Positions 1-64,000 of a stretch of 64,000 nucleotides of DNA are shown here, one piece after another (within the stretch, counting starts at the first letter, position 1; every line of letters begins with the position of its first letter). Source of the DNA: a virus (taxonomy: Duplodnaviria > Caudoviricetes); the IMG/VR virus record IMGVR_UViG_3300015606_001334, positions 128,001 through 192,000 of that record, one strand, 5' to 3'. The translations under genes were made by a program, and so were the position numbers. Under the pieces are notes generated by a model, which saw only the letters and a program-made list of their open reading frames with translations, ran no database searches and was not told the origin of the DNA.

Positions 1-236
1 TTGATCAACGTGCTTATAGATTAGCTCGCGTAACTCATCAATAGTGAAAGAACTAAAATGATGAACTTGAAGAACTGTGTGACCTTTGCGGCGTAGGAAA
101 TGGCCAAGTCGTAGAACTGCTGAGCTTTTAATGAAATTTCGATGTGCTTGTGGATTTGCAAGATAATGCGAACCAGAACACTCACCGAAAAGGACGACTT
201 TGACTGCCATGATGTTCCTTGTTGTTTTTATTCTTT

Positions 237-312
237 TGGCCCGCCAGGAGGGAATCGAACCCCCAACCTACTGCTTAGAAGGCAGTTGCTCTATCCGTTG
301 AGCTACTGGCAG
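237..312 (-). tRNA. tRNA-Arg(TCT)
   Basis: Full cloverleaf, loop CTTCTAA, encoded CCA. Confidence 0.95.
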
Positions 313-317
313 AAAAA

Positions 318-584
318 GTTCTAACAAAAAGTGGTTATTGGGTTTCAGAATAGTCGTAACTATCCCTAAGACAGTTTATCCAACTGACAAGCATCTGATT
401 ATTCTTTCAGCAAATATCCGATTTTCTCTTACCGGCAAAATGTTAGGATTCTTCCCAACGCATATCAAGTTTAATTCAAGGAGGATTTTAGTCCTTGTTC
501 CCTATGTTGCTACAAAACTTGCAAATCTATCAACTCCAAAGGACGGGTATCATATTTAGGTAACCAATTCCCAACGGTTAGAAC
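318..584 (-). ncRNA. Y-RNA-like ncRNA (long form)
   Basis: GTTCTAAC-C-G / TTTTTGTTAGAAC terminal helix with bulged C; upper stem followed by GTTACC. Confidence 0.65.
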
Positions 585-670
585 ATTAACTTTTAACCTA
601 ATCACTAGTGACATTTCTACAATAGCAGAATAATTTCTGCATATAAAAACTAATAGGTACTAATAGGTTT

Positions 671-744
671 TGGAGCGGGATAGGAGAATCGAACTCCTTT
701 AGCCAGCTTGGAAGGCTGGAACTCAACCAATGAGCCAATCCCGC
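671..744 (-). tRNA. tRNA-Gly(TCC)
   Basis: Cloverleaf, loop CTTCCAA, U73-CCA. Confidence 0.93.
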
Positions 745-748
745 AAAT

Positions 749-873
749 GATAAACGAAAGTAGTAATCGAAAGATAGCGCCTTTCAGCGAACTATTTGAT
801 GGGCTTGAACCATCTAACACGTGGATTATTAGTCCTCTTGTATTAACCGATAATCAATTACTTGCGGTTTATC
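749..873 (-). ncRNA. Y-RNA-like ncRNA with T-arm (YrlA-like)
   Basis: GATAAAC-C-G / CGTTTATC helix, ATTATC motif, internal GATGG-TTCAAGC-CCATC T-arm. Confidence 0.75.
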
Positions 874-875
874 TT

Positions 876-951
876 TGGTGGGTGTACGTGGATTTGAACC
901 ACGGACCATCGCCTTATCAAGACGGTGCTCTACCAACTGAGCTATACACCC
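876..951 (-). tRNA. tRNA-Ile(GAT)
   Basis: Cloverleaf, loop TTGATAA, CCA. Confidence 0.95.
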
Positions 952-956
952 ATTAA

Positions 957-1086
957 GCATCAACAAAATTTGCAGACCGAGAGAAGTAATTTCGGCATCC
1001 GTGAGGATTTAGGCTACTACAACCTTACCGTTTTTGTTTTCACCAAATTGAAGTAGATAGATAACAGTCCACAGGTCGGTTGGTAC
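957..1086 (-). ncRNA. Y-RNA-like ncRNA
   Basis: GTACCAAC-C-G / TTTTGTTGATGC helix, upper stem TGTGGACT/GGTCTGCA, GTTATC. Confidence 0.7.
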
Positions 1087-1087
1087 T

Positions 1088-1163
1088 TGGTGGAGCTAGT
1101 CGGACTCGAACCGACCACCTACAGCTTGCAAAGCTGCCGCTCTCCCAGATGAGCTATAGCCCC
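1088..1163 (-). tRNA. tRNA-Ala(TGC)
   Basis: GGGGCTA start, G3:U70, CCA. Confidence 0.96.
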
Positions 1164-1229
1164 AAGTAAAATACTGCATATAGACTATATATTGTTTCCT
1201 GCAGTATTTTTGTATTCTATCAAGAAAAA

Positions 1230-1523
1230 TTATTGTTGTAAACTGTTTTGCGCAACTTTATTTTCAGAGTTTTTACCAATATGGAATCCATCACAATGCA
1301 CACACTTGTAATTGCTGAAATAGACTCCACGCTTCTTCGCCATAGCTTGAGCTGCTTTGGTTGCAGAAGCTTTTGAGCTGTAAGAAATCTTTGGTTTGCC
1401 GTCTGCATTTTCGTGCGACCGCTTACTGAACAAACCAATCAAATGACCCTTTCGAAGGTTACGAATAAACCTTGAAAGAGGCAACTGATCTTTCAGTGCT
1501 AGATAAATGTTTCGGAGTTTCAC
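1230..1523 (-). CDS. hypothetical protein with Cys/His motif (YKCVHCDGFH)
   Basis: ORF; start overlaps upstream stop. Confidence 0.7.
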   Translation of the reverse strand: MKLRNIYLALKDQLPLSRFIRNLRKGHLIGLFSKRSHENADGKPKISYSSKASATKAAQAMAKKRGVYFSNYKCVHCDGFHIGKNSENKVAQNSLQQ

Positions 1524-1723
1524 TTGAGTATTTCGCGTAATTGATTTTGACGATCTGCTTTGTCGAGAAGGTCAGTTAGATCCAAGTCGGCTGGAGGAAC
1601 CCTGTCAGAGAGCTTATTGCGGTACAACAGCTCATTGACCTTCTCCTCCACCCTATAATATCGAGTCAAAATCCAATCAGCGATCGATTGAAAGTTCATG
1701 ATATGCAGCCTTGCGAGTAACAT
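1520..1723 (-). CDS. hypothetical protein
   Basis: ORF with AAGGAG RBS. Confidence 0.65.
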   Translation of the reverse strand: MLLARLHIMNFQSIADWILTRYYRVEEKVNELLYRNKLSDRVPPADLDLTDLLDKADRQNQLREILK

Positions 1724-1764
1724 GGTTTTCTCCTTAAGTGCATTATATCATAAATCCCGAAAAA

Positions 1765-2301
1765 TTACATGACTGGATCAACAGCCTTAACTTCTGGTTC
1801 AACTTTTGCTTGGGATACAGCTTGAGCGCCCTTAGTTCTGAGAAGAGAAACAAGAGAGCTTAGATCACGAGCAATACGGTCCAACTCAATTTGAAGCTTT
1901 TGCTTGTCTTCTGCGTTGATTAGCTCAGCCCAAAAGTTGATGCGTTCTTCTTGATCATGGGACTGTTTAACAATCTTTTCGATTGCAGTAGCATGGTCAA
2001 AGTCAGAAGTAACTAGAATCGAAAAGACAACGTCTCTTAGATTTTGCTGAAGAGTATTCGAAGAAATTTGCTTGTTGATGACGCGCTCGATCTTTTCAAG
2101 AGCTGCGCAGAACTTAGCAACATGTTCGCTAGACCAAAGTTCACCAACAGTTTCTGCTGGAGTTTTGCCGTTAGCGTAGGTGGTACGAAGGTTACGAATC
2201 ATTTCAGCCGCAGATTCGAATAGAAGATCAGAAGCTTGTGGGCTTGAGGACTCTAGAACCTGTTGGAATGAAAGAACCTGTTTGATGTCATTGATTTTCA
2301 T
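1765..2301 (-). CDS. hypothetical protein, probable late/virion-internal
   Basis: ORF; AATAAATA late-type box upstream; MKINDIK..LE N-terminus. Confidence 0.7.
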   Translation of the reverse strand: MKINDIKQVLSFQQVLESSSPQASDLLFESAAEMIRNLRTTYANGKTPAETVGELWSSEHVAKFCAALEKIERVINKQISSNTLQQNLRDVVFSILVTSDFDHATAIEKIVKQSHDQEERINFWAELINAEDKQKLQIELDRIARDLSSLVSLLRTKGAQAVSQAKVEPEVKAVDPVM

Positions 2302-2359
2302 AATAGAAATAGGGAGTAGTTGTCTACTCCCTATTTATTACTTCTTGATCTGAAAGCGA

Positions 2360-2770
2360 TTAAGCGAAGGACTTACGGGCCAGATCAACCGAGAAGGTCT
2401 TGAATTCGCCGGTGGCAGTTTCACGAACAATGATCGGCAAACGAGCATTTGCGCTACGGGCGCCGACGATCGTATATGCGCGACCTTGATGGGTCAGCTT
2501 ACGGCCAAGGTCTTCACGAGAAAGACCAAAGGAGAAGTAGTTTCGCATGAAGTTGGAAACCCACTTTGGATCGACGTCAGAACCGGCAGCCGAAGTATCT
2601 TCATTGAGGACCATCGACGTCATTTTGGCAGAGAACTCATTTTCAGAGTAGGTAATCTTGCCAACGCCGATCTTGATGCCGAACTTCTTTTCGACTTCAG
2701 CCAATGCCGCGGTCATTTCAGCACGGATCTGGTTGAGGTTGGAAGGATTGAAAGCGGCGATCTTGGTCAT
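2360..2770 (-). CDS. hypothetical early protein
   Basis: GAGGAG RBS, early promoter upstream. Confidence 0.75.
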   Translation of the reverse strand: MTKIAAFNPSNLNQIRAEMTAALAEVEKKFGIKIGVGKITYSENEFSAKMTSMVLNEDTSAAGSDVDPKWVSNFMRNYFSFGLSREDLGRKLTHQGRAYTIVGARSANARLPIIVRETATGEFKTFSVDLARKSFA

Positions 2771-2804
2771 CTTTGAAACTCCTCATCAGTTAATCGATAA
2801 GTTG

Positions 2805-2835
2805 TATTCTACACTCAAACCCGAAAAAGTAAACA
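2805..2835 (-). promoter_or_regulatory. early sigma70-type phage promoter (GTTTAC...TAGAAT)
   Basis: The GTTTAC(A/T)-~17-TA(T/G)AAT pattern recurs upstream of many minus-strand genes. Confidence 0.75.
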
Positions 2836-2840
2836 ACTTT

Positions 2841-3056
2841 TTATTCGTCGCTGTCTCTAAAGCGGAAGCCACAAGCCTCTAGATCTAGATCGGCAGGGAA
2901 GGTGTAATAATCTGGACCACCGTCATTTGCCCAATATGATTCTGGATCTTCTTCAATTAGATCTTCTGCCTTCTTGGTATCACGATACCAGTCAATACAG
3001 GAGGAACCATCACCCAAATCTCGAATTATGCTGCAGATTACTTGTTGTTCCGACAT
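2841..3056 (-). CDS. hypothetical protein
   Basis: ORF in tightly packed operon. Confidence 0.7.
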   Translation of the reverse strand: MSEQQVICSIIRDLGDGSSCIDWYRDTKKAEDLIEEDPESYWANDGGPDYYTFPADLDLEACGFRFRDSDE

Positions 3057-3214
3057 TTTGCTTCCTTTAGAAGTTCGTCTAAAATCTCTTGGTCGATTGC
3101 GTCAGAAAGGCGTCTAGCCGCAAGATCATAGCTTTTGTCCATGATTTGCTGCATAGGCGCCTTTTCTTTTATGAGTCCGTCTAGTTCTTGTTGTAATTGT
3201 GCGACGGACGTCAT
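3038..3214 (-). CDS. hypothetical protein
   Basis: ORF; likely start MTSVAQ. Confidence 0.6.
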   Translation of the reverse strand: MTSVAQLQQELDGLIKEKAPMQQIMDKSYDLAARRLSDAIDQEILDELLKEAKCRNNK

Positions 3215-3216
3215 GA

Positions 3217-3501
3217 TTAGCGGCTTGCTACTGCGAGACGCTTGGAGTCGTAAGTGACTTCGCCGACACAACCAACTTTACGCATTGCTGCTGCCATCTT
3301 TTGACGGATGTCGTATTCTTGACCGCCCCAAACTGGGCCATACGTAGCAACGATTTCAGCGCCATCAGAATAGATGTTTGCAGAAATCAGTTTGATACCA
3401 GAACGCTTGGCAAAATCGAGAACAACTTCTTTAGCCTTGGCGCCACGAGTTTTGGATAGGTTGATTTTGGACGTAACAACGCCCTGAGTCTTTTGTTGCA
3501 T
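3217..3501 (-). CDS. hypothetical protein
   Basis: ORF in operon. Confidence 0.7.
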   Translation of the reverse strand: MQQKTQGVVTSKINLSKTRGAKAKEVVLDFAKRSGIKLISANIYSDGAEIVATYGPVWGGQEYDIRQKMAAAMRKVGCVGEVTYDSKRLAVASR

Positions 3502-3502
3502 T

Positions 3503-3706
3503 TCAGGATTCCTTATCTAAGGAGTGGTTAAAAAACTTTTGATTGTACGGGGCCTTGCGCTCACAATGAACGCTTGTGATGATAGACAGAATTGCCAGTA
3601 GAACTGCAGCAAATCCGCTAATTGTATCTGACTGGTACAGTCCCGAAATTAGGGACATTGTAAGGCAATCAAAAAGATTTAGACGACGGCCGAAAAGAAA
3701 ATTCAT
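3503..3706 (-). CDS. small membrane protein
   Basis: Hydrophobic segments. Confidence 0.6.
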   Translation of the reverse strand: MNFLFGRRLNLFDCLTMSLISGLYQSDTISGFAAVLLAILSIITSVHCERKAPYNQKFFNHSLDKES

Positions 3707-3936
3707 TGATTAGATGGAGGGATTTCTCCCTCCACATCCTTACTCTTCGGACTTCTTCGGCTTACGGGCATTGCGCCAGTAGTTGGAAGAGGAGGCGCTC
3801 CACCAAGAATGCTTCTTGGTCTTGTTTTGGCGAGCACCAACGTTGAACGGCTGGGCTGCTGGGTTGGAAGGATGATTTTGGTACTGAAGCTTCTGAGACA
3901 TTTAGTCTTCTCCTTGTTGAAATTTATTGAATCTTG

Positions 3937-4134
3937 TTAGTCGCCGCCGAAATCGCCAAAAGAATCAGCCAAACCGGCAGCACCTTCGCCAGATGCGAAT
4001 CGAAAAATTAGCCCGATTACCGCGCCAATAATCGATCCGATAATGCAATGCTGGTCAAAAGCAAATTCGCCTACCAAACCGCCAATCGAACCGAAAATCA
4101 GAACTAAAACAAAAGTAATCATCACTTTCTCCAA
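3937..4134 (-). CDS. small two-TM membrane protein
   Basis: Gly-rich hydrophobic helices. Confidence 0.6.
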   Translation of the reverse strand: MEKVMITFVLVLIFGSIGGLVGEFAFDQHCIIGSIIGAVIGLIFRFASGEGAAGLADSFGDFGGD

Positions 4135-4156
4135 AAGATGAGAAATTATAAACTAC

Positions 4157-4453
4157 TCATTTCTTATTGTAAACTGGTTTTTCAATCAGGGCATTAAAAT
4201 ATTCATTGATGAAATTACTAATAACTGCTTGCAACGCCCTCATAGAACGAGCAAAAGTTAAACTGACTGCGATAATTTGGTATGGGGTCTCAATGTACTT
4301 ATCTACTAGTTGTCTAATTTGGTCATGAGAAAACTCATCGAGCATCTGAAGAGTATCAACAGAATATCCATGATCAATCAGTAGAGAGGAAATGTATAAG
4401 GGACCAGCTGAAAGACTAAATGTCTCTGCGCTGATTACAACTACTTCTGCCAT
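4157..4453 (-). pseudogene. truncated B12-binding-domain (radical SAM N-terminal)-like fragment
   Basis: GPLYISSLLIDHGYSVD...IIAVSLTF resembles the cobalamin-binding N-domain; no CxxxCxxC domain follows. Confidence 0.4.
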
Positions 4454-4458
4454 TATTC

Positions 4459-5124
4459 TTAAAATTTAATCTTTCTGCCTTCACCCCATCCATCAGGAAG
4501 ACATTCTATCTTTTTTATTTTCTTGGAAATTTTCAATTCTAGATTGTGAATCCATCTTAATCCAAATTGAGAATTATTTTCTCCGGCATTTTTAGACTTT
4601 TGCATTTTCTGTTTGGTCTCTTCACTATGAGTCTTTCCTAAGAATGCGGTATTTCCTTTTCCGCCGAATGGCTTTTCACCATTTTCAGAACGAAGTTTCC
4701 AAGCTTCTGATAAACTATTACTCACTTTCGACTTGTACGTCGGGTCTGAAGACATTTTATCTGAATGCGCTTTTACCCATTGCCAGCATCTCTTGTCTAT
4801 CTCTTCGCGAGACGAATTTACGTGATACCATCCACCTTCTCCTCCTTGACGAAGATTCATGCAGAGCTTGTCGCTAATCAATTCAATAGTAACAAGCTCT
4901 TTCTCTCTCGCTACTAAATCTTCTCTTGAAAAGTAGTGCTCAAGAATTTCCATTTCATGGTTTTCTTTACCATATTTGTTTATCGATTTCCACAAATATG
5001 TTCCACTTCCAAAATAACCGTCATTTAGGTTATCTGTTGAATGCATTCCAATGTAAAACTTACCATTAAGCTTATTGATGATTCGATAAATATAATGGTA
5101 CTTTCTTCTTGACGCTCTTGTCAT
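4459..5124 (-). CDS. GIY-YIG homing endonuclease (Seg-like, NUMOD3)
   Basis: YIYRIINKLNGKFYIGMH; GKTHSEETKQKM; TATAAATA upstream. Confidence 0.9.
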   Translation of the reverse strand: MTRASRRKYHYIYRIINKLNGKFYIGMHSTDNLNDGYFGSGTYLWKSINKYGKENHEMEILEHYFSREDLVAREKELVTIELISDKLCMNLRQGGEGGWYHVNSSREEIDKRCWQWVKAHSDKMSSDPTYKSKVSNSLSEAWKLRSENGEKPFGGKGNTAFLGKTHSEETKQKMQKSKNAGENNSQFGLRWIHNLELKISKKIKKIECLPDGWGEGRKIKF

Positions 5125-5185
5125 TTCAAAATACTCTTAAACTAATAGGAGTATTTATATGAGGAAATGGCACTTTTATTCCGGG

Positions 5186-5259
5186 TCGGAGTAGAGAGAT
5201 TCGAACTCCCGACATCCTGCTCCCAAAGCAGGCGGTCTACCAGGCTGACCTATACTCCG
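5186..5259 (-). tRNA. tRNA-Pro(TGG), CCA not encoded
   Basis: Cloverleaf, loop TTTGGGA; 3' end reads A-CCCGG. Confidence 0.93.
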
Positions 5260-5399
5260 AAATGAGGGTCCTAACTTATACCACGTCATCTAAATCCCTA
5301 CCCTCGGAAGGAAGTAGCACTTTGGCGCTGTATAAGCCATCAATCACTGGGTAACGAACTTCAGGTCCAGCTGCATTGATGTTGTAAAACTATTTATTG

Positions 5400-5429
5400 A
5401 ATTATATCAACTTACCAGAAAAAGTAAAC
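5400..5429 (-). promoter_or_regulatory. early promoter GTTTACT...TATAAT
   Basis: Matches the recurring consensus. Confidence 0.75.
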
Positions 5430-5447
5430 TGATGTTGTGAAATTCTT

Positions 5448-5693
5448 TTAGGAATTTGCCCAAGCTCTGAGGTCATCGACTGTCTTGACACCAGACACTC
5501 GCTTTATTTCTTTGCCTGATTCAAGCATTACAAGGGTAGGAACGCCACGAATCTTGTACTCGGCGGAAAGGTCGCCCATTTCATCGACGTCAATTTCTTC
5601 TACAGGAACAGTCAGTTGAGCCTGTTCTAGATTCTTTGCCAGCATCTTACAAGGTTGGCACCACGTTGCGGAGAACTTTAGGATCTTTTTCAT
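5448..5693 (-). CDS. trxA: thioredoxin
   Basis: FSATWCQPC active site, IRGVPT. Confidence 0.9.
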   Translation of the reverse strand: MKKILKFSATWCQPCKMLAKNLEQAQLTVPVEEIDVDEMGDLSAEYKIRGVPTLVMLESGKEIKRVSGVKTVDDLRAWANS

Positions 5694-5895
5694 TTTTTAC
5701 CTTTCAAGGATTTTTCGTAGTCTTTGATTGCTTTAGCTACGTCTTTTTCGATTTTCGCCCAATGGAACTCCCATACTTCCTTACCGTCGACCTTGCTTAT
5801 GGTAAAGTGGTTGTTCTTAGCGACGATGCTCTTCTTTGATGCCATAATGTTCTCCGAAATGTTGATTGACGGAAATATTTATGGAAAGAAAACTG

Positions 5896-6270
5896 CTATT
5901 TCGCGACTTTCTTCTTTACACCAAAGATTTTTTCATACGACAGAAGAGCCTCTTGCTTGTACTTCAGTTCGCGCTTTTCTGCGTTCTCTTGACTAGTCTG
6001 GATGGTCTTAGCCGTTTCGACTGTCGACGATAGAAAGTTAGAGATTGCAATGACGCGCTCTTTAGCTTCCCTTCGTTTCTTTAGTAGTTGTCGAAGACTC
6101 TTTGTAACCTTTGACAACTCTGCTGCGTTGAGCTCAAGAAGCTCAATCATGTGATAATGATCATTGATCTGCTTATCGAAAGAACTCATTTGAGAATTCA
6201 AATCAGATTTTTGGGTTTTTATTTTATCGATCAGGTCGAGAGCGGAAGACAGCTCTTTAAGTTCGTTCAT
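5896..6270 (-). CDS. coiled-coil hypothetical protein
   Basis: Helical heptad pattern. Confidence 0.7.
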   Translation of the reverse strand: MNELKELSSALDLIDKIKTQKSDLNSQMSSFDKQINDHYHMIELLELNAAELSKVTKSLRQLLKKRREAKERVIAISNFLSSTVETAKTIQTSQENAEKRELKYKQEALLSYEKIFGVKKKVAK

Positions 6271-6304
6271 ACGAAATCAAATTAAATTGTAGATGGCAAC
6301 ATCC

Positions 6305-6577
6305 TTAGATGTCAAATCCTTCTTGTTCACATTCATCTTTGCTGTCAAATGATAAGACAGTAGAGAATGCGGTTCTCCAAATTTTCAACTTGAATCCATT
6401 TCCTGCTGAATTCAAAATTTGGTAAAGGACCTTTGTGCCTTGTTTGTGGAGTGCTTTTTCGTTATTTGCTGATGTCATTTCAACATCATACGGCAACAGA
6501 AGCGTTTTCTGGCTAGAAGACACCATCAAATTATTGTTAGACTGAGGAGTAACAGTGATGAACTCGATTAGCTTCAT
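6305..6577 (-). CDS. hypothetical protein
   Basis: ORF in late unit. Confidence 0.65.
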   Translation of the reverse strand: MKLIEFITVTPQSNNNLMVSSSQKTLLLPYDVEMTSANNEKALHKQGTKVLYQILNSAGNGFKLKIWRTAFSTVLSFDSKDECEQEGFDI

Positions 6578-6813
6578 TTGACGTATTTGGCAATTTCTTC
6601 TTGGATTGCAGCCATCTTCTTCGCGATAACTTCTTGCTTATTGCTAAGCTCACGAACCTTCTTCATGAATTCGGATTGAAGCGATTGCATTTCTTTGTAG
6701 ATCTCGTTAGAATCTTTTAGGAGCTTCTGATATTCCTGATCTAGGACAGAGACTACTCTACCTTTTTCTTGGATTGATACGGTTGCTTCTTCTAGGTGTC
6801 TAATGAGTTTCAT
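6574..6813 (-). CDS. coiled-coil hypothetical protein, late
   Basis: TATAAATA at 6841-6848; MKLIRHLEE. Confidence 0.65.
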   Translation of the reverse strand: MKLIRHLEEATVSIQEKGRVVSVLDQEYQKLLKDSNEIYKEMQSLQSEFMKKVRELSNKQEVIAKKMAAIQEEIAKYVK

Positions 6814-6959
6814 GATGGGTTCTTTCAATTGCTATGGGAATATTTATAGCCAACTTCAGTCGTTCATCAATCCGTCAAACAACTCTTGAGAGTATTTGTG
6901 TAGCTCGTCATAAAGCTCTGGAATGTCAAAGGTGTCGCTTAAAACACTATTCTTAGTGT

Positions 6960-7418
6960 TCACCAACTTGGGCGAACCGCCTCATTCTCGTCTTCAAGGA
7001 CGTAGAAGTTGGTTTTCGAAGTGTAAGCATTCAGAATCGGGAAATTGACGACATGCGAACGTCTACCACGATCTGTGTGAGGATAAAGCTTACTACCGTT
7101 TTTGAATACTAGTGCAGTCCCTAGCGGCCATTGGATCCCCTTCATTAGCTCCTCGAGGAATGGGAACTTCTCTATGTTTGGAATGAGACTGAATGAAAAC
7201 GGCTGGAACTCATAAGCTTTTTCGACTTGCTTATTTTCGTCAGGAACAATTGGGATACCTTCCTCAACTCGAGTTCTGAAGTAACGATCTACAGCTTCTT
7301 GTAGTTGAGGAGTAGGATGCTCTGACAGCTCAAGAACATGGTCAGCAAATGCTTGAATGTCTGAGTCTGGAATATCAGGAAAAGCCTTGATGTCTAGATG
7401 AAATACTTTTTCGGTCAT
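6960..7418 (-). CDS. 2OG-Fe(II) oxygenase-like protein, probably truncated or frameshifted
   Basis: LYPHTD (HxD) and VNFPI motifs; LVNTK continuation lies in another frame; distal His absent. Confidence 0.5.
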   Translation of the reverse strand: MTEKVFHLDIKAFPDIPDSDIQAFADHVLELSEHPTPQLQEAVDRYFRTRVEEGIPIVPDENKQVEKAYEFQPFSFSLIPNIEKFPFLEELMKGIQWPLGTALVFKNGSKLYPHTDRGRRSHVVNFPILNAYTSKTNFYVLEDENEAVRPSW

Positions 7419-8233
7419 TTTTTACATGCTGAAATGAGATAGTTCTTTGAACGTTCTGGGTAGGCAGTACTAAACATTGCCATGAAGAATCCATAAGAGA
7501 ACCTTCTAGTCAAGTCGCTCAATGGCTTTTCTTGTTCTGACGGATTATCAAGATCTAGCATTACAGAACGGGTGATAGCACCAAAATGATCTAGTAGGGC
7601 GAAGTTTGTTACTTCTAAAGCGTCTTTCAGTTCTTCAAAAGAGAACTCGTAAATGTGACCGTGCTTAGTGTATTGGCCACCAACTGCCTTTGAGATGAAT
7701 TCTTCTCCAAGATGCTTCTTGGGATTTGGTGCGCTTAGTACAAGGCGGCCATGATCAAACAGAAGTTTATTGCATGAATCAAGCATTCTGATTGCATCTT
7801 CTTTTCCAACATGCTCTAAAACCTGTTGGGCTGAAATGACGTCGAATTGCTCCGTTATCACATCGTGAATCGCGGCGTCATCATTGATGTCTAAGTGTAT
7901 GAGTCTAATTTCGTCGCCGTAAATACTTCTGGCATCATCTAAAGATGATTGACGAACGTCTATGCCGACATACTCGATTTCTTTAGCTTCAAAGAACTTG
8001 AAATTGTTCTTCAGAAATCCAAATAGGGTGGCATTGCTGCACCCTATGTCTAGAATTTTAATTTTTGGTTTGGAATTTGAAAAAGCCACTGCTTCAATAA
8101 TCTGACACACGAACATGTAACGAAGAACGTTACCCCAAATTCGTGGTGAATTGAAATCAAGGTGCGAATCTCTAATCAATTTGAAAAGATCTTCTGCTCC
8201 GTCAATATGTGCTCTACTGTAATCTTCTTTCAT
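7415..8233 (-). CDS. class I SAM-dependent methyltransferase
   Basis: ILDIGC, YVGID, FDVISAQQVLEH, GRLVLSAPN. Confidence 0.88.
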   Translation of the reverse strand: MKEDYSRAHIDGAEDLFKLIRDSHLDFNSPRIWGNVLRYMFVCQIIEAVAFSNSKPKIKILDIGCSNATLFGFLKNNFKFFEAKEIEYVGIDVRQSSLDDARSIYGDEIRLIHLDINDDAAIHDVITEQFDVISAQQVLEHVGKEDAIRMLDSCNKLLFDHGRLVLSAPNPKKHLGEEFISKAVGGQYTKHGHIYEFSFEELKDALEVTNFALLDHFGAITRSVMLDLDNPSEQEKPLSDLTRRFSYGFFMAMFSTAYPERSKNYLISACKK

Positions 8234-8277
8234 ACAAGCTCAATTCTCTTTAAAGGAGTATTTATCCTTTTGCGATT

Positions 8278-8482
8278 TCATACTTTAGCGTTCTGATGCT
8301 CGCTTTCCTGACTCAAGGATAATGTCCAATCGTCCGCCGTACTAGCGAGATTTCTCCTTGCTTAAGGGAGCAACGGTTTTAAGAGGTTAAGCGGACCTCT
8401 TCTTTGTGCCGTTCTTTTAGATTTGCCTTCAATTGTAATAACATCCGAAGATGCCTGGCTACATCAGAACGCTTAAGTATGA
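8278..8482 (-). ncRNA. orphan structured ncRNA (~205 nt)
   Basis: ~20-bp terminal helix, internal hairpins, TCCGC/GCGGA pseudoknot potential. Confidence 0.6.
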
Positions 8483-8504
8483 ATAGTCAATCATTACAAT
8501 TGAC

Positions 8505-8649
8505 TGGTGGAGCCGACGGGTCTCGAACCACGTACGTCGCAAGGACACCGGTTTTACCTTAGATAACCATTTTCTGTCGGCTTATTTCTAAGCAAAAGTT
8601 TGAAAACGACTTTTTTGACCGGCGCGTCTACCAATTTCGCCACGACTCC
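8505..8649 (-). ncRNA. tRNA-Leu-type body with Y-RNA-like module in anticodon loop
   Basis: Leu D-loop, variable arm, A-CCA; CCGGT/ACCGG stem encloses CTTTTGCTTA-GAAA-TAAGC-C-G...GGTTATC. Confidence 0.8.
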
Positions 8650-8652
8650 ATT

Positions 8653-8770
8653 CGGTGGGGAGGAGTGGGTTTGAACCACTGACCTTCAGCGGAATACTGA
8701 TCACCTCAAGGCGGCCGCCAGATGAATGTTCTTCCAAACGCTGATGCTCTACCAACTGAGCTACCTCCCC
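8653..8770 (-). ncRNA. tRNA-like RNA with ~49-nt anticodon-loop insertion
   Basis: Normal acceptor, D and T arms; TCAGC/GCTGA stem; ends A-CCG. Confidence 0.75.
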
Positions 8771-8980
8771 AAATTCTCGCACAAGACCATATTTCGTCTA
8801 GAGCGGCTACACCCCAGCTTTATTTTTGGTTACCTGCCAGGTATACGAGAAAGTAAACAATCTTAGCTTGCCTGCAAATCCTGAGAAGGAATTTATCGGT
8901 TTTACCAGCAGTCTATCGCTATTCACGGGTTGTCTCGTTTACTGTTTTAAGTAGCTATTACACTACCCCGTTAGATTGTT

Positions 8981-9057
8981 TGGTGGGAATCCTGGGACTC
9001 GAACCCAGAACCTTCTGCTTAAGAGGCAGATACTCTAACCAATTGAGTTAGATTCCC
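8981..9057 (-). tRNA. tRNA-Lys(CTT)
   Basis: Cloverleaf, loop CTCTTAA, CCA. Confidence 0.95.
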
Positions 9058-9064
9058 GAATTAC

Positions 9065-9346
9065 TTAGGCGTAAACACGTGTGATGTAATTCAAAATGTT
9101 CACCATACCTTCGTAGGACATTTTACCTTCAACGTGTTGTTCAAAAATTTGACGGCGTTTTACGCCTTGTTCGTCAAGGGAACGGATAAGTTGAACTTCT
9201 TCAAACGTCAACTTCCGGTTCTTGTTTGCCTTCGGCTTTTCAGCCTTATCTTTTGCTTTTTCGCCTTGGTTACGGCCAGTTGCCATACCACGAAAACCGC
9301 GAGAAGCAGTAGAAGCCAAACCCATACCAATGAAGAACATAGACAT
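9065..9346 (-). CDS. small basic HTH-like protein
   Basis: RKLTFEEVQLIR...QIF pattern; AAGGAG RBS. Confidence 0.6.
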   Translation of the reverse strand: MSMFFIGMGLASTASRGFRGMATGRNQGEKAKDKAEKPKANKNRKLTFEEVQLIRSLDEQGVKRRQIFEQHVEGKMSYEGMVNILNYITRVYA

Positions 9347-9430
9347 TTTTAACTCCTTGTTATGATTTACTACAAGGAGAATTATATTTCAATTTTCAAT
9401 TTTTGTAAACTGAAATTGAAAATTTGTTTT

Positions 9431-9558
9431 TGGTTGAGGCGGAAGGAATCGAACCTTCTCTAGTCGGATATGAGTCGAGATAACCATCCACGAGCGGCGT
9501 ATCTCTACGCAAAAGTTGCAGGCGATGTTTTCCTGTGCTGCCAGTACACTACGCCTCA
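9431..9558 (-). ncRNA. tRNA(CAT)-like body with Y-RNA-like module before the anticodon hairpin
   Basis: TGAGGCG/CGCCTCA-A-CCA; CTTTTGCGTA-GAGA-TACGC-C-G...GGTTATC, then CTCATAT loop and T-arm. Confidence 0.8.
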
Positions 9559-10097
9559 ATTGAACTACAATTATCAAAATGCCATCTCATCATGACATTT
9601 CTTGCACCCTCTTTACCGCAATGAGGACACTTGATCTTTTCCCTGATTTTACCAAGGTTTTTCTTACCACCGGATGAACAATTAGGATGCTGACTAATTT
9701 TCTTTTTCGTTTCCATTGGCATTTCAAATTTTCCATTCGGACCATTTTTAATGCCGCCAATACGAGAAAAATAATCTTCACCGTACTTCTTTTTCATTGT
9801 TTCTTTTCGTTTATGTCCATCTTCATTCCATCCACCTAACGTTTCAGGAATTAGATTTGCCCAGAGTTCTGACTTAACTATGTTATTGTCATCACTAAAC
9901 TGACGGGCAATTCTTGCACATTCTTCGCGATCCTCGTAGGATCCAATAACTTCAGTAGAAACATCGTTACCAAATTCGTTAAGATGCTTACACCAGTTTT
10001 TACCTGATCCACGGTATTTCATTGGATCATGGGTAGTCTTTCCGAAATACTTAAGACCTGTTTTATTATGGGTCTTAACGTAAAGAAAGATCATCAA
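9549..10097 (-). CDS. GIY-YIG-like homing endonuclease with C-terminal Zn ribbon
   Basis: FLYVKTHNKTGLKYFGKT, YRGSG, CPHC. Confidence 0.8.
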   Translation of the reverse strand: MMIFLYVKTHNKTGLKYFGKTTHDPMKYRGSGKNWCKHLNEFGNDVSTEVIGSYEDREECARIARQFSDDNNIVKSELWANLIPETLGGWNEDGHKRKETMKKKYGEDYFSRIGGIKNGPNGKFEMPMETKKKISQHPNCSSGGKKNLGKIREKIKCPHCGKEGARNVMMRWHFDNCSSIEA

Positions 10098-10411
10098 TTA
10101 ATTCCCATCTTCTTTACTAGCAAAACGTCTTGTAGATGCTCAAGCGATTCGAATGCATCCATCAATGTCAAAGCCTTTTCAACTGTGTTGTTACGACGAC
10201 GCATTTTGCGAAGTTCACTAATAGTATCTTCTTCGTCCTCGTCAATAAATGCTTTTTCGAAATGCTCAAAAATTCTATCTACACATGCAGCTTCAGATCC
10301 GAATACTTCCATGTTTTCGAATATGTCGTCATCGGCAAATTGACCATTGTTAAGGTCTAGCACGATGATCCAAACATCGCCAGCTGATTCAAAAAGAGTT
10401 TGAAGTCTCAT
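10094..10411 (-). CDS. hypothetical acidic protein, late
   Basis: AATAAATA upstream; MRLQTLFE. Confidence 0.65.
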   Translation of the reverse strand: MRLQTLFESAGDVWIIVLDLNNGQFADDDIFENMEVFGSEAACVDRIFEHFEKAFIDEDEEDTISELRKMRRRNNTVEKALTLMDAFESLEHLQDVLLVKKMGIN

Positions 10412-10443
10412 TTTACACCTCTTAAAGAGGTTATTTATTACTT

Positions 10444-10623
10444 TGGTACCCCAAGTAGGATTCGAACCTACGACCTATCGGTTAAATACCGATTGCTCTA
10501 CGTTTTTGGGCTGGCTTTATTACCTACTTTGACGTCATTTTCGGAAACCAAAGACAGCTTAAACGAAAGACTTTGACGAGTTAGCTAATCTCGCCGTTTC
10601 CTTTGCCACTGAGCTATTAGGGT
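10444..10623 (-). ncRNA. tRNA-like RNA (Lys TTT?) with ~100-nt insertion in D-loop
   Basis: GCTCAGTGG-[insert]-TAGAGC; anticodon loop TATTTAA; T-arm; A-CCA. Confidence 0.75.
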
Positions 10624-10751
10624 TGGTGCCCCGACCCGGGATCGAACCGGGATGACCGAAGTCGACAGATTTTCTTAAGCGGGCTCAGTCACTAAGTTTC
10701 AGAACCCGCTTCGTGAAAGTCTGTTGCGTCTACCAATTTCGCCATCGGGGC
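10624..10751 (-). ncRNA. tRNA-Leu body with hairpin insertion in anticodon loop (possible intron)
   Basis: Leu D-loop and variable arm, CCA; AAGCGGGTTC/GAGCCCGCTT helix inside the loop. Confidence 0.8.
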
Positions 10752-11024
10752 ATTAAAAAGCTAAGCTAAGAGTGATAGTGATTTCAATCTTCTTGTGTTC
10801 ACGTGCATCGTCAGGCTTATTCAACTCTTTGTGTTCAATAGCTTTATCAATAACTTCAGAAAGATCCTTACGGTTCTGACCTGATTTTGACTTATCTACC
10901 TTTTCTAGGTTGCCATAAATTTTCATGATTTCCTCTACTACTACTGCTTTTAAAGTAGTATTTATCGGACATAGACAAAAATCAAGAAAAAATAGGTGAA
11001 AAAGTCATTTGTTATCAATTACTT

Positions 11025-11133
11025 ATTGTTACTAAAGGCATATGTCGAAAGTAACAATTGACTTAAGACATGTATCTAAAGGCATATGCCTTTAGTAACA
11101 ATTTGACCATAAGGCATATGCCTTATGGTCAAA
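11025..11133 (+). repeat. cluster of nested palindromes (AAGGCATATG x3)
   Basis: Perfect 32-bp palindrome 11102-11133, 20-bp palindrome 11076-11095, inverted repeat 11025-11042/11085-11102. Confidence 0.85.
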
Positions 11134-11167
11134 ACTGTTGAGGAAGCGTTGCACTTCCTCTGCTGGA

Positions 11168-12064
11168 TTACTTGATCGATACCGGTGCCAGAGCTCGGGA
11201 GAGACTAGCTTCACCGCGACCATAAACTTCAGGGCGATAATTTGCAACCGTGTCGGTACGAGCAGTGGTCAACAGTTGATTGGTGATTTGCTTTGCACTT
11301 GCACCAACGAACTTACTTCCGAGGATCGCAGCATAACCATCGATGATCGGGGCTGCGAAGGAAGTTCCAGCAAGGTTAGTCGTCGTGCTAACAACGCCAA
11401 CCGAAAGAAACTTGTTTTGAACATTTACGTCAGAACCTGCGACGTTGGAGTAGCTGGTCATCGAAGCCTTGCTAGCAGTCGTTCCGTTCTTGTTGAGAGC
11501 GCCTGCAAAGATGGTCGTTTGACCACTGATCAGTGCAGATGCGAGGAAATCCTTGGTGCCGTTCTTGGTCGTTTGACCAACTGCAACGCTATCGTTACCT
11601 GCAGCCTTGACAACAATGGCAGTACCATTTTGGGCTGCTGCGATGATCGACTTTTCAGTTGCGTTGGTGATGATGTACTTTTGGTCGATCGTAGTGGGTG
11701 CGAACAGACCGTAACTTGCGTTGACGATGTTCAGCTTACCAGGTTCCAGATTGATCGCAGAACCATTCATATAACCAGTGGTGCTGATCTTCGCTTCAGG
11801 GGCAACCAAACTTGCTTCTTGAGAAACCCAGAAACCGTGACCCTTGACTTCGATGCTGTTGGTAAGACGACCAACGATCAGAGAGCGGTTGGAGAAATCA
11901 TCGACAACCAAAATGTTGGTACCTTGGCCCTTGTAACCCTGCGACCATGCAGACTTGACATCAGCATGTTCCCAGTTGGACCAGTAAGTGGGTTCGACAG
12001 CTTGAACAGAGAGGGAAGTAACTGCCAGAGCGATCATCGTGAGGGACTTATTCAGGGAGGTCAT
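11168..12064 (-). CDS. secreted subtilisin-like (S8) serine protease
   Basis: Signal peptide; ILVVDD, HG, AAGN, GTSFAAP catalytic motifs. Confidence 0.9.
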   Translation of the reverse strand: MTSLNKSLTMIALAVTSLSVQAVEPTYWSNWEHADVKSAWSQGYKGQGTNILVVDDFSNRSLIVGRLTNSIEVKGHGFWVSQEASLVAPEAKISTTGYMNGSAINLEPGKLNIVNASYGLFAPTTIDQKYIITNATEKSIIAAAQNGTAIVVKAAGNDSVAVGQTTKNGTKDFLASALISGQTTIFAGALNKNGTTASKASMTSYSNVAGSDVNVQNKFLSVGVVSTTTNLAGTSFAAPIIDGYAAILGSKFVGASAKQITNQLLTTARTDTVANYRPEVYGRGEASLSRALAPVSIK

Positions 12065-12136
12065 GGCTTTTCCTTTCGTTTGAATGACTACCACAATTGA
12101 AATTATATCAAAATTTCGGGAAATGTAAACAAATTT

Positions 12137-12700
12137 TCAAAAAGAATATTTGAATTGAACGCTGATAGTTTTGTAATTTACAGGGCGCTCATTCAAGTTG
12201 TACTTGAGAGTTTCAGAAGGTTGAAGCTCAGTTGCAGCCAACCGACAGTTGACTTCTTGAACTCCACCAATCTCGCCATAATCAGCAATACAGGACTTTT
12301 CCCGCAAGCGACCTCCAAATGTATAAAAACCATTCATGGAAATCGTAGCTTGCTTGTTGAAACTATGGATATAAACTGCGCCGAGCTTGAAGCTCGGATC
12401 AATTGTGTACTTAGGCGCCTTTTCACCCGTCGAAAATCCCCAAAGAATACCGAACTCCTTAGAGACTTGAGTCACATAGTCGACCTTAACATCTGTCCAC
12501 TTGGACGTATACCACTTATCAAATTTAATTTGGGAGCCAGTAGCAGATTCATAACCTGTAAAACTGGAAAGGCTGTGTGCCTTTGAGGAGAGAGGGGATC
12601 CTTGCTGGATCCCAATCAGGTAAGTATCATCGAAAAAGTCGAAGGCATTCGCATTAAACGATACCACCAAAAGCATTCCAATAATTGACTTACGCATCAT
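12137..12700 (-). CDS. exported, outer-membrane beta-rich protein
   Basis: Signal peptide ANA-F, alternating beta pattern, C-terminal YSF. Confidence 0.6.
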   Translation of the reverse strand: MMRKSIIGMLLVVSFNANAFDFFDDTYLIGIQQGSPLSSKAHSLSSFTGYESATGSQIKFDKWYTSKWTDVKVDYVTQVSKEFGILWGFSTGEKAPKYTIDPSFKLGAVYIHSFNKQATISMNGFYTFGGRLREKSCIADYGEIGGVQEVNCRLAATELQPSETLKYNLNERPVNYKTISVQFKYSF

Positions 12701-12758
12701 GATAATTCTCCGTCTATGATTGAATTATATCACAAACCGAAAGAATGTAAACAAAATT

Positions 12759-12834
12759 TGGAGCGGGCAGCGAGTCTCGAACTCGCGACCTTCTGCTTGG
12801 CAAGCAGATGTTCTACCAACTGAACTATGCCCGC
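12759..12834 (-). tRNA. tRNA-Gly(GCC)
   Basis: Cloverleaf, loop TTGCCAA, U-CCA. Confidence 0.95.
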
Positions 12835-13010
12835 GTATAAGCTGTTGTTTTACTGCCTAGGAGGTCAAATCTCCCATGGATATGTACTCGTTCGGTCATG
12901 ACTCCGACTATCCTACATAACTCTAACCTTTCAATCAATAGTTTCCTAGGACAATTGATAACTCTGGCTAGCAAGGTGTTCCCACTGAAGGGTCACTATA
13001 CAACAACTTA

Positions 13011-13152
13011 AGGTCTCCCTGGATGGACTCGAACCATCGGCCCCCATAATTCCGCAGCTTAAGATGAGTTGCTACCCATCTCCGAAAATTCCATTTCGAT
13101 TTGGTCCTTTACCATGAGCGGTGGAGAGCTCTACCAACTGAGCTACAGGAAG
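13011..13152 (-). ncRNA. tRNA-like RNA with ~70-nt structured anticodon-arm expansion
   Basis: Intact acceptor, D and T arms; ends A-CCT. Confidence 0.75.
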
Positions 13153-13154
13153 AT

Positions 13155-13514
13155 TTACATTTGCGAAGAAACCCACCTTCGGACTTCTTCAATCTTGAAC
13201 GGCTTAACGAAGTATCGATCGGCCTGTCTTTCTACTAAAGCTAGAATATTTTGCTCTTCTGGATCTTTTCCAGACATGAGAGCTATCTTAACGTCATCAA
13301 AATCCTTAAAGGACTTTATTGCGGCGAGTGTTTGATAGCCATTCATTTTGGGCATCATCAGATCAAGCAGGATCACCTTTGGTTTTACTTGGCATAAGAT
13401 TTCTAATGCTTCCAATCCATCTTTAGCCTGGATCACCTCATACTGCTTCTCAAGTATTGCTTGTAGTAATCTGCGAACATGCGGATTATCGTCTATGATT
13501 AGGACCGTTCCCAT
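13155..13514 (-). CDS. single-domain response regulator (receiver)
   Basis: VLIIDD, ILLDLMMPKMNG, FVKPF; start MGTVL with AGGA RBS. Confidence 0.9.
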   Translation of the reverse strand: MGTVLIIDDNPHVRRLLQAILEKQYEVIQAKDGLEALEILCQVKPKVILLDLMMPKMNGYQTLAAIKSFKDFDDVKIALMSGKDPEEQNILALVERQADRYFVKPFKIEEVRRWVSSQM

Positions 13515-13531
13515 AATATTTCCTATTGGCT

Positions 13532-13616
13532 TGGTGCCCAGGGTGGGACTCGAACCCACACGCCTTTCGGCACTGGCTTCTAAGACCAGCGCGTCTACCA
13601 ATTCCGCCACCTGGGC
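13532..13616 (-). tRNA. tRNA-Leu(TAG)
   Basis: Class II cloverleaf, loop CTTAGAA. Confidence 0.95.
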
Positions 13617-13716
13617 ATTTGATGGTATCAACTAACTTTTCGATCGCATTGTCCGTCTCTCCTATGCTCGAATACCTAAAGTACGGACTTTCTATCATGA
13701 CATCGTTTCAACCATC

Positions 13717-13792
13717 TGGTGGGACTTGACGGGTTCGAACCGCCGACCCTCTCCTTGTAAGGGAGACGCTCTACCAACTGAGCTAAAGTCCC
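13717..13792 (-). tRNA. tRNA-Val(TAC)
   Basis: Cloverleaf, loop CTTACAA. Confidence 0.95.
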
Positions 13793-13912
13793 AAGATTTA
13801 GAACTTTTCCAAGCGTTACCAAGGATTCTCTTCGAGGATTCTCCACATACCCGTTAATAGATATGCTTCAAATTGTTCTACCCCTAGTTGGGAATCTACC
13901 CAACACGGATAC

Positions 13913-13985
13913 TGGAGCGGGCGACGAGATTCGAACTCGCCTGTTCCGGCTTGGAAGGCCAGACGTTCTCCAGTTGACCGCCCGC
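13913..13985 (-). tRNA. tRNA-Gly(TCC), shortened D-arm
   Basis: GCGGGCG acceptor, loop CTTCCAA, U-CCA. Confidence 0.8.
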
Positions 13986-13990
13986 ATAAG

Positions 13991-14096
13991 ACTAACAAAA
14001 GTAGAAATTGACTAAAGTTGCATCCAGCATTCAAGAGGAGAATCGAACTCCTAACTCCATTTTCGCAGAATAGATAACCAATTTCAAGCGGTTAGC
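13991..14096 (-). ncRNA. YrlA-like Y RNA (T-arm, then D-like loop)
   Basis: GCTAAC-C-G / CTTTTGTTAGT, GGTTATC, AGGAG-TTCGATT-CTCCT. Confidence 0.8.
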
Positions 14097-14098
14097 TT

Positions 14099-14174
14099 TG
14101 GCTCTGTAGGGTGGGCTCGAACCACCGACCGACGGATTAACAGTCCGTTGCTCTACCAACTGAGCTACTACAGA
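14099..14174 (-). tRNA. tRNA-Asn(GTT)
   Basis: Loop CTGTTAA, G-CCA. Confidence 0.95.
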
Positions 14175-14211
14175 ATAGAAAGGAACTTTGTTAAGAGTTC
14201 CTTTTTGTTAA

Positions 14212-14481
14212 TTAAGCGCTTTCAGAGCCGCTCTTAACGAATGCATCTAGCGACTTTTGAGCTGCTTCGCTAAATGGGGTGACTTCGATTACTTGAGACC
14301 AAGTAACTGCACCAAGATCAACAGATTCACCAACTGCAACGGTGACTTCGTCGAATGGATAAGAAGTCTTATCAGCTTCGTCGACTACTGGACCGTCGCC
14401 GTTTGCGACGTTGTAAACCTTACCAGACTTTTTGAATTGAACCTTGACTGGATTTTGTGCTTCGTTTTTGAAAACAGACAT
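14212..14481 (-). CDS. hypothetical protein
   Basis: AGGAG RBS, start MSVFKN, terminator hairpin downstream. Confidence 0.7.
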   Translation of the reverse strand: MSVFKNEAQNPVKVQFKKSGKVYNVANGDGPVVDEADKTSYPFDEVTVAVGESVDLGAVTWSQVIEVTPFSEAAQKSLDAFVKSGSESA

Positions 14482-14554
14482 TTTATTTCTCCTATAAGAA
14501 AACAACATGTTGTGGGTAACCAACAATGCTATTTATATTTTTCGGAGATTCATT

Positions 14555-14630
14555 TGGTGCCCCAGGACTAGAATTGAACTGTCGACCCCTTCCTTACAAG
14601 GGAAGTGCTCTACCACTGAGCTACAAGGGC
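14555..14630 (-). tRNA. tRNA-Thr(TGT)
   Basis: Loop CTTGTAA. Confidence 0.92.
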
Positions 14631-14706
14631 ATTTGCGATTTAAACCTTGAAGGCCTCCATTTCTGGACGTTACTACAAACCTTAAGATGACGCATGAGTT
14701 ATTTAT

Positions 14707-14791
14707 TGGTGCCCATCGCCGGACTCGAACCGGCACTCCTTTCGGAAGTAGATTTTGAGTCTACCGCGTCTACCAATTCCGCCAGACGGGC
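14707..14791 (-). tRNA. tRNA-Leu(CAA)
   Basis: Loop CTCAAAA, variable arm. Confidence 0.95.
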
Positions 14792-14923
14792 AAGGCGTTT
14801 ACTTAACCGTATGATCCAAGATGCCATCCTTCAAAGGTGGCCTATGTCAGTCACGATTTCTACGGTCTTCTCTGACTCAGCTGTCATACTCACTGCAGAA
14901 TTTTGTATGACAAACAAGTAAAC

Positions 14924-14998
14924 TGGTGCCCAAGGTTGGAATCGAACCTACGACCTCTTTCGTACCAAGAAAGCGTTCTACCACTGAACTACGAGGGC
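14924..14998 (-). tRNA. tRNA-Thr(GGT)
   Basis: Loop TTGGTAC. Confidence 0.92.
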
Positions 14999-15008
14999 AT
15001 AAAATGTT

Positions 15009-15095
15009 TGGTGCTCTAGGAGGGACTCGAACCCTCACGTCCTTTCGGACACAACGACCTCAACGTTGCGCGTCTACCAATTCCGCCACCAGAGC
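15009..15095 (-). tRNA. tRNA-Leu(GAG)
   Basis: Loop TTGAGGT, variable arm. Confidence 0.95.
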
Positions 15096-15099
15096 ATTT

Positions 15100-15202
15100 T
15101 GGCCCATCGCGAAGGATTTGAACCTTCATTTAACCTGGACGGAATCGAACCGTCTCGTTGGGATTCGCGCGAATAGTACCCAGGGAACCAACCCACGATG
15201 GA
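15100..15202 (-). ncRNA. tRNA-like RNA with two T-arms
   Basis: GACGG-TTCGATT-CCGTC and GAAGG-TTCAAAT-CCTTC inside a TCCATCG/CGATGGG helix with CCA. Confidence 0.65.
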
Positions 15203-15516
15203 TGGTGGAAACTGGCGAGGGGCTCATTCCCCACAACCTTCCAATCACGAAGTCTTATTAAGCTACAACACTCCACTTAATGGACTGGCCGGTCCAAGAA
15301 GCTTCATCATGTTGGGAGGACTTGTTTCCTCCACCTCGGCGTCTTCTGAGCTATAATAATTTATTAGAGCTACCACCTTGGAGCGCTCTCGAATGCATGG
15401 TATCCAGCCCCTACATTCTACACTCTTCTGCTTTAGACTCCGTGACCTACTCAGTACCAATGGCTGGCCCATTGTACTTTTATCCCGAAGAACGGATATA
15501 ATCAGTCACAGTTTCC
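15203..15516 (-). ncRNA. ~314-nt structured RNA with acceptor-like stem and CCA
   Basis: GGAAACTG/CAGTTTCC-A-CCA; multiple internal helices. Confidence 0.65.
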
Positions 15517-15594
15517 GGCGCTGAAGGTAGGATTCGAACCTACAACCCCCACACAATGAGGCAGGAGCTCTTACCAAACGAGACTTACATCAGC
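15516..15594 (-). tRNA. atypical tRNA (CAT-containing 8-nt loop)
   Basis: T-arm intact; D and anticodon arms irregular; ends G-CCG. Confidence 0.55.
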
Positions 15595-15715
15595 AAAATC
15601 GAAAGGTATCAGTTACCAGGCTGATCTTTATTCATTAGTTCAGCATCTCTCGCATCCACTTTTTCAGGGGAGAGCAACCTTCCTAACTATTCGCCTAAAT
15701 TTCTTAGGACCTTTC

Positions 15716-15800
15716 TGGTGCCCTGGGAGGGACTCGAACCCACACGCCTTGCGGCGCCAGAACCTAAATCTGGTGCGTCTACCAATTTCGCCACCAGGGC
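15716..15800 (-). tRNA. tRNA-Leu(TAG)
   Basis: Loop TTTAGGT. Confidence 0.95.
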
Positions 15801-15876
15801 AATTCATTATGGCTAACTTCGGATCCTTGGCCTTCGGCGTTCTAGTAGTTAGCAACGTACCCGTCATAATGAAATT

Positions 15877-15962
15877 TGGAGCGCAGGGTGTGATTCGAAC
15901 ACACGTGGGATTTCTCCGAGAGGTTTGCAATCTCCCGCCTTCGACCGCTTGGCTACCTGCGC
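15877..15962 (-). tRNA. tRNA-Cys(GCA) with long variable arm
   Basis: Loop TTGCAAA, U73-CCA, extra GGA-GAAA-TCC arm. Confidence 0.85.
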
Positions 15963-16243
15963 AAAGTGTACGTGGTGACTAGCCTTAAGTATCATGCCTG
16001 ATACAATTGGTGCCGTACGAACCATTCGTAATTTTTACATCTTCGATCAGATGGCTACCATCAGCGGTTTGCCTTTCTGCCAGTCGAATAACCCAGAGAT
16101 TGGTCAAATGGGCTTCTTTTGATTATCGATTCACGAAGAGAAAAACGGCTTTCATACGATGCAAGCAGCACGCCTAGCGACTCAGTCCTAGGAGAGGTCC
16201 CTTAACCTGGAAATCTAGGAGATTCACTTAGTCAAAATGAATC

Positions 16244-16321
16244 TGGCCTCGCGAGAGGGATTCGAACCCCCGACCCGCTGCTTAGAAGGCAGCTGCTCTA
16301 GTCCAACTGAGCTACCGCGAG
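16244..16321 (-). tRNA. tRNA-Arg(TCT)
   Basis: Loop CTTCTAA. Confidence 0.95.
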
Positions 16322-16503
16322 AAAAACAATTCTTAGCCCTGGAATTACTTATGAGAATCCGCATAGTTCCAGTTTAACGGCCCTCACTAAGAATTGGGCG
16401 CATATGGAGATCATTGAAATCGTCTATCACCGTGCTTAGTTTCGTACTGAAGCGTACGTCTTTAGACTTATCGGCACCGTCACCCTTCCGGCTCATATGC
16501 GTA

Positions 16504-16765
16504 GTCATTGACAAAATTTAGATATCGGATATTCAGAGAAAAGCGAACTTAACTCCTAGTTAGATGGGTCAGTCACCTAACAACCGCCTACTTATTCTTA
16601 GTAGGAAATATCGACGTTATTCTATGTCGACAATAATCAAATTGTAATCGAGGAGGAGCAAGCTCCTTGTTCCCTCTGTTGTCCGTCAATTTGAAAAAAT
16701 AGACAACATCTCAATTAAGGACGATCATTAGCTATTAAGATAACCAATATCTCGCGGTCAATGAT
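16504..16765 (-). ncRNA. Y-RNA-like ncRNA (long form)
   Basis: CATTGAC-C-G / TTTTGTCAATG, AGATATTGG/CCGATATCT, GTTATC. Confidence 0.75.
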
Positions 16766-16841
16766 TGGTGGAACTGAAGGGAATCGAACCCTCAACATCT
16801 AGCTTGCAAAGCTAGCGCTCTCCCAATTGAGCTACAGCCCC
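16766..16841 (-). tRNA. tRNA-Ala(TGC)
   Basis: G3:U70, loop TTTGCAA. Confidence 0.95.
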
Positions 16842-17014
16842 AAAGTAAATGATATTTAATGTTCCAGCTTTTGGCATACTCTCTTAGGCTTCAGACCCAG
16901 GGATGTCAGCCCTTTTGCGCCTGCCAGGTTTCTTGCATGAACTTTTGACAGATTTTCTCATGCTCAAGGAATCCACCCAAACCAGCGTGTAACTTAGAGG
17001 GCTTCCATATCATT

Positions 17015-17100
17015 TGGTGCACCAGGTAGGATTCGAACCTACTCACCCAGAGGGAACAGATTTACAGTCTGCCGTAACTCTCCAACTTTACCGCTAGTGC
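17015..17100 (-). tRNA. tRNA-Tyr(GTA)
   Basis: Loop CTGTAAA, variable arm. Confidence 0.92.
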
Positions 17101-17106
17101 AATACA

Positions 17107-17224
17107 ATCAAACAAAGATAAAAATCGAATTGCTGCGCCCAATTTCTTGCAGCTCATAAATCCGAAGACCTATGATGGAGTCGAACCATTCATCTGATAG
17201 ATAATCGATTTTCGACGGTTTGAT
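17107..17224 (-). ncRNA. YrlA-like Y RNA (complete permuted tRNA domain)
   Basis: Bulged-C helix, ATTATC, T-arm, acceptor-like stem closed by TTCG, D-like arm. Confidence 0.85.
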
Positions 17225-17310
17225 TGGTGGTCTATCTAGGTAACGATCCTAGCCAACCCGAAGGTATCAGTTTTACAGACTGCGCGGCGTCCTTAGCCGA
17301 ATACTAGACC
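17225..17310 (-). tRNA. atypical tRNA-Tyr(GTA)
   Basis: Loop CTGTAAA; non-canonical T-loop ATCGTTA. Confidence 0.75.
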
Positions 17311-17317
17311 TTGAAAC

Positions 17318-17467
17318 TTAAAAATGCTCTTTTGTTACTTGATACTCAGGAGAAGGATATTCTTCCTTCTTAGCTTTCAAAAGCTCATTTGCTTCTGCTA
17401 CAGTGAGACACTTACGAGTAAAAACCGTAGTGTATCCCTTCATAACCACAATGTGCCAAAACTTCAT
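17318..17467 (-). CDS. hypothetical protein (49 aa)
   Basis: GGGAG RBS, start MKFWH. Confidence 0.65.
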   Translation of the reverse strand: MKFWHIVVMKGYTTVFTRKCLTVAEANELLKAKKEEYPSPEYQVTKEHF

Positions 17468-17488
17468 GCTTACTTCTCCCTTAATAAT

Positions 17489-17562
17489 TGGTTGCGGGCA
17501 GGGGAATCGAACCACCTTCCCAACTGGCTTATGAGACCAGCGTCAGACCTTCTGAACCCGCA
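17489..17562 (-). tRNA. tRNA-Met/Ile2(CAT), short D-arm
   Basis: Loop CTCATAA, A-CCA. Confidence 0.8.
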
Positions 17563-17569
17563 ATTGAGA

Positions 17570-17644
17570 GATAAACAAAGGAGTGGAAATTGGGGATTGG
17601 ATCAAAGTGGAAGTTTGAGATAACCAATTTCCTTTCGGTTTATC
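17570..17644 (-). ncRNA. minimal Y-RNA-like RNA with pyrimidine-rich loop
   Basis: GATAAAC-C-G / CTTTGTTTATC, GGAAATTGG/CCAATTTCC, GTTATC. Confidence 0.8.
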
Positions 17645-17735
17645 TGGCGGAGGCGGTGAGATTCGAACTCACGGACCTTTTTAGGGATCGGTAGTTTTCA
17701 AGACTACTGCGTTAAACCAGCTCTGCCACGCCTCC
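17645..17735 (-). tRNA. tRNA-Ser(TGA)
   Basis: Loop CTTGAAA, long variable arm, G-CCA. Confidence 0.95.
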
Positions 17736-18068
17736 ATTTTTACGATTCCTCGACTTGTAAGTACTCAACTGTGAATCACAATTGCTACAGACAAATCTTA
17801 GATTTTCTAATCTATTGTCGTTGTTAACACCGTTGATGTGGCCAAGAATTAATGGCATAGGTTTCCCTTGCCATTCAGGACCAATTCCACAGCATGCGCA
17901 ACGATATTCGATTAACTTTCCATCTAATATTCGACTCTTTACATGATGTCTAGCGAGAGTCGAATTTTCAGAAAAAACTTCTTCATCCGTCTTTCTTATC
18001 GACCGATGATACTCTGTTAATCCTGGTTTCTTTCCTTTATTCCAAGGGACACTTCCTTTTGATGCCAT
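17712..18068 (-). CDS. HNH endonuclease
   Basis: CACCG...HINGVNNDNRLENLRFVCSNC. Confidence 0.85.
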   Translation of the reverse strand: MASKGSVPWNKGKKPGLTEYHRSIRKTDEEVFSENSTLARHHVKSRILDGKLIEYRCACCGIGPEWQGKPMPLILGHINGVNNDNRLENLRFVCSNCDSQLSTYKSRNRKNGGVAELV

Positions 18069-18128
18069 AATCTGCTAAAAGTTATTTCAACAGATGTATT
18101 TATTGCACCAGTTTGTGAAACAATAGGG

Positions 18129-18192
18129 AATCAAACAAAAAGCGATGATCGACGCTTTTCCAATAAGATAACCAATCATCAACGGTTTGATT
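18129..18192 (-). ncRNA. minimal (64 nt) Y-RNA-like RNA
   Basis: AATCAAAC-C-G / TTTTTGTTTGATT, GATGATTGG/TCGATCATC, GTTATC. Confidence 0.8.
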
Positions 18193-18283
18193 TGGCTCCG
18201 GCCTCAGGGATCGAACCTGATTGAAACCTTATGAGGGCCTCCTGGTTAACAGCCAGTTGCTCTACCAATTGAGCTACGCCGGA
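18193..18283 (-). tRNA. tRNA-Asn(GTT) with extra CAT-loop arm
   Basis: Loop CTGTTAA; variable arm GGCC-CTCATAA-GGTT. Confidence 0.85.
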
Positions 18284-18290
18284 ATTGTAA

Positions 18291-18400
18291 ACTAACAAAA
18301 ATAGATATCGAGTAATGCGGCACCCAGCTTCCAAATCGGGAATCGAACCCAATCCTTCGTTTTTTCCATAAAAAGAGATAACCGATATCAAGCGGTTAGT
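18291..18400 (-). ncRNA. YrlA-like Y RNA
   Basis: ACTAAC-C-G / TTTTTGTTAGT, GGTTATC, T-arm TTGGG-TTCGATT-CCCGA. Confidence 0.8.
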
Positions 18401-18476
18401 TGGTTGCGGGAGTTGGACTTGCACCAACCTTGGCCAGCTTATGAGACTGGTGATGAACTTTCTCCTCTATCCCGCA
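18401..18476 (-). tRNA. atypical tRNA-Met/Ile2(CAT)
   Basis: Loop CTCATAA, T-loop TGCAAGT. Confidence 0.75.
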
Positions 18477-18483
18477 ATCAAAA

Positions 18484-18599
18484 GATAAACAAAACTAGTA
18501 ATCGATGAACCTCTTTCGAGGGTGAAGGGCTTGAACCTTCTAACTTGTGGATGATTAGTCCTCTCGTATTATCCGATAACCAATTACTCACGGTTTATC
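18484..18599 (-). ncRNA. Y-RNA-like RNA with T-arm; paralogue of 749-873
   Basis: Same helix and GAGGACTAAT...TCCAC segment. Confidence 0.8.
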
Positions 18600-18982
18600 A
18601 ATTACTTCTTCCTTTTCCTCCTTTAGCTGACATATTCCTATGCCATTCTTTGAACTCTTCAGGAGAAAGAGAATTCTTCATTTTTGTTATGTATGAAATT
18701 CGTTTATTCTGACGATAATCATCTCTCAAATTATCTGAGTATGTTCCCCAATACAAATGATTTGGATTTGAGCATTTACCATTTCCACAGCCATGACAAC
18801 AAATAACTTTCTTACCTGTCGGTATTGTGGTTTTAAGATGGTGTGCTAATAACCCTCTAAATTCTACAGAGCTATATCCACCAATTTCAATACAAGGCTC
18901 GTCAAGTTTAAGGTGCTTCTGTCTATCTTCTACAGGAAGCTCAATATACTCAAGAATTTCTACGAAACTGGTAGGAGACATG
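18598..18982 (-). CDS. HNH-type (Zn-binding) homing endonuclease
   Basis: CCHGCGNGKCSNPNHLYWGT..DN; nearest ATG lies inside tRNA-Lys. Confidence 0.7.
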
Positions 18983-19043
18983 GGACTCGAACCCACAACC
19001 TCGACATTAAAAGTGTCTTGCTCTACCATTGAGCTAATCTCCC
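18969..19043 (-). tRNA. tRNA-Lys(TTT)
   Basis: Loop CTTTTAA. Confidence 0.92.
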
Positions 19044-19055
19044 ATTAAATGAATC

Positions 19056-19130
19056 TGGTGGTCGATGCTGGATTTGAACCAGCGACCTATCGCTTATCAA
19101 GCGAGTGCTCTACCACTGAGCTAATCGACC
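19056..19130 (-). tRNA. tRNA-Ile(GAT)
   Basis: Loop TTGATAA. Confidence 0.95.
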
Positions 19131-19169
19131 AGCAGGAATGACTGCAATCATTCCTTTACTACTATGTAC

Positions 19170-19298
19170 CGGTGCAGTCTGAAGGAATCGAACCTCCGTC
19201 TTCGCCTTGTAATGGATAACCATTTTCAAGCGGTTCATTTTCATGAACAAATTCAGAAAACGATGTTTATCGCTGTTCTACCACTGAACTAAGACTGC
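19170..19298 (-). ncRNA. tRNA-Val(TAC)-like body with Y-RNA-like module
   Basis: TTTGTTCAT-GAAA-ATGAAC-C-G...GGTTATC, then CC-ATTACAA-GG; ends A-CCG. Confidence 0.8.
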
Positions 19299-19353
19299 AA
19301 AAATGAATCTGGCCTAAATACCATTAGGTTGGTACAACTTTACCGCAGATTCA

Positions 19354-19482
19354 AGGTGGAGAGTAGAGGATTCGAACCTCTGACCACGTGCTTAACAGGC
19401 AGATAACCAATTTCGGCCGGTTTGAGCAAACAAACAAAGAGTGAAATCGACATTTACGTGCTCTACCACTGAGCTAACTCCC
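19354..19482 (-). ncRNA. tRNA(GTT)-like body with Y-RNA-like module in anticodon stem
   Basis: ACG-[insert ending GGTTATC]-TGC-CTGTTAA-GCACGT; ends A-CCT. Confidence 0.8.
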
Positions 19483-19563
19483 CAACAAAATCAGCAAGAT
19501 GACACCACTTGGTATACGTGGCTAATTAAGCATTATGTCCCCACAAATGCTCATCTTCGCTGA

Positions 19564-19639
19564 AGGTCCGCCGCGAGGGATTTGCACCCACTACCTGAGG
19601 TTTATGAGACCTCTGCTCCTCTACTCAAGCTGCCGGCGG
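19564..19639 (-). tRNA. atypical tRNA-Met/Ile2(CAT)
   Basis: GAGGT-CTCATAA-ACCTC; T-loop TGCAAAT; no CCA. Confidence 0.7.
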
Positions 19640-19921
19640 ATCGATGAGCTTCATAATCAAACCTACCAACTTTACGGGAAGGAGGGTTGAATGTCTTCCA
19701 GTTGCCTCGCGGCAAGTTGGTTCTTCCAGACTTCTGAAGCTCATTGATAACGATATCAGAGACTTGATCGTTAGTTAAGAGATTTTCACTGAAGCTTGTC
19801 TTTCGACTGCTACGAGCTCCGAGTACTCTTATCTGATTTGGCTTTTCCGAATTGTTAAAGAATCAACTACTTACTGAAGAATTTGAATTGTATCTCATTC
19901 ATCAGCTTTTGTAAACTGCTA

Positions 19922-20103
19922 AATTTGTTTTGTTCTGACTGCTGGACTCGAACCAGCACTACGTTCCTGGCCGCAGCCAGTGCATTACCAGTTATGCTAC
20001 TCGGGGCGGACCCCAAGGTTGGATTCGAACCAACATTTGAACAACCGCAGAATCAAAGATGCGGCGCGTCTACCAATTTCGCCAAGTCAGAACAAAACAA
20101 ATT
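19922..20103 (-). ncRNA. double-elbow fused tRNA mimic
   Basis: D1-AC1-T1-hairpin-D2-AC2-T2 closed by a 19-bp perfect helix. Confidence 0.8.
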
Positions 20104-20113
20104 GTTAAAGAAC

Positions 20114-20217
20114 AACAACTTAGGTGAGGCGTCTAGGATTCGAACCTAGGAAGTAAACCCTCATTCGTGGATGGCGAACCTGACCCGCCATTATAACCAC
20201 GCCTCAACTAAGTTGTT
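20114..20217 (-). ncRNA. tRNA-like RNA with sealed, extended acceptor stem
   Basis: T-arm CTAGG-TTCGAAT-CCTAG; AACAACTTAG.TGAGGCG / CGCCTCA.CTAAGTTGTT. Confidence 0.65.
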
Positions 20218-20244
20218 TAAAGATCGTTTGCTGCAAGTGAAGTT

Positions 20245-20277
20245 GAATTATATCTTCAACTTCAGGTTTTGTAAACT
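20245..20277 (-). promoter_or_regulatory. early promoter
   Basis: GTTTACA...TATAAT. Confidence 0.75.
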
Positions 20278-20313
20278 GTTTCTTCAACAAATTTTCAAAA
20301 CCTTTACTACATT

Positions 20314-20399
20314 TGGCGGAGACGGTGGGAATCGAACCCACTGAACCTTTCGGTCCTACACCTTAGCAGGGTGCTGCATTACCGGCCTGCCCCGTCTCC
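20314..20399 (-). tRNA. tRNA-Ser(GCT)
   Basis: Loop CTGCTAA, variable arm, G-CCA. Confidence 0.92.
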
Positions 20400-21055
20400 A
20401 ATTTTCTTCCTGCTTTCCAACCTTGATTTTCCCAAGATTGAAGTTCATCTTTCTTTATCTTCTTCGCTTCGGAACCATTGTTTATCCAACAAGTACCAAA
20501 TTGAGAATTCTTTTCACCTCTTACTGCTTCCTTCATCGAAGAACTAATTTTTATCTTAGTTTCCTCTTTATGGGTTTTTCCTGTCCAATCTCCAGAAGGA
20601 ACCTTCCCATACTTTTTCATCTTACCTTCTATGCCACGACGATGCCGCTCTTTTGCGGCCTCTGATCCTTTACTAAATATCTCAGCTCTTTTACTTCCAC
20701 CAGCTGAAGACCTAGCGATTTGAATCCTGTTTCGCTCTACATCATCTGAATTGATATGATCCCAACCACCTTCTCCACCAAACTTCAAGTTCATGCAGAG
20801 CGGGTGTTTCAACATCTCCTCGTTTACTACTTCAGCTTCTCTCTTCTTGAGTTCTTCTCTTGAAGGTAGAAACTCTAAAATCTCAAACTTGTGGTTTTCC
20901 AACCCATATTTCCGGATCGAATAACCTAACCTCTTTCCACTTCCTACATAACCATCTTCCAAGTTATCCGTTGAGTGCATCCCAACGTAGAACTTTTCAT
21001 TCAGAAGATTTGTGGTCCTATAAATGAAGTGGTACTTCTTTTGTTTCCTTGGCAT
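20363..21055 (-). CDS. GIY-YIG homing endonuclease, paralogue of 4459-5124
   Basis: FIYRTTNLLNEKFYVGMHSTDNL; GKTHKEETK; TATAAATA upstream. Confidence 0.9.
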   Translation of the reverse strand: MPRKQKKYHFIYRTTNLLNEKFYVGMHSTDNLEDGYVGSGKRLGYSIRKYGLENHKFEILEFLPSREELKKREAEVVNEEMLKHPLCMNLKFGGEGGWDHINSDDVERNRIQIARSSAGGSKRAEIFSKGSEAAKERHRRGIEGKMKKYGKVPSGDWTGKTHKEETKIKISSSMKEAVRGEKNSQFGTCWINNGSEAKKIKKDELQSWENQGWKAGRKLETGQAGNAAPC

Positions 21056-21115
21056 TCATTTTGCTCCAAACTCCTATAAGTTTATTTATAGAAGGAGGAA
21101 CAAAATGTTACCGGG

Positions 21116-21198
21116 CGGAGAGTAAGGGACTCGAACCCTTAAGACGTTTCCGTCGCTACCTTTCCAGGGTAGTGCCATACCAATTAGGCGAACTCTCC
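21116..21198 (-). tRNA. tRNA-Ser(GGA), CCA not encoded
   Basis: Loop CTGGAAA; 3' end G-CCCGG. Confidence 0.92.
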
Positions 21199-21249
21199 AA
21201 CAAAGTAAGATGAATTATAAACTAAACTTCTTACTTCGTAAACTACTTT

Positions 21250-21441
21250 TTAAATCTTTCCAAACCGTGATTTGAAATCTCCCAAACAACGATCTGCCCA
21301 ACGAGTGGCTGCATCAGCATTGGTGCAATTGTCAGCTCTTGCAACATTGATCCACGCTTGTAGCCAAACATGTTCTTCTTTTGAAAGAACCGGAATCTGA
21401 ACTTGTGGTTCATTCTTTTCCAATCGGATACCTTCTGTCAT
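21250..21441 (-). CDS. hypothetical protein
   Basis: ORF with RBS and early promoter. Confidence 0.65.
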   Translation of the reverse strand: MTEGIRLEKNEPQVQIPVLSKEEHVWLQAWINVARADNCTNADAATRWADRCLGDFKSRFGKI

Positions 21442-21747
21442 CTTGAACTTCCCTTAAAGAAAGAGAAATTTTATATCAATGCTGCACTTTTGTAAACTAT
21501 AAAACAATTTTGGGAATCTTTTTACGGATTCCCAAATCTAAACTATTCAAACGAAACGTGCGTTGTAACTTAGACTGGGAATTCTCCACCTCTATATCCA
21601 TATGATTTGGACACGAGCAGAGACTTGGCATTATTTGCCAAGGTTGTGCTAATGTTTAAAATCGAAGATATAGAAGACATGATTCCTCAGGGTTAAAAGT
21701 TAAGTTGCTATAATTCTATATATAGTTTCGGTCAGAATTTTTGTTTT

Positions 21748-22314
21748 TCAATACACTTCATGTTTTTTGGAGTCGATATCGAACTCACCGGCAATCGCCT
21801 TGATAGAAGGCTTGTCAACCTTGCTCTTATGGTCGACATACATCTTTACCTTACCGTATTCACCAGTGATGTCAAGATACCAGTCGTGGAACATATCAGA
21901 AAGTTCAATGATGTCCTCAGAAGCCTTCTTCAACCCATCAATAAATTGCTGCTCACTATGAGGCTGGATTTTGGTAGCTCTATAAGTTTTGATCGCGGTA
22001 GGAAGCGTGTTGCCACCACCAATTGCAAAAGCGTCTGATATTGAAAACTGAATTTCGAAGCTTAGTACTTCATCGCCTGAATTTTGACCTGCATTGATTT
22101 GTACTTCAAGCATGATGTCAAGGACTTTGTTTGAAAACACTACGCCTAGGTATGTTTCATCGTCAGGCTCGGCCATGAAGTCAACGATCTTGTAGCCCTT
22201 CTTGTCAAGATCATTTTCAAAGTCGACGATTGCTTCACCGATCTCGTCTCTGAATTTCTCAAGATATTCGAAATCGATCTGTTGTTTGTTCTCTGTTAAT
22301 TGTGTTAGTTTCAT
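21748..22314 (-). CDS. paralogous family protein 1 (putative virion-internal)
   Basis: Shares F.(D/E)WY.D..G..GKVK motif with the next two ORFs. Confidence 0.75.
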   Translation of the reverse strand: MKLTQLTENKQQIDFEYLEKFRDEIGEAIVDFENDLDKKGYKIVDFMAEPDDETYLGVVFSNKVLDIMLEVQINAGQNSGDEVLSFEIQFSISDAFAIGGGNTLPTAIKTYRATKIQPHSEQQFIDGLKKASEDIIELSDMFHDWYLDITGEYGKVKMYVDHKSKVDKPSIKAIAGEFDIDSKKHEVY

Positions 22315-22895
22315 TAGAATACTCTCTTTTCAGTTTCTTTTGAGCTGGAATCTGAAGGATCTCGATCCGCGCAGAAATCTCCAGCTATTGCGACGAAACG
22401 ATTCTCTCCGCCTCGTGAATAACCTTCTACCGTGCTTCCTTGTACTTTTAGAAGCTTCACCTTACCATATTCACCAGACATATCGAAGTACCATTCAACG
22501 AAGTCTTCTACGGTCTGTTGGAATCTACGAGATGTATTTGCTATTTCCTTTTCAGCGTTGGAGTCGTGCATAAACAAGTGGAAATTTACCAATAACCGGT
22601 CATCATCTCGATAGTTAGATCCTTTGATCATCAGTTTATCAATAACTTTGGTGTTCACCATAACCATGACATACGGATCGTCTTTACCAGAAACTGCAGC
22701 GAGAATTTCGGTTTCAAGCAGTCTATTTGAAAAGATGAATGAGGTTTGGTTTCCTTTATCTTCAGAACGAACAAAGCTAAACCCTTTTGTCAGAGCAGTG
22801 ATACCATCAGAAAACACACTGAACTTTTCGGTTGATAGCTTATCTTTGAACTCTGAGAAATCAGGAGAACCCTCTTTTAGAAATTCTAGTCTCAT
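22314..22895 (-). CDS. paralogous family protein 2
   Basis: FVEWYFDMSGEYGKVKL. Confidence 0.75.
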   Translation of the reverse strand: MRLEFLKEGSPDFSEFKDKLSTEKFSVFSDGITALTKGFSFVRSEDKGNQTSFIFSNRLLETEILAAVSGKDDPYVMVMVNTKVIDKLMIKGSNYRDDDRLLVNFHLFMHDSNAEKEIANTSRRFQQTVEDFVEWYFDMSGEYGKVKLLKVQGSTVEGYSRGGENRFVAIAGDFCADRDPSDSSSKETEKRVF

Positions 22896-23491
22896 GCTGT
22901 TCTCGCTACAGTGCTATCGCCGTTGACAAAGAACTGACCGAGATACGGTGTCCACTTCCAAAGATTGTTGCTATGACCAGCCTCAAGGTCTTCAGTGATC
23001 TTGATTAGCTTCACTTTTTTTCCTGCGTCGCCAGCAATATCGAAATACCATTCTTCAAAATCCTGAGCAATCTTAAGAATCCTGTCAACGTAATCAAACA
23101 TTCTTTCCTCGCGAACCATATCAAAGTCGCGTGAGAAAGTATTTGCTAAAGCGTACTTGTGAGTGTCATGCTCTTGCATCTTCTCATGACCGAACACAAT
23201 AGTGTGATTGACCATGGATGCAATTTCTACAGTAGGATAGTACGGATATTGCTCATTGTCGTTGAACGCTGTATCCTTTCCGAAGGAAAAATCGAAATCC
23301 ACTAAACCGTTTGACACATGAAAGAACATATCTTCAGCTGAAACGTCATTCAACGTGATCTTTGTGTATTTTTTGAACTTCTCTAGAAGCTTCTTGATCG
23401 CACTGACATGCTTTGGGTCTAAGTTATCAGTGAACTCAGAAACGTCAATATCTGCTAGAGTTTCTTCTTTTAGGAATGATTGTAGTTTCAT
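22892..23491 (-). CDS. paralogous family protein 3
   Basis: FEEWYFDIAGDAGKKVKL. Confidence 0.75.
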   Translation of the reverse strand: MKLQSFLKEETLADIDVSEFTDNLDPKHVSAIKKLLEKFKKYTKITLNDVSAEDMFFHVSNGLVDFDFSFGKDTAFNDNEQYPYYPTVEIASMVNHTIVFGHEKMQEHDTHKYALANTFSRDFDMVREERMFDYVDRILKIAQDFEEWYFDIAGDAGKKVKLIKITEDLEAGHSNNLWKWTPYLGQFFVNGDSTVARTA

Positions 23492-23492
23492 T

Positions 23493-24143
23493 TTAGTGAT
23501 GATGTAAATTTTTGAAGATCAACGCACCATACATGGCTTCGTCGTGGAATTTATAATCGCTCTCGTCGAGATCTCTGTCATCGTCATAGCTAGTATCTCT
23601 ACTCATCCATTTGTTACGTGCTCTACGCCAGAGGTAAGCATCAGTGTCACCGTCAACATCACCGTCATCCCAACTAACAGGTTTACGGTCACCAATTCGT
23701 TTGTATTTAAACAGCTCGGTGTCGTTGAATTGAGCGAATACTTTTTCACCTTCTTCTTTTGTCAGCTCAAACTTTGAGCCTCTGAAAGTAATTATGAACA
23801 TTCCTGGCTTGGTTGACTTTCTCACCACGATTTCTGGATTATTTGGCGGGATGTAAGCTTCTTCCCAATTACCGTCAAATCCAGCGACGAACAGCTCAAC
23901 CTTTTCTTTTTCGGCAAAATCGAGTATTTCAGAAGCATCAGCGAGACGTTTACCGAATTCGTCGAAAAGAGACGACTTTCCGTTCATGAACTCCCCTTTA
24001 TGGGCCTCCATTGTGCCATCACTGTAATCATAATCGATATCGTCTTCAATTTCTTTTCCAGCCTTGATCAGGAGGGAAAGAAGAGCATGTTCCTGCTGGA
24101 CAGAAGCATCTTCATTAATCGATAAAAGGGAAGAGATTTTCAT
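23493..24143 (-). CDS. hypothetical acidic protein, late
   Basis: ATAAATA boxes at 24178-24185. Confidence 0.7.
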   Translation of the reverse strand: MKISSLLSINEDASVQQEHALLSLLIKAGKEIEDDIDYDYSDGTMEAHKGEFMNGKSSLFDEFGKRLADASEILDFAEKEKVELFVAGFDGNWEEAYIPPNNPEIVVRKSTKPGMFIITFRGSKFELTKEEGEKVFAQFNDTELFKYKRIGDRKPVSWDDGDVDGDTDAYLWRRARNKWMSRDTSYDDDRDLDESDYKFHDEAMYGALIFKNLHHH

Positions 24144-24199
24144 AATTCCAAACAAAAGGAAAGGGTACTAATAGTGTTTATTTATTAGTACCCTTGAGA

Positions 24200-24532
24200 T
24201 TAGTCGTAGTAATACCACCACAGACCACAGATTTCGCGACGGCCGGTCATTTGAAGATTTTCTTCTTCGCCATTCTTCATGGCTTTGATGAGCTCTTGAC
24301 GATTCTTTGCACGAAGCATCCAGCGGCAATACCACTTCTTATGCTTGCCGCCAATCCAGTTCGGCGGAGTTTCACCATGATACCAAGCATTCTTTCTTGC
24401 GAGAATCTGCTCATCGGTAAGACCGTGATACTTTACATGACGGATGCGCTCTTGGAACCATTCCCAATCGATTTCATCCTCAATGTACTTACGCTTGTCC
24501 CAAGCGTTTTTGCGACGAATTGTACGAGACAT
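24200..24532 (-). CDS. hypothetical phage protein (MSRTIRRK type)
   Basis: GGAGG RBS. Confidence 0.7.
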   Translation of the reverse strand: MSRTIRRKNAWDKRKYIEDEIDWEWFQERIRHVKYHGLTDEQILARKNAWYHGETPPNWIGGKHKKWYCRWMLRAKNRQELIKAMKNGEEENLQMTGRREICGLWWYYYD

Positions 24533-25052
24533 TTGACACCTCCATTAAGTAGTTAAACTTAATAGGTGTCAAACTCCATGTAAAATTTGATCTTCATTTC
24601 ATTCAATCCCAAAATGTTGTTTCAATACTTTTGCCATCCATTCACCATAGAATGAATCGGCTTCTTCCATTACTCGACAACCTTCCGCGAGTAAGAGCTC
24701 AGCGAAAAGCTTTTTGTCGAACACCTGAATCGTGGCATCCCACTGACGTTCATGTGGAACTTCGACTGTTGCTTTACGAATGAGCTTGTCAATTACCTTA
24801 CTCACTTGCCCATTCTCCTTTATGACGAAGAGCATCCTCAATGGAGGTATATCCACCCACTTCAGAGCGACCAATCTTCACGGTACAGACCGAGTCGTCA
24901 TACTCACCGTTGATGTACAGCTCCTTCTCAATGAGGGTTGCCTTACCGACCTTGAGCTTGCGAGCAACTTTGATCTTTACCTTAGCCATCGAAATTCTCC
25001 TCAATCAACTTGAAGAGAATTCTATATCAAATTTCGATCAATGTAAACTGAT

Positions 25053-25691
25053 TTATTCAGAGATGTACGATCTGAAGTTCTTAAGCATGCTTTGAATCTC
25101 GGTCTTAGCACTGTTACCAGCCCACGCAAAGGCAAACTTGAACCAATCCTTTGAGAACTTCGGCATTTCATTTCCAAAAACTGATTGGTAAATTTGATAG
25201 TGAGCGGTGTCTCCACTCAGAACTTTAGTGAATGGGATCTCATTGAACTCAAGCATTCGAATGATCGAAGCATCGATTTCACGGGCTTCTTCTTCATTCT
25301 GATTGCGACCAGTCGGGTCGTATGGATGATTACGCTCAATGAAGAAATTGTGGTTCTCGTAAGTACCCCACAGTTCGAAAATCAGATCTTCGAAAGTATT
25401 TGGCAGATAATCAGGCGTCTTGTAATGGATACCCAAGAGGATTGGAGAGTCCGAAACTACCCATTCAACTTGATCCTTAAGACGATCTAGACGACGGTTC
25501 TGGTTAGCAAGAACAAACAATTGATCAGAAAGAGCGCTGAAATTCTTTTCCCAAGTCTTATCCTTGGCGAACTCAGTTACTTCCTCGACATCCTTCTGAT
25601 TCTTCTTCATGAGACCAAAAAGGTCTGCACGAAGAGTAGATTTGCCAGCCCCAGGGCCAGCGAATAGGTTAATGACTTTCAACTTTGCCAT
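25053..25691 (-). CDS. P-loop NTPase/kinase (NadR-kinase/AAA_28-like)
   Basis: INLFAGPGAGKST, VSDSP, GRNQ. Confidence 0.8.
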   Translation of the reverse strand: MAKLKVINLFAGPGAGKSTLRADLFGLMKKNQKDVEEVTEFAKDKTWEKNFSALSDQLFVLANQNRRLDRLKDQVEWVVSDSPILLGIHYKTPDYLPNTFEDLIFELWGTYENHNFFIERNHPYDPTGRNQNEEEAREIDASIIRMLEFNEIPFTKVLSGDTAHYQIYQSVFGNEMPKFSKDWFKFAFAWAGNSAKTEIQSMLKNFRSYISE

Positions 25692-25987
25692 TCTGTTACC
25701 TCAACATTTACTGACATTGACACTGATGCAGGTAGCATCTTATAAGCTCGAAACTCTTTCTTTTGGAAGTATGGACGAATTGAATCCATACGCTGAGCAA
25801 TTTCTGCCTTCCATTCCTCTTCACTGTCAAAGACGATCAGATTAGGATAATGGGTGGTACAGGATGCACCGCTTCCAGGTCGCTCATATGGATCATCATA
25901 CGTGACTGAATCAATCTCTACGATCACATACACAGGTTTTGTAGGAAGATCCTTGATAGATTTTGGGTATTTCGAAGAAATCGACAT
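25679..25987 (-). CDS. hypothetical protein
   Basis: ORF. Confidence 0.65.
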   Translation of the reverse strand: MSISSKYPKSIKDLPTKPVYVIVEIDSVTYDDPYERPGSGASCTTHYPNLIVFDSEEEWKAEIAQRMDSIRPYFQKKEFRAYKMLPASVSMSVNVEVTEWQS

Positions 25988-26017
25988 AGCAAATAGGAGC
26001 CCGAAGGCTCCTTCAAA

Positions 26018-26326
26018 TTAGCCGTTAAGAGCTATACCAGAAGAGGCAATCTTGATGCCTGAGATTTGGGATAGATAACCATCTTGCACTTCCTTATCAG
26101 GAGTAGCAAGACACATGATTTGAGAAACGCTGACTTCAATTTCTCCAGATCGCTGAGAATGGATCCAAGGAATTAGACCTAGACCGAATCCGCCCTGTGG
26201 GGTAGGCATGACTTGAAGAACCAATGGGGATTCAATGGTAAAAACACCAGAATCCTCATCAATTTCATTCACTTTACAAAGTACTTCTTCGCCTGATACC
26301 ATTTTTAGAGTTTTTATTTCAGACAT
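26018..26326 (-). CDS. Sm-like fold phage protein
   Basis: TLKMVSGEEVLCKV...PW pattern of T4-like Sm-domain proteins. Confidence 0.65.
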   Translation of the reverse strand: MSEIKTLKMVSGEEVLCKVNEIDEDSGVFTIESPLVLQVMPTPQGGFGLGLIPWIHSQRSGEIEVSVSQIMCLATPDKEVQDGYLSQISGIKIASSGIALNG

Positions 26327-26335
26327 TGTGTTTCC

Positions 26336-26686
26336 TTATTCTCGTTTTTGTGTGGATAAAAAATTGCGAATATGAGTGAAAGTTCTCGATATTGCGCGGT
26401 GCTTCATTGACATTTGGTCACTCGTGAGATGCTCATGTTGCGGAGCCCAAATCAGGTAGAAGTCCAAGAAGCTCATCATAGCATCATGGAGCTCTTGATA
26501 CTCGTAGTACTGGCGGCGAACTTTAACGTCGAGATGCTCATCTTCAGTGAGGATGGTTTGAGTAATCTTCTCGGAAATCGGATGAAGATCGTCTGTCCTA
26601 CCATCCAATGCATCAAGAATCTTTACAACCAATCCTGAGTAAACTTTGAAGGGAGCGTACTCATCAATACGAAAGTCTTCCATCAT
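26336..26686 (-). CDS. hypothetical protein
   Basis: AAGGAG RBS. Confidence 0.65.
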   Translation of the reverse strand: MMEDFRIDEYAPFKVYSGLVVKILDALDGRTDDLHPISEKITQTILTEDEHLDVKVRRQYYEYQELHDAMMSFLDFYLIWAPQHEHLTSDQMSMKHRAISRTFTHIRNFLSTQKRE

Positions 26687-26693
26687 TGTCTCC

Positions 26694-27176
26694 TTAGTAC
26701 ATGCGGCGAGGATTGTTCAGGTAGCGACGTTGTTCGTTCGAAAGAATTTCATCGATTGCCATGGTTTCAGGACTTTGGTACTTGCTCATGATTGCGCTCT
26801 TGTAAACACAATCATCTTCAGGTCCATCACAATTCCTTACGACTTCAAACCAAACATCGTGAGGGAATTGAGCCTTCGTCAAGATTGTAAACTGAAGGCG
26901 ACCGTTTGTGAACGTCGTCGCGTAATACTTTGGAGGTTGTCCCATAAGGAAACACTTAGTATTTCCATCAGTGAGAGCAACACATTGCTTCTTGTATTCT
27001 TGGCCTTCACCGTAGTACGGTGCCGATTGAATAACGTTTGCGAGGATAACCTCATCGGCGGCTACGGCAGGCTTAGAAAAATAGAGTGCTGCAATCAGGA
27101 CAACTGCCCAAAATACAACACTCTTGAAAGTTTCGATATGGAAATCCAGCTTAGAATTGCTCATCATCATCTCCAA
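26694..27176 (-). CDS. exported hypothetical protein
   Basis: N-terminal TM/signal, Cys pairs. Confidence 0.65.
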   Translation of the reverse strand: MEMMMSNSKLDFHIETFKSVVFWAVVLIAALYFSKPAVAADEVILANVIQSAPYYGEGQEYKKQCVALTDGNTKCFLMGQPPKYYATTFTNGRLQFTILTKAQFPHDVWFEVVRNCDGPEDDCVYKSAIMSKYQSPETMAIDEILSNEQRRYLNNPRRMY

Positions 27177-27228
27177 AGGCTACTTAACTTAAGATGAATT
27201 ATATACTGAATTCCGAAAAAAGAAACTG

Positions 27229-27552
27229 TTAGTAAGTGGCTTCGATCGCCTCTCTGATTTGCTCAAACTCTGGCTTGGTAACCTTACGCTTGATTTCTAA
27301 ACAGTTAGCAGCGAAGGTTGCGGACATCATGCGAATCGTCTTTGGATTCAAACCATTCATGACTCGAACTCGAACTGAATTTGGGTTCTCGTTAACGAGA
27401 CTGTTGATTGCAACAAAGACTTTTAGTTCTCCAGAACGCTTAGAAGGGGAAGGGTAGAACGAATCACTGAAGATTGACATCGCTGCTGGCTTAAGAGCTG
27501 CGACGAACCATTCATTCTGTTGTTCTAAACGTGGTGGGGCTTTTTTGCGCAT
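27229..27552 (-). CDS. hypothetical protein
   Basis: GAGG RBS. Confidence 0.65.
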   Translation of the reverse strand: MRKKAPPRLEQQNEWFVAALKPAAMSIFSDSFYPSPSKRSGELKVFVAINSLVNENPNSVRVRVMNGLNPKTIRMMSATFAANCLEIKRKVTKPEFEQIREAIEATY

Positions 27553-27563
27553 AAGACCTCTTG

Positions 27564-28007
27564 TTATTTTCTGTTGATGGTTGGGGCAATTGCTTGGAAA
27601 ACATCGAGAAATCTTTCGCTTGAAAGACCATTCTTAAACATGAACGGAAGATCGATGTCAAAAATTATGTCGTCAAGAGTAAGGCCTCTTGCTGCCAATG
27701 GCATCGCTTCAAACGTTGAGAATCGAACTGACTTTTGGCCAGTAATCGAATCAAACCTTAGAAGATTTTGATTGTGGACATCAATCTTTATTCCATAGTC
27801 ACGAGGAGCTTTATCGAAGAAGTCTTGAAACACCTTACGAACGTAGTTCGTCATGCCTGAGTTGTAGCTCACGAACATGATTTGAGCTGGACCGTTGATG
27901 TTCATCAAACGATTCAGAGTTTCTTTGACAGCTTCGGTGGTCTTACCGTTCTGACGCTGGCAGAGCTCGGCAATATGCGAGAAACTTTGGAAGTCTAGAT
28001 ACTTCAT
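27564..28007 (-). CDS. small P-loop (terminase/helicase ATPase-like) protein
   Basis: RQNGKTT, ARGLTLDDIIFD. Confidence 0.55.
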   Translation of the reverse strand: MKYLDFQSFSHIAELCQRQNGKTTEAVKETLNRLMNINGPAQIMFVSYNSGMTNYVRKVFQDFFDKAPRDYGIKIDVHNQNLLRFDSITGQKSVRFSTFEAMPLAARGLTLDDIIFDIDLPFMFKNGLSSERFLDVFQAIAPTINRK

Positions 28008-28035
28008 TTTATTGTTCTTATTATGGAAGTGAGGG

Positions 28036-28420
28036 TGGGGAAATGTTTCTGTTGCCAAGTACAACTTCCCCAAAAACTCCGACAGCTTTACCTATTTAAA
28101 GGATCAAGCAGCCACGCGGTAACTTTCGTCGTTTGCGTTTAACTTTTTTCTTCCACTAACGCAGGTTGCTCTCGAGTCGTTCCAATCTTGTTACTCATGC
28201 CATGTCGAGACCTGTCGACCCCATTAAAAAGAAACCTAGTATGACGATCACGTTCTCTTACTCTTTCGTCATCCTGCCTTGCCTTCTCATAGGTAAGATC
28301 GAAGAACGATCCATCTTACCTCGGGCGACCTCCTTGCGAGAGGACTTGGTTTCTTTTTGGTGGAGTCGAGGGGAATCGAACCCCTTTCCACAACACTTTC
28401 CCAATCAAAGTCTCAGGTAT
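28036..28420 (-). ncRNA. ssrA: two-piece (circularly permuted) tmRNA, tag (A)ANDESYRVAA*
   Basis: Acceptor piece ...GGGTTCGATTCCCCTCGACTCCACCA (28358-28420) precedes the GGGGTCGA...CTCGAC 5' piece (from 28222); tag frame 28136-28104; G3:U70. Confidence 0.9.
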
Positions 28421-28592
28421 TTCTACCCATACGACTATAAAAACTCTCGGTCATTCTTTCGATCGTCTTCCCATTTATCCCAGTTGTAATGAAAGATGGA
28501 ATAAATCCAACCACCAACACAACCAATGATTGTTACAACAACGAGAAGTTTTTCTACTTGATCAACCATGAAAAGAATTATATCACTATTTA

Positions 28593-28988
28593 TTAGCGTT
28601 GTAAACTGTTTTGTATCTTTTTTATCTTATCAGCCAAAGTTTCTGGAGTAAATGGCTTTACGATGTAAGAGCTTGCGCCCGCTTGAGCGGCAGCAATGAT
28701 GTTTTCTTTCTTTGCCTCAGCCGTAACCATCATCACTGGAATGTGAGCGGTCTTTGGATTCGCCTTTAGAGCTCGAAGCATATCCAAACCGTCCATGTTC
28801 GGCATGTTCCAGTCTGACACGATCAAAGTGATAGACTCAGCCATGTTTTCTGCAACAGAGTATCCTTTTCTTCCATCGTCAGCTTCGACAATGTTAGTGA
28901 ATCCTGCTTCCTTAAGGCACGCGATCAAGATTCTTCGCATAGTAGCGAAGTCATCCACGACTAATACTGGTTTGCTCGGGTCAATCAT
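28593..28988 (-). CDS. cheY: chemotaxis response regulator CheY
   Basis: VLVVDDFATMRRI, SDWNMPNMDG, MVTAEAKKENIIAAAQAGASSYIVKPFT. Confidence 0.92.
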   Translation of the reverse strand: MIDPSKPVLVVDDFATMRRILIACLKEAGFTNIVEADDGRKGYSVAENMAESITLIVSDWNMPNMDGLDMLRALKANPKTAHIPVMMVTAEAKKENIIAAAQAGASSYIVKPFTPETLADKIKKIQNSLQR

Positions 28989-29251
28989 TTTGGAGTGTAG
29001 CGAAGGTAAATTCCTAAAAGAGTATTTACACAGTCTTGACAGAAATCACCCTCAATTTTGGTACCATCTCCGAAAATTGATCCGTAACCGCCTTCCATTC
29101 GAATGTGCAACATCTCATTAGCTTCAGATCTTTCTAGAGGATCTTCGGCAGCTGGATGAAACGCGGCACCGCATTTGTCACAAACAAATTCATCAATAAC
29201 TTCTGCAGGCTTTAGGATCTTTTTAGTCTTTTCCATGATACGTCTGTTCAA
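28985..29251 (-). CDS. Zn-finger hypothetical protein
   Basis: CDKC...GYGSIFGDG...CQDC. Confidence 0.7.
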   Translation of the reverse strand: MNRRIMEKTKKILKPAEVIDEFVCDKCGAAFHPAAEDPLERSEANEMLHIRMEGGYGSIFGDGTKIEGDFCQDCVNTLLGIYLRYTPK

Positions 29252-29921
29252 ATAGTTCTTTTAGCCAATTGAAATCATTTACTTTTTTGATTTCTTCTGG
29301 ATTTCCTCGATTAGCCAGGCCAAACAAAGCTCCTAGTTTAGCTCCTTCAAGCACCTTATCAGCATGGAAGGAATTTGGGTTCGCGACGTTCTGCCAGGTT
29401 TTAAGTCGAGTTTCGGTTTCAGTGTCGACTTGTTTGTCAATTACTTTGCTGGCAAGTTTAGCGCATTCTCTAAAGGCGCCTCGCCAGGATCTAAACTCAT
29501 CTGAATTGAAGTTAGTAAATGACACTACGTCATCGATGTACTTTACGTCCTTCGTTAGGGAAGTCGTAAAGTCTATTGAATTCGTTTTTAGATTTCTGAA
29601 AAATTTCTTTGAGAATAGTTTGACCCCACCGTATCCGTATTCGAGACCATTTACTGGATTGCGGCTTTTCCAAATATGAACGTAGTCCTGATCCCATGAC
29701 GCAGGTTTAAACGAGAAGTCAAATGATGGAAAAACTTCAGTGTCGCCGTCAACTACATAAAATAAGCTAGTGTCAGCAATTTTTGAGGCCTCATTATGGG
29801 CATTTGCGATACCCTCTACGCCGTGAACCCGCTTAGCGTATTGGAATTTTGAACGAAGTAGCTCAAAATTAGCATCCGCGTTTGGTTCGTCGTATGAAAT
29901 GAAAATGATGTCTAACGCCAT
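29223..29921 (-). CDS. GT-A fold glycosyltransferase-like protein
   Basis: DIIFISYDE, VVDGD (DxD), YGYGGVKL. Confidence 0.7.
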   Translation of the reverse strand: MALDIIFISYDEPNADANFELLRSKFQYAKRVHGVEGIANAHNEASKIADTSLFYVVDGDTEVFPSFDFSFKPASWDQDYVHIWKSRNPVNGLEYGYGGVKLFSKKFFRNLKTNSIDFTTSLTKDVKYIDDVVSFTNFNSDEFRSWRGAFRECAKLASKVIDKQVDTETETRLKTWQNVANPNSFHADKVLEGAKLGALFGLANRGNPEEIKKVNDFNWLKELFEQTYHGKD

Positions 29922-29924
29922 AAC

Positions 29925-30173
29925 TTATTCTTCTCTTGGTATATCAGGTGGAGCTTCTTGTATCAAGGATTGGTATTTATCAGCATGATATTTACACACT
30001 GAAAGCTGCTCTCGAGTAGTACTCAAATCAGCAATCATTCGTTCTACTGTTCTTGCTGACTTTGCAAGGGCATCAGCAGAATCCGCGATCTGTGCCTTGA
30101 GATGATAATTCTCCGAAAGGACATATGCTAACCCTAGCGCTTGCACAATCATTATTACATTAGCGGGTTTCAA
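29925..30173 (-). CDS. membrane-anchored coiled-coil protein
   Basis: N-terminal TM. Confidence 0.55.
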   Translation of the reverse strand: MKPANVIMIVQALGLAYVLSENYHLKAQIADSADALAKSARTVERMIADLSTTREQLSVCKYHADKYQSLIQEAPPDIPREE

Positions 30174-30205
30174 GATTATCTCTTATAGATTTTGGTTGGG
30201 CCGTA

Positions 30206-31156
30206 TCAATTATTTACATCTTTTGCGAGGCGCACTTGCGCGGTTTCATTACACAACGTCACCATCATACCTGAGACTTCGAACTTATCATCACGTTTGG
30301 GTCCATTGATCCGCTTTTGGACTTCCTCGATAGCATTGCGAGTCAAGTACTTTCCAAACTTCACGGAGAAATGATGGTAAAGAAAGTTCCGTTGACGATA
30401 GTCGCTTAGCTTTCTTAGGTTCACCCGATCAATTCCGGTTTCACCCGATCCGCATGATTGATTGTCTATATGGTAGAGGTCCTCAATGAGAGCCGAACAC
30501 TCCGACATATTTTGCATGGCTCGCTCAAGTGATGCATAGAACTTCCAGCTTGTGAAATGTTCCTTGAGCAATGGAATCACTTTGTTCCGAATAAAGCCCC
30601 GTGACAGTTCGGTACTATCGTTGGTAGAATCGTGCCCGTATAGTATACTGAGCGCCTCCACTTGCTGCAGGATTTCTTCTTTAGATAGATGGATAAGAGG
30701 ACGAATAAGACGGGAGTTTTTCGGATTCGAAGAAATCCCAGACAGACCTTTGACAGAACTTCCACGACATAGGCGGAAGAAAAACGTTTCGATTGAATCA
30801 TCAAGATGATGACCAGTCAGGAGAGTCTCGTTGAGCAAAAGATTGCTGTACAAAGCATCGTATCTACCCGCTCTTTCGGCAGCTTCGATTCCCTGTGACT
30901 TAACCATTCTTTCGTCAACCGTTGCCGTTAACACGGTGATTTCAAGCCCGTAGTATTTCGCCCACTCAACACAAAAATCCCGAATCTTTTCAGCGCCATT
31001 CGACGCCTTGGAATCAGGATGCATGACATGGACTAATCGAAAGTCGTATCCACCTTGCTTAAGTAGGAAAGCAAGAAGGGCAGAATCTGCCCCTCCGGAA
31101 AATGCTACGACGTAACGAAGACCAATGTGTTTTGGTAGGTTAATCATCTTTGTCAA
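30206..31156 (-). CDS. tilS: tRNA(Ile)-lysidine synthetase
   Basis: AFSGGADS PP-loop, E.A.R..RY, GHHLDDSIET, IRPL, D.TN, R..IR. Confidence 0.9.
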   Translation of the reverse strand: MTKMINLPKHIGLRYVVAFSGGADSALLAFLLKQGGYDFRLVHVMHPDSKASNGAEKIRDFCVEWAKYYGLEITVLTATVDERMVKSQGIEAAERAGRYDALYSNLLLNETLLTGHHLDDSIETFFFRLCRGSSVKGLSGISSNPKNSRLIRPLIHLSKEEILQQVEALSILYGHDSTNDSTELSRGFIRNKVIPLLKEHFTSWKFYASLERAMQNMSECSALIEDLYHIDNQSCGSGETGIDRVNLRKLSDYRQRNFLYHHFSVKFGKYLTRNAIEEVQKRINGPKRDDKFEVSGMMVTLCNETAQVRLAKDVNN

Positions 31157-31421
31157 TCTTGAGCAACGCGTATCTGATTAAATTAATCGCAACTAAATTG
31201 ATGATTGTATACTCAAGTTTTGCCGAAGGAAACAGAAGATTTATTCCGAAGATCGCCAAAATTCCAACAAGTGCAAAATTGAAAATTCCGACAAGAGCAC
31301 TAACTATTGCAAGAACTCTTGTGCTGGTCGACTCTCGATCAATCTCAAGAGTCGTGAATCCTGCGATGTTAAACCTTGATGGAACTTGGACGTAGAAATT
31401 TTCGGAGATAAATTTTCTCAT
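31140..31421 (-). CDS. membrane protein
   Basis: Two TM segments. Confidence 0.6.
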   Translation of the reverse strand: MRKFISENFYVQVPSRFNIAGFTTLEIDRESTSTRVLAIVSALVGIFNFALVGILAIFGINLLFPSAKLEYTIINLVAINLIRYALLKIDKDD

Positions 31422-31798
31422 TGTGTAATTGTGATTTTGAACGTGCGATTTTCTTGTTTGGCGTTGATCACTCGATCAAGCGGGAACTTGTAGACGCGAA
31501 CCTTCCAATGAGCACGATGAATAACTTCTGTCTTGAACTTGTCGCCGTTCGTACCATTTTTCTTCGTGTGCTTCTTGGTAAGAGGAACGATTTGCGTTTT
31601 CTTACGGAACTTTTGAGTTGTGTAAAGGTAGATGAAGCCATCCTTCACCCGCCCGCTGTAGCTCTTTTCGCGGGTCCCACCAAACGTGATGTGACCATAA
31701 TTTGCCATGCGGTAATCAATATCACCGCGCCGAGAAACTTCGAAAGAAGAGTAAAGAAAGTTATTCGGACGAGGAACAACAGTAATCATGCGAGGCAT
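31418..31798 (-). CDS. basic hypothetical protein
   Basis: AGGAG RBS. Confidence 0.65.
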   Translation of the reverse strand: MPRMITVVPRPNNFLYSSFEVSRRGDIDYRMANYGHITFGGTREKSYSGRVKDGFIYLYTTQKFRKKTQIVPLTKKHTKKNGTNGDKFKTEVIHRAHWKVRVYKFPLDRVINAKQENRTFKITITQ

Positions 31799-32026
31799 CG
31801 TAATTCTCCTTAGGCAGCCATGAAGGTAAAACCAGTGTTACGGTTCAGGTGGCGAACTTCCTTGTCGTTCAAGAACGTTTCGAAAGCCATAACATCCGGC
31901 ACGATGCAGGTCTTCTCGCCAACAACTTTACCATCGCGCAAAACCAAATACGTGAATTCCATGGTCATCTCCTTATCTATCAACGTGAGATGAATTATAA
32001 AATCAAAATTTGGTTTTGTAAACTGT

Positions 32027-32314
32027 TTATCCACCCCAAGGGATATGTTTTACTTCAACTTGAACTTTTTGTTTTCGTTTGGATCTGCTCTCAGGCCAAG
32101 GTTCAGCACCAGTCAAATATGCTTTGTACTTCTCTTTGTCAACAAACCAATAATCTTCTGGATTCTGACCACATTCGTTGATCATTTGAACTTCATAACC
32201 GCCAAGTTCTAATGCAGCATGAACCAAAGCGGCAGGAAAATTGATACCACCACCCATCCCAGAAAGTAGTACATAGTCACCGTCCAATGGGGAAATTTTT
32301 GCAGGTTTTGTCAT
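32027..32314 (-). CDS. hypothetical protein
   Basis: ORF. Confidence 0.65.
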   Translation of the reverse strand: MTKPAKISPLDGDYVLLSGMGGGINFPAALVHAALELGGYEVQMINECGQNPEDYWFVDKEKYKAYLTGAEPWPESRSKRKQKVQVEVKHIPWGG

Positions 32315-32658
32315 TTCACGATTTCAAGTTTTGGTCGTTGCTTAGGAGGTTCCTCAGGAGGAGGCTCAATTGTACAAACTTGGGCTTCTCCGCTCGGATG
32401 AGGAATCTCACCACATTTGTTTTCAGGAGCAGATGCGTTCTGCACAGTCTGAGCTTGTTGTTCCATTTGTTGAAGGAACATCAACACCGTTTTCGGGGTG
32501 ACAGGCATCTCATTCTCGTTGAAATGTTGAATCACATTGAGGATGTCCATTACACCTTGAGAACGTCCTTGATTGAATGAATTCTGAATGTGAATATCGA
32601 ATTTCTTACGATAATGCTGTTCAAAAATTGGGTCAACAACAATCATTTTTATCTCCAA
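32311..32658 (-). CDS. hypothetical protein
   Basis: ORF. Confidence 0.6.
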   Translation of the reverse strand: MEIKMIVVDPIFEQHYRKKFDIHIQNSFNQGRSQGVMDILNVIQHFNENEMPVTPKTVLMFLQQMEQQAQTVQNASAPENKCGEIPHPSGEAQVCTIEPPPEEPPKQRPKLEIVK

Positions 32659-32661
32659 AAG

Positions 32662-32683
32662 AAAAGGGACCGAAGTCCCTTTT
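32662..32683. terminator. intrinsic terminator after NAMPT
   Basis: AAAAGGGAC-CGAA-GTCCCTTTT. Confidence 0.8.
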
Positions 32684-32699
32684 CAACACATTACGACAT

Positions 32700-34190
32700 T
32701 TAGTCGTTGCGTTCACCATAAGCGCGAGCGCGAATGGTTTCAAGATCGGTGAATTCCTTGAACCAACCACAGTCGTAAATGACTTCCATGATGTCTTCCC
32801 ATTCCGGATTGGTGGGTTCATCAGGGTTGGTCGGCAGGGTCATGATCTCGCCAGTCAGACGGCTACGGTAGGTGTTGAGGAAACCAGCCTTGGACTTCTT
32901 ACCGGGATCGGTAATCGGGTCCTTGAAGATTTCTTGCCACTTACCATCGACCTTGATGGCGCAAACCTTCTGAGCGAACTTGTAGGTATCGCGGTTCAGC
33001 TTTTGCAGCAATGCACCACCAGAACCGAACACCAAGTTCTGCGCAGAGTAGCCAAGATCGGTCACCAGTTGCAGAATCTTGCGGATCATCTCGATGTCGA
33101 TGCCATCGCCTTGGATGACGCCAACAGTGTTGATGACCTTATAGCCCTTGCTGTTAACAGTGAAGCCGAAAGTTGCAGCTTGCATGTCAAGCAGACGAGG
33201 AATGACTTCCAGCGGATCACCACTGTCAGGACGGAAGACGATACGAGCGCCGGACTTTTCGATCTGTTCCTTGAATTCAGTGCAAAGCAGCATGGATTCG
33301 CGGTACACGTCGTAACCGTCGAGCACGATCGAAACAATCGCACCAGGTTTCGCGTAGGTATCGAGGATCTTCTTCAGATATTCGCGTTGACGTTTCGGAC
33401 CGAACGAACACTGGATGCTGTGCTCAGTTGCAGGAACCGAGAAAGCAGCCATCGTGCAGTTGTAGTAGAAATTCGCAGCACGGATACCAGAGATGGTGTC
33501 AGAGCCAGTGAAGTTGACCAAGTGGGCCATGCCGCCGATCTGGGCGGATTCTTCAGAACTTACCCCACGGCCGCCAAAGTCATGCAACATGAACGGCAGA
33601 CCAGGATACTTGCCACGAAGGGTCGTTGCACCAGGAACCGGATCAACAGAGAGTTCGAAGAACTGTTCGATCACCTTGCGGATTTCGTAGTCCATCGAAG
33701 CAATCGTGGTCGGATACCAAACGGCACGCTGCATGGAAGTTTCGAGGTAGGAGGCAATCCATGCGACTTTCTTGTCTTCGCAGGTCGCGACATACAAGGC
33801 GTTGGCAGAAGGAATGGGGATACCTTCCTTGACGGCCTTGATCTTGAGGGGAATGAAGCCGTTGTACTTTTCGACGATGTATTCCCAAGGTTCACGGTCA
33901 AACGGTTCACCGTGGGCCTTTGCGAAATCTTCAGCTTCGTCGATCATGTCGATCGTAATCGGAGTGGAGAGGCGTTTGCGAATCCACATTTGGAGACCGA
34001 TCGGAACGACGATCTTGCCCTTGATGCGCGGCTCACCGTACGAAACTTGACCTTCCATCTCGTCCGGATAGACGGGACCGTGGGACAGTTTGTAGGAATC
34101 GGCGTCGAGGATGAAGTTTACCCCAAGAACATTGGGATTTTCGCGTTGGATTTGGCGACGGATTGCACGAGGCAGATCATTAAAATTCAT
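32700..34190 (-). CDS. nadV: nicotinamide phosphoribosyltransferase
   Basis: DSYKLSH, LHDFGGRG, SVPATEHS, RPDSGDP, IQGDG, FGSGGALLQKLNRDT. Confidence 0.95.
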   Translation of the reverse strand: MNFNDLPRAIRRQIQRENPNVLGVNFILDADSYKLSHGPVYPDEMEGQVSYGEPRIKGKIVVPIGLQMWIRKRLSTPITIDMIDEAEDFAKAHGEPFDREPWEYIVEKYNGFIPLKIKAVKEGIPIPSANALYVATCEDKKVAWIASYLETSMQRAVWYPTTIASMDYEIRKVIEQFFELSVDPVPGATTLRGKYPGLPFMLHDFGGRGVSSEESAQIGGMAHLVNFTGSDTISGIRAANFYYNCTMAAFSVPATEHSIQCSFGPKRQREYLKKILDTYAKPGAIVSIVLDGYDVYRESMLLCTEFKEQIEKSGARIVFRPDSGDPLEVIPRLLDMQAATFGFTVNSKGYKVINTVGVIQGDGIDIEMIRKILQLVTDLGYSAQNLVFGSGGALLQKLNRDTYKFAQKVCAIKVDGKWQEIFKDPITDPGKKSKAGFLNTYRSRLTGEIMTLPTNPDEPTNPEWEDIMEVIYDCGWFKEFTDLETIRARAYGERND

Positions 34191-34474
34191 TTGAAAGCTC
34201 CTTTCAAAGATTGAGAAATGTAACTGTCTATCAGCTACAGGAATATTTATTCCATCACGAACTCAGAAAAAGTAAACTGATTTTTCAAATATCTTCTACT
34301 TGATGATCAGGAGGAAATTCGCACTGCATTGGTTGACCGTCACGATCGAGGTATTCATGGTCCTCATCGATGATGTAAACCCAAGCGGACTTTTCAGACT
34401 TCTTGATGTAGTACTCACCAGTCTCGCCTTCGAAGAAGACTTCACCGACAGAAATTTGATCAAACGTTGCCATG

Positions 34475-34774
34475 TTAACCTCCGATGTTCAGTGAACCAA
34501 GATTATAGGACTTTTCTCCAGTGAAGAGGCTGTAGATCCCATAATTGAGGCTGTTGTAATGCTTCACTTCAGCTTCAGTCAATTCACGCGTTGTTTCTTT
34601 CGGGAAATGGACATCAACGAAGCCCAAGCCAGTAACCCAATTACCGATGTATTCAGTTTCGGTTTCTTTCGTGACTACACAAATATCGGGTTCTTCGCTG
34701 CTGATGTCACCAATCTTATGAAAAGCTTTGGTTGCCATCAGATATTTCGGTTGCTCAAGCTTAATAGGTTCCAT
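34475..34774 (-). CDS. hypothetical protein
   Basis: ORF. Confidence 0.65.
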   Translation of the reverse strand: MEPIKLEQPKYLMATKAFHKIGDISSEEPDICVVTKETETEYIGNWVTGLGFVDVHFPKETTRELTEAEVKHYNSLNYGIYSLFTGEKSYNLGSLNIGG

Positions 34775-34948
34775 TATCGTTCTCCGAGCGAGGCATTGTG
34801 GAGGTTCACAATATGCGAAGCCACCTCACGACCAAGATTGAAGGCGATGGCAATTTGCATGTTAACAAATTTGAACTCCAGCTTAACCTTGTACTCTTCT
34901 TCTGTAAAGATAGAGCTATCTTTTACGGTCCAGCGGACCTTACGAACA

Positions 34949-36220
34949 TCAACACTCATCTTCTTCATCTCCATAGAATTCTTCAATATGTTGCGGATTC
35001 ATCAACCTGCCTTCAGTGATGAGGTAGTCTTCTTCACCATGACACATAACCACATGAGAAGCATTGATGCGTGTACCAAATTCCGCAGCGAAAACCTTAG
35101 GTGAAAACATGTAAGGCCTACCATCAAGTACTGCGGGAAAACCATTTTCGCCAACAGCTTGATCTAGACAGGTAATAGCCAAAGAAATTCTACCAATCCT
35201 TTTTACAGGAACTTTGAACTGGTCCTTCAAGATCCGAGCGATCGCATCATCGATATCAAGAATGGCGAGTCGCAGAGAACCTTGGAATTCATGCGGCTTG
35301 TTGGTTTCATCGACCACATTGAATAGGCGACCAAAGCCATCCTCTCCGTCGGTGATTTCACGCTTCAACGGTCCTGCGCCATGGCGGGTGAGGTACGGTC
35401 GGGTCACATAAGCAAGGTTGATAGGATCATCAATCTTTGCGGTGTCAAGAACACGGAGGACATTGTCGATACCAGTGAAAGACCTCGTCACATGAGGAAA
35501 ATCCGCAGACTCCTGATCGAGTGCCAGTCCTTGAGCACCTTCAAAAACGAGGTTATCAAACTGATTCAATGCCTCAGCCTCATCCATGACGATTACCCGC
35601 TCAAGGAAAGCTCGACATTGTAGCTCATATTGATGGTAGACATGGCGCAGATTCCCCATCACGACGTTGTCGATGCCGAGTTCTGCCAATCTCATTGGTA
35701 TGTACTCACCAAGGATGGCATTGATCTTCATGCAAAGGGTAGGACGATGGATGATGTCCTCAACCGTCAGTTGAAAATCGCAATAGTCGTAACCATGGCG
35801 TTCGACAGTCTCACCGAAGCCAACACCAACTGAGCCATGTCGGCCATCGCCTCGTGCACGCTCAATCTCTTGATTGATAAACATATCCCATGGTGTAGTG
35901 ATGGGACATTTCGGATCCACGTAGATGTCAGGCCTGATGACTCCCTTTCGGATCAGCTCGTTGTTCTCCTTCATGAACAGGTACGGAGAGCAGACGAAAT
36001 CCTTCGTCAAGATGGTAGGGATGTAGTCAAAGCTTCCAGAGCCGAAGTGCGAGAACACATGGCGCTGACGACCACTGACGACCGTATGTCCTGCTTGGGC
36101 ACCACCATTAAATCGGACGACTGCGCACTTGTCGTAATTTTTAGCGGCGAAGTAGTTGGTCATACGACCTTTACCTTCGTCGCCGTAGTTGGCGCCAATG
36201 ACGACTTGAATATTTTTCAT
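34949..36220 (-). CDS. purA: adenylosuccinate synthetase-like protein
   Basis: GANYGDEGKG, GGAQAGHT, FEGAQG, TRHGAGP. Confidence 0.85.
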   Translation of the reverse strand: MKNIQVVIGANYGDEGKGRMTNYFAAKNYDKCAVVRFNGGAQAGHTVVSGRQRHVFSHFGSGSFDYIPTILTKDFVCSPYLFMKENNELIRKGVIRPDIYVDPKCPITTPWDMFINQEIERARGDGRHGSVGVGFGETVERHGYDYCDFQLTVEDIIHRPTLCMKINAILGEYIPMRLAELGIDNVVMGNLRHVYHQYELQCRAFLERVIVMDEAEALNQFDNLVFEGAQGLALDQESADFPHVTRSFTGIDNVLRVLDTAKIDDPINLAYVTRPYLTRHGAGPLKREITDGEDGFGRLFNVVDETNKPHEFQGSLRLAILDIDDAIARILKDQFKVPVKRIGRISLAITCLDQAVGENGFPAVLDGRPYMFSPKVFAAEFGTRINASHVVMCHGEEDYLITEGRLMNPQHIEEFYGDEEDEC

Positions 36221-36436
36221 TATTACGCCTTAAACGTCATGAGTTGAAGAAACACTTTATTTCTACGAACACCATCGTAATCCAGAGAAGTTGCGACCGC
36301 GCAAAGGGCAATTGGATCAACTTCTTCAGCATAATGCTTGCTGAAGTAGTCAATCGTTGTTAAAAAATCAGTACACCCATTTTCGCATTCTTCAGCGATA
36401 ATCTTTATGATCTTTTTGATGTCCACGATTTATCCT

Positions 36437-36748
36437 TTAAAGGAAGAACCGAGTGTCATCAATCAGAACCATCGCCTCGTTCATGTCGAGGCTGATGTCG
36501 TGATCGTTCATTTCGTTGAAGTTGGCGGCAAACTTCCCATCGACGCCGATGATGGAATACGCATCATGCACCGGAGAAAGAATCAGATGGGGCTTGGAGT
36601 CAGACGTTCCAGAAGCAATGCCTCGAATGACGTAAATGCCGAGCTCGACGTTGAAGAACATGTCGCCGTGGAAGGTATCTTCACGGAGTTCGGGAACTTG
36701 GAACATCAGACCAGTTTTAACGCAACGCATGGATTTCTCCTTCATCAA
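36437..36748 (-). CDS. hypothetical protein
   Basis: ORF. Confidence 0.6.
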   Translation of the reverse strand: MMKEKSMRCVKTGLMFQVPELREDTFHGDMFFNVELGIYVIRGIASGTSDSKPHLILSPVHDAYSIIGVDGKFAANFNEMNDHDISLDMNEAMVLIDDTRFFL

Positions 36749-36763
36749 TATAGAGACATTATA

Positions 36764-37519
36764 TCATGTCGGGAAGAGTTTGGAAACGATTTTCTTCAAT
36801 GTCGACGGAGCATAGCACTCACGTTTGCCAGCAACAGTGACCATGATTGCTTTGTCAGGCTTTTCTGCAGCCTTCATAAGATCGATCGCTTCGTCTAGAG
36901 AGTCTTCATGATATTCTATCGAAGCATTGCGATCAGAAAAATTGACTCCTGAAATATTTCCAGTATGGGATCTAAAGTATTTCTCAAGATCTTCGCAAAG
37001 TTCCTCGGCGATTTTTTCAACGAGTTCAGGAGGAGAAATGAGGCTGAACTGGATTTCCATGACGCCTTCAGAGGTGTAGATGTCTCCATCCTTACTAGGA
37101 TTCAGCGTGACATCGTAGTAAAACTCGGTGAAGGTGAAACGGCGTGGGATCATCCGATTCTCAGAAAGATAGTACTTTCCAATAGGACAATATGAAAAGG
37201 CTTGGAGAGCTGTCAACGCATTGTCAAGACTACGTTGCACTGCCTGACGATCATCGTTATTACCGTAAGCTCGAAAATGGAAGGTGCAAGTGAGTGCACA
37301 AGACCAAGCCCGATTCGACGTGACACTGATTAGGTCTTGAAGAGACTCAAAATATTCCTTGTAGGTCTCACCATTTGACAGCGAGATAGTCACATTACTA
37401 TCGTCACCAGCCGCCATTTGACGAACCATCTGAACAGGATTCTTTGGGTCATTCGTTGCAAGAATGAACTTCTTGTTGATGAACTTGATTTCTGCCGGGT
37501 CTTCGTATTTCGGATTCAT
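36764..37519 (-). CDS. hypothetical protein
   Basis: 251-aa ORF. Confidence 0.7.
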   Translation of the reverse strand: MNPKYEDPAEIKFINKKFILATNDPKNPVQMVRQMAAGDDSNVTISLSNGETYKEYFESLQDLISVTSNRAWSCALTCTFHFRAYGNNDDRQAVQRSLDNALTALQAFSYCPIGKYYLSENRMIPRRFTFTEFYYDVTLNPSKDGDIYTSEGVMEIQFSLISPPELVEKIAEELCEDLEKYFRSHTGNISGVNFSDRNASIEYHEDSLDEAIDLMKAAEKPDKAIMVTVAGKRECYAPSTLKKIVSKLFPT

Positions 37520-37596
37520 ATCACATCGTATTCAGAAAATTGCATTATAAACTAAAAAAGGGAACCTAGGTTCCCTTTTTCTAACGAATGTTTTCG

Positions 37597-38520
37597 TTAC
37601 AGGCCGAGCGCGTGACGAACTACAGCTTGAGCCTTACTGTTTTCCCAGCTACCGATGACCTTTTCAGGATCAGCGCCTTCATTGACTTCCATGACGGAGA
37701 TGATGACTTCCGAAATGTAGTCGTAGTCGCTCAACAGAATTGCCTTCTTGCCGAGCAGGTTGCGCCATTTCGCAACAGTATCGTTGCGGCTTTGGCTGTA
37801 AGAACAGTGACTGCCTTGTTCACAGATGATGTGGAAGACGTTGTACTTTTCTTGGGCCAGTTCAAGCATTTCCTTGGAGGAATAGCTCTTTTCTTCGCCA
37901 CCGTTAAAGATGTTGTTGATCTGAGCAGAGGTGAGACCTTGAGGCGGTGGCGGCTCATCACCAATCGTGAACAGATAACCCTTTTGACCGCGCTTTTCGA
38001 AGCAGTCGATTGCGGTACGCTTACCAGCGAAGTACCACGGAATGTCGTACGACTCGAAAGCGTTACCACCACCGCCACCTTCCAGCCACAGTTCCTTCAG
38101 TTGTTCAGCGATACGAATATCGGCTTCGAACTGAGAAACTTGCAGAGGAGCACGATCGCAGAAGGCGTCGCCAATAGCCATGACCATCACGTGCGGATCA
38201 TCGACCGGCTTGCGGGTGAGGATACCATCAACCAGTTTGCCGAGACCTTCAGTTGCAATCTTTTCAGCAACGATGCCCATGGAACCAGTAACGTCCAGGC
38301 CGAGGATGATCGCGTTGGAATTCGGATTGGCTTCGGAATCGCGAGATTCGCGGAGCATCACGCCCTTCGGATCAAAGATCGACTTGATGGAAGTTTGCTT
38401 GAAAACTTGAGCACGAGCTGCGGTATCGGAAAAACCTTTTGCGCGAGCAGTACTCAAAGTTGCGGAAGTTGCGCTTGCATAAGCGCGATAATCATTGTTG
38501 TCCCAACGACTGTAACCCAT
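37597..38520 (-). CDS. vWA (MIDAS) domain protein
   Basis: LDVTGSM, GGGGN..ESY, TIGDE. Confidence 0.85.
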   Translation of the reverse strand: MGYSRWDNNDYRAYASATSATLSTARAKGFSDTAARAQVFKQTSIKSIFDPKGVMLRESRDSEANPNSNAIILGLDVTGSMGIVAEKIATEGLGKLVDGILTRKPVDDPHVMVMAIGDAFCDRAPLQVSQFEADIRIAEQLKELWLEGGGGGNAFESYDIPWYFAGKRTAIDCFEKRGQKGYLFTIGDEPPPPQGLTSAQINNIFNGGEEKSYSSKEMLELAQEKYNVFHIICEQGSHCSYSQSRNDTVAKWRNLLGKKAILLSDYDYISEVIISVMEVNEGADPEKVIGSWENSKAQAVVRHALGL

Positions 38521-38531
38521 CTTGATTCTCC

Positions 38532-39032
38532 TTAAAAACAATCTGCTTCATCGATACCACCGAACATTTCTTGGTCAATGTCGTAATCAACATAACCATA
38601 TTGGTCTTTTACGTACTTCTTCGAAACCGTTTTAAATGTAAGTGGATCAACTACTTGCTTTTCGTAAACTTGCTGAACCGGCTTTTTCTTACCACCGAAA
38701 ATTCCAGTATCATTCTTGAGCTTTTCATCCCGAGCGATCAGAGATTTTGGGTCATAAATTGCACCGTTGATCTCGACCTCGTACATGTCAGGCTTTCCAG
38801 AAGCATTCTTCAATCTACCAATGACATAAATGTCTCTGTTGTTGTAGACTTCAGGATTACCAGGGCCTTGCATGACCGAAGCAATCTTTGCTGCTGAATG
38901 ACGTTGGACATATCCTACATGGTTGAACTTGTCGTACTTCCAAACAAGGACCTTGTAAGCATTTTTGTCGTATGCATTCGTCGGTTCGGCCTTCAAAAAG
39001 ATTCTAGCGCCAGGACCAACTTCTTCCAACAT
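38532..39032 (-). CDS. HIRAN domain protein (probably expressed as a -1 frameshift fusion)
   Basis: EPTNAYDKNA..V...VGYV; the IVGQYYRG strand lies upstream of the first ATG. Confidence 0.8.
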   Translation of the reverse strand: MLEEVGPGARIFLKAEPTNAYDKNAYKVLVWKYDKFNHVGYVQRHSAAKIASVMQGPGNPEVYNNRDIYVIGRLKNASGKPDMYEVEINGAIYDPKSLIARDEKLKNDTGIFGGKKKPVQQVYEKQVVDPLTFKTVSKKYVKDQYGYVDYDIDQEMFGGIDEADCF

Positions 39033-39172
39033 ACGAGTTGCCCATGCGCCGCGATAATACTGACCGACGATAGGAACTACGAGTCCAGATAACGAAGGAA
39101 CCGGTTTGATTCCTTCATTAGCCGTCGCATTGGTGGAAGGAGAAACCTTCTCTCCTTCCTTACCTGAACCCG

Positions 39173-40036
39173 TTACTCGAAAAAACTCTTGCCGCCCTTG
39201 TTACCACCCATGAGCTTCGACATGAGCATCATCTGCATCATGCCACCCATCGGGTTGGCAGCAGCCGGAGCTGCAGGAGCTGTAGCCTTTACGGTAGCCG
39301 CAGCTTCAACGATCTTGGCCCAAGCAGAAATTGCTTCCTGATAGGCAACCAATGCTTCGTTGTTGCGCTTGTTGATTTCGACGATTTCTGCCTTGGTAGC
39401 AGAAGCAGGAATGTCTTCCTGAACCAGCTTCGGTTGAGCAGGAATTTCGATGGCGACGCCACCAGCTGCTGCCGGAGCGGCCTGATCTTGACCCATCATG
39501 CTCATCATGAGCATCATTTGGACCATGTCACCAGCATCTTCATTGGTGGAGCCGGCCATCAGCATCGGCAGCATCATTTGGAAGTTTTGCTGGCCAGTAG
39601 CACCGGTCAGGGAGAAGAGGTTACGGAGAACCATGACGCCAGATTGATCCATGCCCATGGTAACGACCTTGTTGCGGCGCAGAGTGCCTTCGCTGGAGTC
39701 GGTGTTCAGAAGGATCAGAGAATTCGGGTTCTTTTCAACAACCCAGCCCGGACGACCACCAGGACGGAAGGCCAGATCACCGAGTTGGACGTCATCGAAC
39801 GGGACGCTTTGAGCGAAAGCCGGAACGGCCATGCCGAATTCAGAGAACATGTTTTCAACGACTTGGGCTGCTTCGCCTTCGCCGTTCAGAGAGAAGATGG
39901 AACCGTTCTTGCCGAGGATACCCATCTTACCGGTGGAAATATCCCAAACGACGTCCTTGACCGGCTGGAACATTCGAGCCAGCATCTTGTCGCCGATGGT
40001 TTGACCGAACTTGTTAAGTGCTTGATTTGCTTGCAT
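39173..40036 (-). CDS. Met/Ala-rich hypothetical protein
   Basis: High-expression codon bias, AAGGAG RBS. Confidence 0.8.
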   Translation of the reverse strand: MQANQALNKFGQTIGDKMLARMFQPVKDVVWDISTGKMGILGKNGSIFSLNGEGEAAQVVENMFSEFGMAVPAFAQSVPFDDVQLGDLAFRPGGRPGWVVEKNPNSLILLNTDSSEGTLRRNKVVTMGMDQSGVMVLRNLFSLTGATGQQNFQMMLPMLMAGSTNEDAGDMVQMMLMMSMMGQDQAAPAAAGGVAIEIPAQPKLVQEDIPASATKAEIVEINKRNNEALVAYQEAISAWAKIVEAAATVKATAPAAPAAANPMGGMMQMMLMSKLMGGNKGGKSFFE

Positions 40037-40343
40037 GTCTAAAACTCCTTTTTGACAGAAAAAACTACAGAAAGTCTATCTTCCTGTAGGATCGATTGAG
40101 TTATTCAACCGATACATAAATTATATACTAATTCCAGAAAGAGTAAACTGATTTTGAAAAATTTAATCTGATTTTTGATTCAAATAACTCAGATGTTCTT
40201 GAACCCTCTCGAACCATTCACGAACATAATGCTCGTACAATGATCCGAACTTTTTGACGGCTTCTTCAGCATCCCCGAACCAGGCTTCATTTACCCCTGT
40301 TCAAGAGGTTCAAACCATTCTTCAAAGCTTTTAAGCTGTTCAA

Positions 40344-40970
40344 TCATTTAGGTGCTACCTTTCGAAATTCGGTTGAGAGATTATTGTAGACAATTCGGAA
40401 CTTCTCGTCAATCTCTTCCCAAGTTTCACATGACATCACGTCGTAGTACTCTAGATTCTTTGACGTGATGTCATGGATTTTACCAGTCGTCGCTAGCTGA
40501 ATACCAAAATCGATAATACGAATTGCGTGCCAAGCAGACTTCTTACCAATAAGCGGCGCATAGTCTTCTGGAACTTTCAGCTTCTTCTTAGCTTTTACCC
40601 AGCTATTCGAAGCCTTACGAGAAATACTTTCGCGTAACATAGGCAGAGAAATCTTAGGCATCGCATGCATCTTGCCATATACCAAAGTGCCATTAATGCT
40701 ATAAGCGCGAACGTTGTTGACACATTCAAGGAATGAAATTTCCATTCCATCCAAGCCCCTGAGAAACTCTTCCTCAGTGTAGAGATTTACGTCAAACTTC
40801 GAGAATGAAAGCTGGAAGTATTCCCTTGCAATGGCAATAGCACGAGATTGAATGGTGACATCATCTTTACGATCAACAATAACGATTAAATCGAAATCTG
40901 ATCCAGGTTGAGCGGTCCCATAAACTGTTGAACCGTAAAGATAAATTGAAATGATATTAGCGGATGCCAT
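40344..40970 (-). CDS. nucleotidyltransferase (Pol beta superfamily)
   Basis: YGSTVYGT...SDFD. Confidence 0.8.
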   Translation of the reverse strand: MASANIISIYLYGSTVYGTAQPGSDFDLIVIVDRKDDVTIQSRAIAIAREYFQLSFSKFDVNLYTEEEFLRGLDGMEISFLECVNNVRAYSINGTLVYGKMHAMPKISLPMLRESISRKASNSWVKAKKKLKVPEDYAPLIGKKSAWHAIRIIDFGIQLATTGKIHDITSKNLEYYDVMSCETWEEIDEKFRIVYNNLSTEFRKVAPK

Positions 40971-41529
40971 ACTTAAGTTTGAGTTCCTTGATCTTGTCAT
41001 CCCAATTATAATCTACTGCCATGGAAATTGACATAGGAACTTCATCTTTAGCTTCATCATGTGACCACAACAATTGATATTTACCATTTGGTGTTTCATA
41101 AACCTGATCGTGACAATGCAGCGAATTACCTACCGAAATCGGTTCGAGTTTGAGAGTGTTAATGTAGTTGAAAATTTCCCATCTTCCCCGCTCACTCTCA
41201 ACTTCTTCCCATCGAGTTTCGCCATTTAGACGTCTGAGGAAATTTAGATTCTTAAGTTCCTTTTCATATTCGATTTCTTCAGGAGTTGGTTCCTTAACCT
41301 CTTCCATAATCAAACGGAACTTGACAATCTCGCAATCTTCTACTTTGTAACGTCCCCAACGAGACTCATTCTCAAGGGACTTCGTCGCTACCTTAGGAGA
41401 GTTGTAGACTGAAGGGATATCGGTCTCGTAGAACGAATGACCAGGAGTTTTCTTCAGATACCTACCAGTTGGAATATAACGAATGGCGTACTGAAAAACT
41501 TCCTTATTTGGAACAATAGACTTAGTCAT
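40957..41529 (-). CDS. hypothetical protein
   Basis: ORF. Confidence 0.6.
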   Translation of the reverse strand: MTKSIVPNKEVFQYAIRYIPTGRYLKKTPGHSFYETDIPSVYNSPKVATKSLENESRWGRYKVEDCEIVKFRLIMEEVKEPTPEEIEYEKELKNLNFLRRLNGETRWEEVESERGRWEIFNYINTLKLEPISVGNSLHCHDQVYETPNGKYQLLWSHDEAKDEVPMSISMAVDYNWDDKIKELKLKYGIR

Positions 41530-41861
41530 TAGAACATCCGAATATTTGAAACCACGCCATCGTTTACATACAAGTTCCAACGGAACGGTAGATGACTGGC
41601 TGTAAGTTCATACCCTTTACCATCACGCTCAGCAACGCGGAACACACAACGATCTTTAATCGCTGACATAACTTCGTGTTCACTTTTCCCGATGAACGAC
41701 TGAGGATCTAGAATTTCGCTTTTCACGTTTGAGCCTTTCTCTATGTTGCTTTCGATTTTCTCCTGGTAAACGACCAATAGGAACCTATTGGTCTTGCCGA
41801 CGGAGATAGTATGCATTTTGTCCATATTTTGTAAATTCGTCCTCAAAATCTAAAGCTGCCA

Positions 41862-42740
41862 TTACGTCCATAAACTCCTACGAATCTTGATGAGGCGAAT
41901 GAGCATCTCTTCATCTTCTTTTTCGTATGCTTCTTCGATTTCATTACAGGCGATACTACATTTGCGACCTTCTTCAGCGAGGTCTGGGGACTGGTCATTT
42001 AGTCCTGCCAGGAAATCTCCATCATGACGTTCTTCGAGCTTTTTGAAATATTCGGAATACCCAGAAGCGTCATGAGGATCAGGTCGCTGTGGACGAATAT
42101 GCTTCCACCAATGGTACAACTCAAACTGTTCTTTAGCCGCTTCGGCCTGCCCGGTCAACTTCCCATAATCTCCGGATTCTTTAGCTTGTTGGATTGATTC
42201 TTCATCATTACCATACCAGCTATCATCCTTAACGAGGGACATTTCCCATTCAAGGTACTCGATTCCTGCCAAGGGATGACGCTTCTCGCTTGCGAACCAA
42301 TTCAGCCAACCATTCATCTCGTACCATTTGTAGCCATACTTCTTACGATTTTCGTCCTGGCCCCAAATGACGTGCATCCATGCTTTTTCGATTTCGATAA
42401 AGTCTACCAATGTTTCAAACATCCCATGGAGAATACGAGTGTCGACTTCATGATACTGCCAAGGATTTAACTTTGTCGGAAGATAGTGGTATTTGTCGAA
42501 GTACTTGGCATTAATCGCACAACGAAGATCCCACAGCTTATCTTTCGGCCAACAAAAGAAATCTTGGATCTTGTTGAAAGCAGTGTCAGTCAACCAATGA
42601 ATAAAGGGCGCTTTGCCCTCACTCATTTCTCTCCAAAGCTTCCAATCTTCGCTAGTCAAAGCGTGTGGATTGGTTAAGCCAAATTTTACACGGAGCCAAT
42701 GAGCAAAGCTGCTATTGCTCCAATAATTGATACGACTCAA
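41862..42740 (-). CDS. conserved hypothetical phage protein (..LIRLIKIRRSLWT)
   Basis: Trp-rich ORF. Confidence 0.75.
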   Translation of the reverse strand: MSRINYWSNSSFAHWLRVKFGLTNPHALTSEDWKLWREMSEGKAPFIHWLTDTAFNKIQDFFCWPKDKLWDLRCAINAKYFDKYHYLPTKLNPWQYHEVDTRILHGMFETLVDFIEIEKAWMHVIWGQDENRKKYGYKWYEMNGWLNWFASEKRHPLAGIEYLEWEMSLVKDDSWYGNDEESIQQAKESGDYGKLTGQAEAAKEQFELYHWWKHIRPQRPDPHDASGYSEYFKKLEERHDGDFLAGLNDQSPDLAEEGRKCSIACNEIEEAYEKEDEEMLIRLIKIRRSLWT

Positions 42741-43051
42741 ATTACGATTTCCTTTAGAAATTCAGACCGTGGCAAATTCTGGAATGCCTTCGACTCGTCA
42801 AAGTACATGACGGTCCAGTCTGGTAGATTTTGTTTCAATTTGAACGCAAGAGCGTAGCCATTCTTGGCAAAGAGCTGAACATCAAACAGATCTTCTTCGA
42901 GCGAAACGCGATCGTATTCTGCTTGCCATTCAGTGATCATTGATTTCAGCCAATAATGAATTGGTAGGTCGTTGATGTCAATATTAGTCCCATTTTCGTC
43001 CCATACTCCAGACGAACAATAATCAGCCATTAGTCGGACATATTTTGCCAT
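42737..43051 (-). CDS. hypothetical protein
   Basis: ORF. Confidence 0.7.
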   Translation of the reverse strand: MAKYVRLMADYCSSGVWDENGTNIDINDLPIHYWLKSMITEWQAEYDRVSLEEDLFDVQLFAKNGYALAFKLKQNLPDWTVMYFDESKAFQNLPRSEFLKEIVI

Positions 43052-43052
43052 T

Positions 43053-43583
43053 TTAACTTTCCTTCTTTTCTAATTTCTTTTTAAACTCGTCAACGATAAT
43101 AGGATCAACGTACTGCTCGACGATTCGTTCCCAACCTTGGAAGCCAACAAGACCCTTCACTGTAGAAGAGCTGACTTCCGTCATAGCTGAAGGAGGGATG
43201 AAGAAAACGGTCTCAACATTCGGGTTGATCTTGCGATTGACTTGCTGAATCTGTGATTCGTAGTTGAAGTCTTCTGTGTTGCGAATACCGCGGAAGATAT
43301 ACGAAGCTCCAATCTTACGAGCGTGGTTGATTAGCAACTCATCGCTGATAGTTTCAATGACAATGTTCTCAAACAGCGAAACTGGAAGAGTATTGTGAAG
43401 GACTGATCGGATTTGTTGCTCACGCTCCTCAACAGAGAAGTAACCTTTCTTCGCTGAGTTCGTGCCAATTACGACATGGAGTTTTCCATCAGGAGCAATC
43501 ATGCCTCCAGCAGCTCGAATCAGCCACATGTGACCGAGAGTAATTGGGTCGAATGAGCCTGCAACAATTCCAATCTTAGCCAT
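43053..43583 (-). CDS. coaD: phosphopantetheine adenylyltransferase
   Basis: GSFDPITLGH, RGIRN..DFNYE, VSSSTVK. Confidence 0.9.
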   Translation of the reverse strand: MAKIGIVAGSFDPITLGHMWLIRAAGGMIAPDGKLHVVIGTNSAKKGYFSVEEREQQIRSVLHNTLPVSLFENIVIETISDELLINHARKIGASYIFRGIRNTEDFNYESQIQQVNRKINPNVETVFFIPPSAMTEVSSSTVKGLVGFQGWERIVEQYVDPIIVDEFKKKLEKKES

Positions 43584-43585
43584 TT

Positions 43586-44032
43586 TTATTTCCGAATTTC
43601 GATATCAGGGACGATTGCAGCCGGCTTAAACGTAACACGATAGTTGTACTGGCTGACGTTGGACGGTTCCATTTGTTCAGCGAAGTAGGTCACGTTTTCA
43701 GAAATGCCGAGGAAGCTCTTCTTAAAGCTGTTCGGACCAGTCTTGCAGGTAACAGCTACCGCCTTGGTTTCAGAAGCGCTGCCAATCGAGCAGAGACCTT
43801 CGATAACCAGCATATACTCGCCGTTCATGGTGTTGTAGAAAACAATTCGACGATTGATTTCGAAATTGTCGGCAGCCTTCTTCAAGTTGTCTGAAGCAAT
43901 TTGCGCATCACTACACCCAACTGCTAGTATACCAATCAGACATGCTGAAATAATGATAGTCAGAATATTCGTTATCTTCTTGTGAGTTTTCATTTCTTGG
44001 TTCATTTCAATCTTTCTTTTGTAGTTGCTCAA
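43586..44032 (-). CDS. conserved phage lipoprotein
   Basis: Lipobox AVG-C; A.NFEINRRIVFYN. Confidence 0.75.
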   Translation of the reverse strand: MSNYKRKIEMNQEMKTHKKITNILTIIISACLIGILAVGCSDAQIASDNLKKAADNFEINRRIVFYNTMNGEYMLVIEGLCSIGSASETKAVAVTCKTGPNSFKKSFLGISENVTYFAEQMEPSNVSQYNYRVTFKPAAIVPDIEIRK

Positions 44033-44660
44033 TTAGTATCTTGACATTTTCACGTCCGATTTGTTCCCAACCTGCATCTTTGGCAAATTCAGAAAAGTAC
44101 AGCTTTGGTCGTCCCAAGAAGCTTTGAAGGACTTGGGTACGGCCATGAGAATAAATCTCGTCATTGTATTGAGAGAATTCTTTACGAATGTCCTTCTCAA
44201 ATTGTTGTAGACGTTTTTCAGTTTCAGAAAGAATTCGAAGATCTGCATCAAGGAACATTTTGATGTCTTCAATTTCGGCTTCGGAGAACTTTCCACGATT
44301 TCGAACTCGATCAAGAGTATGACCTTTAGTGCAGCCGATCATCGCCAAAGCTAGACGAACGGTCCGATATTCGGGATCATCAATGTCAAGATCCTTCAAA
44401 TGAGGATTGTCTTCTTCAATCTTTTCGAGAAACATTCGACACGAGTTGATTTCATTGTGCTCATAGGCTTCATCAACTTCGTAGACGATATCATGAAATT
44501 CTGCAGCAAGTTCAGCAGCTCTAAAGTTACTGAACTTGTGCTTCATTAGATACAGAGTATCAAGCACATGACAAACATGTGCGTAGTTATGGTAGTGTCG
44601 ATGCTTCCTGCTAAGCTCTTTAAGCAGAAACTTTCGAGTCTTGTCGCTGATCTGCAACAT
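44007..44660 (-). CDS. HD-superfamily phosphohydrolase
   Basis: RHYHN..H, FHDIVY, NE..S, FLDADL.IL. Confidence 0.85.
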   Translation of the reverse strand: MLQISDKTRKFLLKELSRKHRHYHNYAHVCHVLDTLYLMKHKFSNFRAAELAAEFHDIVYEVDEAYEHNEINSCRMFLEKIEEDNPHLKDLDIDDPEYRTVRLALAMIGCTKGHTLDRVRNRGKFSEAEIEDIKMFLDADLRILSETEKRLQQFEKDIRKEFSQYNDEIYSHGRTQVLQSFLGRPKLYFSEFAKDAGWEQIGRENVKILIEQLQKKD

Positions 44661-45288
44661 GGAAGAAAACCTTTCTGAACTTGTGCTTCATTAGGTCGGT
44701 TACATGAACATCACAATGACCATGAGTATTGTCGATGACGTAATCGGCGTTTTCAATCTTGTACTGTTGAGGTACTTGAGTTGACATTATATCACGAACT
44801 TTTTCTTCTGTAAACCCGTCGCGATTTTTGACGCGTTGTACACGAACTTCGTCGTCAGCTGCAACCACGATAACCTTGACCTTGGTTCGAACCAATTGCA
44901 TTTTGGTAGAGAGCTTCTTCATCTCGAAGAACATTGGCATCTCGATCACCATGGTATTCACAGGCTTACGATTTACCAGTTCGATGAATTTGTCTTCAAC
45001 CAGCTTAAAGAAGAATTGGTTGAGCTCATCCAGGAGAATTTTGGTTGTTTCGGTTTTACCAAGCTGTCGACTCTGATTGAACACGATGTCGCTGATTTCC
45101 TTTTTATCGGAGGTGCCAAACATCGTTTTCAGGAACTGCTTGACATCCTCTCGTTCGTACAACTCTCGAGTGTAGTCATCAAAATTGAAGAAGCCAACTT
45201 TGACTTCAGAACTCCGCTTAATGGACTCGATCACGCTCGACTTGCCGGAACCGATCCCGCCAGTAATTACAATGGTTTCAATTTTCAT
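44620..45288 (-). CDS. coaE: dephospho-CoA kinase
   Basis: ITGGIGSGKSS, E.P..FE, RV.R...RDG, ADYVIDN. Confidence 0.88.
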   Translation of the reverse strand: MKIETIVITGGIGSGKSSVIESIKRSSEVKVGFFNFDDYTRELYEREDVKQFLKTMFGTSDKKEISDIVFNQSRQLGKTETTKILLDELNQFFFKLVEDKFIELVNRKPVNTMVIEMPMFFEMKKLSTKMQLVRTKVKVIVVAADDEVRVQRVKNRDGFTEEKVRDIMSTQVPQQYKIENADYVIDNTHGHCDVHVTDLMKHKFRKVFFHVADQRQDSKVSA

Positions 45289-45564
45289 TTTAGAGTTTCT
45301 TCAGTTTTTCAGATAGATGATAAGCAAGACGTTTGCGAACTTTCTCGCCAACTTCCTCGCGCCATTTTTGAGTTCGCTCGTTAAAGGCGAAAATGGATTC
45401 TTCTTCAGGATTTCTGATAGGCTTTGGAAATTGCTTCCACTCCTCTTCGCGAATCATCGAACCCGCAAATTGGAAAGGGTGGTTAATTCCCATCATCACA
45501 TAAACAGCAGCTTCCGTTTTATTGAATACCGGAATCTGTTTCAATTCATCGCTCATTGCTTTCC

Positions 45565-46227
45565 TTATTTTGGAAACTTCAAACCTGTCTTGATGTTGAT
45601 CTTGTCGATAGTTGTGGAATGGACGCCAGAGGTTTCGTTGTTGTCTGCGTAGAAAGCTTTCGAACTTCCATCCGATAGATAGATAATTTTATAATATCCC
45701 GCCGGAATTGGAACAAGATTTACAATTTTTTCATCACCTTCATAAACTGCACCAGTGACTACATTGATCGGCTTTTTGCCAGCGATAGCCATCTTACGAG
45801 TCAAATGCTCAAGCTTCTTCCATTGGCCGCGATTTAGCTTTGGATCTTGTGGAGTCATGTTCGTCATGAGGTAAGTATCGAACATTTCTTCTGGTGAAGT
45901 TGAATCGTCAGAAGGGACCAAATGACCCTTATCTTTCTGGGTTCCTGCATAAACAGCAGGCTTTACAGGATCTTTTAGTCGCTTATCTGCGTGGAACGAA
46001 TTCTTGCGGGACAAATCATGTCCGCTTGGTTGAAGCAGCTCAGAAGAGAATAGAGCACGTTTGTTATCGTCGTCGTATTGGGTAACGAAGAATGAATTGC
46101 AAAGCTCAACTGCGCCCTTTGGTTGGATGGTTTTACCATTTGGGTAAAATTGCGGACATGAAGCAAAAGCCACTCCACTAATTAGTAGCAGAATGTCCAG
46201 AATGAGAAATTTTTTCAAAATGTTCAT
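45565..46227 (-). CDS. secreted DNA/RNA non-specific endonuclease
   Basis: Signal peptide, DKGHL, MTNMTPQ...LNRG.WK.LE. Confidence 0.9.
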   Translation of the reverse strand: MNILKKFLILDILLLISGVAFASCPQFYPNGKTIQPKGAVELCNSFFVTQYDDDNKRALFSSELLQPSGHDLSRKNSFHADKRLKDPVKPAVYAGTQKDKGHLVPSDDSTSPEEMFDTYLMTNMTPQDPKLNRGQWKKLEHLTRKMAIAGKKPINVVTGAVYEGDEKIVNLVPIPAGYYKIIYLSDGSSKAFYADNNETSGVHSTTIDKINIKTGLKFPK

Positions 46228-46289
46228 AAGTAATCCTAAACAAGAAAAGGAGAGAAACACTCTCTCCTTCTCTTATTTACTTCAGTCGG

Positions 46290-47384
46290 TTAGAGATTAC
46301 CAACCAACTTTTGCACGATGAATGAGTGATCTTCGAACATCATGTTTTCCATTTGCTTGAACTCAGCAAGAGGGACCCATTTGACTCGAGTTACATCACA
46401 TTCAGGATCGGTGTTACCTTGCTGTGAACCCTTGACTTTCGGCAGACCTTCTGGAACGGCATCCAAAGCGAAGTAGAAACCGAAGGTAACGGTACGACCG
46501 CGAAGAGAACGCTCAGGATCGTCGAAGTAATCGCGATTCTTGACTGAACCACGAAGTTTGGCTTCAGGAACCTTGATCTTCGTTTCTTCTTGCAGCTCAC
46601 GGATGACGGCATCGAAGATACGTTCTTTCGGATTCACGAAGCCGCCAGGCAGAGCCCAAAGACCTTCACCAGGCATAGCACCACGACGGACAAGAAGAAT
46701 GTGACCGGCTTGGATTACCACTGCATCAACAGTGATAAAAGTCGGTTCATAAGGAGCGGCTTCCCAAGCGCCCTTATACTTCTTGACATGTTGGTATTCT
46801 GATCGGAAACGGTCAGCTTGATCGCGCTCAGTCGAGAAGAATTCTTCGATCCAGTGCATTGCTGCACGAGGGATGTCATTGCGAATCGATTCAGGAAGAG
46901 CGTGAACGTTCAGGTAACCAGTGGATTCAAACAGGAAGTTGCGAATTTCAGTTGCGTTGATCTTGCCGAATTCTTCGATTTCGACACGTTCCCACTGAGG
47001 GAAAAGGTCAAGGTAGAAGGAGGTGTGATCACGCTTGAAACCGATGATGCCGATCTTTGCATCATCTTTGTCGGTCTTGACGTTGACGACAGCTTGAACT
47101 TCAGACAGCCAAAGTTCATCGTTGTACGGATAGTCGTGGATCGGTACGACCTTGACGCGCTTTTGTGAAATGCCTTCATCCTTGAGAACGGCACGAATCA
47201 TGTTTTCACGTTGTTGTGCAGTCCACGGGTTACGGATGTTATTTGCGCGATTGCTACTGCCAAGAAGAATGAGAACTTCATCAGCTTGGTCGAGAGCGGC
47301 CTTCAGAGTTTGAAGGTGACCGTTGTGAAATGGTTGAAAACGGCCGATGTAGACGATGCTGTCGAACTTGCGAGTCTTAGACAT
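46290..47384 (-). CDS. nadM: bifunctional NMN adenylyltransferase / Nudix ADP-ribose pyrophosphatase
   Basis: IGRFQPFHNGH, NATEIR, ALPGGF...RELQEET. Confidence 0.93.
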   Translation of the reverse strand: MSKTRKFDSIVYIGRFQPFHNGHLQTLKAALDQADEVLILLGSSNRANNIRNPWTAQQRENMIRAVLKDEGISQKRVKVVPIHDYPYNDELWLSEVQAVVNVKTDKDDAKIGIIGFKRDHTSFYLDLFPQWERVEIEEFGKINATEIRNFLFESTGYLNVHALPESIRNDIPRAAMHWIEEFFSTERDQADRFRSEYQHVKKYKGAWEAAPYEPTFITVDAVVIQAGHILLVRRGAMPGEGLWALPGGFVNPKERIFDAVIRELQEETKIKVPEAKLRGSVKNRDYFDDPERSLRGRTVTFGFYFALDAVPEGLPKVKGSQQGNTDPECDVTRVKWVPLAEFKQMENMMFEDHSFIVQKLVGNL

Positions 47385-47471
47385 ATATAGAGCTCCTCTA
47401 TAAATATTGATAAATTGTTGGTCTTTCCAACAGGAATATTTATTGTATCAAGACTTCAAGAGATTGTAAAC

Positions 47472-47864
47472 ATGAAAATCACAGAAATTCACCAAGCAGA
47501 TCTTGCCGAACCAACACATGAGGTTCCACTGTCAAAAGCTGAGCAGCTTGACGAGATCCTTTTGTTCTTCAGAGAGAACCCTTCCGCTGGCCGCAAAGAT
47601 CTTCTAGCTCTAAACAAAGCTCTTGGTGTTTCAGAGGAAGAAGTTGAGAACCTTGAGTTTGAACTTTGCAAAGCCCTATGCTCACGGATTGGCAAGAACG
47701 TCAACCATGGCGATGAAAAGGTAGACGAAGCTGAGCTAGAAAAGGGAGTTCAACACGAGATGGAACATACCAACGATCAGTATATCGCAAGATTGATCGC
47801 TCTTGACCATCTTTACGAAATTCCAGATTACTACACCCAACTAGCTAAGTTTGACAAAGATTAA
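47472..47864 (+). CDS. DUF5661-like protein
   Basis: G..HEMEHT....A..IALDHL.E.PDYYT.L; the only clear plus-strand gene. Confidence 0.7.
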   Translation: MKITEIHQADLAEPTHEVPLSKAEQLDEILLFFRENPSAGRKDLLALNKALGVSEEEVENLEFELCKALCSRIGKNVNHGDEKVDEAELEKGVQHEMEHTNDQYIARLIALDHLYEIPDYYTQLAKFDKD

Positions 47865-48634
47865 AACTTCGCTTGACGCTCAAGGTTAGCATCCACCAAA
47901 GCATCTTGGGCGTCAAAAATATCCCCACCAGATTTTTCAATTTGATCAAGAATATCGCCAGCCCGAGCAAGCGATGAATCTTCATTGCCGGTTCTGTAGG
48001 TGAGTGACTTAATTTTGAAGGTTGGGATCTTCATTAGACTTAGAAGACCCTCTTCAACTGGACTAGCGTTGATCTGAAGGTGCTCAAGTTTTGGTGCTTT
48101 CTTTTGGATGCCAGCTAAGGTCTTAATCCCAGTTGCGCAAGCGGTAATTCTAAGAATCGTTGATGGTAGATAATCCATCTCTTGAAGATTTCTGCAGAAG
48201 CCAATGTTTAGATACTCAGCGTTCTCTGCAATACCTTTTAGCGAAACCAGATTCTTACACTGATCCGCATAATACGTGTTGGTGTATTCCTTATTTGAAG
48301 TGCCAACAAGTTTTGGTCCGCCTTCAAGACTGGTGATATGAGTGTAGCTGCAATTGAACCCTTCACCAACCTCGTCTGGACATCCTTCAAGAGTAGTCAA
48401 AGGAGTATTCTGAATGTGGAATCTTCCAGTCACCTTCTTGAACTTTACAGGCAACTTAGTGAATGACATTTTGGTTAAGTCAACAGATCCTTCTACAGTA
48501 ACTTGAAGGTTGTCGTCGACAGTAAACTCACCATCAATTCTTCGACCCCTTTTCTTTACCCACTCTTGTACCTTTTCTTTAGTGTCAAGGTCAGGAGTTT
48601 TTCTCTCTTCAGAAATTAGATCGGCAATTCTCAT
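47861..48634 (-). CDS. LRR-like (LTSLEG) repeat protein
   Basis: LTTLEGCP / ITSLEGGP / LVSLKG repeats. Confidence 0.8.
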   Translation of the reverse strand: MRIADLISEERKTPDLDTKEKVQEWVKKRGRRIDGEFTVDDNLQVTVEGSVDLTKMSFTKLPVKFKKVTGRFHIQNTPLTTLEGCPDEVGEGFNCSYTHITSLEGGPKLVGTSNKEYTNTYYADQCKNLVSLKGIAENAEYLNIGFCRNLQEMDYLPSTILRITACATGIKTLAGIQKKAPKLEHLQINASPVEEGLLSLMKIPTFKIKSLTYRTGNEDSSLARAGDILDQIEKSGGDIFDAQDALVDANLERQAKF

Positions 48635-49686
48635 TGCTTTGCTGCCTTTTCGTACCCAAGATCTAACAATTCATCTTGTACATCTAGAAGGTCAGCTTGG
48701 TTCTTTATGACCTTATTTAGCAAATCGAAAACGTTCTTTATTTCTTTGTCTTTCAAAAGACGAGTATCTCCATTCTTATCAATTGAGACAGCTTCGTGGC
48801 AAATTTTTGGCAATGACAACAATGGCATTTGAAGAGGATTCACCTTAAAGTAGACGAATCTAATATTGTTACCGCTCATAGTCTTAGCTATCTCTTTAAA
48901 GTTTGGATTCGGAGATTCGATCACAATCGAGAGCAATCCTGACGAGAAGAATTTTTCCAAACCTTTGTACGACTTAATATTCTCTCCGCGAATGATGAGC
49001 TTCCAAATACCTTCAACCCGACCAATATCAACGTTTGGTCCAAGCTCTGGGTTATTTCCAAAATCTAGAACGGTCAAACCAATTTTACCACCAGCCTTGG
49101 CGTTAATCAATACTTGACCTTCATCCATAGAGATATATTTGTCATCTTTTTCTGCGCCTTCCTGATAAATTCTGAATCCTTCAGGGAAGCCAAACTTCTT
49201 CATTCTTTCGTCTACAGCCGCTAGACCACCTGCCTTTTTATCATTCTTACGATCGTATGAATTGATGACAGACTGTAAAGATTTCTTCAAGTTGTCAAAT
49301 AAAACTTCAACGGCCTTTGATGGATCATCAAGTTGAGTTGGCTGAAGAGTCGGAATAGGTGATGCGATAAACATTTTGTTATTGTATCCGCCACGGTTAG
49401 CTCTTCTTGCTTGTCCTGTAGCATAACAAGTTATTTGTGTATTTCCGTCTTCAGATTCAAAATACATGGTAGCTCTCTTTTCTTGTAGAGCTGAAGACTT
49501 ATACACGAACCCAAGACCGACAACCTTCTGATACTCACTTGACTTTTTAGCCTTATTCATCGCAGCAGTAATGTCTGCTAGTTGAATGTCGTTGAGTTTG
49601 ATGAAATCAATAATTGATGACTTGTTCTTTTTCTTGGTCAAGTCATAGTCAATTTTATAGGCTTCTAGTAGATTTTGCAGTTTCAT
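48631..49686 (-). CDS. hypothetical protein sharing C-terminal motif with the LRR proteins
   Basis: DLLDVQDELLDLGYEKAAK. Confidence 0.75.
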   Translation of the reverse strand: MKLQNLLEAYKIDYDLTKKKNKSSIIDFIKLNDIQLADITAAMNKAKKSSEYQKVVGLGFVYKSSALQEKRATMYFESEDGNTQITCYATGQARRANRGGYNNKMFIASPIPTLQPTQLDDPSKAVEVLFDNLKKSLQSVINSYDRKNDKKAGGLAAVDERMKKFGFPEGFRIYQEGAEKDDKYISMDEGQVLINAKAGGKIGLTVLDFGNNPELGPNVDIGRVEGIWKLIIRGENIKSYKGLEKFFSSGLLSIVIESPNPNFKEIAKTMSGNNIRFVYFKVNPLQMPLLSLPKICHEAVSIDKNGDTRLLKDKEIKNVFDLLNKVIKNQADLLDVQDELLDLGYEKAAKQ

Positions 49687-49721
49687 GGTGGTTAACCTGT
49701 AGGTATTCTTGTCTTATTTAC

Positions 49722-50489
49722 TTAAAGCTTAGCAAACTCTTTAAAACCGTCAGCATAAAGCTCTTCTTGACAGTCGTACATCGCATCTTCATTTGGATTA
49801 GAATTCATCAAATGATTATTGATGATAGTCCATGGACCATATTGAGCATACGATTTAGAAATGTTTCCTATGCCAGCCTTAACTTGGCTAATCCCTGGAA
49901 TAAGGAAAATCCCAAGAACTGCCTCTTCTAGGAAGCATTCACCTTCAGGGCCAATCATAATCGTTCCGCCTAAAACGTCTTTATTGACGATATTTGCGGT
50001 GTAGTTAAACTTCTTGATGTACTTGTGGATGTTATGGAGAGACTTTAGACCTCTACATCTTCGAATGTTTAGAGCACCAAGTTCTTCAGAGATTCCTTCA
50101 AGAGAAGTAAGCCTATCACAAGCGCCTATGAATAGTGATCCGCCAACAATTTTCGGACAGCCTTTCAAGGAAGTAATGTCATTCCCCTTTAGGTTCAAGT
50201 TACCTTCAACCTCGTCAGGGAAATTTTCAAGTGTCTTAAGCTTTGAGTCGTTCACAATGAAATTATTGGTGACCTTCCCAAATTTGAATGGTAGTTTATC
50301 CATCTTTAATCCATGGAAATCTACCATTGCGTCGATATCGACAGCACCGTCATTTCTGAAAGTCACATAATTTCTGCTAATGTCAAGCTTCTTCTCAATG
50401 AAGTCGATAATCTCTTCTTCAGTCTTGAGTTCTTTATTGAAGACTGGAGCCGAAGCCCCAGTCTCATTTATTAGTCCACTTAGTTTCAT
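49722..50489 (-). CDS. LRR-like repeat protein
   Basis: LKTLENFP / ITSLKGCP / LTSLEG. Confidence 0.8.
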   Translation of the reverse strand: MKLSGLINETGASAPVFNKELKTEEEIIDFIEKKLDISRNYVTFRNDGAVDIDAMVDFHGLKMDKLPFKFGKVTNNFIVNDSKLKTLENFPDEVEGNLNLKGNDITSLKGCPKIVGGSLFIGACDRLTSLEGISEELGALNIRRCRGLKSLHNIHKYIKKFNYTANIVNKDVLGGTIMIGPEGECFLEEAVLGIFLIPGISQVKAGIGNISKSYAQYGPWTIINNHLMNSNPNEDAMYDCQEELYADGFKEFAKL

Positions 50490-50490
50490 A

Positions 50491-52350
50491 TCATTCGAAG
50501 TATGTGACGTTCTTTGCTACTTGTTTCAATTGCTTACACATCGCTTCAAATGTGCGACGGGAATCAAGGATGACGAAGATGTTACGATTTTCAGTAATAA
50601 GCTTCTTGATGTTTTCAAAGTTTTCACCATAAAGAATATCCGAGTCGGACATGATCAATAGGTTAAACTTCTTATGCGCAAGTTGTTCAGCTTCATGAGT
50701 AAGCTGATCGCTGAAATTCGTTGACGATCCAATGTGCTTAGAGAACAGTTCCTTCACACTTCCAGTCTTTTCTTCCTTGGACTTGTCAAATACTGAGCTT
50801 AGCTCCTTGTATTTGTTTTGAACAAAGTTACACTTGTAAATGTGGTGATTAGAGGAGAACTTAATTAGGAAGAACTCGCTCTTGCGGACGTTCGCTTTGC
50901 TCTTCATTAGGTTATGAAGGTTAGCGTAAACCTGATCGATCACGGAGGTCATAGAGCCAGATGAGTCGACGATGAATCCCATCTTAATGTCGCTATCAAG
51001 TGTGATCTCACCTGGCTTCATAGCAGCAGCGCCGGTCTGTCGAGCCAAGTCGACACCAGTGATGTTACGTCTATGCGGCTTCTGGAATGTCTCATCAACG
51101 TTATTGCTGGCGTCAGTGATCATCTTAGACAAGAGCTTTTTCCAAGTAAAGGTTGGCTTGATCTTGGAATAGTCGAAGGTTGTTCCTTCACCGTCTCTGC
51201 CACCGCTTCGGCCGCCACGACCACTACCTTGGCCTGCTGAAGAGGACTTCTTGTCATCCTTTGGTGCGTCTTCTTCCTTATCGATTTCCTTACCGCCAGA
51301 AATCTTCTTCTCGATGTCTTTGTTGTTCTTATCTAGTTCGTCAAAGACGTCATCGCCGTCACCCTCAGACGATTTATTTTTGTCGTCATTTTGGTCTCCA
51401 TCACCCTTCTGAGGTTTTCCGCCGCCTTCACCTGGTTCACCAGGCTCGCCTTGATCGTGATTGTCACCAAGGCCGTCCATCATGTTCTCGACCTTTTCTT
51501 GTTGGTCTTTGTTTAGCTTTTCGAACTCTGCCTTGACGATGTCGTACATTTCTTTGTAGGACTTCTGTCTGTCATAGTTGACGTGATCGCTGAAAAGACC
51601 GATAGGAAGCTGTTCAAAGCCACTCTTAACAAGAAGATAATTCGTTCTGAAGTCGCCAACCCAATTGATAATCTTTGGGTTTGCCTTAAGCTTTTTCTGG
51701 TAATGGAAGTCAGCATAAGTATAATGCATGAACTCGTGAATGATCAAGAATTCAATGTAAGCATACTCATCTGGAATTTCACCGCCATTGCTGGCATACT
51801 TCTTGCCCTTCGGAGTTATTCCTTTGAGGTGAGCGTAGTCAATTAGCTTCTGCATGAATGGTTTGCAGAAGATAAATTCGCCAGTCGGTGTAGCCGCAGC
51901 AGTGTCCACATCATTGAACTTCTGATGTTCAGGCTTAGTAGACGGAACTAAGATGATGACTGGATTGTAGAGATACTTGTGATCAATGAAGTTGCGAAGC
52001 GGGAAGAACTGATCATGCTCGATCTTAATGAAGCGGAGAAGCTTTGAGAAGATCTTCACGTCAAAGCGTGGTGCCTTATCAGCAATCTTATGCTTCTCGA
52101 TCAGGTTAAAGATTTCCTGCTCGACGATATTCTTCTTAATGGTATCGTAAAGGATCGGAGACTTCTTAGCGATGTCATCAAATTCTTTGATTCGATCTTC
52201 GACCGCCTTAATGAGTTCTTCCTTCTTTACGCCATACTTGTTGACTATTTCGTCGATGATCTTTTTGACGTGAGGATCATCGAGGGAGGTCGCTGAGAAC
52301 TTGACCTCCCCGAATTCTCTACGTTTGTTGTCAAACGCTTCGTTAATCAT
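50491..52350 (-). CDS. metallopeptidase-like + vWA protein (DUF2201-type)
   Basis: TAAAT, HEFMH, acidic linker, VDSSGSM. Confidence 0.85.
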   Translation of the reverse strand: MINEAFDNKRREFGEVKFSATSLDDPHVKKIIDEIVNKYGVKKEELIKAVEDRIKEFDDIAKKSPILYDTIKKNIVEQEIFNLIEKHKIADKAPRFDVKIFSKLLRFIKIEHDQFFPLRNFIDHKYLYNPVIILVPSTKPEHQKFNDVDTAAATPTGEFIFCKPFMQKLIDYAHLKGITPKGKKYASNGGEIPDEYAYIEFLIIHEFMHYTYADFHYQKKLKANPKIINWVGDFRTNYLLVKSGFEQLPIGLFSDHVNYDRQKSYKEMYDIVKAEFEKLNKDQQEKVENMMDGLGDNHDQGEPGEPGEGGGKPQKGDGDQNDDKNKSSEGDGDDVFDELDKNNKDIEKKISGGKEIDKEEDAPKDDKKSSSAGQGSGRGGRSGGRDGEGTTFDYSKIKPTFTWKKLLSKMITDASNNVDETFQKPHRRNITGVDLARQTGAAAMKPGEITLDSDIKMGFIVDSSGSMTSVIDQVYANLHNLMKSKANVRKSEFFLIKFSSNHHIYKCNFVQNKYKELSSVFDKSKEEKTGSVKELFSKHIGSSTNFSDQLTHEAEQLAHKKFNLLIMSDSDILYGENFENIKKLITENRNIFVILDSRRTFEAMCKQLKQVAKNVTYFE

Positions 52351-54926
52351 TACTTGATGCCCTTAATAAATTGAGCAATGCTGATGTTGAACTCTAGTAG
52401 CTCATCCATGTAGTCAGCGCCATGCTTGTCCTTGATGTGACGTAGCGCTTCACGGACAGCGAGGCGGATAATTTCACGGTGATCGTTAGATAGCTTATGG
52501 ATTTCGATAGCGTTGACCATTTCGCGGATCAAGTGTTCGAACTTAGACACTTCTTGATTTTCGAATTCGATCTGATCGTTCTTGACAACCTTACCCTTAT
52601 GCTTCTTCTCAATTAGCTTGTCCTTGACATCTTCGTCCTTTTCAAACTGAGCTAGCAAGAAGCCAGCTAGTTCTTCCTTGAACTTCTGAGGATCATGGTT
52701 TTCAATGAAGCTTACGAAGTCCATATCATCTGCTAGGTGTGCATCATCGCTTGGGTTCTGGAAGAACGAGCCAAGGATGGAGCCGACGTCGACAGTCTTA
52801 GCCTTCTTGTAGTACAAACCTTCACCGAAATCAATCTCACTAGAATGTAGGAACCAGTCCTTCAAGTCATGCAAGAACTCAGGAGATTGAACCTGTTGCT
52901 TGGTGAAGATGTTGGATAGCTTATGCTTGAACGAGTCGTACAGGCCGGTGCGTAGCTTAGATTCGGTCTCAGCGATCTCGTCGTTGGTCATGTCAGCGAC
53001 GTTCTTGCGCTTCAATAGACGATTGAACTTTTGATCGAAGTCGATGACTGCGTTGCCATAAAGGTCAGAGTACTCACGAGGAGAAATGTAGACTGGTTGA
53101 GCGCCGATATCTAGGTAGAACGGCTTCTGAGCATTCTTGATCTGGCTAGAAGAGGTCTTCACACGGAACTTGTCAGAGAACTTCATCAACACGTCGTACA
53201 CAACTTCCTTAGACTTCTCGTTCTTTAGAGAAGTGAATGGCATGTTCTGTAGGTACTTCTTGGTCTTTTCGAAGTCTGCTTTAGAGTCGATAACATCAAC
53301 AACGTCACGCATGTGGTGGGTCAAAGGTTCAGCACCGTGGTCAGAAGGGTTAATTGCTGAGATGATGACAGAGCCCTTTGGTAGATCATAGCCGCCACCG
53401 AAAGACTTTTCTAGTAGAACACGACGAATACCGTTGAAGACCTTTGCGGAGTTACGGTTCAATTCGTCGAAGAAGATTAGGTACTTCCACTCTTTGTCTT
53501 GATATTCCTTGATTGCCTTCTTAGCTTCATCACCCTTTAGGGAGTGCTTCAAGAATTCAATATGGTCAGCATCTGCTTGCTTCGCATCATTAAGGATCTG
53601 GTGGTAAAGAGTTGGTTCAGAGAACTGAGTTTCGATATTCTTCTTCTGTTTACCATTGCCCTTTGGAAGTGGTAGACCGACGACGTCTTCTGGATTCAAG
53701 TTAGAACAGTCGACGTAGATATAGCGTAGGTCTAGATCCTTAGCGATCTCGACAGCGTGAGTGGTCTTACCGATACCTGGAGCGCCAGATACGATTGGGA
53801 TGTACTTACGATGTTCACCAAGCTTCATCTTCTGCTTGATCTGATGCTCAAGGGTATCTTGCCATTCTTCTTCGGAGTTTTCCTCAGTTGAAGAGATATC
53901 GATATCAGAAGTTTCTTTGATTAGTTGAGAGACTGCGTCTAGCACTTTAGCTGCTAGGACAGACTTTTCACCGGTCAAATAGTTCTTGAAGTTCGCTTTG
54001 ATGTTGGTGAGAAGGCTCTTTGCTTCTTTTTCGTTCTCTACAGGTAGCGAGCTGTTGATGTAAAGAAGGATTTGTTCCCAACGACGTGGAGAGGTACGAA
54101 CCTCATGATTGACGTCGTCATGGTTAAGCTCTTCCTCTTCTAGGAGGTCATAGAACTTCTGAATGATCTTTGGATTTAGCTTGACCTTCTCATCTTTTTC
54201 GAACTTAGCTAGTAACCAAGAGAACCATTCGTCCTTGTTTGGTGCTTCAAAGTCGATTTGCTGGAAGTCATTGTTTGCTGGGATTTCGCCTACGCCCTCG
54301 TCATTCATGTTAGATGCGTAGATAACGAAAGCACCTGGAGGAATGTCGTGAGAACCGATCTTTCCGTTTAGGATGCCACGTAGCATGTTGCGGATCTTAG
54401 TAGAGGTCTGACGATAGTATTCGTCAAGGAACAAGATCACATTGCGGTGGTCACGGGCTTCACTGATAACTTCTGGGATTGTATCCTTATCGCCACCTAG
54501 TTCTTCAAACACCTTGATCACGTCAGCACTTGAACGATAGATGTTCTGAAGGTACTGCTTGTCAGTAATCTTTTTGGTCGCCTTTAGGCTACTGAACAAA
54601 TGGGAGTCTGATAGAACAACCTTGAAATCGCTAACTTCGAATTCAGTTTCACCTGGCTTTTCAGACTTGGTGACTGGGTCGTAAACGATAAATGGGATAT
54701 TGATGATGTGTTCTTCAGTGATGTGTGGAGCTTCAATGGTGATAAGCTCTAGACCGACCAAAGTGGAGAAGAATCTGATGAAGGAGGTTTTACCTACACC
54801 AGGATCGCCTGCCAAAAGGATGCCGGATTTGCTCACTGATTGTTGTTGGCCCTTCATGTTGGCCAAAATTCGTTCAGATATGTCAATACGCTGATCGAAT
54901 GAGCTTGAGGATGCGTTGATGTCCAT
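52350..54926 (-). CDS. tandem MoxR-type AAA+ ATPase
   Basis: GDPGVGKT/LFLDE and GAPGIGKT/FFDELNR; SPR sensor motif twice. Confidence 0.88.
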   Translation of the reverse strand: MDINASSSSFDQRIDISERILANMKGQQQSVSKSGILLAGDPGVGKTSFIRFFSTLVGLELITIEAPHITEEHIINIPFIVYDPVTKSEKPGETEFEVSDFKVVLSDSHLFSSLKATKKITDKQYLQNIYRSSADVIKVFEELGGDKDTIPEVISEARDHRNVILFLDEYYRQTSTKIRNMLRGILNGKIGSHDIPPGAFVIYASNMNDEGVGEIPANNDFQQIDFEAPNKDEWFSWLLAKFEKDEKVKLNPKIIQKFYDLLEEEELNHDDVNHEVRTSPRRWEQILLYINSSLPVENEKEAKSLLTNIKANFKNYLTGEKSVLAAKVLDAVSQLIKETSDIDISSTEENSEEEWQDTLEHQIKQKMKLGEHRKYIPIVSGAPGIGKTTHAVEIAKDLDLRYIYVDCSNLNPEDVVGLPLPKGNGKQKKNIETQFSEPTLYHQILNDAKQADADHIEFLKHSLKGDEAKKAIKEYQDKEWKYLIFFDELNRNSAKVFNGIRRVLLEKSFGGGYDLPKGSVIISAINPSDHGAEPLTHHMRDVVDVIDSKADFEKTKKYLQNMPFTSLKNEKSKEVVYDVLMKFSDKFRVKTSSSQIKNAQKPFYLDIGAQPVYISPREYSDLYGNAVIDFDQKFNRLLKRKNVADMTNDEIAETESKLRTGLYDSFKHKLSNIFTKQQVQSPEFLHDLKDWFLHSSEIDFGEGLYYKKAKTVDVGSILGSFFQNPSDDAHLADDMDFVSFIENHDPQKFKEELAGFLLAQFEKDEDVKDKLIEKKHKGKVVKNDQIEFENQEVSKFEHLIREMVNAIEIHKLSNDHREIIRLAVREALRHIKDKHGADYMDELLEFNISIAQFIKGIK

Positions 54927-54935
54927 TATTCTACC

Positions 54936-55169
54936 TTAGTCGAAATTTACGATTTTCTTGAAAGCCTTTGGGTTACGCTTCTTTAGCTGCTTAAGGATAA
55001 AGCGATAGTCAGCATGCTCGCTGTCATTAGCCCCAAACATAGGTAGAATCATTTCGATTTCAGGATCGTTGTCTAGCTCGACTACAGCCCCTTTTGATTC
55101 TAATACAACGTCGTCAGATTGTAAACGTTCTTGTTCTTTGATTTTTTGATCTAGTATCTGCTTAAGCAT
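54936..55169 (-). CDS. hypothetical protein
   Basis: First ORF of the late operon. Confidence 0.6.
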   Translation of the reverse strand: MLKQILDQKIKEQERLQSDDVVLESKGAVVELDNDPEIEMILPMFGANDSEHADYRFILKQLKKRNPKAFKKIVNFD

Positions 55170-55242
55170 GTGGGTCCCCAAATGGTTGATCATGTATTTA
55201 TGAATGAAGTATTTATTCGAATCAAAGGGACCACGCAATAAA

Positions 55243-55265
55243 AAAGAGGCCCGAAGGCCTCTTTT
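55243..55265. terminator. intrinsic terminator
   Basis: AAAAGAGGCC-GAA-GGCCTCTTTT. Confidence 0.8.
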
Positions 55266-55284
55266 CAACATCAGGGAATTGATG

Positions 55285-55866
55285 TTAGCGGAGTTTCATC
55301 GGACCGCTTTCCTTACCGTTCTTGTAGATGTCTTGAACGGCATCGGTAACGATCGGCTTGAACTTGTTCATGTCGACCTTCGGGAAGCCAGCGATACGCA
55401 ACCACATACCGCGCCAGAAGAGACCTTGCTCGGCTTCGTATTGACGCTTGACGTCGATCATCTTGGTCTGGGAGTTCTTGAACTCATCACGATAGGATTC
55501 GATCAGTTGCTGAATCTTGCGATAGAGTTCCTTGTCGATCTGAACATTGTGTTCCTTCAGCCATTGGAAGGTAGCCTTGGAACCATCCTTGCCATAGCGA
55601 CCTTGAACATCAGCAGTGATGATTTCCTTGAAGTCGTCCTTGTACATCGTAGGGACTTGAGCGGCTTCCATCACCTTTTGCTGGCCTTGAGCCAGGATGT
55701 TCTGGTTGTTTTCATATTCAGCATTCAGCTGAGCTTCGATGCGGGCGCCGTAGTTGTTGGCACTGATGTAGGAAGTTGCGGCAACGATCAGAATCGCGAG
55801 GATGAAACCGGCGAAACCGAGACCGATTACGGCACCAGTAGAAATTGCACCTTTTTGCTTATTCAT
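55285..55866 (-). CDS. membrane-anchored protein (LemA-like) with prepilin-like leader
   Basis: MNKQKG-AIS plus TM helix. Confidence 0.7.
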   Translation of the reverse strand: MNKQKGAISTGAVIGLGFAGFILAILIVAATSYISANNYGARIEAQLNAEYENNQNILAQGQQKVMEAAQVPTMYKDDFKEIITADVQGRYGKDGSKATFQWLKEHNVQIDKELYRKIQQLIESYRDEFKNSQTKMIDVKRQYEAEQGLFWRGMWLRIAGFPKVDMNKFKPIVTDAVQDIYKNGKESGPMKLR

Positions 55867-55888
55867 TTGTGTAAAGCTCCTTGAGAAA

Positions 55889-56002
55889 TTAGAGGGAATT
55901 GAAGATCAGTTGCTTCAGAACCGGCCAGGCAACCGAAGCCAGAATGGCGATGATTGCAACGACAATCATCAATTCAATCAGCGTAAAACCTTTTTGCATC
56001 AT
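55889..56002 (-). CDS. 37-aa type IV pilin N-terminal-domain peptide
   Basis: MMQKG-FTLIELMIVVAIIAILASVAWP; GAGG RBS; early promoter at 56033-56061. Confidence 0.85.
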   Translation of the reverse strand: MMQKGFTLIELMIVVAIIAILASVAWPVLKQLIFNSL

Positions 56003-56395
56003 TTATTCCTCTTTAAGAAAGTTGGTATGGTGATTATATCAACTTTCCAAATTTTGTAAACTGATTTAGTGAAAAATACCCTTGATTGCTTCAACTAAAA
56101 TAACCAAAGCTCCAGTTGACACTAAAACGGCGAAACTTACTACGATCACTGCGCCTGACCACTCGATTATTTTACCTGGGCTCATATGCTTCTCCGAAAT
56201 TTAAACCTACTGGAACAACTTCCCAATGTCCATCATCTGGATGGTGTGGATGTTTGTTAAACTTCTTGCACCACGCTTCTGCTTGACCTTTAGAGTAAAG
56301 CTTAGGAGTCGCACCACTTGTTCCGCTGGCACCCTTGTACCAATGAGACTTTGAGGTGCGAATCATGTAAAGAGGTTTGTCAATGTAGCACATAG

Positions 56396-56986
56396 TTAGA
56401 ACGTGAAGATCGCGATCAGACCAGCAATTAGAACAAGACCATAAGCAATCAACCAACCTGCGGCATTGTCATCGCTCATAGCGATTGGCTCAACGCTTTC
56501 AATTGCATAGTTGCCAAAAATGTTCTTGACTTCTTTGCTGTAAGTGATCTTGCTTGGGTAAGCTCGACGGATGGTGTGACGAATGATTGAGATACCAACG
56601 ATCCAAATTAGGATGCCACCGAACACATGAATAAGCTGAGCACCAATCATGTGCCAAACGATCAGCAGCATGGTGAGTTGACCGACAGGAGTCGTTGCGA
56701 AATCATTCACTGCAACGCCGACTTCTTTTGCTGCCCCAGCCAGACCTTGACCGATGTTCGAACCGATCTTGACCCACTTTTCGACCTTGTCTTCGGTCAT
56801 GGTAGGCATGACGTCCTTTTGGCTTGCTTTATCGGCCACCATCTTGATGATTTCAGCCTTTTCGGTTTCCGACAGCTTGTTAAAACCGGCAGAATGTACA
56901 GCATCAGTCGTGTTCCCCGCCCAGGCAGAAATAGAAACCATCATCAGAATTACTGCAAAAAACTTCTTCATTGTATTTTTCTCCAA
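56396..56986 (-). CDS. conserved phage membrane protein
   Basis: Signal peptide, A.EVGVAVNDF..TPVG, TM helices. Confidence 0.75.
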   Translation of the reverse strand: MEKNTMKKFFAVILMMVSISAWAGNTTDAVHSAGFNKLSETEKAEIIKMVADKASQKDVMPTMTEDKVEKWVKIGSNIGQGLAGAAKEVGVAVNDFATTPVGQLTMLLIVWHMIGAQLIHVFGGILIWIVGISIIRHTIRRAYPSKITYSKEVKNIFGNYAIESVEPIAMSDDNAAGWLIAYGLVLIAGLIAIFTF

Positions 56987-57193
56987 GGACCAATGTGATC
57001 ATAACGGTGTACTGGAATGTGTCCTTGCCATTCATCAGTATCCCAAACTTCTTGACGATCTTTCGCGCCTGAGTAAGTAATTCCTACATCAGGTCCCCAA
57101 AGGCAGAGGATTCCACCTACAGGGTCAAGAGGGTAAATGTCTATTTCTTCATTAGAGGGAATATGAAGCCATACTCCCTCCGAATCTGGAATG

Positions 57194-58324
57194 TTAACGG
57201 AATCGATATCGGCGTCCATAAACCCTAGCAGTCTTGTTGAAGTAGATAACGGTGCCGATATTACCTGCAAGAAGAATCACGATAGCCAGAACGATAACCC
57301 AAGTAGGAGGTTCAATTTCGTTGTCGAGGTATTCGAAGTCCTTCATGCTCTTACGCTTGAACTCAGCCAAGGTGGTTGCTCGAATCGTCTCAATAATTTT
57401 CGGACGATCGATGTTTTCCATATCTTGGAGAGAGTCACGAAGCTTAACTTTGAAGAGTTCCTTATCAGTCCAGCTCATCACTCGAACAAAATCGATCTTC
57501 GGATACGAAGTAGTTCCAATGATGACTACGATATCGTTCTTCTTACCACCAAGCCAGGCCGAACGCAAAGCATATTCGTAATTTGGGTCGCTAGTGTTGA
57601 CAAACAGAACGATGACGTTTGCTTGCTTTTGAGGACCGAGCTGCTTGAGCATGTTCGAAATATCGTTCGACCAATCTTGAAGATCGGGAACAGGAACCCC
57701 GACGGTCAAAGCACGATTCAGGCGATAGTAATCATAAACTGCATGTGGATATGCGGGAATCATGTTCGCAAACTTAGCAGCAGTCATGTTTTGAGCGGTG
57801 TTTAGAACGCTTTCAGGAACACCTTTGATGTAGTTCGTATGAAGATGCTCTTTCGAGAACGGCTCGCCCTTTTGAACTGCGGCCCAACGAGGAGGAGTGT
57901 GAACGCCTTGACGGTCGACGCGATCAATATCAACATCGCCAATATTCGAATGAACTACCCAGTCGTAATCATGATTATGCTCATAACAAGTATCACATGA
58001 AGTAGACGTTGAGCATGAACGATTTGATCCAGAACCTGAGCAAGACGTGGTAGTCTTACAGTTGCAGGAATAAGAATGAGAGCACGAAACTTGCTGTTGT
58101 TCTTTTCCGGTTACTTCACCATTCCAAACTTCAACATCGAGAGTTTTGCCAGCTTTTCCAGCATAGAAAGCTCCACATGAAACCAGGAGTCCAACAGCCA
58201 CCAATACGCCTACTGCACGAATGTCCAAATCCTTGGCGATAAATGCTTTCACACTTATCGGAAGGATGATCGCTGCTAAAATCAAAAGTACAAGAGTGAT
58301 GTTCATCAAAAGCTCCTTAATCAA
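57194..58324 (-). CDS. membrane protein with Cys-rich periplasmic domain
   Basis: CSHSYSCNC...CDTCYEH; W.GGKKND. Confidence 0.8.
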   Translation of the reverse strand: MIKELLMNITLVLLILAAIILPISVKAFIAKDLDIRAVGVLVAVGLLVSCGAFYAGKAGKTLDVEVWNGEVTGKEQQQVSCSHSYSCNCKTTTSCSGSGSNRSCSTSTSCDTCYEHNHDYDWVVHSNIGDVDIDRVDRQGVHTPPRWAAVQKGEPFSKEHLHTNYIKGVPESVLNTAQNMTAAKFANMIPAYPHAVYDYYRLNRALTVGVPVPDLQDWSNDISNMLKQLGPQKQANVIVLFVNTSDPNYEYALRSAWLGGKKNDIVVIIGTTSYPKIDFVRVMSWTDKELFKVKLRDSLQDMENIDRPKIIETIRATTLAEFKRKSMKDFEYLDNEIEPPTWVIVLAIVILLAGNIGTVIYFNKTARVYGRRYRFR

Positions 58325-58348
58325 CTAAGTGGTATTATATCACATTTC

Positions 58349-58957
58349 TCAGAATTTGATACCGCTAAGTTCAATTAATTCACCTCTTGATCCTATTCGA
58401 GCGGACACTGCAAAAATTTCTTTTACCGTCCGTTCAAGTTTTTGCAGCTCAGAGACGATAGACTCAACTGCTGAAGGATCATTAATGAGCGTATCAATTG
58501 AGTTCTTGTAGTTTTGCGACTCGAATTGGATAATGGACTTGTTCTTTTGCTTACCTTCAATATCGATCAAATGCGCGATGATACTGATTTTTGGAGGAAG
58601 AAATCCAGGACCATAAGGCTTGTCCGCTTTTTCTTTAGGTGGGGTAACTTGAAGATTTTTCGCTTCAGTTAGTTGTTGTTCACTGATTGATTTGACGAGG
58701 TTTGCGTAGAAGTTAATCGGAAGAACCGTGATTAGAGTTCCGAACACCACATCGCGAATGACAACGAAATGTTCCTTTTTATCGATATCGTAAAATAGGC
58801 AATGCTCTCGATTTAGAGCCGATTCTTTACCAACTACTACGTATCGCTTCTTTTCAAGGATCTTAGAAAGAGCGGCTGTGCTTAGCAATGTCCTCTCTTT
58901 AAGGCGTTGCTTTGCGTGATCTGAGAAATATTCGAAACTTTGGAAGCTCATGATCAA
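58349..58957 (-). CDS. hypothetical protein (HA..R..ER motif)
   Basis: SDHAKQRLKER...LITV, RelE/Barnase-like pattern. Confidence 0.6.
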   Translation of the reverse strand: MIMSFQSFEYFSDHAKQRLKERTLLSTAALSKILEKKRYVVVGKESALNREHCLFYDIDKKEHFVVIRDVVFGTLITVLPINFYANLVKSISEQQLTEAKNLQVTPPKEKADKPYGPGFLPPKISIIAHLIDIEGKQKNKSIIQFESQNYKNSIDTLINDPSAVESIVSELQKLERTVKEIFAVSARIGSRGELIELSGIKF

Positions 58958-59496
58958 TAGGAAATATTTACGAAGCTTTCGTCAGCCCAGTTGAGAATGA
59001 ATTGCTCAATGAAGTTTTCCACACATTCAGGGCCATCGCACATTTGGGTCATTGACTTTACCGTCGCTTTATCCCACACCATTTGATTTTCGTCAAATGT
59101 TTGGAAGAAGATAGGCTTCATGCAATTGCGCTGGTAACCTTCACACTTTGCGTTTATGTGAGGATCATTTTGAACCATGGTTTCGCACTGATCTACATGG
59201 ATCGCAAACTTATTGGGATCATCCCAAGGATTCTCATGACCACTTGAACAAAAGTGGAAGACCCCTTCGGATGTTTCCATGAATTGGTCATACTTTTCAT
59301 GAAACTCGTCAAATGACATCTGCATTAGCTTCTGAAAGGTTGCTGGCCAATCGATGTACTCGACCTCTCGATAGAAGATAAAGTCCTTGAATTTCTCTTT
59401 GAACTCTTCAGGAGCATCAACGAGATTAAATTCATGGATACTGGGACCAGTCTTGCCTTCCCGTATTACCTTGAAATGAGAAAGATCGAGTCCCAT
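58954..59496 (-). CDS. hypothetical protein (MGLD type)
   Basis: ORF. Confidence 0.7.
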   Translation of the reverse strand: MGLDLSHFKVIREGKTGPSIHEFNLVDAPEEFKEKFKDFIFYREVEYIDWPATFQKLMQMSFDEFHEKYDQFMETSEGVFHFCSSGHENPWDDPNKFAIHVDQCETMVQNDPHINAKCEGYQRNCMKPIFFQTFDENQMVWDKATVKSMTQMCDGPECVENFIEQFILNWADESFVNISY

Positions 59497-59497
59497 T

Positions 59498-59905
59498 TTA
59501 AGTCTCCAGTTTGCCGCCTACAGCTTCAAGGAACTTAGGCAGCTCCTTAATGAAATTGCTGAAAGCCTCATCTCCATCTGCGTATGTCGGCCAATCAGGG
59601 CAACCGATTTTGCGAAGAAGCTGCAAGACCAGGATTTCGCGTTGGCACGTATCGCTGATACCATTGGTCGCATTTTCGGCGGCCAGGTCCAAATCGTTCT
59701 GGAAAAGCTCGATCAGCAATTGATCCGGTACGGTGATGCTGTAGTAGTCAGACAAAACGTCCTTTGCCGGCTTGAGGTCCTCACTAGTCCAGCAAGAAAC
59801 CAAAGTTTTGAGAACCAGTTGCTCAGCCATTGAAAGGTTGTTGGCAGTCAATTCCCATCCAGAGGCCTTTTGGGCCGCAAAGTATTCTTCGAAATTCGTG
59901 ATCAT
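59498..59905 (-). CDS. hypothetical protein
   Basis: ORF. Confidence 0.7.
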   Translation of the reverse strand: MITNFEEYFAAQKASGWELTANNLSMAEQLVLKTLVSCWTSEDLKPAKDVLSDYYSITVPDQLLIELFQNDLDLAAENATNGISDTCQREILVLQLLRKIGCPDWPTYADGDEAFSNFIKELPKFLEAVGGKLET

Positions 59906-60171
59906 CGTTGCACCGTAAACCGACGAACCGTTATGACCAAGAGGTCGAGCAGTTCCATGTCGGAGAATTTTTGTTCGTTGAAGAGAATGGCGTGAGGAAG
60001 GCTCAATTCTTGAATGGCCTTCTTGCCAGCCTTGGTCTTTGGGTCAGGTCCGATTTTGTTCAAGACAAATTCATACACCGGCATCCAACGACCTTTGTCA
60101 TTTCCGGGATCGCCATAAGTCGTGAGGACTTCGCGAATTTTCTCGACGGTTTGAGCTCGCATGTTCATCAA
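59902..60171 (-). CDS. hypothetical protein
   Basis: AAGGAG RBS, early promoter. Confidence 0.7.
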   Translation of the reverse strand: MMNMRAQTVEKIREVLTTYGDPGNDKGRWMPVYEFVLNKIGPDPKTKAGKKAIQELSLPHAILFNEQKFSDMELLDLLVITVRRFTVQR

Positions 60172-60539
60172 TTACTCCTTGGCATCATATGAGTCTATTC
60201 TAAACCAAAATTTGGCTAAAGTAAACGTTTAAATCGTGATTGAATCTTTCCATGAGATGGTAAAGTACCAACCATCAGAAAGTTGTTGGAATCGGCAATC
60301 ATATCGCAGCCGCAGCATGTCATTGCGGAATACTCTGAACGCCATTGGATGATTGCCGATCAGGTTGATGTCTTCTGCCCTGAAAGGACCGAACATCTCC
60401 GAAAGCTGAGACATGCTGAGATTAATCTCAGTTTTTCGATTATCGGCCGCTTGAGCAATCATGTCGGTGATATCGATTTTCTTTACTTGCTCACGAATTG
60501 CATTCAACGTACGTTGACCGGCATCAGCTGCTGACATCA

Positions 60540-61574
60540 TCATTGTTCCTTCTGAAAAGCTTCGAAAAGAGGAGTAACGAACTTCTTCATTCCTTCTTGG
60601 CCTGCGGCCAGCACCATGGAATCCCATGCTTCCTTACCCATGACCAGCATTTGGGTTTCACGAAGATGCTTCATGAAGTTTCCAAGCTCTTGGTTTTCAA
60701 GGCCAGTCCATTCACGAACCAGATTTCCGTTAAAGGTAGCCTTCACTTGCTTCCAAGTCTCAAAGTCTGCCATTGTCTTGTCATAGACCGGACCAAATTC
60801 AGCAAAGAATTCGCGAGCTCGTTTGACAAACTCTTCCTTGTACTTAGGACCGCCTTGTTCCTTCATGCTCGCCCACGGGTAGGCAGGAAGTCCTTCAGCA
60901 GTCTCTATCCATTGAAGGAAAGAGTTGTAGGACTTGCGCTTACGATCGCGAGTACGAGAGGTGTGGTTGCGATTCTCCAAGGAGTAGATTTCTTTGTTGA
61001 AGAACGGAGTCGACGCGGCAAACTCAAACATCTCTTGAAGGGTATCGAACCCCTTGAGCAGACGTTCGTAGTCGTAACCAAGGAACTTGGTCATTTGCTT
61101 GACGTCACGAGTTACCACAACTTCGGCAAACTGATAGTCACCATCACGGAAAACCATCTTGAGTCCGTCATGACCGTACTTGAAGCCCATTTTGTGAGCA
61201 ACTCGGCCCATGAGGTTACCAAGGTCGTTCCATGCAAAGTAGTTCACTGAAGTTTCGTACTCTTCGGTTGGAGTGAAGATCAAATCCACTTGGAAACCTT
61301 CGCATTCGAATGACGTAACATCGCCATTCTTGAAGACTTGTTTGGAGTCAAAGACGTTCTTCACGTACTCAGCCATATTCTGCTTAAGGCCAGTCGATTC
61401 AAACAGGACATCCATGTCACCGAAAGAATCCTTCTCGCGATAAGCACGAACTGCTTCAACACGATGACCAGGGAAATCCTTGCGGAGCTGCCCAACAACC
61501 TTTGCTTCCAAAGCAAAGTACTCGTCTTTCATCAGTCGGCGAGTTTCGACTTCTTTAAGAGCATTACCGCCCAT
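60540..61574 (-). CDS. PolX/Pol-beta-like nucleotidyltransferase
   Basis: MGGNAL, K.SFGDMDVL, FQVDLI, DLGNL.G. Confidence 0.75.
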   Translation of the reverse strand: MGGNALKEVETRRLMKDEYFALEAKVVGQLRKDFPGHRVEAVRAYREKDSFGDMDVLFESTGLKQNMAEYVKNVFDSKQVFKNGDVTSFECEGFQVDLIFTPTEEYETSVNYFAWNDLGNLMGRVAHKMGFKYGHDGLKMVFRDGDYQFAEVVVTRDVKQMTKFLGYDYERLLKGFDTLQEMFEFAASTPFFNKEIYSLENRNHTSRTRDRKRKSYNSFLQWIETAEGLPAYPWASMKEQGGPKYKEEFVKRAREFFAEFGPVYDKTMADFETWKQVKATFNGNLVREWTGLENQELGNFMKHLRETQMLVMGKEAWDSMVLAAGQEGMKKFVTPLFEAFQKEQ

Positions 61575-61801
61575 GTTAATCTCCCATCTCGCAGAGGTCT
61601 GCGTAATTGGTGTAACCATCGATCACGATACCCGAAAGAGTTTGAAGCATGTCACATGCATGATAGACAGACCATGCTTCAAATTCAAACACTCGGGAAA
61701 TTTGCTTTTTGGTATGCTTTTCAGCAACACATCCAAGAAACTTAATCATCATGATCTCCAAAATTTAGAGATATTCTAAACCAAAATTTTCAGTTTGTAA
61801 A

Positions 61802-62389
61802 CTACTTTAGTGCGCTTACTGCGGAACTGAGGATTGAAAGCGTTTTCTGCAGGAGTTCCTTCTGCTCAGCGGTACAGTAAGCGTTGTCAGAACGAACCAG
61901 CTTCGGAAGATCTGCGATCAGTTCAGCGTATTCTTCTTTCGATAGTTTTCCATCAGCTATCGACTTGTTGTAGACATCGAAACGCTGAAGAGCATCAGAT
62001 TCACAGAGCTCGATGTGCATTGAGCTTAGTGTTTTAGCTAGAGCACGAGACGTTGACTGAACTTCAGAGAGCTTATGGATGCAGTACGTTTCAGAGTACT
62101 TGCTTTCATTCTTCATGAAGTCCATAACTAATTGGCGAAGATTGGTGACGCCAACCAAAACTTGTTCGTTTTCAGCATGATGCTTCTCATACTCAAACAA
62201 GTACATCGTTTGAGTGTTCAGCTCTTTGATGTACTCTTGGTACGTTGGAGTTTTGTTTCCACATTGGTGGATTGCCCTTGTTGCCAACACTGAAGAGCTG
62301 ATGGCAAAATTGTATTCGACTGGGTCAAATGGCCGAGTGGCGCAGGCGCTAAGCAGTAGGACTGCGACAATAGCAAATAGCTTTTTCAT
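61802..62389 (-). CDS. lipoprotein
   Basis: Lipobox LSA-C. Confidence 0.75.
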   Translation of the reverse strand: MKKLFAIVAVLLLSACATRPFDPVEYNFAISSSVLATRAIHQCGNKTPTYQEYIKELNTQTMYLFEYEKHHAENEQVLVGVTNLRQLVMDFMKNESKYSETYCIHKLSEVQSTSRALAKTLSSMHIELCESDALQRFDVYNKSIADGKLSKEEYAELIADLPKLVRSDNAYCTAEQKELLQKTLSILSSAVSALK

Positions 62390-62784
62390 TTCTTTATCCT
62401 GTAAAAAATCACGGCATTGTAGCTTCCATTACCAGTCGGTGCAATGCCAATGTACTCAACAATCCCTTTACCAAATTCATTGTCAAGGTATTCTTGTGCA
62501 GTAACAGACTTGACAATTTGTGAGAATTTGTAATGACCGTCCCATGCTGATCCTTTTCCGTAAGGACCACAACCATATCCTTTTGGACCGTCATCAATCT
62601 CGTTGACATGATAACCTTCAGGGCAGAACTTAAAGACGGGTCCCTTGTTAGATTTGTCAATGTTTGCGTAAACAAAGCCATCATTGCCAGTTGAAGGGTA
62701 AATCGCAGGAACTGGAGGTGCAGGAGCTGCGAAAGCTCCGACCGCCCAAAGAGCCATCATTGTTGAGGACATAATGCGTGTCAT
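62386..62784 (-). CDS. exported hypothetical protein
   Basis: Signal peptide AFA-A. Confidence 0.65.
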   Translation of the reverse strand: MTRIMSSTMMALWAVGAFAAPAPPVPAIYPSTGNDGFVYANIDKSNKGPVFKFCPEGYHVNEIDDGPKGYGCGPYGKGSAWDGHYKFSQIVKSVTAQEYLDNEFGKGIVEYIGIAPTGNGSYNAVIFYRIKK

Positions 62785-63143
62785 TTCTTGTCCAATTCAT
62801 AGGCCAAAGCAGAAAGACGACGGAGTTCATCAACGAATTCCGGTTCACGCTTGCCAATTTGCATCTTGAAACCTGGTGAATGTTCTTTGATGAAGGCAAT
62901 GAAATCTTCATACGGAGCGATGTCAAATTCGAAGGCACCGTTATCGGCTGCTTCTTCAAAAAGTTGACCAATCTCGTCGAAGGTTGCCTTGTACTTGTGA
63001 GCCATTGTTTTCTCCTTGGTTGATACTAAAATTATATCATGAACTTCAGAAAAAGAAAACAAAAAAGGGAAGAAAATTCTTCCCTTTTTAGATTCCCACT
63101 CTTTTTATTATTGTTATCGTGGCTTGGGCGCCATGGGCAACGC

Positions 63144-63425
63144 TTATTTTGCTACGGTTTTTGCAGCGCGCTTACGAGGACGGAACGGCTCGGAAATAGA
63201 AACCACACCAGCTTTCGGATCGACCTTGAGCTCGACCAGAGTTTCAGCAGGGCGGAGAGGAATTTCAAAGCGGTTGCTAAACCACTTGGCCAGGAGCGGA
63301 TCAGATACATGAGACGGCTTGTTTTCAGCAGCATTAAAGCCAGCAAAAAATTGACCATCAGCCCCGCGGACAGCGTATAGCGAATGCGTGAACTTCTCTT
63401 CTTTGGTTTGGATTTCTTGGTTCAT
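63144..63425 (-). CDS. hypothetical protein
   Basis: ORF. Confidence 0.65.
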   Translation of the reverse strand: MNQEIQTKEEKFTHSLYAVRGADGQFFAGFNAAENKPSHVSDPLLAKWFSNRFEIPLRPAETLVELKVDPKAGVVSISEPFRPRKRAAKTVAK

Positions 63426-63457
63426 CTTTGGTTTCCCTATTAGTAAGTTACATCAAA

Positions 63458-63910
63458 TCAAGCAAATGTCATTTCCCTCAATTTGAGGAATAAAAGAATG
63501 GCAAATGCCCGTGCTTTAGCTTCTGATTCCATCTCTGGAGACGAAAACATACAGCTAGTTTCATTGAACCCAGAAATCCATCCTGACAAATTTGCATCCG
63601 TGCAGGTCGGGGAAAAGATAACTGGATTCACATTCAACATCCTCTCAATTTTCGAAAGAATGTTTAAATCTTCTAAAGCGTTATCAAGTGAGACTTCTCT
63701 ACGATTAAAATCGTGAACTACTTCGTCTGGAAGAGCATTCTTGAAGTATTTGAGGAAATCTCGATCGGTCTTCCCAATAACTTCCTTGATAACCGCTTGG
63801 GCTACATTGACAAATCGGAGCTTCGAGTTGATGTTACTACCATCAACTGTGGAATCGTTTTCTCTAAGCGCTTTCATCAATGTTATGTCTATAATTTTTC
63901 GATCTGGCAT
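63458..63910 (-). CDS. hypothetical protein
   Basis: ORF. Confidence 0.65.
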   Translation of the reverse strand: MPDRKIIDITLMKALRENDSTVDGSNINSKLRFVNVAQAVIKEVIGKTDRDFLKYFKNALPDEVVHDFNRREVSLDNALEDLNILSKIERMLNVNPVIFSPTCTDANLSGWISGFNETSCMFSSPEMESEAKARAFAILLFLKLREMTFA

Positions 63911-64000
63911 ATTCTTTAAAGTGTGAATGTCTAAAAAGAATATTTATTTTGCGTTTGCTATAAATGAATTATATCACAGTTTGTTAATTTGTTAACATTC

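What the first reader, a model, noticed from the sequence alone, without database searches (positions are those of the whole stretch)
318..19482. Expanded family of 14 Y-RNA-like (Ro60/Rsr-binding) modules interleaved with the phage tRNA cluster
Seen: one motif recurs on the minus strand. Its parts are a lower helix with a bulged C (..AAC-C-G), an upper stem, (G)GTTATC, a variable domain, and the 3' strands of both stems separated by a CTTT bulge (..TTTTGTT..). Helix sequences differ between copies but keep pairing (GATAAAC/GTTTATC, CATTGAC/GTCAATG, CCAAC/GTTGA, TACGC/GCGTA). Free-standing copies: 318-584, 749-873, 957-1086, 13991-14096, 16504-16765, 17107-17224, 17570-17644, 18129-18192, 18291-18400, 18484-18599. 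Four more lie inside tRNAs. Known: a bulged-C helix with an opposite pyrimidine bulge is the Ro60-binding site of Y RNAs, and UUAUC follows the upper stem in vertebrate Y1/Y4 and nematode sbRNAs. Bacterial Rsr/Y RNA works with PNPase and the RtcB repair operon, usually with 1-2 Y RNAs. Inference: the phage uses one protein-binding handle on many cargo domains (64-267 nt) to program or titrate a Ro protein. No TROVE gene lies in this window.
Basis: partly seen in the sequence, partly recalled or inferred. Interest (0 to 1): 0.95.

Follow-up and report, generated by a model that had tools for sequence, protein, structure and literature searches.

The report
Fourteen Y-RNA-like handles among phage tRNAs
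A 360-kb uncultured phage that encodes its own Ro60/Rsr protein carries 14 small RNA genes in its tRNA cluster, all sharing the two-helix "handle" of known bacterial and phage Y RNAs; that is far more than the one or two Y RNAs usually found beside a Ro gene, and four of them are whole tRNA bodies with the handle grafted into the anticodon arm.

Summary
All 14 copies exist at the stated places on the minus strand: 10 free-standing and 4 circularly permuted inside tRNA-like bodies. A strict descriptor gives 16 hits in the genome against about 1.3 in simulated genomes. Both helices covary strongly (94.6% of cells paired against 66.6% shuffled; 14 of 16 pairs with double changes).

- The genome encodes a full-length Ro60/Rsr (TROVE plus vWA_Ro60, 535 aa) about 79 kb from the nearest copy.
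- The same descriptor picks out the published YrlA beside the Ro gene of mycobacteriophage Catera.
- The handle has the geometry of the Rfam YrlA consensus, including the YUAY motif at nt 21-25.
- A model trained here hits 15 of 47 TROVE-positive viral contigs and 1 of 44 TROVE-negative ones.

Binding to Rsr is inferred, not shown. Rfam's YrlA, Y_RNA and sbRNA models do not reach threshold. No RtcB gene is present.

Multi-copy handles inside tRNA arrays also occur, unannotated, in the cultured phages Catera and Phosso. This scan has already noted an analogous arrangement, with a different handle, in Felix O1-type phages. I class this as a new variant of a known kind: an expanded, tRNA-array-embedded Y RNA repertoire that includes unpermuted tRNA-Y chimeras.

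The parts
319..583 (-). Free-standing handle RNA m1. Long (about 220 nt) cargo, variant GGUUACC, no T arm. Ends 6 nt before tRNA-Arg.
749..873 (-). Free-standing handle RNA m2. Cargo is a 3-bp hairpin with a 7-nt anticodon-like loop, a T arm and a capped hairpin. Lies 2 nt after tRNA-Ile and 4 nt before tRNA-Gly.
   Evidence: (111.7 bits)
958..1085 (-). Free-standing handle RNA m3. Variant CUGUUAUC, so it is missed by the strict descriptor and by model R1. Lies between tRNA-Ala and tRNA-Ile.
8505..8649 (-). Chimera tF. A type-II (Leu-like) tRNA body ending in CCA, whose anticodon loop holds the permuted handle (8562-8609).
9431..9558 (-). Chimera tG. A tRNA-like body with acceptor stem, T arm and CCA, carrying the permuted handle (9479-9525). 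A mini-hairpin with loop CUCAUAU follows the handle.
13990..14097 (-). Free-standing handle RNA m4 with a T arm. Lies 1 nt after tRNA-Asn and 4 nt before tRNA-Gly.
16506..16763 (-). Free-standing handle RNA m5. Its long cargo is paralogous to that of m1 (about 50% identity). Lies 2 nt after tRNA-Ala.
17107..17224 (-). Free-standing handle RNA m6 with a T-arm-like hairpin. Ends 6 nt before tRNA-Tyr.
17570..17644 (-). Minimal handle RNA m7 (75 nt, no tRNA-like part). Starts 0 nt after tRNA-Ser. Not used in training and found by R1 at E 1e-6.
18130..18191 (-). Minimal handle RNA m8 (62 nt). Starts 1 nt after tRNA-Asn. Not used in training and found by R1 at E 9e-9. It aligns weakly and not significantly to the nematode sbRNA family RF01656.
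18290..18401 (-). Free-standing handle RNA m9 with a T arm. Lies between a tRNA-like element (18404-18476) and tRNA-Asn.
18484..18599 (-). Free-standing handle RNA m10. Cargo is an anticodon-like mini-hairpin, a T arm and a GAAA-capped hairpin. It starts at the stop codon of a homing-endonuclease-like ORF.
19173..19298 (-). Chimera tD. A tRNA (Rfam 46.9 bits) with the permuted handle (19215-19263) emerging from the 5' strand of the anticodon stem. The distal hairpin keeps the loop AUUACAA.
19357..19483 (-). Chimera tE. A tRNA (Rfam 49.5 bits) with the permuted handle (19402-19450). Deleting 55 nt would restore the anticodon arm CGUGC-CUGUUAA-GCACG (Asn GUU).

Best explanation
These are phage Y RNAs of the bacterial YrlA/YrlB class. 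Each carries one conserved handle: a 7-bp lower helix ending in C-G, a 4-5-nt 5' loop beginning C-G, a 9-bp upper helix, single-stranded UUAUC, and a U-rich 6-8-nt 3' loop. That handle is the docking site for the phage's own Ro60/Rsr ring protein. The RNAs are transcribed on the minus strand as part of the polycistronic tRNA transcripts. They are cut out by the enzymes that mature the flanking tRNAs: RNase P at the next tRNA's 5' end, and 3'-end processing of the preceding tRNA. The variable cargo ranges from nothing, through partial permuted tRNA mimics (mini-hairpin, T arm, capped acceptor-like hairpin), to long unknown domains and whole tRNA bodies. It would act as the second module of a Y RNA, a tether or gate that decides what the Rsr particle contacts (host PNPase in known systems). 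Shown here: the family, its structure, its placement, the Rsr gene, and the shared build with a published phage YrlA. Inferred: transcription and processing, Rsr binding, and any effector role of the cargo.
For: - Motif enrichment and genome-wide specificity.
- Covariation of both helices across phages.
- A full-length Ro60/Rsr in the same genome and on the same strand.
- Positive control: in Catera the descriptor hit L153:3713-3854 encloses the Rfam YrlA tRNA-like domain (3750-3827) just upstream of the Ro gene. Two short handle RNAs flank it, and two more sit between tRNAs in that phage's array.
- The Rfam YrlA consensus has the same two-helix, asymmetric-loop and CUA layout.
- Chen et al. 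2014 report YUAY at nt 22-25 and a 5' GNCGAA motif. UUAYC starts at nt 21-22 in every free-standing copy.
- T arms occur in 7 of 14 copies, as in YrlA.
- The handle is present in cultured Ro-encoding Sinorhizobium phage Phosso and in several uncultured TROVE-positive jumbo phages.
- R1 hits 15 of 47 TROVE-positive contigs against 1 of 44 TROVE-negative ones, Fisher p = 1.8e-4.
- 7 of 10 copies start 0-2 nt after a tRNA 3' end and 8 of 10 end 4-7 nt before the next tRNA.
- A phage Ro60 binding phage Yrl RNAs and host PNPase has been shown experimentally for Thermus phage phiLo (PMC12135203).
Against:
- Rfam YrlA, Y_RNA and sbRNA models do not reach threshold on any copy, even when a copy is searched alone.
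- The copies lie 79-98 kb from rsr, whereas published YrlA genes lie within 4 kb of it.
- Only one copy (m7) carries CCGAA; most read CCG followed by U or C, not the GNCGAA motif.
- Free-standing copies lack a recognisable D arm.
Confidence: 0.7

Rival explanations
1. The handle is the site of a different factor. Candidates are a processing signal for RNase III or RNase E, or the binding site of another phage protein, used to separate and mature tRNAs in long arrays. On this view it travels with Ro60 only because both are traits of the same phage lineages.
For: The copies sit exactly in tRNA spacers, abutting tRNA ends. The Rfam Y RNA models are silent.
Against: A mere spacer or processing helix would not need conserved single-stranded CG, UUAUC and U-rich loop motifs at fixed spacing. 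It would also not appear inside tRNA anticodon arms. The same build forms the closing stem of the YrlA next to the Ro gene in Catera, outside any tRNA array. It occurs in phages of Actinobacteria, of alpha-proteobacteria and in this uncultured phage, all of which encode Ro60.
Confidence: 0.15
2. The handle is a small intron or insertion element of tRNA genes. In the four chimeras it is excised and the tRNA halves are ligated. In the free-standing form the same cuts would release or circularise the cargo.
For: Deleting 55 nt from 19357-19483 restores a perfect anticodon arm, CGUGC-CUGUUAA-GCACG, and ARAGORN with its intron option calls tRNA-Asn. Deleting the insert from 19173-19298 gives a 4-bp stem with loop AUUACAA. 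The phage has two RNA-ligase-family genes. Three further tRNA genes carry 40-65-nt inserts of another kind.
Against: The would-be 3' junction lies at different offsets from UUAUC in the two best cases. The other two chimeras (8505-8649, 9431-9558) do not give a canonical anticodon arm after any simple deletion. No archaeal-type splicing endonuclease and no RtcB is encoded. The 'restored' arm is equally explained as a three-way junction in which the distal anticodon hairpin is kept, and the same mini-hairpin follows UUAUC in the free-standing copies m2 and m10. The free-standing and Catera copies have no exons to join.
Confidence: 0.08
3. The copies are decaying tRNA pseudogenes or repeats with no function of their own. 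Their shared sequence would reflect recent duplication only.
For: Several cargos hold tRNA fragments (T arms), and m1/m5 and m2/m10 are paralogous pairs.
Against: The helices change sequence while keeping pairing, whereas the loop motifs stay fixed: 9 different lower helices among the 14 copies, and 14 of 16 pairs with double changes. The handle is conserved in distant phages whose cargo is unrelated.
Confidence: 0.03

Closest known systems
Bacterial YrlA/YrlB Y RNAs bound by Rsr (Salmonella, M. smegmatis; Rfam RF02553; Chen et al. 2014, PMC4201824)
   Same: A closing stem of two helices separated by an asymmetric internal loop with a CG-containing 5' strand. YUAY lies right after the upper helix at about nt 21-25. 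Then follow an optional small hairpin, a T arm and a capped acceptor-like hairpin. The genome encodes Ro60/Rsr on the same strand. Minimal copies without a tRNA-like part parallel YrlB.
   Different: There are 14 copies rather than 1-2. They lie 79-98 kb from rsr inside the tRNA array rather than within 4 kb of it. Free-standing copies have no clear D arm. Most copies read CCG followed by U or C rather than GNCGAA. The Rfam model does not score them. Four copies have the reverse topology: open acceptor ends and a capped handle.
Mycobacteriophage YrlA (ET08 in Chen et al. 2014; found here in Catera, NC_008207)
   Same: The same descriptor finds it: 7-bp lower helix ending GGC, then C, GAGA, a 9-nt strand ending GG, then UUACC, with matching 3' strands. 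Catera also has two short handle RNAs beside its YrlA and two more between tRNAs of its array.
   Different: Catera's copies are GC-rich, with a CAU-type 3' loop instead of CUUUU. It has 5 copies against 14 here, and no tRNA chimeras were seen in the parts examined.
Thermus phage phiLo phiRo60 with Yrl1/Yrl2 (PMC12135203)
   Same: A phage-encoded Ro60 with phage-encoded Y-like RNAs built as stem, internal loop, stem. Binding to the phage Ro60 and assembly with host PNPase were shown experimentally there.
   Different: phiLo has two RNAs directly upstream of the Ro gene. Its Ro60 is very distant from this one (E 5e-7). I did not examine the phiLo RNA sequences.
Metazoan Y RNAs and nematode stem-bulge RNAs (for example Rfam RF01656)
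   Same: The RF01656 consensus printed by cmscan reads lower helix, CCG, upper helix, GGGUUAUC, and aligns column for column with copy m8. From my own memory, human Y1 and Y4 also carry GUUAUC directly after the upper stem.
   Different: The match is not significant (10.8 bits, E 6.3 on 81 nt), and the Rfam Y_RNA model gives nothing. The likeness is one of architecture, and common descent is not shown.
Felix O1-type phage Ro60-like protein with four handle RNAs
   Same: A phage Ro-like protein plus several small RNAs sharing one handle, hidden among tRNA genes.
   Different: According to those notes the protein is a different, more distant Ro-like type, the handle signature is different (UACAGCAA), and the RNAs lie next to the gene. 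I did not re-examine those loci.

Membership tests
Y RNA (functional definition) | The RNA is bound by Ro60/Rsr | not testable with these tools
   No RNA-protein assay or RNA-protein modelling is available here. Binding is inferred from the shared build with YrlA.
Y RNA (functional definition) | The genome encodes a Ro60/Rsr orthologue | tested here: met
   A 535-aa ORF with TROVE (E 5e-40) plus vWA_Ro60 (E 2e-56). It aligns end to end with D. radiodurans Rsr 2nvo (E 1e-102) and Xenopus Ro60 1yvp (E 3e-100).
YrlA/YrlB class | The 5' and 3' ends form a two-helix stem with an asymmetric internal loop | tested here: met
   Shown by the folds, by covariation, and by comparison with the Rfam YrlA consensus structure.
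YrlA/YrlB class | GNCGAAN0-1G motif near the 5' end (Chen et al. 2014) | tested here: inconclusive
   Copies in this window read (A/G)ACCG followed by any base, and only m7 has CCGAA. Copies in G004, Phosso and Catera read GCCGAU, GCCGAA or GCCGAG.
YrlA/YrlB class | Conserved YUAY at about nt 22-25, directly after the stem | tested here: met
   UUAYC starts at nt 21-22 of all ten free-standing copies. The feature is quoted from PMC4201824.
YrlA (Rfam RF02553) | tRNA-like domain with T and D arms, scoring at or above the family's gathering score (69 bits) | tested here: not met
   No copy is hit. The only YrlA hits (23-29 bits) span tandem tRNAs, a false positive that Chen et al. describe. A T arm is present in 7 of 14 copies, and a D arm only in the four chimeras.
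YrlA (as catalogued by Chen et al. 2014) | Encoded within 4 kb of the Ro60 gene on the same strand | tested here: not met
   The strand is the same, but the distance is 79-98 kb. No YrlA-like RNA was found beside rsr.
Metazoan Y RNA / sbRNA (Rfam RF00019, RF01656) | Significant match to the family model | tested here: not met
   RF01656 scores 10.8 bits (E 6.3), and RF00019 is absent from the list.
Protein-spliced tRNA intron | A splicing endonuclease or RtcB is available, and precise excision restores a tRNA | tested here: not met
   No PF01974 and no PF01139 match in the phage. Restoration is clean in one of four chimeras only. Host enzymes could not be examined.

The most novel reading that the evidence does not exclude
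The four chimeras are working, unpermuted Y RNAs: full tRNA bodies with CCA ends that carry the Ro handle on the anticodon stem. The phage would then field a graded repertoire, from bare handle to complete tRNA. With it, its Rsr particle (together with host PNPase or the phage's RNA ligases) could be steered to tRNA-recognising machinery. Possible roles are decoys or sensors for host anticodon nucleases, or a quality-control or repair platform for the phage's own large tRNA set. The same chimeras would be the evolutionary link showing that YrlA arose from a tRNA by insertion of the handle into the 5' side of the anticodon stem, followed by circular permutation. The YrlA 'V' hairpin would then be the remnant of the anticodon hairpin.
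Probability: 0.2. Interest if true: 0.85.

Novelty: new variant of a known kind. Interest (0 to 1): 0.62.

Why it matters
Ro60 and its Y RNAs are conserved from bacteria to humans, yet what the second, variable module of a Y RNA does is still largely open. In the studied bacterial systems there are one to a few Y RNAs, encoded beside the gene.

Here one phage pairs a single Rsr with 14 RNAs that keep the handle and vary everything else. The same hidden arrangement is present in cultured, tractable phages: Bxz1-type mycobacteriophages and Sinorhizobium phage Phosso. That turns the question "what does the cargo domain do?" into a comparative and experimentally testable one.

It also shows that catalogues restricted to the 4 kb around rsr, or to RNAs with a full tRNA-like domain, undercount Y RNAs. 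The tRNA-bodied chimeras offer a concrete model for how tRNA-mimicking Y RNAs originated. Many "empty" spacers in phage tRNA arrays may in fact be genes.

Tried and rejected
- Rfam at gathering and at E <= 10, on the region, on rsr's flanks and on single copies. It returned only tRNAs, the tmRNA, spurious YrlA hits across tandem tRNAs, and a non-significant sbRNA alignment.
- RtcB (PF01139) and the archaeal tRNA-splicing endonuclease (PF01974) in the phage: both absent.
- The intron reading of the chimeras: considered because one case restores a perfect anticodon arm. Rejected as a general explanation because the junction offsets differ and two chimeras cannot be restored.
- An exact-pattern scan of IMG/VR for the 5' motif. 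Most of the listed loci gave no significant R1 match on the fetched stretch and looked like chance matches; only L087 and L083 did, and whole-record searches then found copies in two further large records picked for size (L055, L041). I reused 44 of the other records as controls.
- A first, loose descriptor had a high false-positive rate (about 70 hits per simulated genome). I replaced it with a stricter one.
- MAFFT alignment of all copies misaligned the short and long ones, so the model was built from five mid-sized copies. R1 misses m1, m3 and m5 and scores GC-rich relatives poorly.
- Two review papers on bacterial Y RNAs were not held in the library.
- DNA search of the cultured-phage collection with the cluster found only tRNA-level similarity, so there is no close cultured relative.

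Full report
**1. What the window is**

The window is bases 128001-192000 of a 359,550-bp IMG/VR phage record rated complete. Its first 21 kb hold about 30 tRNA genes on the minus strand. The nine best sigma-70-like sites (10-11 of 12 matches; seven read TTTACA) all lie on the minus strand, although the total count of promoter-like sites is not above chance. No close cultured relative exists.

**2.

- Reading the minus strand shows the recurring unit: a 7-bp lower helix ending in C, then C-G plus 1-4 nt, a 9-nt strand ending G(G/A), UUAUC, variable cargo, the 3' strand of the upper helix, a U-rich 6-8-nt stretch, and the 3' strand of the lower helix.
- The 5' motif occurs 10 times against 0.07 expected. 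Genome-wide it is confined to this cluster.
- Minimum-free-energy folds reproduce the two helices in nearly all copies.
- A loose descriptor proved unspecific. A strict one gives 16 hits in the genome against 1.3 on average in simulated genomes. Thirteen of these lie between 319 and 19450 on the minus strand.
- Ten copies are free-standing and four are circularly permuted. In the permuted form the order is upper-3' strand, U-rich loop, a 5-6-bp lower helix capped by a 4-6-nt loop, C-G, upper-5' strand, UUAUC. Each permuted copy sits inside a tRNA-like body.
- A covariance model built from five copies finds the two minimal, untrained copies at E 9e-9 and 1e-6, and nothing else in the genome.
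- On 21 copies from this and other phages, 94.6% of cells pair (shuffled 66.6%, slid 28-48%), and 14 of 16 pairs change on both sides. The alignment is model-fitted, which favours the structure somewhat. However, the raw helix sequences listed show the same compensation.

**3. The missing protein is in the genome**

A search of the whole record for TROVE finds one gene at G000:C1:47685-49292, also on the minus strand. It is a full-length Ro60/Rsr with TROVE and the Ro60-type vWA domain. It aligns end to end with D. radiodurans Rsr (E 1e-102) and with Xenopus and human Ro60 (E about 1e-100). It lies 79-98 kb from the RNA copies, and no Y-like RNA lies next to it. RtcB is absent. Two RNA-ligase-family genes are present.

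**4. The handle is that of known Y RNAs**

- Rfam's own models do not detect the copies. The reason is visible in the YrlA consensus: most of that model is the T arm, acceptor-like stem and D arm.
- The outer part of the consensus is nevertheless the same build: a 6-bp lower helix, a 5-nt 5' loop, a 7-bp upper helix, then CUA, with an 8-nt 3' loop ending ACUUG.
- Chen et al. 2014 describe a 5' GNCGAA motif as the likely Rsr contact and a conserved YUAY at nt 22-25 that opens the next element. Here UUAYC begins at nt 21-22 in all ten free-standing copies.
- Mycobacteriophage Catera serves as the positive control, since phages of this type were among the published YrlA carriers. The Rfam YrlA hit lies at L153:3750-3827, just upstream of the Ro gene. 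My descriptor, derived only from this window, returns L153:3713-3854 around it, with C-GAGA, a strand ending GG and UUACC.
- The descriptor also returns two short handle RNAs on either side of that YrlA. Two more lie in Catera's tRNA array, between tRNA-Met and tRNA-Cys and between tRNA-Val and tRNA-Lys, where the record annotates nothing.
- The minimal copy m8 aligns column by column with the consensus of a nematode stem-bulge RNA family (lower helix, CCG, upper helix, GGGUUAUC). The score is not significant, so the likeness to animal Y RNAs is architectural only.

**5. Co-occurrence with Ro60**

- An exact-pattern scan of IMG/VR returned mostly loci with no significant R1 match, which look like chance hits. 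Five records were followed up, and R1 matched in four of them. The three near-complete jumbo records (336, 350 and 462 kb) all encode TROVE. The fourth is a 47-kb fragment on which no TROVE gene was found. Each holds several copies.
- The cultured Sinorhizobium phage Phosso has a gene annotated as a Ro-like RNA-binding protein. It carries at least three copies in unannotated gaps.
- Of 47 TROVE-positive viral contigs of at least 60 kb, 15 have an R1 match at E <= 0.01 (24 matches in 9.4 Mb).
- Of 44 TROVE-negative contigs, one has a match (2.6 Mb). These were themselves pre-selected for containing the 5' motif, which makes the control conservative. Fisher p = 1.8e-4.
- Caveats: the control contigs are smaller, relatedness is not controlled, and R1 is narrow (trained on AT-rich copies), so it misses divergent handles.
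- The 3' loop differs by lineage: CUUUU here, ACACUU in the Phosso group, CAU in Catera. The closing pairs of the lower helix differ with it. That is what one would expect if the loop co-evolves with its protein, but this was not tested.

**6. Anatomy and likely biogenesis**

- Seven of ten free-standing copies begin 0-2 nt after the CCA end of a tRNA, and eight of ten end 4-7 nt before the next tRNA or tRNA-like element. The simplest inference is that they are released by the enzymes that mature the neighbouring tRNAs. This is inferred, not shown.
- Cargo is graded. Two copies have almost none (62 and 75 nt). Five have partial, permuted tRNA mimicry: m2 and m10 have a mini-hairpin with a 7-nt loop, a T arm and a capped acceptor-like hairpin, while m4, m6 and m9 keep mainly a T arm or T-arm-like hairpin. 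Two share a long unknown domain, and one (m3) is unclear.
- The four chimeras have the same order of elements as YrlA but start from the other end. They have open acceptor ends (three of the four with an encoded CCA; tD ends CACC), a D arm, the capped handle, UUAUC, a mini-hairpin or loop remnant, the variable region and a T arm.

**7. Intron or three-way junction?**

In 19357-19483, removing 55 nt recreates a perfect Asn anticodon arm, which at first suggested an intron. Several points argue against that reading:
- The junction sits at a different offset from UUAUC in 19173-19298.
- The other two chimeras cannot be restored by any simple deletion.
- No splicing endonuclease or RtcB is encoded.
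- The same mini-hairpin follows UUAUC in the free-standing m2 and m10.

I therefore read the chimeras as tRNAs in which the handle projects from the 5' side of the anticodon stem. I keep splicing as a minor rival (0.08).

**8. Comparison with what is known**

- Phage Ro60 genes are common: 377 cultured phage records match this one.
- Y-like RNAs next to them were reported in 22 phages.
- For Thermus phage phiLo, binding of two such RNAs to the phage Ro60 and to host PNPase has been shown.
- A survey of jumbo phages mentions TROVE proteins with "a tRNA-like partner".
- What I did not find described is (a) a repertoire of 14 in one genome, (b) location inside the tRNA array and far from rsr, (c) the handle as a portable module on unrelated cargos, and (d) unpermuted tRNA-handle chimeras. 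My literature reach was limited, because two reviews were not held.
- Earlier notes of this scan report an analogous arrangement, with another handle and a more distant Ro-like protein, in Felix O1-type phages. Other first-reader notes on this same stretch agree with the present reading.

**9. Verdict**

- Observation: confirmed.
- Interpretation: supported as to identity (Y RNAs of the YrlA/YrlB class, confidence 0.7). Untested as to binding and function.
- Novelty: a new variant of a known kind.
- Interest: 0.62.

Noticed in passing
window 8656-8770, 10627-10751, 13014-13152 (minus strand): Three further tRNA genes (Rfam 59, 44 and 38 bits) carry 40-65-nt insertions in the anticodon loop or arm that lack the Y handle. 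ARAGORN with its intron option calls Pro(UGG) with a 40-nt insert at the canonical 37/38 position and Leu(UAA) with a 43-nt hairpin insert. These are far too short for group I introns, and no splicing endonuclease gene was found in the phage.
   Followed up: partly
window 28013-28466 (minus strand): A phage-encoded circularly permuted (two-piece) tmRNA. Rfam tmRNA_permuted scores 94.6 bits, and ARAGORN reads the tag peptide as ANDESYRVAA.
   Followed up: no
window 17227-17310, 17492-17562, 18404-18476 (minus strand): tRNA-like elements that ARAGORN does not call. Two have a CAU anticodon loop (Rfam tRNA 21.6 and 39.7 bits). One has an odd T loop and ends ...GACCACCA directly before handle RNA m6.
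   Followed up: no
window 319-583 and 16506-16763 (minus strand): The two long-cargo copies share a roughly 220-nt domain at about 50% identity, with a conserved block GGGAACAAGGA followed by a hairpin. It matches no Rfam family.
   Followed up: partly
window 17712-18068 and 18598-19029 (minus strand): Two small ORFs with weak HNH / His-Me homing-endonuclease signatures sit between RNA genes in the array. The stop codon of the second overlaps the first bases of handle RNA m10.
   Followed up: partly
window 13155-13631 (minus strand): A stand-alone response-regulator receiver-domain protein (Pfam E 5e-24) is encoded in the middle of the tRNA array.
   Followed up: no
window 15100-15700, 16000-16240, 16322-16505, 19500-19930 (minus strand): Long non-coding spacers in the array lack the handle, and some contain extra T-arm-like hairpins (for example two in 15110-15180). 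They may hold other small RNAs.
   Followed up: no
NC_008207.1 (Catera) 91678-91792, 92606-92712; L153:3615-3685 and 3891-3958: Unannotated handle RNAs in a well-known cultured mycobacteriophage. Two lie in tRNA spacers (Met/Cys, Val/Lys), and two short ones flank the YrlA upstream of the Ro gene.
   Followed up: partly
PV764938.1 (Phosso) 19155-19289, 24188-24321, 24425-24560: Three handle RNAs of the GGC / ACACUU type lie in unannotated gaps of a 469-kb Sinorhizobium phage whose Ro-like gene is more than 260 kb away.
   Followed up: partly
G000:C1:95016-95714 and 86520-87716 (outside the window): Two RNA-ligase-family (PF09414) genes, one of them with an N-terminal OB-fold domain. This gives the phage an RNA-repair context despite the absence of RtcB.
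   Followed up: partly
window 1214-1242, 4145-4173, 9381-9409, 12102-12129, 12724-12751, 19887-19915 (minus strand): Recurrent promoter-like sites, TTTACA-N16/17-TATAAT (some with a variant second hexamer, TACAAT or TAGAAT), all on the minus strand. They divide the RNA cluster into several transcription units.
   Followed up: no

What the first reader, a model, noticed from the sequence alone, without database searches (positions are those of the whole stretch)
8505..19482. tRNA-Y RNA chimeras: circularly permuted Y module grafted into the anticodon arm of tRNA bodies
Seen: at 8505-8649 (Leu body), 9431-9558 (CAT), 19170-19298 (TAC) and 19354-19482 (GTT) the Y module appears with strands in reverse order. 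The 3' strand comes first and the end is capped by GAAA, GAGA, GAAA or a 6-nt loop, while the free 5'/3' ends are a normal acceptor stem (two with CCA). In 19354-19482, deleting the insert restores ACGTGC-CTGTTAA-GCACGT exactly, and the CAT and TAC loops also survive right after GTTATC. Known: YrlA is the opposite permutation, with the acceptor stem sealed and the Ro stem open. Inference: these are potentially chargeable Y RNAs and an evolutionary intermediate between tRNA and YrlA. Alternatively they are Ro-gated introns whose removal and RtcB-type ligation release a tRNA, or decoys for anticodon nucleases.
Basis: partly seen in the sequence, partly recalled or inferred. Interest (0 to 1): 0.93.

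Follow-up and report, generated by a model that had tools for sequence, protein, structure and literature searches.

The report
tRNA-shaped Y RNAs of a jumbo phage
Four genes in the tRNA cluster of a 360-kb wastewater phage encode complete tRNA bodies with a 56-58-base extra arm in the anticodon stem; the arm is the docking helix of Y RNAs in reversed strand order, so they are most likely tRNA-shaped partners of the phage's own Ro60 protein, a form I found in no paper, not tRNAs with introns.

Summary
At 19354-19483, 19170-19298, 9431-9558 and 8505-8649 (minus strand) a tRNA body is interrupted in the anticodon arm by a 56-58-nt module. The same module closes at least six other small RNAs of this array, but there its two strands are in the opposite order.

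A covariance model of the inserted form finds exactly these four copies in the 359,550-bp genome. It finds 28 more distinct copies in related phage contigs, nearly all inside tRNA bodies. Both of its variable helices covary (90.6% of cells paired, 10 of 10 pairs).

The module has the layout of the Ro-binding stem of YrlA. The phage encodes a full-length Ro60/Rsr orthologue. The inserted form occurred only in Ro60-encoding viral records (9 of 33 against 0 of 23).

The intron reading is disfavoured:
- There is no bulge-helix-bulge motif, splicing endonuclease or RtcB.
- The junction position varies, and some relatives have no anticodon arm at all.
- Every chimera has an uninterrupted twin tRNA in the genome.

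Ro60 binding, charging and expression are untested. This scan has already noted the same class on other DNA (at least 28 genomes). I found no description in the searchable literature. My verdict is a new topological variant of Y RNA, of high interest.

The parts
19354..19483 (-). Chimera 1: tRNA body with a CTGTTAA (GTT) loop remnant and a tRNA-Ala-like acceptor stem (G1-C72, G2-C71, G3:U70, G4-C69, A73). No encoded CCA.
   Evidence: Rfam tRNA model, 49.5 bits over 19357-19483. ARAGORN calls Asn-GTT in 54 of 84 deletion variants. Sequence read.
19402..19459 (-). Permuted Y module of chimera 1. TCG bulge 19448-19450. Helix 2 is ATTTC (19443-19447) paired with GAAAT (19410-19414). Outer hairpin GTTTG/CAAAC with a 6-nt loop. 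CCG 19418-19420. TGGTTATC 19402-19409.
   Evidence: R1 56.5 bits, E 1.6e-10. Coordinates.
19170..19298 (-). Chimera 2: tRNA body with an ATTACAA (TAC) loop remnant. The anticodon stem is only 3 of 5 paired once the module is removed. Helix 1 of the module is a full 8 positions here (7 standard pairs and one G.A mismatch).
   Evidence: Rfam tRNA model, 46.9 bits over 19173-19298. ARAGORN calls Val-TAC after deletion. Sequence.
19215..19272 (-). Permuted Y module of chimera 2. TCG 19261-19263. Helix 2 is TTTTC (19256-19260) paired with GAAAA (19223-19227). Hairpin GTTCAT-GAAA-ATGAAC. CCG 19231-19233. TGGTTATC 19215-19222.
   Evidence: R1 62.2 bits, E 7e-12. Coordinates.
9431..9558 (-). Chimera 3: tRNA body with a CTCATAT (CAT) loop remnant. 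Acceptor stem TGAGGCG/CGCCTCA, A73, encoded CCA. Orthologues in at least three related genomes keep CTCATA(A/T).
   Evidence: ARAGORN calls Met-CAT in 39 of 84 deletion variants. Orthologues L255_1501, L351 and L352.
9479..9534 (-). Permuted Y module of chimera 3. TCG 9523-9525. Helix 2 is CCTGC (9518-9522) paired with GTGGA (9487-9491), 4 of 5 pairs. Hairpin GCGTA-GAGA-TACGC. CCG 9495-9497. TGGTTATC 9479-9486.
   Evidence: R1 53.4 bits, E 8.6e-10. A related phage in metagenome contigs shows compensatory changes in the hairpin, C-G to U-A and G-C to U-A (table 3).
8505..8649 (-). Chimera 4: class II tRNA body with a Leu-like D arm and a long variable arm. Acceptor stem GGAGTCG/CGGCTCC, A73, encoded CCA. 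The anticodon stem CCGGT/ACCGG is intact and the module lies in the loop. The loop remnant is AGGTAAA, which corresponds to ATGTAAA (GTA, Tyr-type) in four orthologues (CCGTAAA in L238_8995), and position 33 is G.
   Evidence: Sequence. Orthologues L255_1699, L258, L084, L354 and L238_8995.
8562..8618 (-). Permuted Y module of chimera 4. TCG 8607-8609. Helix 2 is TTTTC (8602-8606) paired with GAAAA (8570-8574). Hairpin GCTTA-GAAA-TAAGC. CCG 8578-8580. TGGTTATC 8562-8569.
   Evidence: R1 61.3 bits, E 1.1e-11. Coordinates.
14003..14100 (-). Free-topology module, shown as a reference for the permutation. The 5' strand AACCG..TGGTTATC starts 5 nt after the CCA of tRNA-Asn. A T-arm-like hairpin follows, then the 3' strand (TCA, ATTTC, ..TTTT, GTTAG).
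   Evidence: Further free copies have their TGGTTATC at 16739, 17619, 18167, 18377 and 18575.

Best explanation
These are Y RNAs built in tRNA order. Each gene makes one stable, unspliced RNA with an ordinary tRNA acceptor stem, D arm and T arm. It would therefore be cut out of the tRNA-array transcript by RNase P and the 3'-end enzymes, and completed with CCA like its neighbours (inferred).

From the anticodon arm projects a capped, bulged helix. This helix is the same module that forms the closing stem of the phage's other Y-like RNAs, and it serves as the docking site for the phage-encoded Ro60/Rsr ring (inferred from motif, layout and co-occurrence; binding not shown).

The tRNA body is the effector module. 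It offers a free CCA end and, in most copies, an anticodon-loop remnant to proteins that recognise tRNAs, such as synthetases, the CCA-adding enzyme, modification enzymes, EF-Tu or anticodon-directed nucleases. In this way it tethers or gates Ro60 at those partners, as Yrn1 tethers Rsr to PNPase (inferred).

They are not decoders. The arm branches from the anticodon stem, which the ribosome grips (general knowledge of ribosome structure; no paper read here), and each has an uninterrupted twin tRNA in the genome.
For: Module is real and structured. R1 finds the 4 window copies and no others in G000. It finds 28 further distinct copies in relatives. On 32 distinct sequences 90.6% of cells pair against 73% in shuffles and 24-46% when the partners are slid. 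Helix 2 and the capped hairpin covary at 10 of 10 pairs (the MAFFT-only alignment gives the same picture).

Same module in both topologies. The free copies share the G-C closing pair, CCG, the 5-bp covarying helix, the NCG bulge, the 7-9-nt strand ending in TTT(T), and TGGTTATC.

Y RNA identity.
- Rfam YrlA aligns end to end (34.3 bits, local E 1.4e-5) with a free-topology copy in a related contig, with the same order of parts.
- CCG sits where YrlA has GNCGAA, and TTAT where YrlA has YUAY (PMC4201824).
- A free hairpin copy weakly hits the nematode sbRNA family, aligned on CCG and GGUUAUC. UUAUC is a known Y/sbRNA motif (PMC4726728).

Ro60.
- The phage protein is 535 aa with TROVE and vWA_Ro60 domains.
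- It matches D. radiodurans Rsr at E 1e-102 and Xenopus Ro60 at E 3e-100 over its full length.
- TROVE is present in 4 of 5 module-bearing records.
- R1 hits occur in 9 of 33 TROVE-positive and 0 of 23 TROVE-negative large viral records, p = 0.005.

tRNA bodies are maintained.
- Most copies have fully paired acceptor and T stems of differing sequence (19 of 33 acceptor stems 7/7 and 28 of 33 T stems 5/5 in a naive parse that is off by one base for some).
- ARAGORN of 33 as tRNAs once the module is deleted.
- Orthologous CAT and class II chimeras persist in genomes whose Ro60 proteins are only 53-57% identical by tblastn.

Redundancy. Canonical Met-CAT, Val-TAC, Asn-GTT and Tyr-GTA tRNAs exist in the same genome.

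Precedent. Phage Ro60 binds phage-encoded Y-like RNAs and host PNPase (PMC12135203). M. smegmatis YrlA is opened by RNase P and receives CCA (PMC4201824).
Against: - No binding, expression or end-mapping data exist. The only RNA libraries available hold contigs of ~90%-identical relatives, which cannot show processing.
- The Rfam YrlA score is half the gathering threshold. No public model can score the permuted form.
- The modules lie 87-99 kb from the Ro60 gene, whereas YrlA genes usually lie within 4 kb of rsr.
- The TROVE association is drawn largely from relatives of this phage, so it is not phylogenetically independent.
- Loop remnants are mostly canonical (U33 in 19 of 22, A37 in 20 of 22). 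That also fits a pre-tRNA or recently derived tRNA copies.
- Single-sequence folding is significant for only one of the four (z = -3.4; the others -0.2 to -0.5).
Confidence: 0.6

Rival explanations
1. Conditional pre-tRNAs. The module is a protein-dependent intron, perhaps held or released by Ro60. Its excision and ligation by a phage or host RNA ligase would yield functional Asn, Val, Met/Ile and Tyr-type tRNAs.
For: Deleting the insert restores a perfect anticodon arm in the GTT copy. Loop remnants are mostly canonical. The phage encodes one T4 Rnl1-like and two Rnl2-like RNA ligases.
Against: - A BHB-like geometry occurs at 2 of 33 junctions against 2.8 in shuffles.
- The phage has no splicing endonuclease and no RtcB.
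- The insert is far too short for a group I or II intron, and Rfam gives no ribozyme hit.
- The junction varies (roughly 27/28 to 29/30, or within the loop) even between orthologues.
- The TAC stem is only 3 of 5 paired after removal.
- Some copies have unnatural anticodons (ACT, ATC, ATG), lack U33, or have no anticodon arm at all (L355/L356, L116, L360).
- The GTT copy has alanine-type acceptor identity.
- Canonical twins exist for all four.
- No module-excising joint appeared in RNA-library contigs, which is weak evidence.
Confidence: 0.08
2. Decoys or baits. The tRNA bodies with their anticodon remnants attract host anticodon nucleases or other tRNA-targeting defence proteins. Ro60, with or without PNPase or the phage ligases, acts on what is caught. 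Alternatively the RNAs simply soak up the nuclease. This overlaps with the best explanation and is one specific choice of partner.
For: Anticodon triplets are conserved within orthologue groups (CAT in 4, GTA in 6, ACG in 2) while the module helices drift. U33, which I take to be needed for decoding (general knowledge; no paper read here), is lost in three copies although the triplet is kept. The genome carries tRNA-repair-type ligases and a 45-tRNA array. Ro60 has been linked to RNA repair in jumbo phages (PMC7824862).
Against: No nuclease or defence partner is identified. The anticodons cover many unrelated families. Copies without any anticodon arm exist. Nothing here distinguishes nucleases from synthetases or modification enzymes as the readers of the loop.
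Confidence: 0.15
3. Selfish insertion. The module is a small mobile or recombining cassette that landed in duplicated tRNA genes, and the chimeras are inert pseudo-tRNAs.
For: There are many module copies in one array. All four chimeras are redundant with intact tRNAs. Insertion points vary.
Against: Orthologous chimeras are kept across genomes whose Ro60 proteins are 53-57% identical by tblastn, with compensatory changes in the module helices and with acceptor and T stems that stay paired while their sequences differ between copies. There are no target-site duplications, terminal repeats or associated transposase or homing endonuclease at the junctions (by inspection). The insert always enters the same arm in the same orientation.
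Confidence: 0.07
4. The arm is a handle for some protein other than Ro60, for example a phage tRNA-processing or modification enzyme. In that case the resemblance to Y RNA is convergent.
For: The Rfam Y-family scores are sub-threshold. The modules are not adjacent to the Ro60 gene in this genome.
Against: The layout matches YrlA part for part. The CCG and UUAUC motifs are shared with Y RNAs from bacteria to animals. In the sample tested the inserted form occurred only in TROVE-encoding records.
Confidence: 0.1

Closest known systems
YrlA (Y RNA-like A; Rfam RF02553; S. Typhimurium, M. smegmatis, mycobacteriophages; Chen et al. 2014, PMC4201824; Wang et al. 2018, 10.1101/312249)
   Same: A Ro-binding bulged stem (outer stem, asymmetric internal loop carrying a CG-containing motif, inner helix, 3' bulge, YUAY) joined to the anticodon-stem position of a tRNA-like fold with D and T arms. 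It is encoded in genomes that carry rsr. M. smegmatis YrlA is even opened by RNase P and given CCA.
   Different: The topology is inverted in the gene itself. Here the 5' and 3' ends form a true 7-bp acceptor stem, and the Ro stem is closed by a tetraloop or a 6-nt loop. Most copies also keep an anticodon-loop remnant, which YrlA lacks. The genes sit in a tRNA array 87-99 kb from rsr. The Rfam model cannot detect them.
D. radiodurans Yrn1 and Thermus phage phiLo Yrl1/Yrl2 (Chen et al. 2013/2014; PMC12135203)
   Same: Ro60 partner RNAs that tether Ro60 to another protein (PNPase). phiLo shows that a phage Ro60 uses phage-encoded Y-like RNAs.
   Different: Those RNAs have open Ro stems and no complete tRNA body, acceptor end or anticodon remnant.
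Archaeal and eukaryal tRNA introns at non-canonical positions, and permuted tRNA genes of red algae and archaea (as discussed in 10.1101/312249)
   Same: Short inserts interrupt tRNA genes, some in the anticodon stem near 29/30. Gene finders miss them or call them intron-containing.
   Different: Those are defined by a bulge-helix-bulge motif cut by the EndA-type endonuclease. Neither is present here, and the insert here is a conserved, covarying functional module shared with free RNAs.
tmRNA, including the two-piece permuted form encoded in this same window at 28013-28450
   Same: A tRNA-like RNA with an open acceptor stem, G3:U70 and a large non-tRNA domain in place of the anticodon arm. It exists in circularly permuted gene versions.
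   Different: tmRNA carries an mRNA-like tag and pseudoknots and partners with SmpB, not Ro60. Only one of the four chimeras has G3:U70.
Vertebrate Y RNAs and nematode sbRNAs (Kowalski and Krude 2015, PMC4726728; Rfam RF01656)
   Same: A lower stem with a CCG-containing bulged region, then an upper helix, then the UUAUC motif. A free copy of the phage module aligns to the sbRNA model over exactly these elements.
   Different: The score is only 17.8 bits (E 0.14). The eukaryotic RNAs have no tRNA domain.

Membership tests
Y RNA / YrlA (RF02553) | Ro-binding stem: outer helix, asymmetric internal loop with a GNCGAA-type motif on the 5' strand, inner helix, then YUAY | tested here: met
   CCG is near-invariant and TGGTTATC invariant among the 15 seed copies and nearly so among the 32 (two G030 copies end in GGTTACC, L349_1267 reads TGATTATC, L238_8995 TCGTTATC). 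The internal loop is 5-6 nt against 7-9 nt. The 5-bp inner helix covaries at 5 of 5 pairs. The order of parts is the same as in the Rfam consensus. The motif is CCG(N)3-4 rather than strict GNCGAA.
Y RNA / YrlA (RF02553) | Reaches the Rfam gathering score (69 bits) | tested here: not met
   No YrlA hit on any module in the window at E<5. The best hit is 34.3 bits on a free-topology relative. A linear model cannot score the permuted copies.
Y RNA / YrlA (RF02553) | tRNA-like domain with D and T arms | tested here: met
   Rfam tRNA model, 46.9 and 49.5 bits. ARAGORN calls tRNAs after module deletion. T loops read GGTTCGA, D loops contain GG.
Y RNA / YrlA (RF02553) | RNA ends lie in the Ro stem and the acceptor-like stem is a closed hairpin | tested here: not met
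   The arrangement is the opposite: the acceptor stem is open and the Ro stem is capped. This is why I class it as a variant and not a member.
Y RNA / YrlA (RF02553) | Encoded with a Ro60/Rsr gene (typically within 4 kb, same strand) | tested here: inconclusive
   Same genome and same strand, but 87-99 kb apart: Ro60 at genome 47,685-49,292 and the chimeras at 136,505-147,483. Co-occurrence across records is 9 of 33 against 0 of 23.
Y RNA / YrlA (RF02553) | Binds Ro60 | not testable with these tools
   Needs RIP or EMSA.
Intron-containing tRNA, archaeal/eukaryal type | Bulge-helix-bulge motif at the exon-intron junctions | tested here: not met
   Found at 2 of 33 junctions against a mean of 2.8 in shuffles. 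Both junctions abut the base of one helix.
Intron-containing tRNA, archaeal/eukaryal type | Splicing endonuclease and ligase available | tested here: inconclusive
   The phage has no PF01974 and no RtcB. Rnl1-like and Rnl2-like ligases are present. The host is unknown.
Intron-containing tRNA, archaeal/eukaryal type | Removal restores a canonical tRNA | tested here: inconclusive
   Exact for GTT, 4 of 5 for CAT, 3 of 5 for TAC, and a 10-nt loop for the class II copy. Several relatives cannot be restored at all.
Group I or II intron in a tRNA gene | Catalytic core (more than about 200 nt; P1-P9 or domains I-VI) | tested here: not met
   The insert is 56-58 nt. No intron family hits it.
Decoding tRNA | Continuous 5-bp anticodon stem with a 7-nt loop | tested here: not met
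   ARAGORN of 33 with the module in place. The arm branches from the 5' strand of the stem or from the loop.

The most novel reading that the evidence does not exclude
The chimeras are aminoacylated in the cell. At least the GTT copy would be charged by AlaRS through G3:U70/A73, and others by synthetases that read their retained anticodons. They would then carry Ro60, and any nuclease it recruits, onto EF-Tu or the ribosome, or be released from Ro60 as usable tRNA-like substrates only under stress. That would be a direct physical link between Ro60 RNA surveillance and translation, and it would explain why bacterial Y RNAs mimic tRNA.
Probability: 0.15. Interest if true: 0.9.

Novelty: new variant of a known kind. 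Interest (0 to 1): 0.72.

Why it matters
Why bacterial Y RNAs imitate tRNA has been an open question since 2014, and the partner of the tRNA-like domain is unknown.

These genes are natural Y RNAs whose tRNA part is complete, with free acceptor ends, a discriminator base, CCA and often a recognisable anticodon. Charging, EF-Tu binding, modification and nuclease recognition can therefore be tested directly, using defined wild-type RNAs and a cognate phage Ro60.

They also show that the tRNA-to-Y RNA relationship exists in both circular permutations within one genome. This bears on proposals that YrlA arose from tRNA.

In practice, gene finders either miss these genes or report them as intron-containing tRNAs, and the Rfam YrlA model does not see them. 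Y RNA content in phages and the tRNA counts of huge phages are both mis-stated as a result.

Tried and rejected
- Reads. Only Logan contigs were available. The two metatranscriptome runs hold ~90%-identical relatives as multi-gene contigs. No joint excises a module. The 8597-to-8654 'skip' in RNA runs covers half a module plus the tRNA 5' half, so it is divergence and not splicing. Nothing follows about expression or processing.
- Rfam at gathering and at E<5 on the window. No Y RNA, YrlA or ribozyme hit on the modules. The weak YrlA hits there are on tandem tRNAs.
- Single-sequence MFE folding. Only the TAC copy folds better than shuffles. The support is comparative, not thermodynamic.
- Search for module-less orthologues of the four bodies among all fetched loci. 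None found, but the sample is small.
- Loose DNA patterns in viral contigs. Mostly chance matches, useful only for fishing out relatives.
- Strict pattern in 185,579 prokaryote genomes. Three hits, none in a tRNA, none in a genome with TROVE, consistent with chance. This sequence subtype looks phage-restricted (17 stretches in viral contigs).
- Single-protein search for Ro60 relatives. It found only two close relatives, so an alignment was needed.
- The 2020 Annual Review on bacterial Ro60 (PMC10870794) is not held, so I cannot exclude that it mentions such RNAs.

Full report
**Setting.** The window is bases 128,001-192,000 of a 359,550-bp IMG/VR phage record that CheckV rates as complete. The DNA recurs in wastewater metagenomes. 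The minus strand of the first 21 kb is a dense RNA island. ARAGORN tRNAs and a two-piece tmRNA there, and 45 tRNAs in the whole genome. Rfam adds several abnormally long 'tRNAs'.

**The observation.** On the minus strand the four loci read as follows: acceptor 5' strand, D arm, the first bases of the anticodon stem, a 56-58-nt insert, an anticodon-loop-like segment, variable region, T arm, acceptor 3' strand.

- Rfam's tRNA model bridges two of them: 19357-19483 at 49.5 bits and 19173-19298 at 46.9 bits.
- ARAGORN calls none of them as they stand.
- After the insert is deleted in silico, ARAGORN calls Asn-GTT, Val-TAC and Met-CAT, and a class II body in only 1 of 84 variants (as Leu-AAG).

**Anatomy of the insert.** All four inserts have one design. 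They start with A(A/C)A(T/G), then a TCG bulge, a 5-nt strand, and 7-8 nt ending in TTT(T). A 5-6-bp hairpin follows, capped by GAAA, GAGA, GAAA or a 6-nt loop, and its last C is the first C of an invariant CCG. Then come 3-4 nt, the 5-nt complement and TGGTTATC.

**The same parts in the other order.** At least six other RNAs of the array contain the same parts in the opposite order (TGGTTATC at 14073, 16739, 17619, 18167, 18377 and 18575). Their order is outer stem 5' strand, CCG, helix strand, TGGTTATC, a variable apical domain, NCG bulge, complementary helix strand..TTTT, outer stem 3' strand. The inserted copies are therefore a circular permutation of the free module. The stem that carries the RNA ends in the free form is capped, and the apical end is open and joined to the tRNA.

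**More than chance.**
- TGGTTATC occurs 11 times in the window against 1.56 expected.
- A covariance model of the inserted form (R1) hits exactly these four places in the genome, E from 1e-9 to 1e-11.

**Relatives.**
- R1 finds copies in other viral records: three in a 343-kb genome with terminal repeats, three in a 358-kb genome, three in a 368-kb genome, and more elsewhere. In total there are 33 loci and 32 distinct sequences.
- On those, 90.6% of cells form standard pairs, against 73% in shuffles and 24-46% with slid partners.
- All five pairs of the inner helix and all five of the capped hairpin show changes on both sides. That alignment is fitted to the model, but the unfitted MAFFT alignment of 15 gives 94.7% and 83.6% for the two helices, with 10 of 10 pairs covarying.
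- The helix next to the tRNA is only AA.CA paired with TG.GTT, with a purine-purine mismatch. The terminal ATC is usually unpaired.
- Nearly every copy lies inside a tRNA body. A simple parse gives most of them fully paired acceptor and T stems whose sequences differ between copies (19 of 33 acceptor stems 7/7, 28 of 33 T stems 5/5; for some the parse is off by one base), often followed by CCA.
- ARAGORN recognises 28 of 33 as tRNAs after deletion and 0 of 33 before.
- CAT chimeras (CTCATA[A/T]) occur in four genomes and class II GTA-type chimeras in six. The Ro60 proteins of these genomes are only 53-57% identical to this phage's by tblastn, so the design is old and maintained.

**What the module is.**
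- Chen et al. 2014 define YrlA by a 5' GNCGAA(N)G motif in the Ro-binding stem, a conserved YUAY where the stem meets the tRNA-like domain, and T and D arms around a closed acceptor-like hairpin.
- Rfam's YrlA model aligns end to end with a free-topology, high-GC copy of the module in a related contig (L142 9022-9154; 34.3 bits, E 1.4e-5 for that stretch). The aligned parts run: outer stem, 5-nt against 8-nt internal loop, inner helix, GGUUAUC on CUAc, V region, T arm, closed hairpin, D arm, 3' bulge, inner helix, outer stem.
- The score is half the gathering threshold, so this is a resemblance of layout and not family membership.
- The simplest free copy in the window (18128-18194) has as its best Rfam match the nematode stem-bulge RNA family, which are Y RNA homologues. 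It aligns on CCG and GGUUAUC at 17.8 bits, E 0.14. A UUAUC motif after the upper stem is a described feature of sbRNAs and vertebrate Y RNAs (PMC4726728).

**The protein partner.**
- The phage encodes a 535-aa protein with TROVE and vWA_Ro60 domains.
- It matches D. radiodurans Rsr (2NVO) at E 1e-102 and Xenopus Ro60 (1YVP) at E 3e-100 over its full length.
- TROVE is present in 4 of 5 module-bearing records tested; the fifth is a 6%-complete fragment.
- Among 30 large viral records chosen for a related Ro60 gene, 9 have R1 hits, including 6 of 11 that are at least 90% complete.
- Among 26 large records reached through chance-level motif matches, 3 have TROVE and none has an R1 hit. That gives 9 of 33 against 0 of 23, one-sided p = 0.005. 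The positives are relatives of one another, so the test overstates independence.
- A strict version of the inserted pattern gives 17 stretches in viral contigs. In 185,579 prokaryote genomes it gives three hits that lie in no tRNA and in genomes without TROVE.

**Intron or not.**
- The two junctions abut at the foot of one helix.
- A scan for bulge-helix-bulge geometry finds it at 2 of 33 junctions, against 2.8 in shuffles.
- The genome has no EndA-type endonuclease and no RtcB. It does have a T4 Rnl1-like and two Rnl2-like ligases.
- No ribozyme or intron family matches the insert.
- The junction is not fixed. It is 29/30 (or 28/29) in the GTT copy, 27/28 in the window's CAT copy and a different position in its orthologue. 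In the class II copies it lies in the loop.
- Exact restoration holds only for GTT (CGTGC/GCACG). CAT gives 4 of 5 pairs and TAC 3 of 5.
- Relatives include copies with anticodons no bacterium uses (ACT, ATC, ATG), copies with C or G at position 33, and copies in which the module replaces the anticodon arm entirely (L355/L356, L116, L360).
- The GTT copy combines an Asn loop with the alanine acceptor set (G1-C72, G2-C71, G3:U70, G4-C69, A73). In a decoder that would mistranslate.
- Every chimera has an uninterrupted twin in the genome: Asn-GTT at 14099-14174, Val-TAC at 13717-13792, Tyr-GTA at 17015-17100 and Met-CAT at genome 73,462-73,536.
- On the other side, loop remnants are mostly canonical: U33 in 19 of 22 and A37 in 20 of 22. 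The triplet is conserved within orthologue groups, so something reads that loop.

**Most likely mechanism.**
- Shown: a conserved, covarying Y-type module in permuted order inside maintained tRNA bodies, in Ro60-encoding phages.
- Inferred: the RNAs are released by tRNA processing enzymes and stay unspliced. The capped arm docks the phage Ro60. The tRNA body presents an acceptor end and an anticodon remnant to tRNA-recognising proteins, so that Ro60 is tethered or gated there, as Yrn1 tethers Rsr to PNPase.
- Precedent: phage phiLo Ro60 binds phage Yrl RNAs and host PNPase (PMC12135203). M. smegmatis YrlA is opened by RNase P and gets CCA.
- Which partner is involved (synthetase, EF-Tu, modification enzyme or anticodon nuclease) cannot be decided here. 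I give the Ro60-partner reading 0.6, a decoy specialisation 0.15, another protein 0.1, an intron 0.08 and a selfish insertion 0.07.

**Known or new.**
- YrlA is described as resembling a circularly permuted tRNA with a closed acceptor stem. [quoted passage not shown]
- I found no paper describing genes that encode the tRNA-order form with a capped Ro stem. The 2020 Annual Review could not be read.
- This scan has noted the same class on other DNA, in at least 28 genomes including cyanobacteria, giant viruses and other phages.
- What is particular here is four paralogues in one array, insertion into the stem so that the anticodon loop survives, and coexistence with at least six free-topology copies.

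Noticed in passing
window 14073-14100, 16739-16771, 17619-17651, 18167-18199, 18377-18409 (minus strand): Five of the six free-topology modules begin 3-7 nt after the CCA of an upstream tRNA-type gene (four ARAGORN-called tRNAs and, upstream of 18377, the Rfam-only tRNA-like gene at 18404-18476). Their 5' ends are therefore probably made by tRNA 3'-end processing, which would be tRNA-linked biogenesis of Y-like RNAs.
   Followed up: partly
window 18128-18194 (minus strand): This copy is a bare hairpin version of the module. Its best Rfam match is the nematode stem-bulge RNA family RF01656, a group of Y RNA homologues (17.8 bits, E 0.14). The alignment runs over CCG and GGUUAUC. A phage RNA carrying the eukaryote-type UUAUC motif is curious.
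   Followed up: partly
window 19354-19483 (minus strand): The GTT chimera has the complete tRNA-Ala acceptor identity set (G1-C72, G2-C71, G3:U70, G4-C69, A73), as tmRNA does, combined with an Asn anticodon loop. No orthologue was found, so conservation could not be tested.
   Followed up: partly
window 8656-8770, 10627-10751, 13014-13152 (minus strand): Three further Rfam 'tRNAs' of 115-139 nt carry inserts that lack the Y module (59.4, 43.6 and 38.3 bits). They appear to be different cargo on tRNA scaffolds.
   Followed up: no
window 17492-17562 and 18404-18476 (minus strand): Two tRNA-like genes have CTCATAA loops and unusual D regions. ARAGORN does not call them (Rfam 21.6 and 39.7 bits). 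One of them directly precedes a free module.
   Followed up: no
window 28013-28450 (minus strand): A two-piece (circularly permuted) tmRNA gene with tag ANDESYRVAA (Rfam tmRNA_permuted, 94.6 bits). It is a second permuted tRNA-like RNA in the same phage.
   Followed up: no
G000:C1:119950-120023 (minus strand; 8 kb before the window): ARAGORN calls a tRNA with anticodon CTA, which would be an amber suppressor. The phage may read TAG as sense in part of its genome.
   Followed up: no
G000:C1:4277-4876, 86574-87218, 95088-95600: The genome encodes one T4 Rnl1-like and two Rnl2-like RNA ligase domains, which is a tRNA-repair toolkit alongside Ro60.
   Followed up: partly
L355:1501-1555 and L356:1501-1555 with flanks (viral records G033, G032): In this extreme form the Y module replaces the whole anticodon arm and variable region. 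GGTTATC runs straight into the T stem, and the acceptor stem GGGGAGA/TCTCCCC is followed by GCCA.
   Followed up: partly
window 9494-9532: Contigs in two metatranscriptome runs and two DNA runs come from a ~90%-identical relative. Its CAT chimera keeps the module with compensatory changes in the capped hairpin (C-G to U-A, G-C to U-A), and a C-to-U change repairs the C.A mismatch in helix 2.
   Followed up: partly

What the first reader, a model, noticed from the sequence alone, without database searches (positions are those of the whole stretch)
15203..15516. ~314-nt unknown ncRNA with tRNA-like acceptor end
Seen: GGAAACTG/CAGTTTCC-A-CCA, a hairpin in the T-arm position, a long-range GTCACGGAGTCT/AGACTTCGTGAT helix, a CCAGCC loop complementary to GGCTGG, and several more hairpins. 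It is tmRNA-sized but has no G3:U70 pair or recognisable tag. Inference: a new large structured RNA class matured like a tRNA.
Basis: partly seen in the sequence, partly recalled or inferred. Interest (0 to 1): 0.7.

Follow-up and report, generated by a model that had tools for sequence, protein, structure and literature searches.

The report
Phage tRNA-shaped RNA with giant arm
Among the tRNA genes of a 360-kb jumbo phage lies a conserved 314-base non-coding RNA that folds like a tRNA but carries a 220-base ornate domain where the small variable arm should be; it matches no catalogued RNA family and its job is unknown.

Summary
Window 15203-15516, minus strand, encodes a 314-nt structured RNA inside a roughly 35-gene tRNA array of a 359,550-bp jumbo phage.

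- **Homologues:** twelve further distinct copies (84-97% identical) were recovered from short metagenome contigs, all in tRNA arrays on the tRNA strand.
- **Structure:** on the 13-sequence alignment, 91 pairs are 98.7% paired. 25 pairs show compensatory double changes, against 10.9±1.9 in shuffles and 2-5 in slid controls.
- **Not coding:** the internal 69-aa ORF is broken in 8 of 13 copies and shows no codon-position bias.
- **No known family:** Rfam 15 and ARAGORN give no match.

It is a full class-II cloverleaf: an 8-bp acceptor-like stem, a D-like arm, a 5-bp/7-nt anticodon-like arm with invariant CCAG, and a 6-bp T-like arm stacked on the acceptor stem. A ~218-nt domain replaces the variable arm. 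That domain has a five-way junction, a consensus K-turn and invariant loops.

The ACCA tail is present in only 5 of 12 copies. The chassis lacks U33, a TΨC-type loop and G18G19, so it is not a decoder.

Best reading: a stable cargo RNA cut out of the array transcript by tRNA-processing enzymes. The cargo's function is unknown. This scan has noted other expanded tRNA-shaped phage RNAs on other DNA; this family is new.

The parts
15203..15516 (-). Whole 314-nt RNA gene (RNA position p = 15517 - window coordinate)
   Evidence: Homology in 12 other distinct copies starts exactly at G1 and ends at the 3' tail. CM R1 scores 385 bits on it.
15509..15516 (-). P1 5' strand GGAAACUG (acceptor-like stem, 8 bp)
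   Evidence: Pairs with 15207-15214. Invariant and 100% paired.
15207..15214 (-). P1 3' strand CAGUUUCC
15203..15206 (-). 3' tail ACCA (discriminator + CCA in this phage)
   Evidence: ACCA in 5 of 12 complete copies, other tails elsewhere. The next tRNA-like gene starts 1 nt downstream.
15476..15506 (-). D-like arm: ACN/NGU stem (11-13/39-41) plus hairpin UAUCC/GGAUA (19-23/32-36) with invariant loop GUUCUUCG
   Evidence: Pair 13:39 is AU:7, UA:3, CG:2. Three pairs of the inner hairpin have double changes.
15458..15474 (-). Anticodon-like arm: 5-bp stem (43-47/55-59) and 7-nt loop G-R-C-C-A-G-M with invariant CCAG and no U33
   Evidence: Two pairs with double changes; loop columns.
15236..15455 (-). 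Cargo domain in the variable-arm position (RNA 62-281, ~218 nt), closed by ACU/GGU (62-64/279-281)
   Evidence: Alifold consensus. It contains the longest invariant blocks. It is skipped as a 212-nt deletion when R1 aligns to a real tRNA-Leu.
15435..15447 (-). Long-range helix, 5' strand GGUCACGGAGUCU (70-82)
   Evidence: Pairs with 15243-15255 (262-274). 13 bp, 4 pairs with double changes, 98.2% paired.
15243..15255 (-). Long-range helix, 3' strand AGACUUCGUGAUU (262-274)
15391..15418 (-). Hairpin with invariant loop GCUGGA(UA) (stem 99-108/117-126, loop 109-116)
   Evidence: Pairs 106:121 (AU:7, GC:6) and 109:118 (GC:10, AU:3) covary. The loop is complementary to the CCAG(C) loop; that pairing is untested.
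15315..15332 (-). Hairpin GGAGGA/UCCUCC with loop AACAAG (185-202)
   Evidence: Invariant stem, so no covariation is possible.
15266..15314 (-). K-turn arm. C helix CAACAU/GUGUUG (203-208/246-251). Bulge GAU plus G.A, A.G, A.G (209-214 against 243-245). NC helix (215-225/232-242). Invariant loop CGGCCA (226-231).
   Evidence: Eight of nine pairs of the distal helix and two of the C helix show double changes, while the K-turn nucleotides are invariant in all 13 copies.
15215..15234 (-). T-like arm GUGGGG/CCUCGC (283-288/297-302), 8-nt loop AAUGAGCC, abutting P1
   Evidence: Double changes at two pairs (alignment columns 291:310 and 293:308); pair 294:307 also varies (GU:9, AU:2, GC:1), changing on one side only. 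100% paired.
15517..15594 (-). Upstream tRNA-like gene (CAU anticodon loop) ending N73-CC directly against G1 (context, not part of the RNA)
   Evidence: Rfam tRNA 29.2 bits. The T-arm/acceptor/N/CC|G1 junction is the same in all 12 contigs with upstream sequence, with 6 different upstream genes.
15103..15201 (-). Downstream 99-nt tRNA-like RNA beginning 1 nt after the ACCA tail (context)
   Evidence: Weak tRNA match. The same neighbour follows in L011, L013 and L015.

Best explanation
The locus encodes a ~310-nt stable non-coding RNA, co-transcribed with the phage's tRNAs.

Anatomy. Its outer part is a degenerate class-II tRNA cloverleaf:
- an 8-bp acceptor-like stem, then a 2-nt linker;
- an elongated D-like arm, then a 1-nt linker;
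- a 5-bp/7-nt anticodon-like arm;
- a T-like arm of 6 bp stacked directly on the acceptor stem.

In place of the variable arm sits a ~218-nt domain. It has a 13+4-bp stalk, a five-way junction, a consensus K-turn arm ending in an invariant CGGCCA loop, and an invariant GCUGGA loop.

Proposed mechanism (inferred). The tRNA-shaped chassis makes the RNA a substrate of the tRNA-processing machinery.
- RNase P cuts 5' of G1. The same cut leaves the upstream tRNA ending in N-CC.
- A CCA-adding enzyme, one of which the phage encodes, then completes that upstream tRNA.
- The RNase P cut at the next gene's 5' end, plus trimming, sets the 3' end of this RNA.
- The compact tRNA-like fold protects the ends.

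The conserved variable-arm domain is the working part. It most likely acts as a protein-binding or self-associating RNA module. The molecule does not decode codons and does not need aminoacylation.

Shown here: gene limits, non-coding nature, secondary structure, K-turn consensus, array context. Inferred: processing route, stability role of the chassis, nature of the cargo's partner.
For: - Structure: 91 pairs, 98.7% of cells paired, 25 pairs with double-sided changes against 10.9±1.9 in shuffles (0/500) and 2-5 in slid controls.
- Stems vary more than loops and junctions: 68 of 182 paired columns vary, against 32 of 140 unpaired columns.
- Non-coding: the ORF frame is broken in 8 of 13 copies, and variable columns by codon position are 23/23/22.
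- Cloverleaf: linker lengths 2, 1, 2, 1, 0. R1 aligns a tRNA-Leu of Ralstonia phage RsoM2USA arm for arm, skipping 212 nt of cargo (22.3 bits, E 2.4e-6).
- Array context: every homologue lies in a tRNA array on the tRNA strand.
- Junction: it is always T-arm/acceptor/N/CC|G1, with 6 different upstream genes.
- Transcription: there is no promoter-like or terminator-like site next to the gene on its strand.
- Phage enzymes: the phage encodes a PolyA_pol/CCA-adding-family protein.
- Conservation: 88-97% identity, equal to that of the orthologous tRNAs, while the spacers are unalignable.
- Precedents: phage T5 has six annotated stable RNAs abutting tRNAs in its tRNA cluster. YrlA's tRNA-like module is cut by RNase P and receives CCA (PMC4201824).
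Against: - No read data: neither the transcript nor its ends have been observed.
- The T-like loop (AAUGAGCC) is not a TΨC loop and the acceptor/T stack is 14 bp rather than 12. RNase P recognition is therefore assumed, not shown.
- P1 and several inner helices are invariant, so they are supported only by energy and by being paired.
- The family is narrow. It was not found in a complete 358-kb relative (49% DNA polymerase identity), in RsoM2USA, or by two exact 18-20-nt motif scans of IMG/VR.
- No partner for the cargo has been identified, and the phage has no L7Ae-type K-turn binder.
Confidence: 0.6

Rival explanations
1. A tRNA gene interrupted by a large intron or intervening domain in the variable loop. 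Removal would leave a working tRNA with anticodon CCA (Trp).
For: Cloverleaf topology with a 5-bp/7-nt anticodon-like arm whose middle triplet is an invariant CCA. Other tRNAs in this array carry 45-65-nt inserts.
Against: - No group I or other intron family matched, even at E<=10.
- The loop has a purine where U33 should be. The T-like loop is not TΨC-like, the D-like loop has no GG, and the acceptor/T stack is 14 bp.
- The discriminator varies between A and U.
- The 'insert' is the best-conserved part.
- The phage already has a canonical tRNA-Trp(CCA).
- ARAGORN rejects cargo-deleted constructs (the deletion endpoints were approximate).
Confidence: 0.04
2. A tmRNA-like or otherwise aminoacylated RNA that enters the ribosome, combining a tRNA-like part with a message-like or effector part.
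For: - Its size and layout recall tmRNA: a terminal acceptor stem, a long helix and a T-like hairpin.
- The discriminator is A with CCA in this phage.
- The stretch GCUUAAUAA resembles the end of a tag frame (from my own memory of E. coli ssrA, not tested).
- The phage invests heavily in translation RNAs.
Against: - There is no G3:U70, and ARAGORN and the Rfam tmRNA models are silent here.
- The frame ending at UAAUAA is cut to 5-6 codons in 5 of 13 copies.
- The CCA and the discriminator are not conserved.
- A 14-bp acceptor/T branch lies outside the 12-bp form of canonical and allo-tRNAs (PMC5389517). The 13-bp tRNA-Sec form is quoted from my own knowledge.
- The phage already has a two-piece tmRNA at 28013-28450.
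Confidence: 0.06
3. A selfish or mobile RNA-gene cassette that spreads between phage tRNA arrays, for example with the help of the array's homing endonucleases. It would be conserved for its own propagation, not for the phage.
For: - At least 6 different upstream and 5 different downstream neighbours surround copies that are 84-97% identical.
- The boundary at CC|G1 is sharp and invariant.
- Variants show a mosaic, module-swapped pattern.
- HNH and GIY-YIG ORFs lie in the same array.
Against: - No terminal repeats and no encoded enzyme.
- Ordinary tRNA genes of these arrays are shuffled in the same way.
- Compensatory changes keep a complex fold with invariant loops, which argues for a function of the RNA itself.
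- Only one copy per genome.
Confidence: 0.08
4. A partner of the phage's Ro60 (TROVE) system: a giant Y-RNA-like or Ro-bound RNA.
For: The phage encodes a 545-aa TROVE protein. Weak YrlA-like matches and Y-like modules lie in the same array (earlier notes e1-5656157 and e1-5656176). Bacterial Y RNAs carry tRNA-like modules (PMC4201824).
Against: There is no YrlA match on this RNA at E<=10. Reading the sequence shows none of the GNCGAA-type motif that marks the bacterial Y-RNA stem. The stalk differs from the array's Y-like element at 17107-17224.
Confidence: 0.06
5. A small protein gene (69 aa, 15263-15472, minus strand).
For: The ORF is on the gene strand, and gene callers called it in several metagenomes.
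Against: - Frameshifts or stops break it in 8 of 13 copies.
- Called products range from 37 to 69 aa.
- Substitutions are spread evenly over codon positions (23/23/22).
- Conservation is as high outside the ORF as inside it.
Confidence: 0.01

Closest known systems
Stable RNAs of the phage T5 tRNA cluster (RNAI, RNAIII, RNA1, RNA2, RNA2H, RNAIV; GenBank AY692264.1 misc_RNA features)
   Same: They are non-decoding RNAs of unknown function sitting between tRNA genes on the tRNA strand, some abutting a tRNA with no spacer. They are presumably released by tRNA processing. Earlier notes of this scan describe T5 RNA2 as tRNA-shaped with a folded module in one arm.
   Different: They are 103-172 nt against 314 nt here. 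BLAST of the region against the phage collection found no sequence similarity. Here the cargo sits in the variable-arm position and is a 218-nt multi-helix domain with a K-turn.
Class II tRNAs (Leu, Ser, Tyr), tRNA-Sec and allo-tRNAs (Mukai et al., PMC5389517)
   Same: Cloverleaf with an extra arm between the anticodon and T arms. An 8-bp acceptor stem, as in the 8/4 allo-tRNAs and bacterial tRNA-Sec. R1 aligns to a class-II tRNA-Leu.
   Different: - The extra arm is ~218 nt rather than up to ~20 nt.
- The acceptor/T branch is 8+6 = 14 bp rather than 12 or 13.
- There is no U33, no TΨC loop and no G18G19.
- The discriminator is not conserved.
- There is no Rfam tRNA score at all.
YrlA / bacterial Y RNAs (Rfam RF02553; Chen et al. 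2014, PMC4201824)
   Same: [quoted passage not shown] Such RNAs are found in phages, and the phage here encodes Ro60.
   Different: There is no Ro-binding stem motif and no RF02553 match. In YrlA the tRNA-like module sits inside the molecule; here it forms the ends.
tmRNA
   Same: A large RNA whose ends form an acceptor stem stacked on a T-like arm, with a long helix leading to a big domain.
   Different: No G3:U70, no canonical T loop, no conserved tag frame. It has D-like and anticodon-like arms, which tmRNA lacks.
ROOL and GOLLD large ornate RNAs (from my own knowledge: phage-associated, often next to tRNA genes, shown by cryo-EM to form RNA-only multimers)
   Same: A large, highly structured phage RNA of unknown function beside tRNAs, with conserved hairpin loops, one of them palindromic (GGCC within CGGCCA).
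   Different: No Rfam match to either family. It is about half the size or less, and multimerisation is pure conjecture here.

Membership tests
tRNA (Rfam RF00005) | Cloverleaf of acceptor, D, anticodon and T arms with short fixed linkers | tested here: met
   Covariation-supported helices with linkers of 2, 1, 2, 1 and 0 nt. Arm-for-arm alignment to a tRNA-Leu.
tRNA (Rfam RF00005) | Score against the family model; 7+5-bp acceptor branch; U33; TΨC-type T loop; G18G19 | tested here: not met
   No RF00005 match on 15203-15516 even at E<=10. ARAGORN is silent. The branch is 8+6 bp, there is a purine at the U33 position, the T-like loop reads AAUGAGCC and the D-like loop reads GUUCUUCG.
tRNA (Rfam RF00005) | Aminoacylation and decoding | not testable with these tools
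   Indirect evidence against: the discriminator and CCA vary among copies.
tmRNA (RF00023, RF01849, RF04321) | G3:U70 alanine identity pair, canonical T arm, conserved tag reading frame | tested here: not met
   The pair is A3:U. There are no tmRNA model or ARAGORN hits here. The candidate frame is cut short in 5 of 13 copies.
Bacterial RNase P RNA (RF00010/RF00011) | P4 pseudoknot between the conserved regions CR-I (GAGGAAAGUCC) and CR-V; match to the family model | tested here: not met
   No match at E<=10. The only P4-like pairing would be 4 bp. G196 changes to A in 7 of 13 copies without compensation, and the next two positions are mismatches.
Group I intron (RF00028) | Match to the family model; flanking exons that make a functional RNA | tested here: not met
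   No match at E<=10. The flanks would form a defective tRNA.
YrlA / Y RNA (RF02553) | Ro-binding stem with the GNCGAA(N)G motif; model match | tested here: not met
   No RF02553 match on this RNA. The motif named in PMC4201824 is absent from the sequence.
K-turn motif (structural module, not an RNA family) | C helix, 3-nt bulge, tandem G.A/A.G pairs, NC helix | tested here: met
   CAACAU-GAU-GA-A-GCUU against AAGU-G-GA-GUGUUG. The G.A/A.G nucleotides are invariant in all 13 copies while both flanking helices covary. The consensus is quoted from my own knowledge, and the 3D fold is not testable here.
Stable non-decoding RNAs of phage tRNA clusters (T5 type) | Non-coding, conserved, located between tRNA genes on the same strand without its own promoter or terminator | tested here: met
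Stable non-decoding RNAs of phage tRNA clusters (T5 type) | Accumulates as a discrete processed RNA in infected cells | not testable with these tools

The most novel reading that the evidence does not exclude
The variable-arm domain is an autonomous RNA machine carried on a natural tRNA scaffold. One form of this idea is a self-assembling ornate RNA: a homo-oligomer held by the palindromic CGGCCA loop presented by the K-turn arm and by the GCUGGA/CCAG loops, in the manner of ROOL and GOLLD. The other form is a ribozyme. Either would be the first tRNA whose variable arm has been expanded into a ~220-nt functional domain.
Probability: 0.15. Interest if true: 0.85.

Novelty: new variant of a known kind. 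Interest (0 to 1): 0.62.

Why it matters
Phage tRNA clusters have long been known to hold stable RNAs of unknown purpose, such as those of T5. This scan keeps finding tRNA-shaped phage RNAs with swollen arms.

This is an extreme and unusually well-supported case. A complete cloverleaf carries a 218-nt, sequence-invariant, K-turn-containing domain where the variable arm should be. The phage also encodes Ro60, Y-RNA-like modules, a CCA-adding enzyme, a two-piece tmRNA and about 45 tRNAs.

It suggests that phages use the tRNA fold as a natural expression-and-processing scaffold for unrelated RNA cargo, the same trick that RNA engineers devised for recombinant RNA. At about 100 kDa, with a firm secondary structure, it is a tractable target for cryo-EM and for partner hunting.

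Its narrow distribution and the lack of a cultured host limit its immediate impact.

Tried and rejected
- **Rfam 15:** no family on this RNA at gathering score over the whole window, or at E<=10 on 15050-15700 and E<=1 on 8000-22000.
- **ARAGORN:** nothing on the window at this locus. Nothing on six cargo-deleted or D-hairpin-deleted constructs either, though my deletion endpoints were a few bases off the final helix map.
- **Paralogues in the phage genome:** none by nhmmer, short-word BLAST or CM R1.
- **Public phage collection:** BLAST of the region against the 50,697 phage records gave no match.
- **Exact-motif scans:**
  - IMG/VR gave one chance hit in a GC-rich coding region and then nothing.
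  - Genome contigs gave one chance hit.
  - The metagenome scan gave 15 hits, 5 of which contain the RNA (one is the contig already held as L006).
- **Relatives of the phage:**
  - No homologue in RsoM2USA (54% identity in the AAA protein).
  - None in IMG/VR records at 88%, 49%, 48%, 44% and 43% DNA polymerase identity, one of them a complete 358-kb genome, nor in the one IMG/VR record with a related AAA protein (45% identity).
  - The genome-wide CM searches use a loose first filter, so weak homologues may be missed.
  - The filters-off CM search failed internally.
- **Plus-strand 73-aa ORF as a probe for more contigs:** nothing.
- **Chassis compared with the phage's own tRNAs:** the best score was 47, against a shuffled-best of 37.9±4.7 (maximum 56). 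No isotype of origin can be named.
- **RNase P idea:** prompted by GGAGGAAA..GUCC and GAGAGCGC look-alikes, and rejected.
- **tmRNA tag idea:** prompted by GCUUAAUAA, and rejected.
- **Extra tertiary pairs from covariation among unpaired columns:** nothing convincing. The CCAG/GCUGG/CGGCCA loops are invariant.
- **L7Ae-type K-turn binder in the phage:** none.
- **Literature searches:** nothing found on tRNA-embedded RNAs in jumbo phages or on a T4-type 'species 1' stable RNA.

Full report
**Setting.**
- The window is bases 128001-192000 of a 359,550-bp IMG/VR virus record rated complete.
- All tRNA genes in it lie on the minus strand. Rfam finds 31 tRNA matches and a permuted tmRNA in the window.
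- ARAGORN finds 45 tRNAs and the tmRNA in the whole genome.
- The phage has a T4-type DNA polymerase, RIIA, topoisomerase II and an NAD-dependent ligase.
- Its closest cultured relative by one AAA protein is the 344-kb Ralstonia phage RsoM2USA, at 54% identity.
- The finding lies between a weak tRNA-like gene (15517-15594) and a 99-nt tRNA-like gene (15103-15201).

**Observation.**
- Read on the minus strand, the 314 nt start GGAAACUG and end CAGUUUCC-ACCA.
- The single sequence folds to -106.3 kcal/mol, z = -3.66 against dinucleotide shuffles.
- No Rfam 15 family matches it at gathering score or at E<=10, and ARAGORN reports nothing.

**Homologues.**
- The phage has no paralogue, and the public phage collection has no BLAST match.
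- The internal 69-aa ORF proved a useful handle. Gene callers had called it in other assemblies, giving eight protein clusters of 37-69 aa.
- Fetching their contigs, plus one exact-motif scan of metagenome contigs, gave 12 further distinct copies at 84-97% identity.
- Judging by the record names, several come from sewage surveys; that is my inference.
- Homology starts exactly at G1 and ends at the 3' tail.
- All copies sit in tRNA arrays on the tRNA strand.

**Coding or RNA?**
- In the ORF's frame, 8 of 13 copies have stops or a 1-nt frameshift.
- Variable columns fall 23/23/22 on codon positions 1/2/3.
- The parts outside the ORF are as conserved as those inside.
- The ORF is therefore not a gene.

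By contrast, RNAalifold gives 91 pairs, 25 of them with compensatory double changes. On that structure:
- 98.7% of 1169 cells are standard pairs;
- pairs with double-sided changes number 25, against 10.9±1.9 in column shuffles (0/500) and 2-5 when partners are slid by 1-3 columns;
- the covariation score is 0.202, against 0.102 in the column shuffles and 0.028-0.050 in the slid controls.

Variation concentrates in stems: 68 of 182 paired columns vary, against 32 of 140 unpaired ones. That is the signature of a functional fold. The helices supported by double changes are:
- the D-like arm;
- the anticodon-like arm;
- the long-range helix;
- the GCUGGA hairpin;
- the AU-rich hairpin;
- both helices of the K-turn arm;
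- the T-like arm.

P1 and alignment helices 5, 7, 8, 10, 11 and 13 show no double-sided change (most are invariant) and rest on pairing alone.

**Architecture.** The outer part is a cloverleaf with tRNA-like linkers:
- P1 of 8 bp, then UG;
- a D-like arm (ACN/NGU plus a 5-bp hairpin with invariant loop GUUCUUCG), then 1 nt;
- a 5-bp stem with the 7-nt loop G-R-C-C-A-G-M, then GU;
- a huge arm closed by ACU/GGU, then 1 nt;
- a 6-bp T-like stem with an 8-nt loop that abuts P1.

The covariance model R1 supports this reading. Run on 70 kb of RsoM2USA, it hit one sequence only: a class-II tRNA-Leu. Every chassis arm aligned and 212 nt of cargo were deleted (22.3 bits, E 2.4e-6, rough calibration).

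Sequence similarity of the chassis to any particular tRNA of the phage is not significant, so I name no isotype of origin.

The chassis is not a working tRNA:
- it has a purine at the U33 position;
- it has no TΨC-type loop and no G18G19;
- its acceptor/T branch is 14 bp, whereas canonical and allo-tRNAs keep 12 (PMC5389517);
- its discriminator varies between A and U;
- ACCA is encoded in only 5 of 12 complete copies.

The phage also has a normal tRNA-Trp(CCA).

**The cargo (RNA 62-281).**
- It opens with a purine-rich internal loop (GAGUA against RRAA). This looks sarcin-ricin-like in the copies that read GAAA, but I do not press the point.
- A 13-bp and then a 4-bp stalk follow, leading to a five-way junction.
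- One arm fits the K-turn consensus exactly, and its G.A/A.G nucleotides are invariant while both flanking helices covary. The arm ends in the invariant loop CGGCCA.
- Another hairpin presents the invariant loop GCUGGA. This is complementary to the invariant CCAG of the anticodon-like loop, and in part to CGGCC.
- With no variation in these loops, covariation cannot decide which of them pair.
- The longest invariant blocks of the whole RNA are in the junction strands of this domain. I therefore take it to be the functional part.

**Context and biogenesis (inferred).**
- In all 12 contigs with upstream sequence, a T arm, a 7-nt acceptor strand, one discriminator base and CC come immediately before G1. 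The upstream gene is one of six different tRNA-like genes.
- Downstream, the next tRNA-like gene starts 0-2 nt after the tail.
- No promoter-like or terminator-like site flanks the gene on its strand.
- One RNase P cut at G1 would therefore free this RNA's 5' end and leave the upstream tRNA with ...NCC.
- The phage encodes a PolyA_pol/CCA-adding-family enzyme that could add the missing A.
- The RNA is as conserved as the orthologous tRNAs (88-97% identity), while the spacers do not align.
- Its neighbours differ from contig to contig. The alignment is mosaic and the array holds HNH and GIY-YIG ORFs, so I read this as cassette shuffling in the arrays. Homing-endonuclease-driven exchange in phage tRNA regions is known to me from T4 SegB (my own knowledge). 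A selfish-cassette reading is kept as a rival.

**Comparison with what is known.**
- Closest in kind are the stable RNAs annotated between the tRNAs of phage T5, which are 103-172 nt and in some cases abut a tRNA with no spacer.
- YrlA is also close: its tRNA-like module is cut by RNase P and CCA-tailed in Mycobacterium smegmatis (PMC4201824).
- The phage has a TROVE/Ro60 protein and weak YrlA-like matches elsewhere in the array. This RNA has neither the Y-RNA stem motif nor a model match.
- The RNase P, group I intron and tmRNA readings were each tested and not met.
- Earlier notes of this scan describe other expanded tRNA-shaped RNAs in other phages. None shares sequence with this one.

**Distribution.** The family is narrow. 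It is absent from RsoM2USA, from a complete 358-kb relative and from four fragmentary relatives.

**Verdict.** This is a real, non-coding, strongly structured and uncatalogued RNA family: a tRNA cloverleaf carrying a ~218-nt conserved domain in the variable-arm position.
- Biogenesis by tRNA-processing enzymes is likely but unobserved.
- The function of the cargo is unknown. I favour a protein-binding or self-associating module over decoding, trans-translation, an intron or Ro60 partnership.

Noticed in passing
window 28013-28450 (-): Two-piece (permuted) tmRNA gene with tag ANDESYRVAA (Rfam tmRNA_permuted 94.6 bits; ARAGORN tmRNA*). Unusual cargo for a phage.
   Followed up: no
G000:C1:119950-120023 (outside the window): ARAGORN reports a tRNA with anticodon CUA (labelled Pyl), that is, an amber-suppressor-type tRNA. 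The phage may read TAG as sense in some genes.
   Followed up: no
G000:C1:48189-49184 (-) and 94187-94558 (-) (outside the window): The phage encodes a 545-aa TROVE/Ro60-family protein and a 382-aa PolyA_pol/CCA-adding-family protein. No L7Ae-family protein was found.
   Followed up: partly
window 8656-8770, 10627-10751, 13014-13152, 19173-19298, 19357-19483 (-): These tRNA-model matches are 115-139 nt long, that is, tRNAs carrying 45-65-nt inserts. ARAGORN misses them.
   Followed up: no
window 15103-15201 (-): A 99-nt tRNA-like RNA with a good T arm and a CCA end but long internal inserts (tRNA model 15.3 bits). The same gene follows the 314-nt RNA in contigs L011, L013 and L015.
   Followed up: partly
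window 15517-15594 (-): A weak tRNA (29.2 bits) with a CAU anticodon loop. It ends N-CC with no A, directly against the next gene. A TilS-like PP-loop protein is encoded at 30206-31156.
   Followed up: no
window 17107-17224 (-); 19967-20051, 14944-15066, 18985-19111 (-): A Y-RNA-like element with a T-arm-like hairpin, plus sub-threshold YrlA matches of 24-29 bits against a gathering score of 69.
   Followed up: partly
window 17712-18068, 18598-19029, 20363-21055 (-): These ORFs inside the tRNA array read like two HNH endonucleases and one GIY-YIG endonuclease, judged from their translations. They are likely drivers of array shuffling.
   Followed up: no
window 32700-34190, 46290-47384, 34949-36220 (-): NAD+ salvage genes (NAMPT; an NMN adenylyltransferase-Nudix fusion) and an adenylosuccinate-synthetase-like gene.
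   Followed up: no
L021:3344-3531 (+): In a related contig the gene upstream of the RNA is itself a ~180-nt RNA with a tRNA acceptor and T arm and a large internal body. It too ends N-CC against G1.
   Followed up: no
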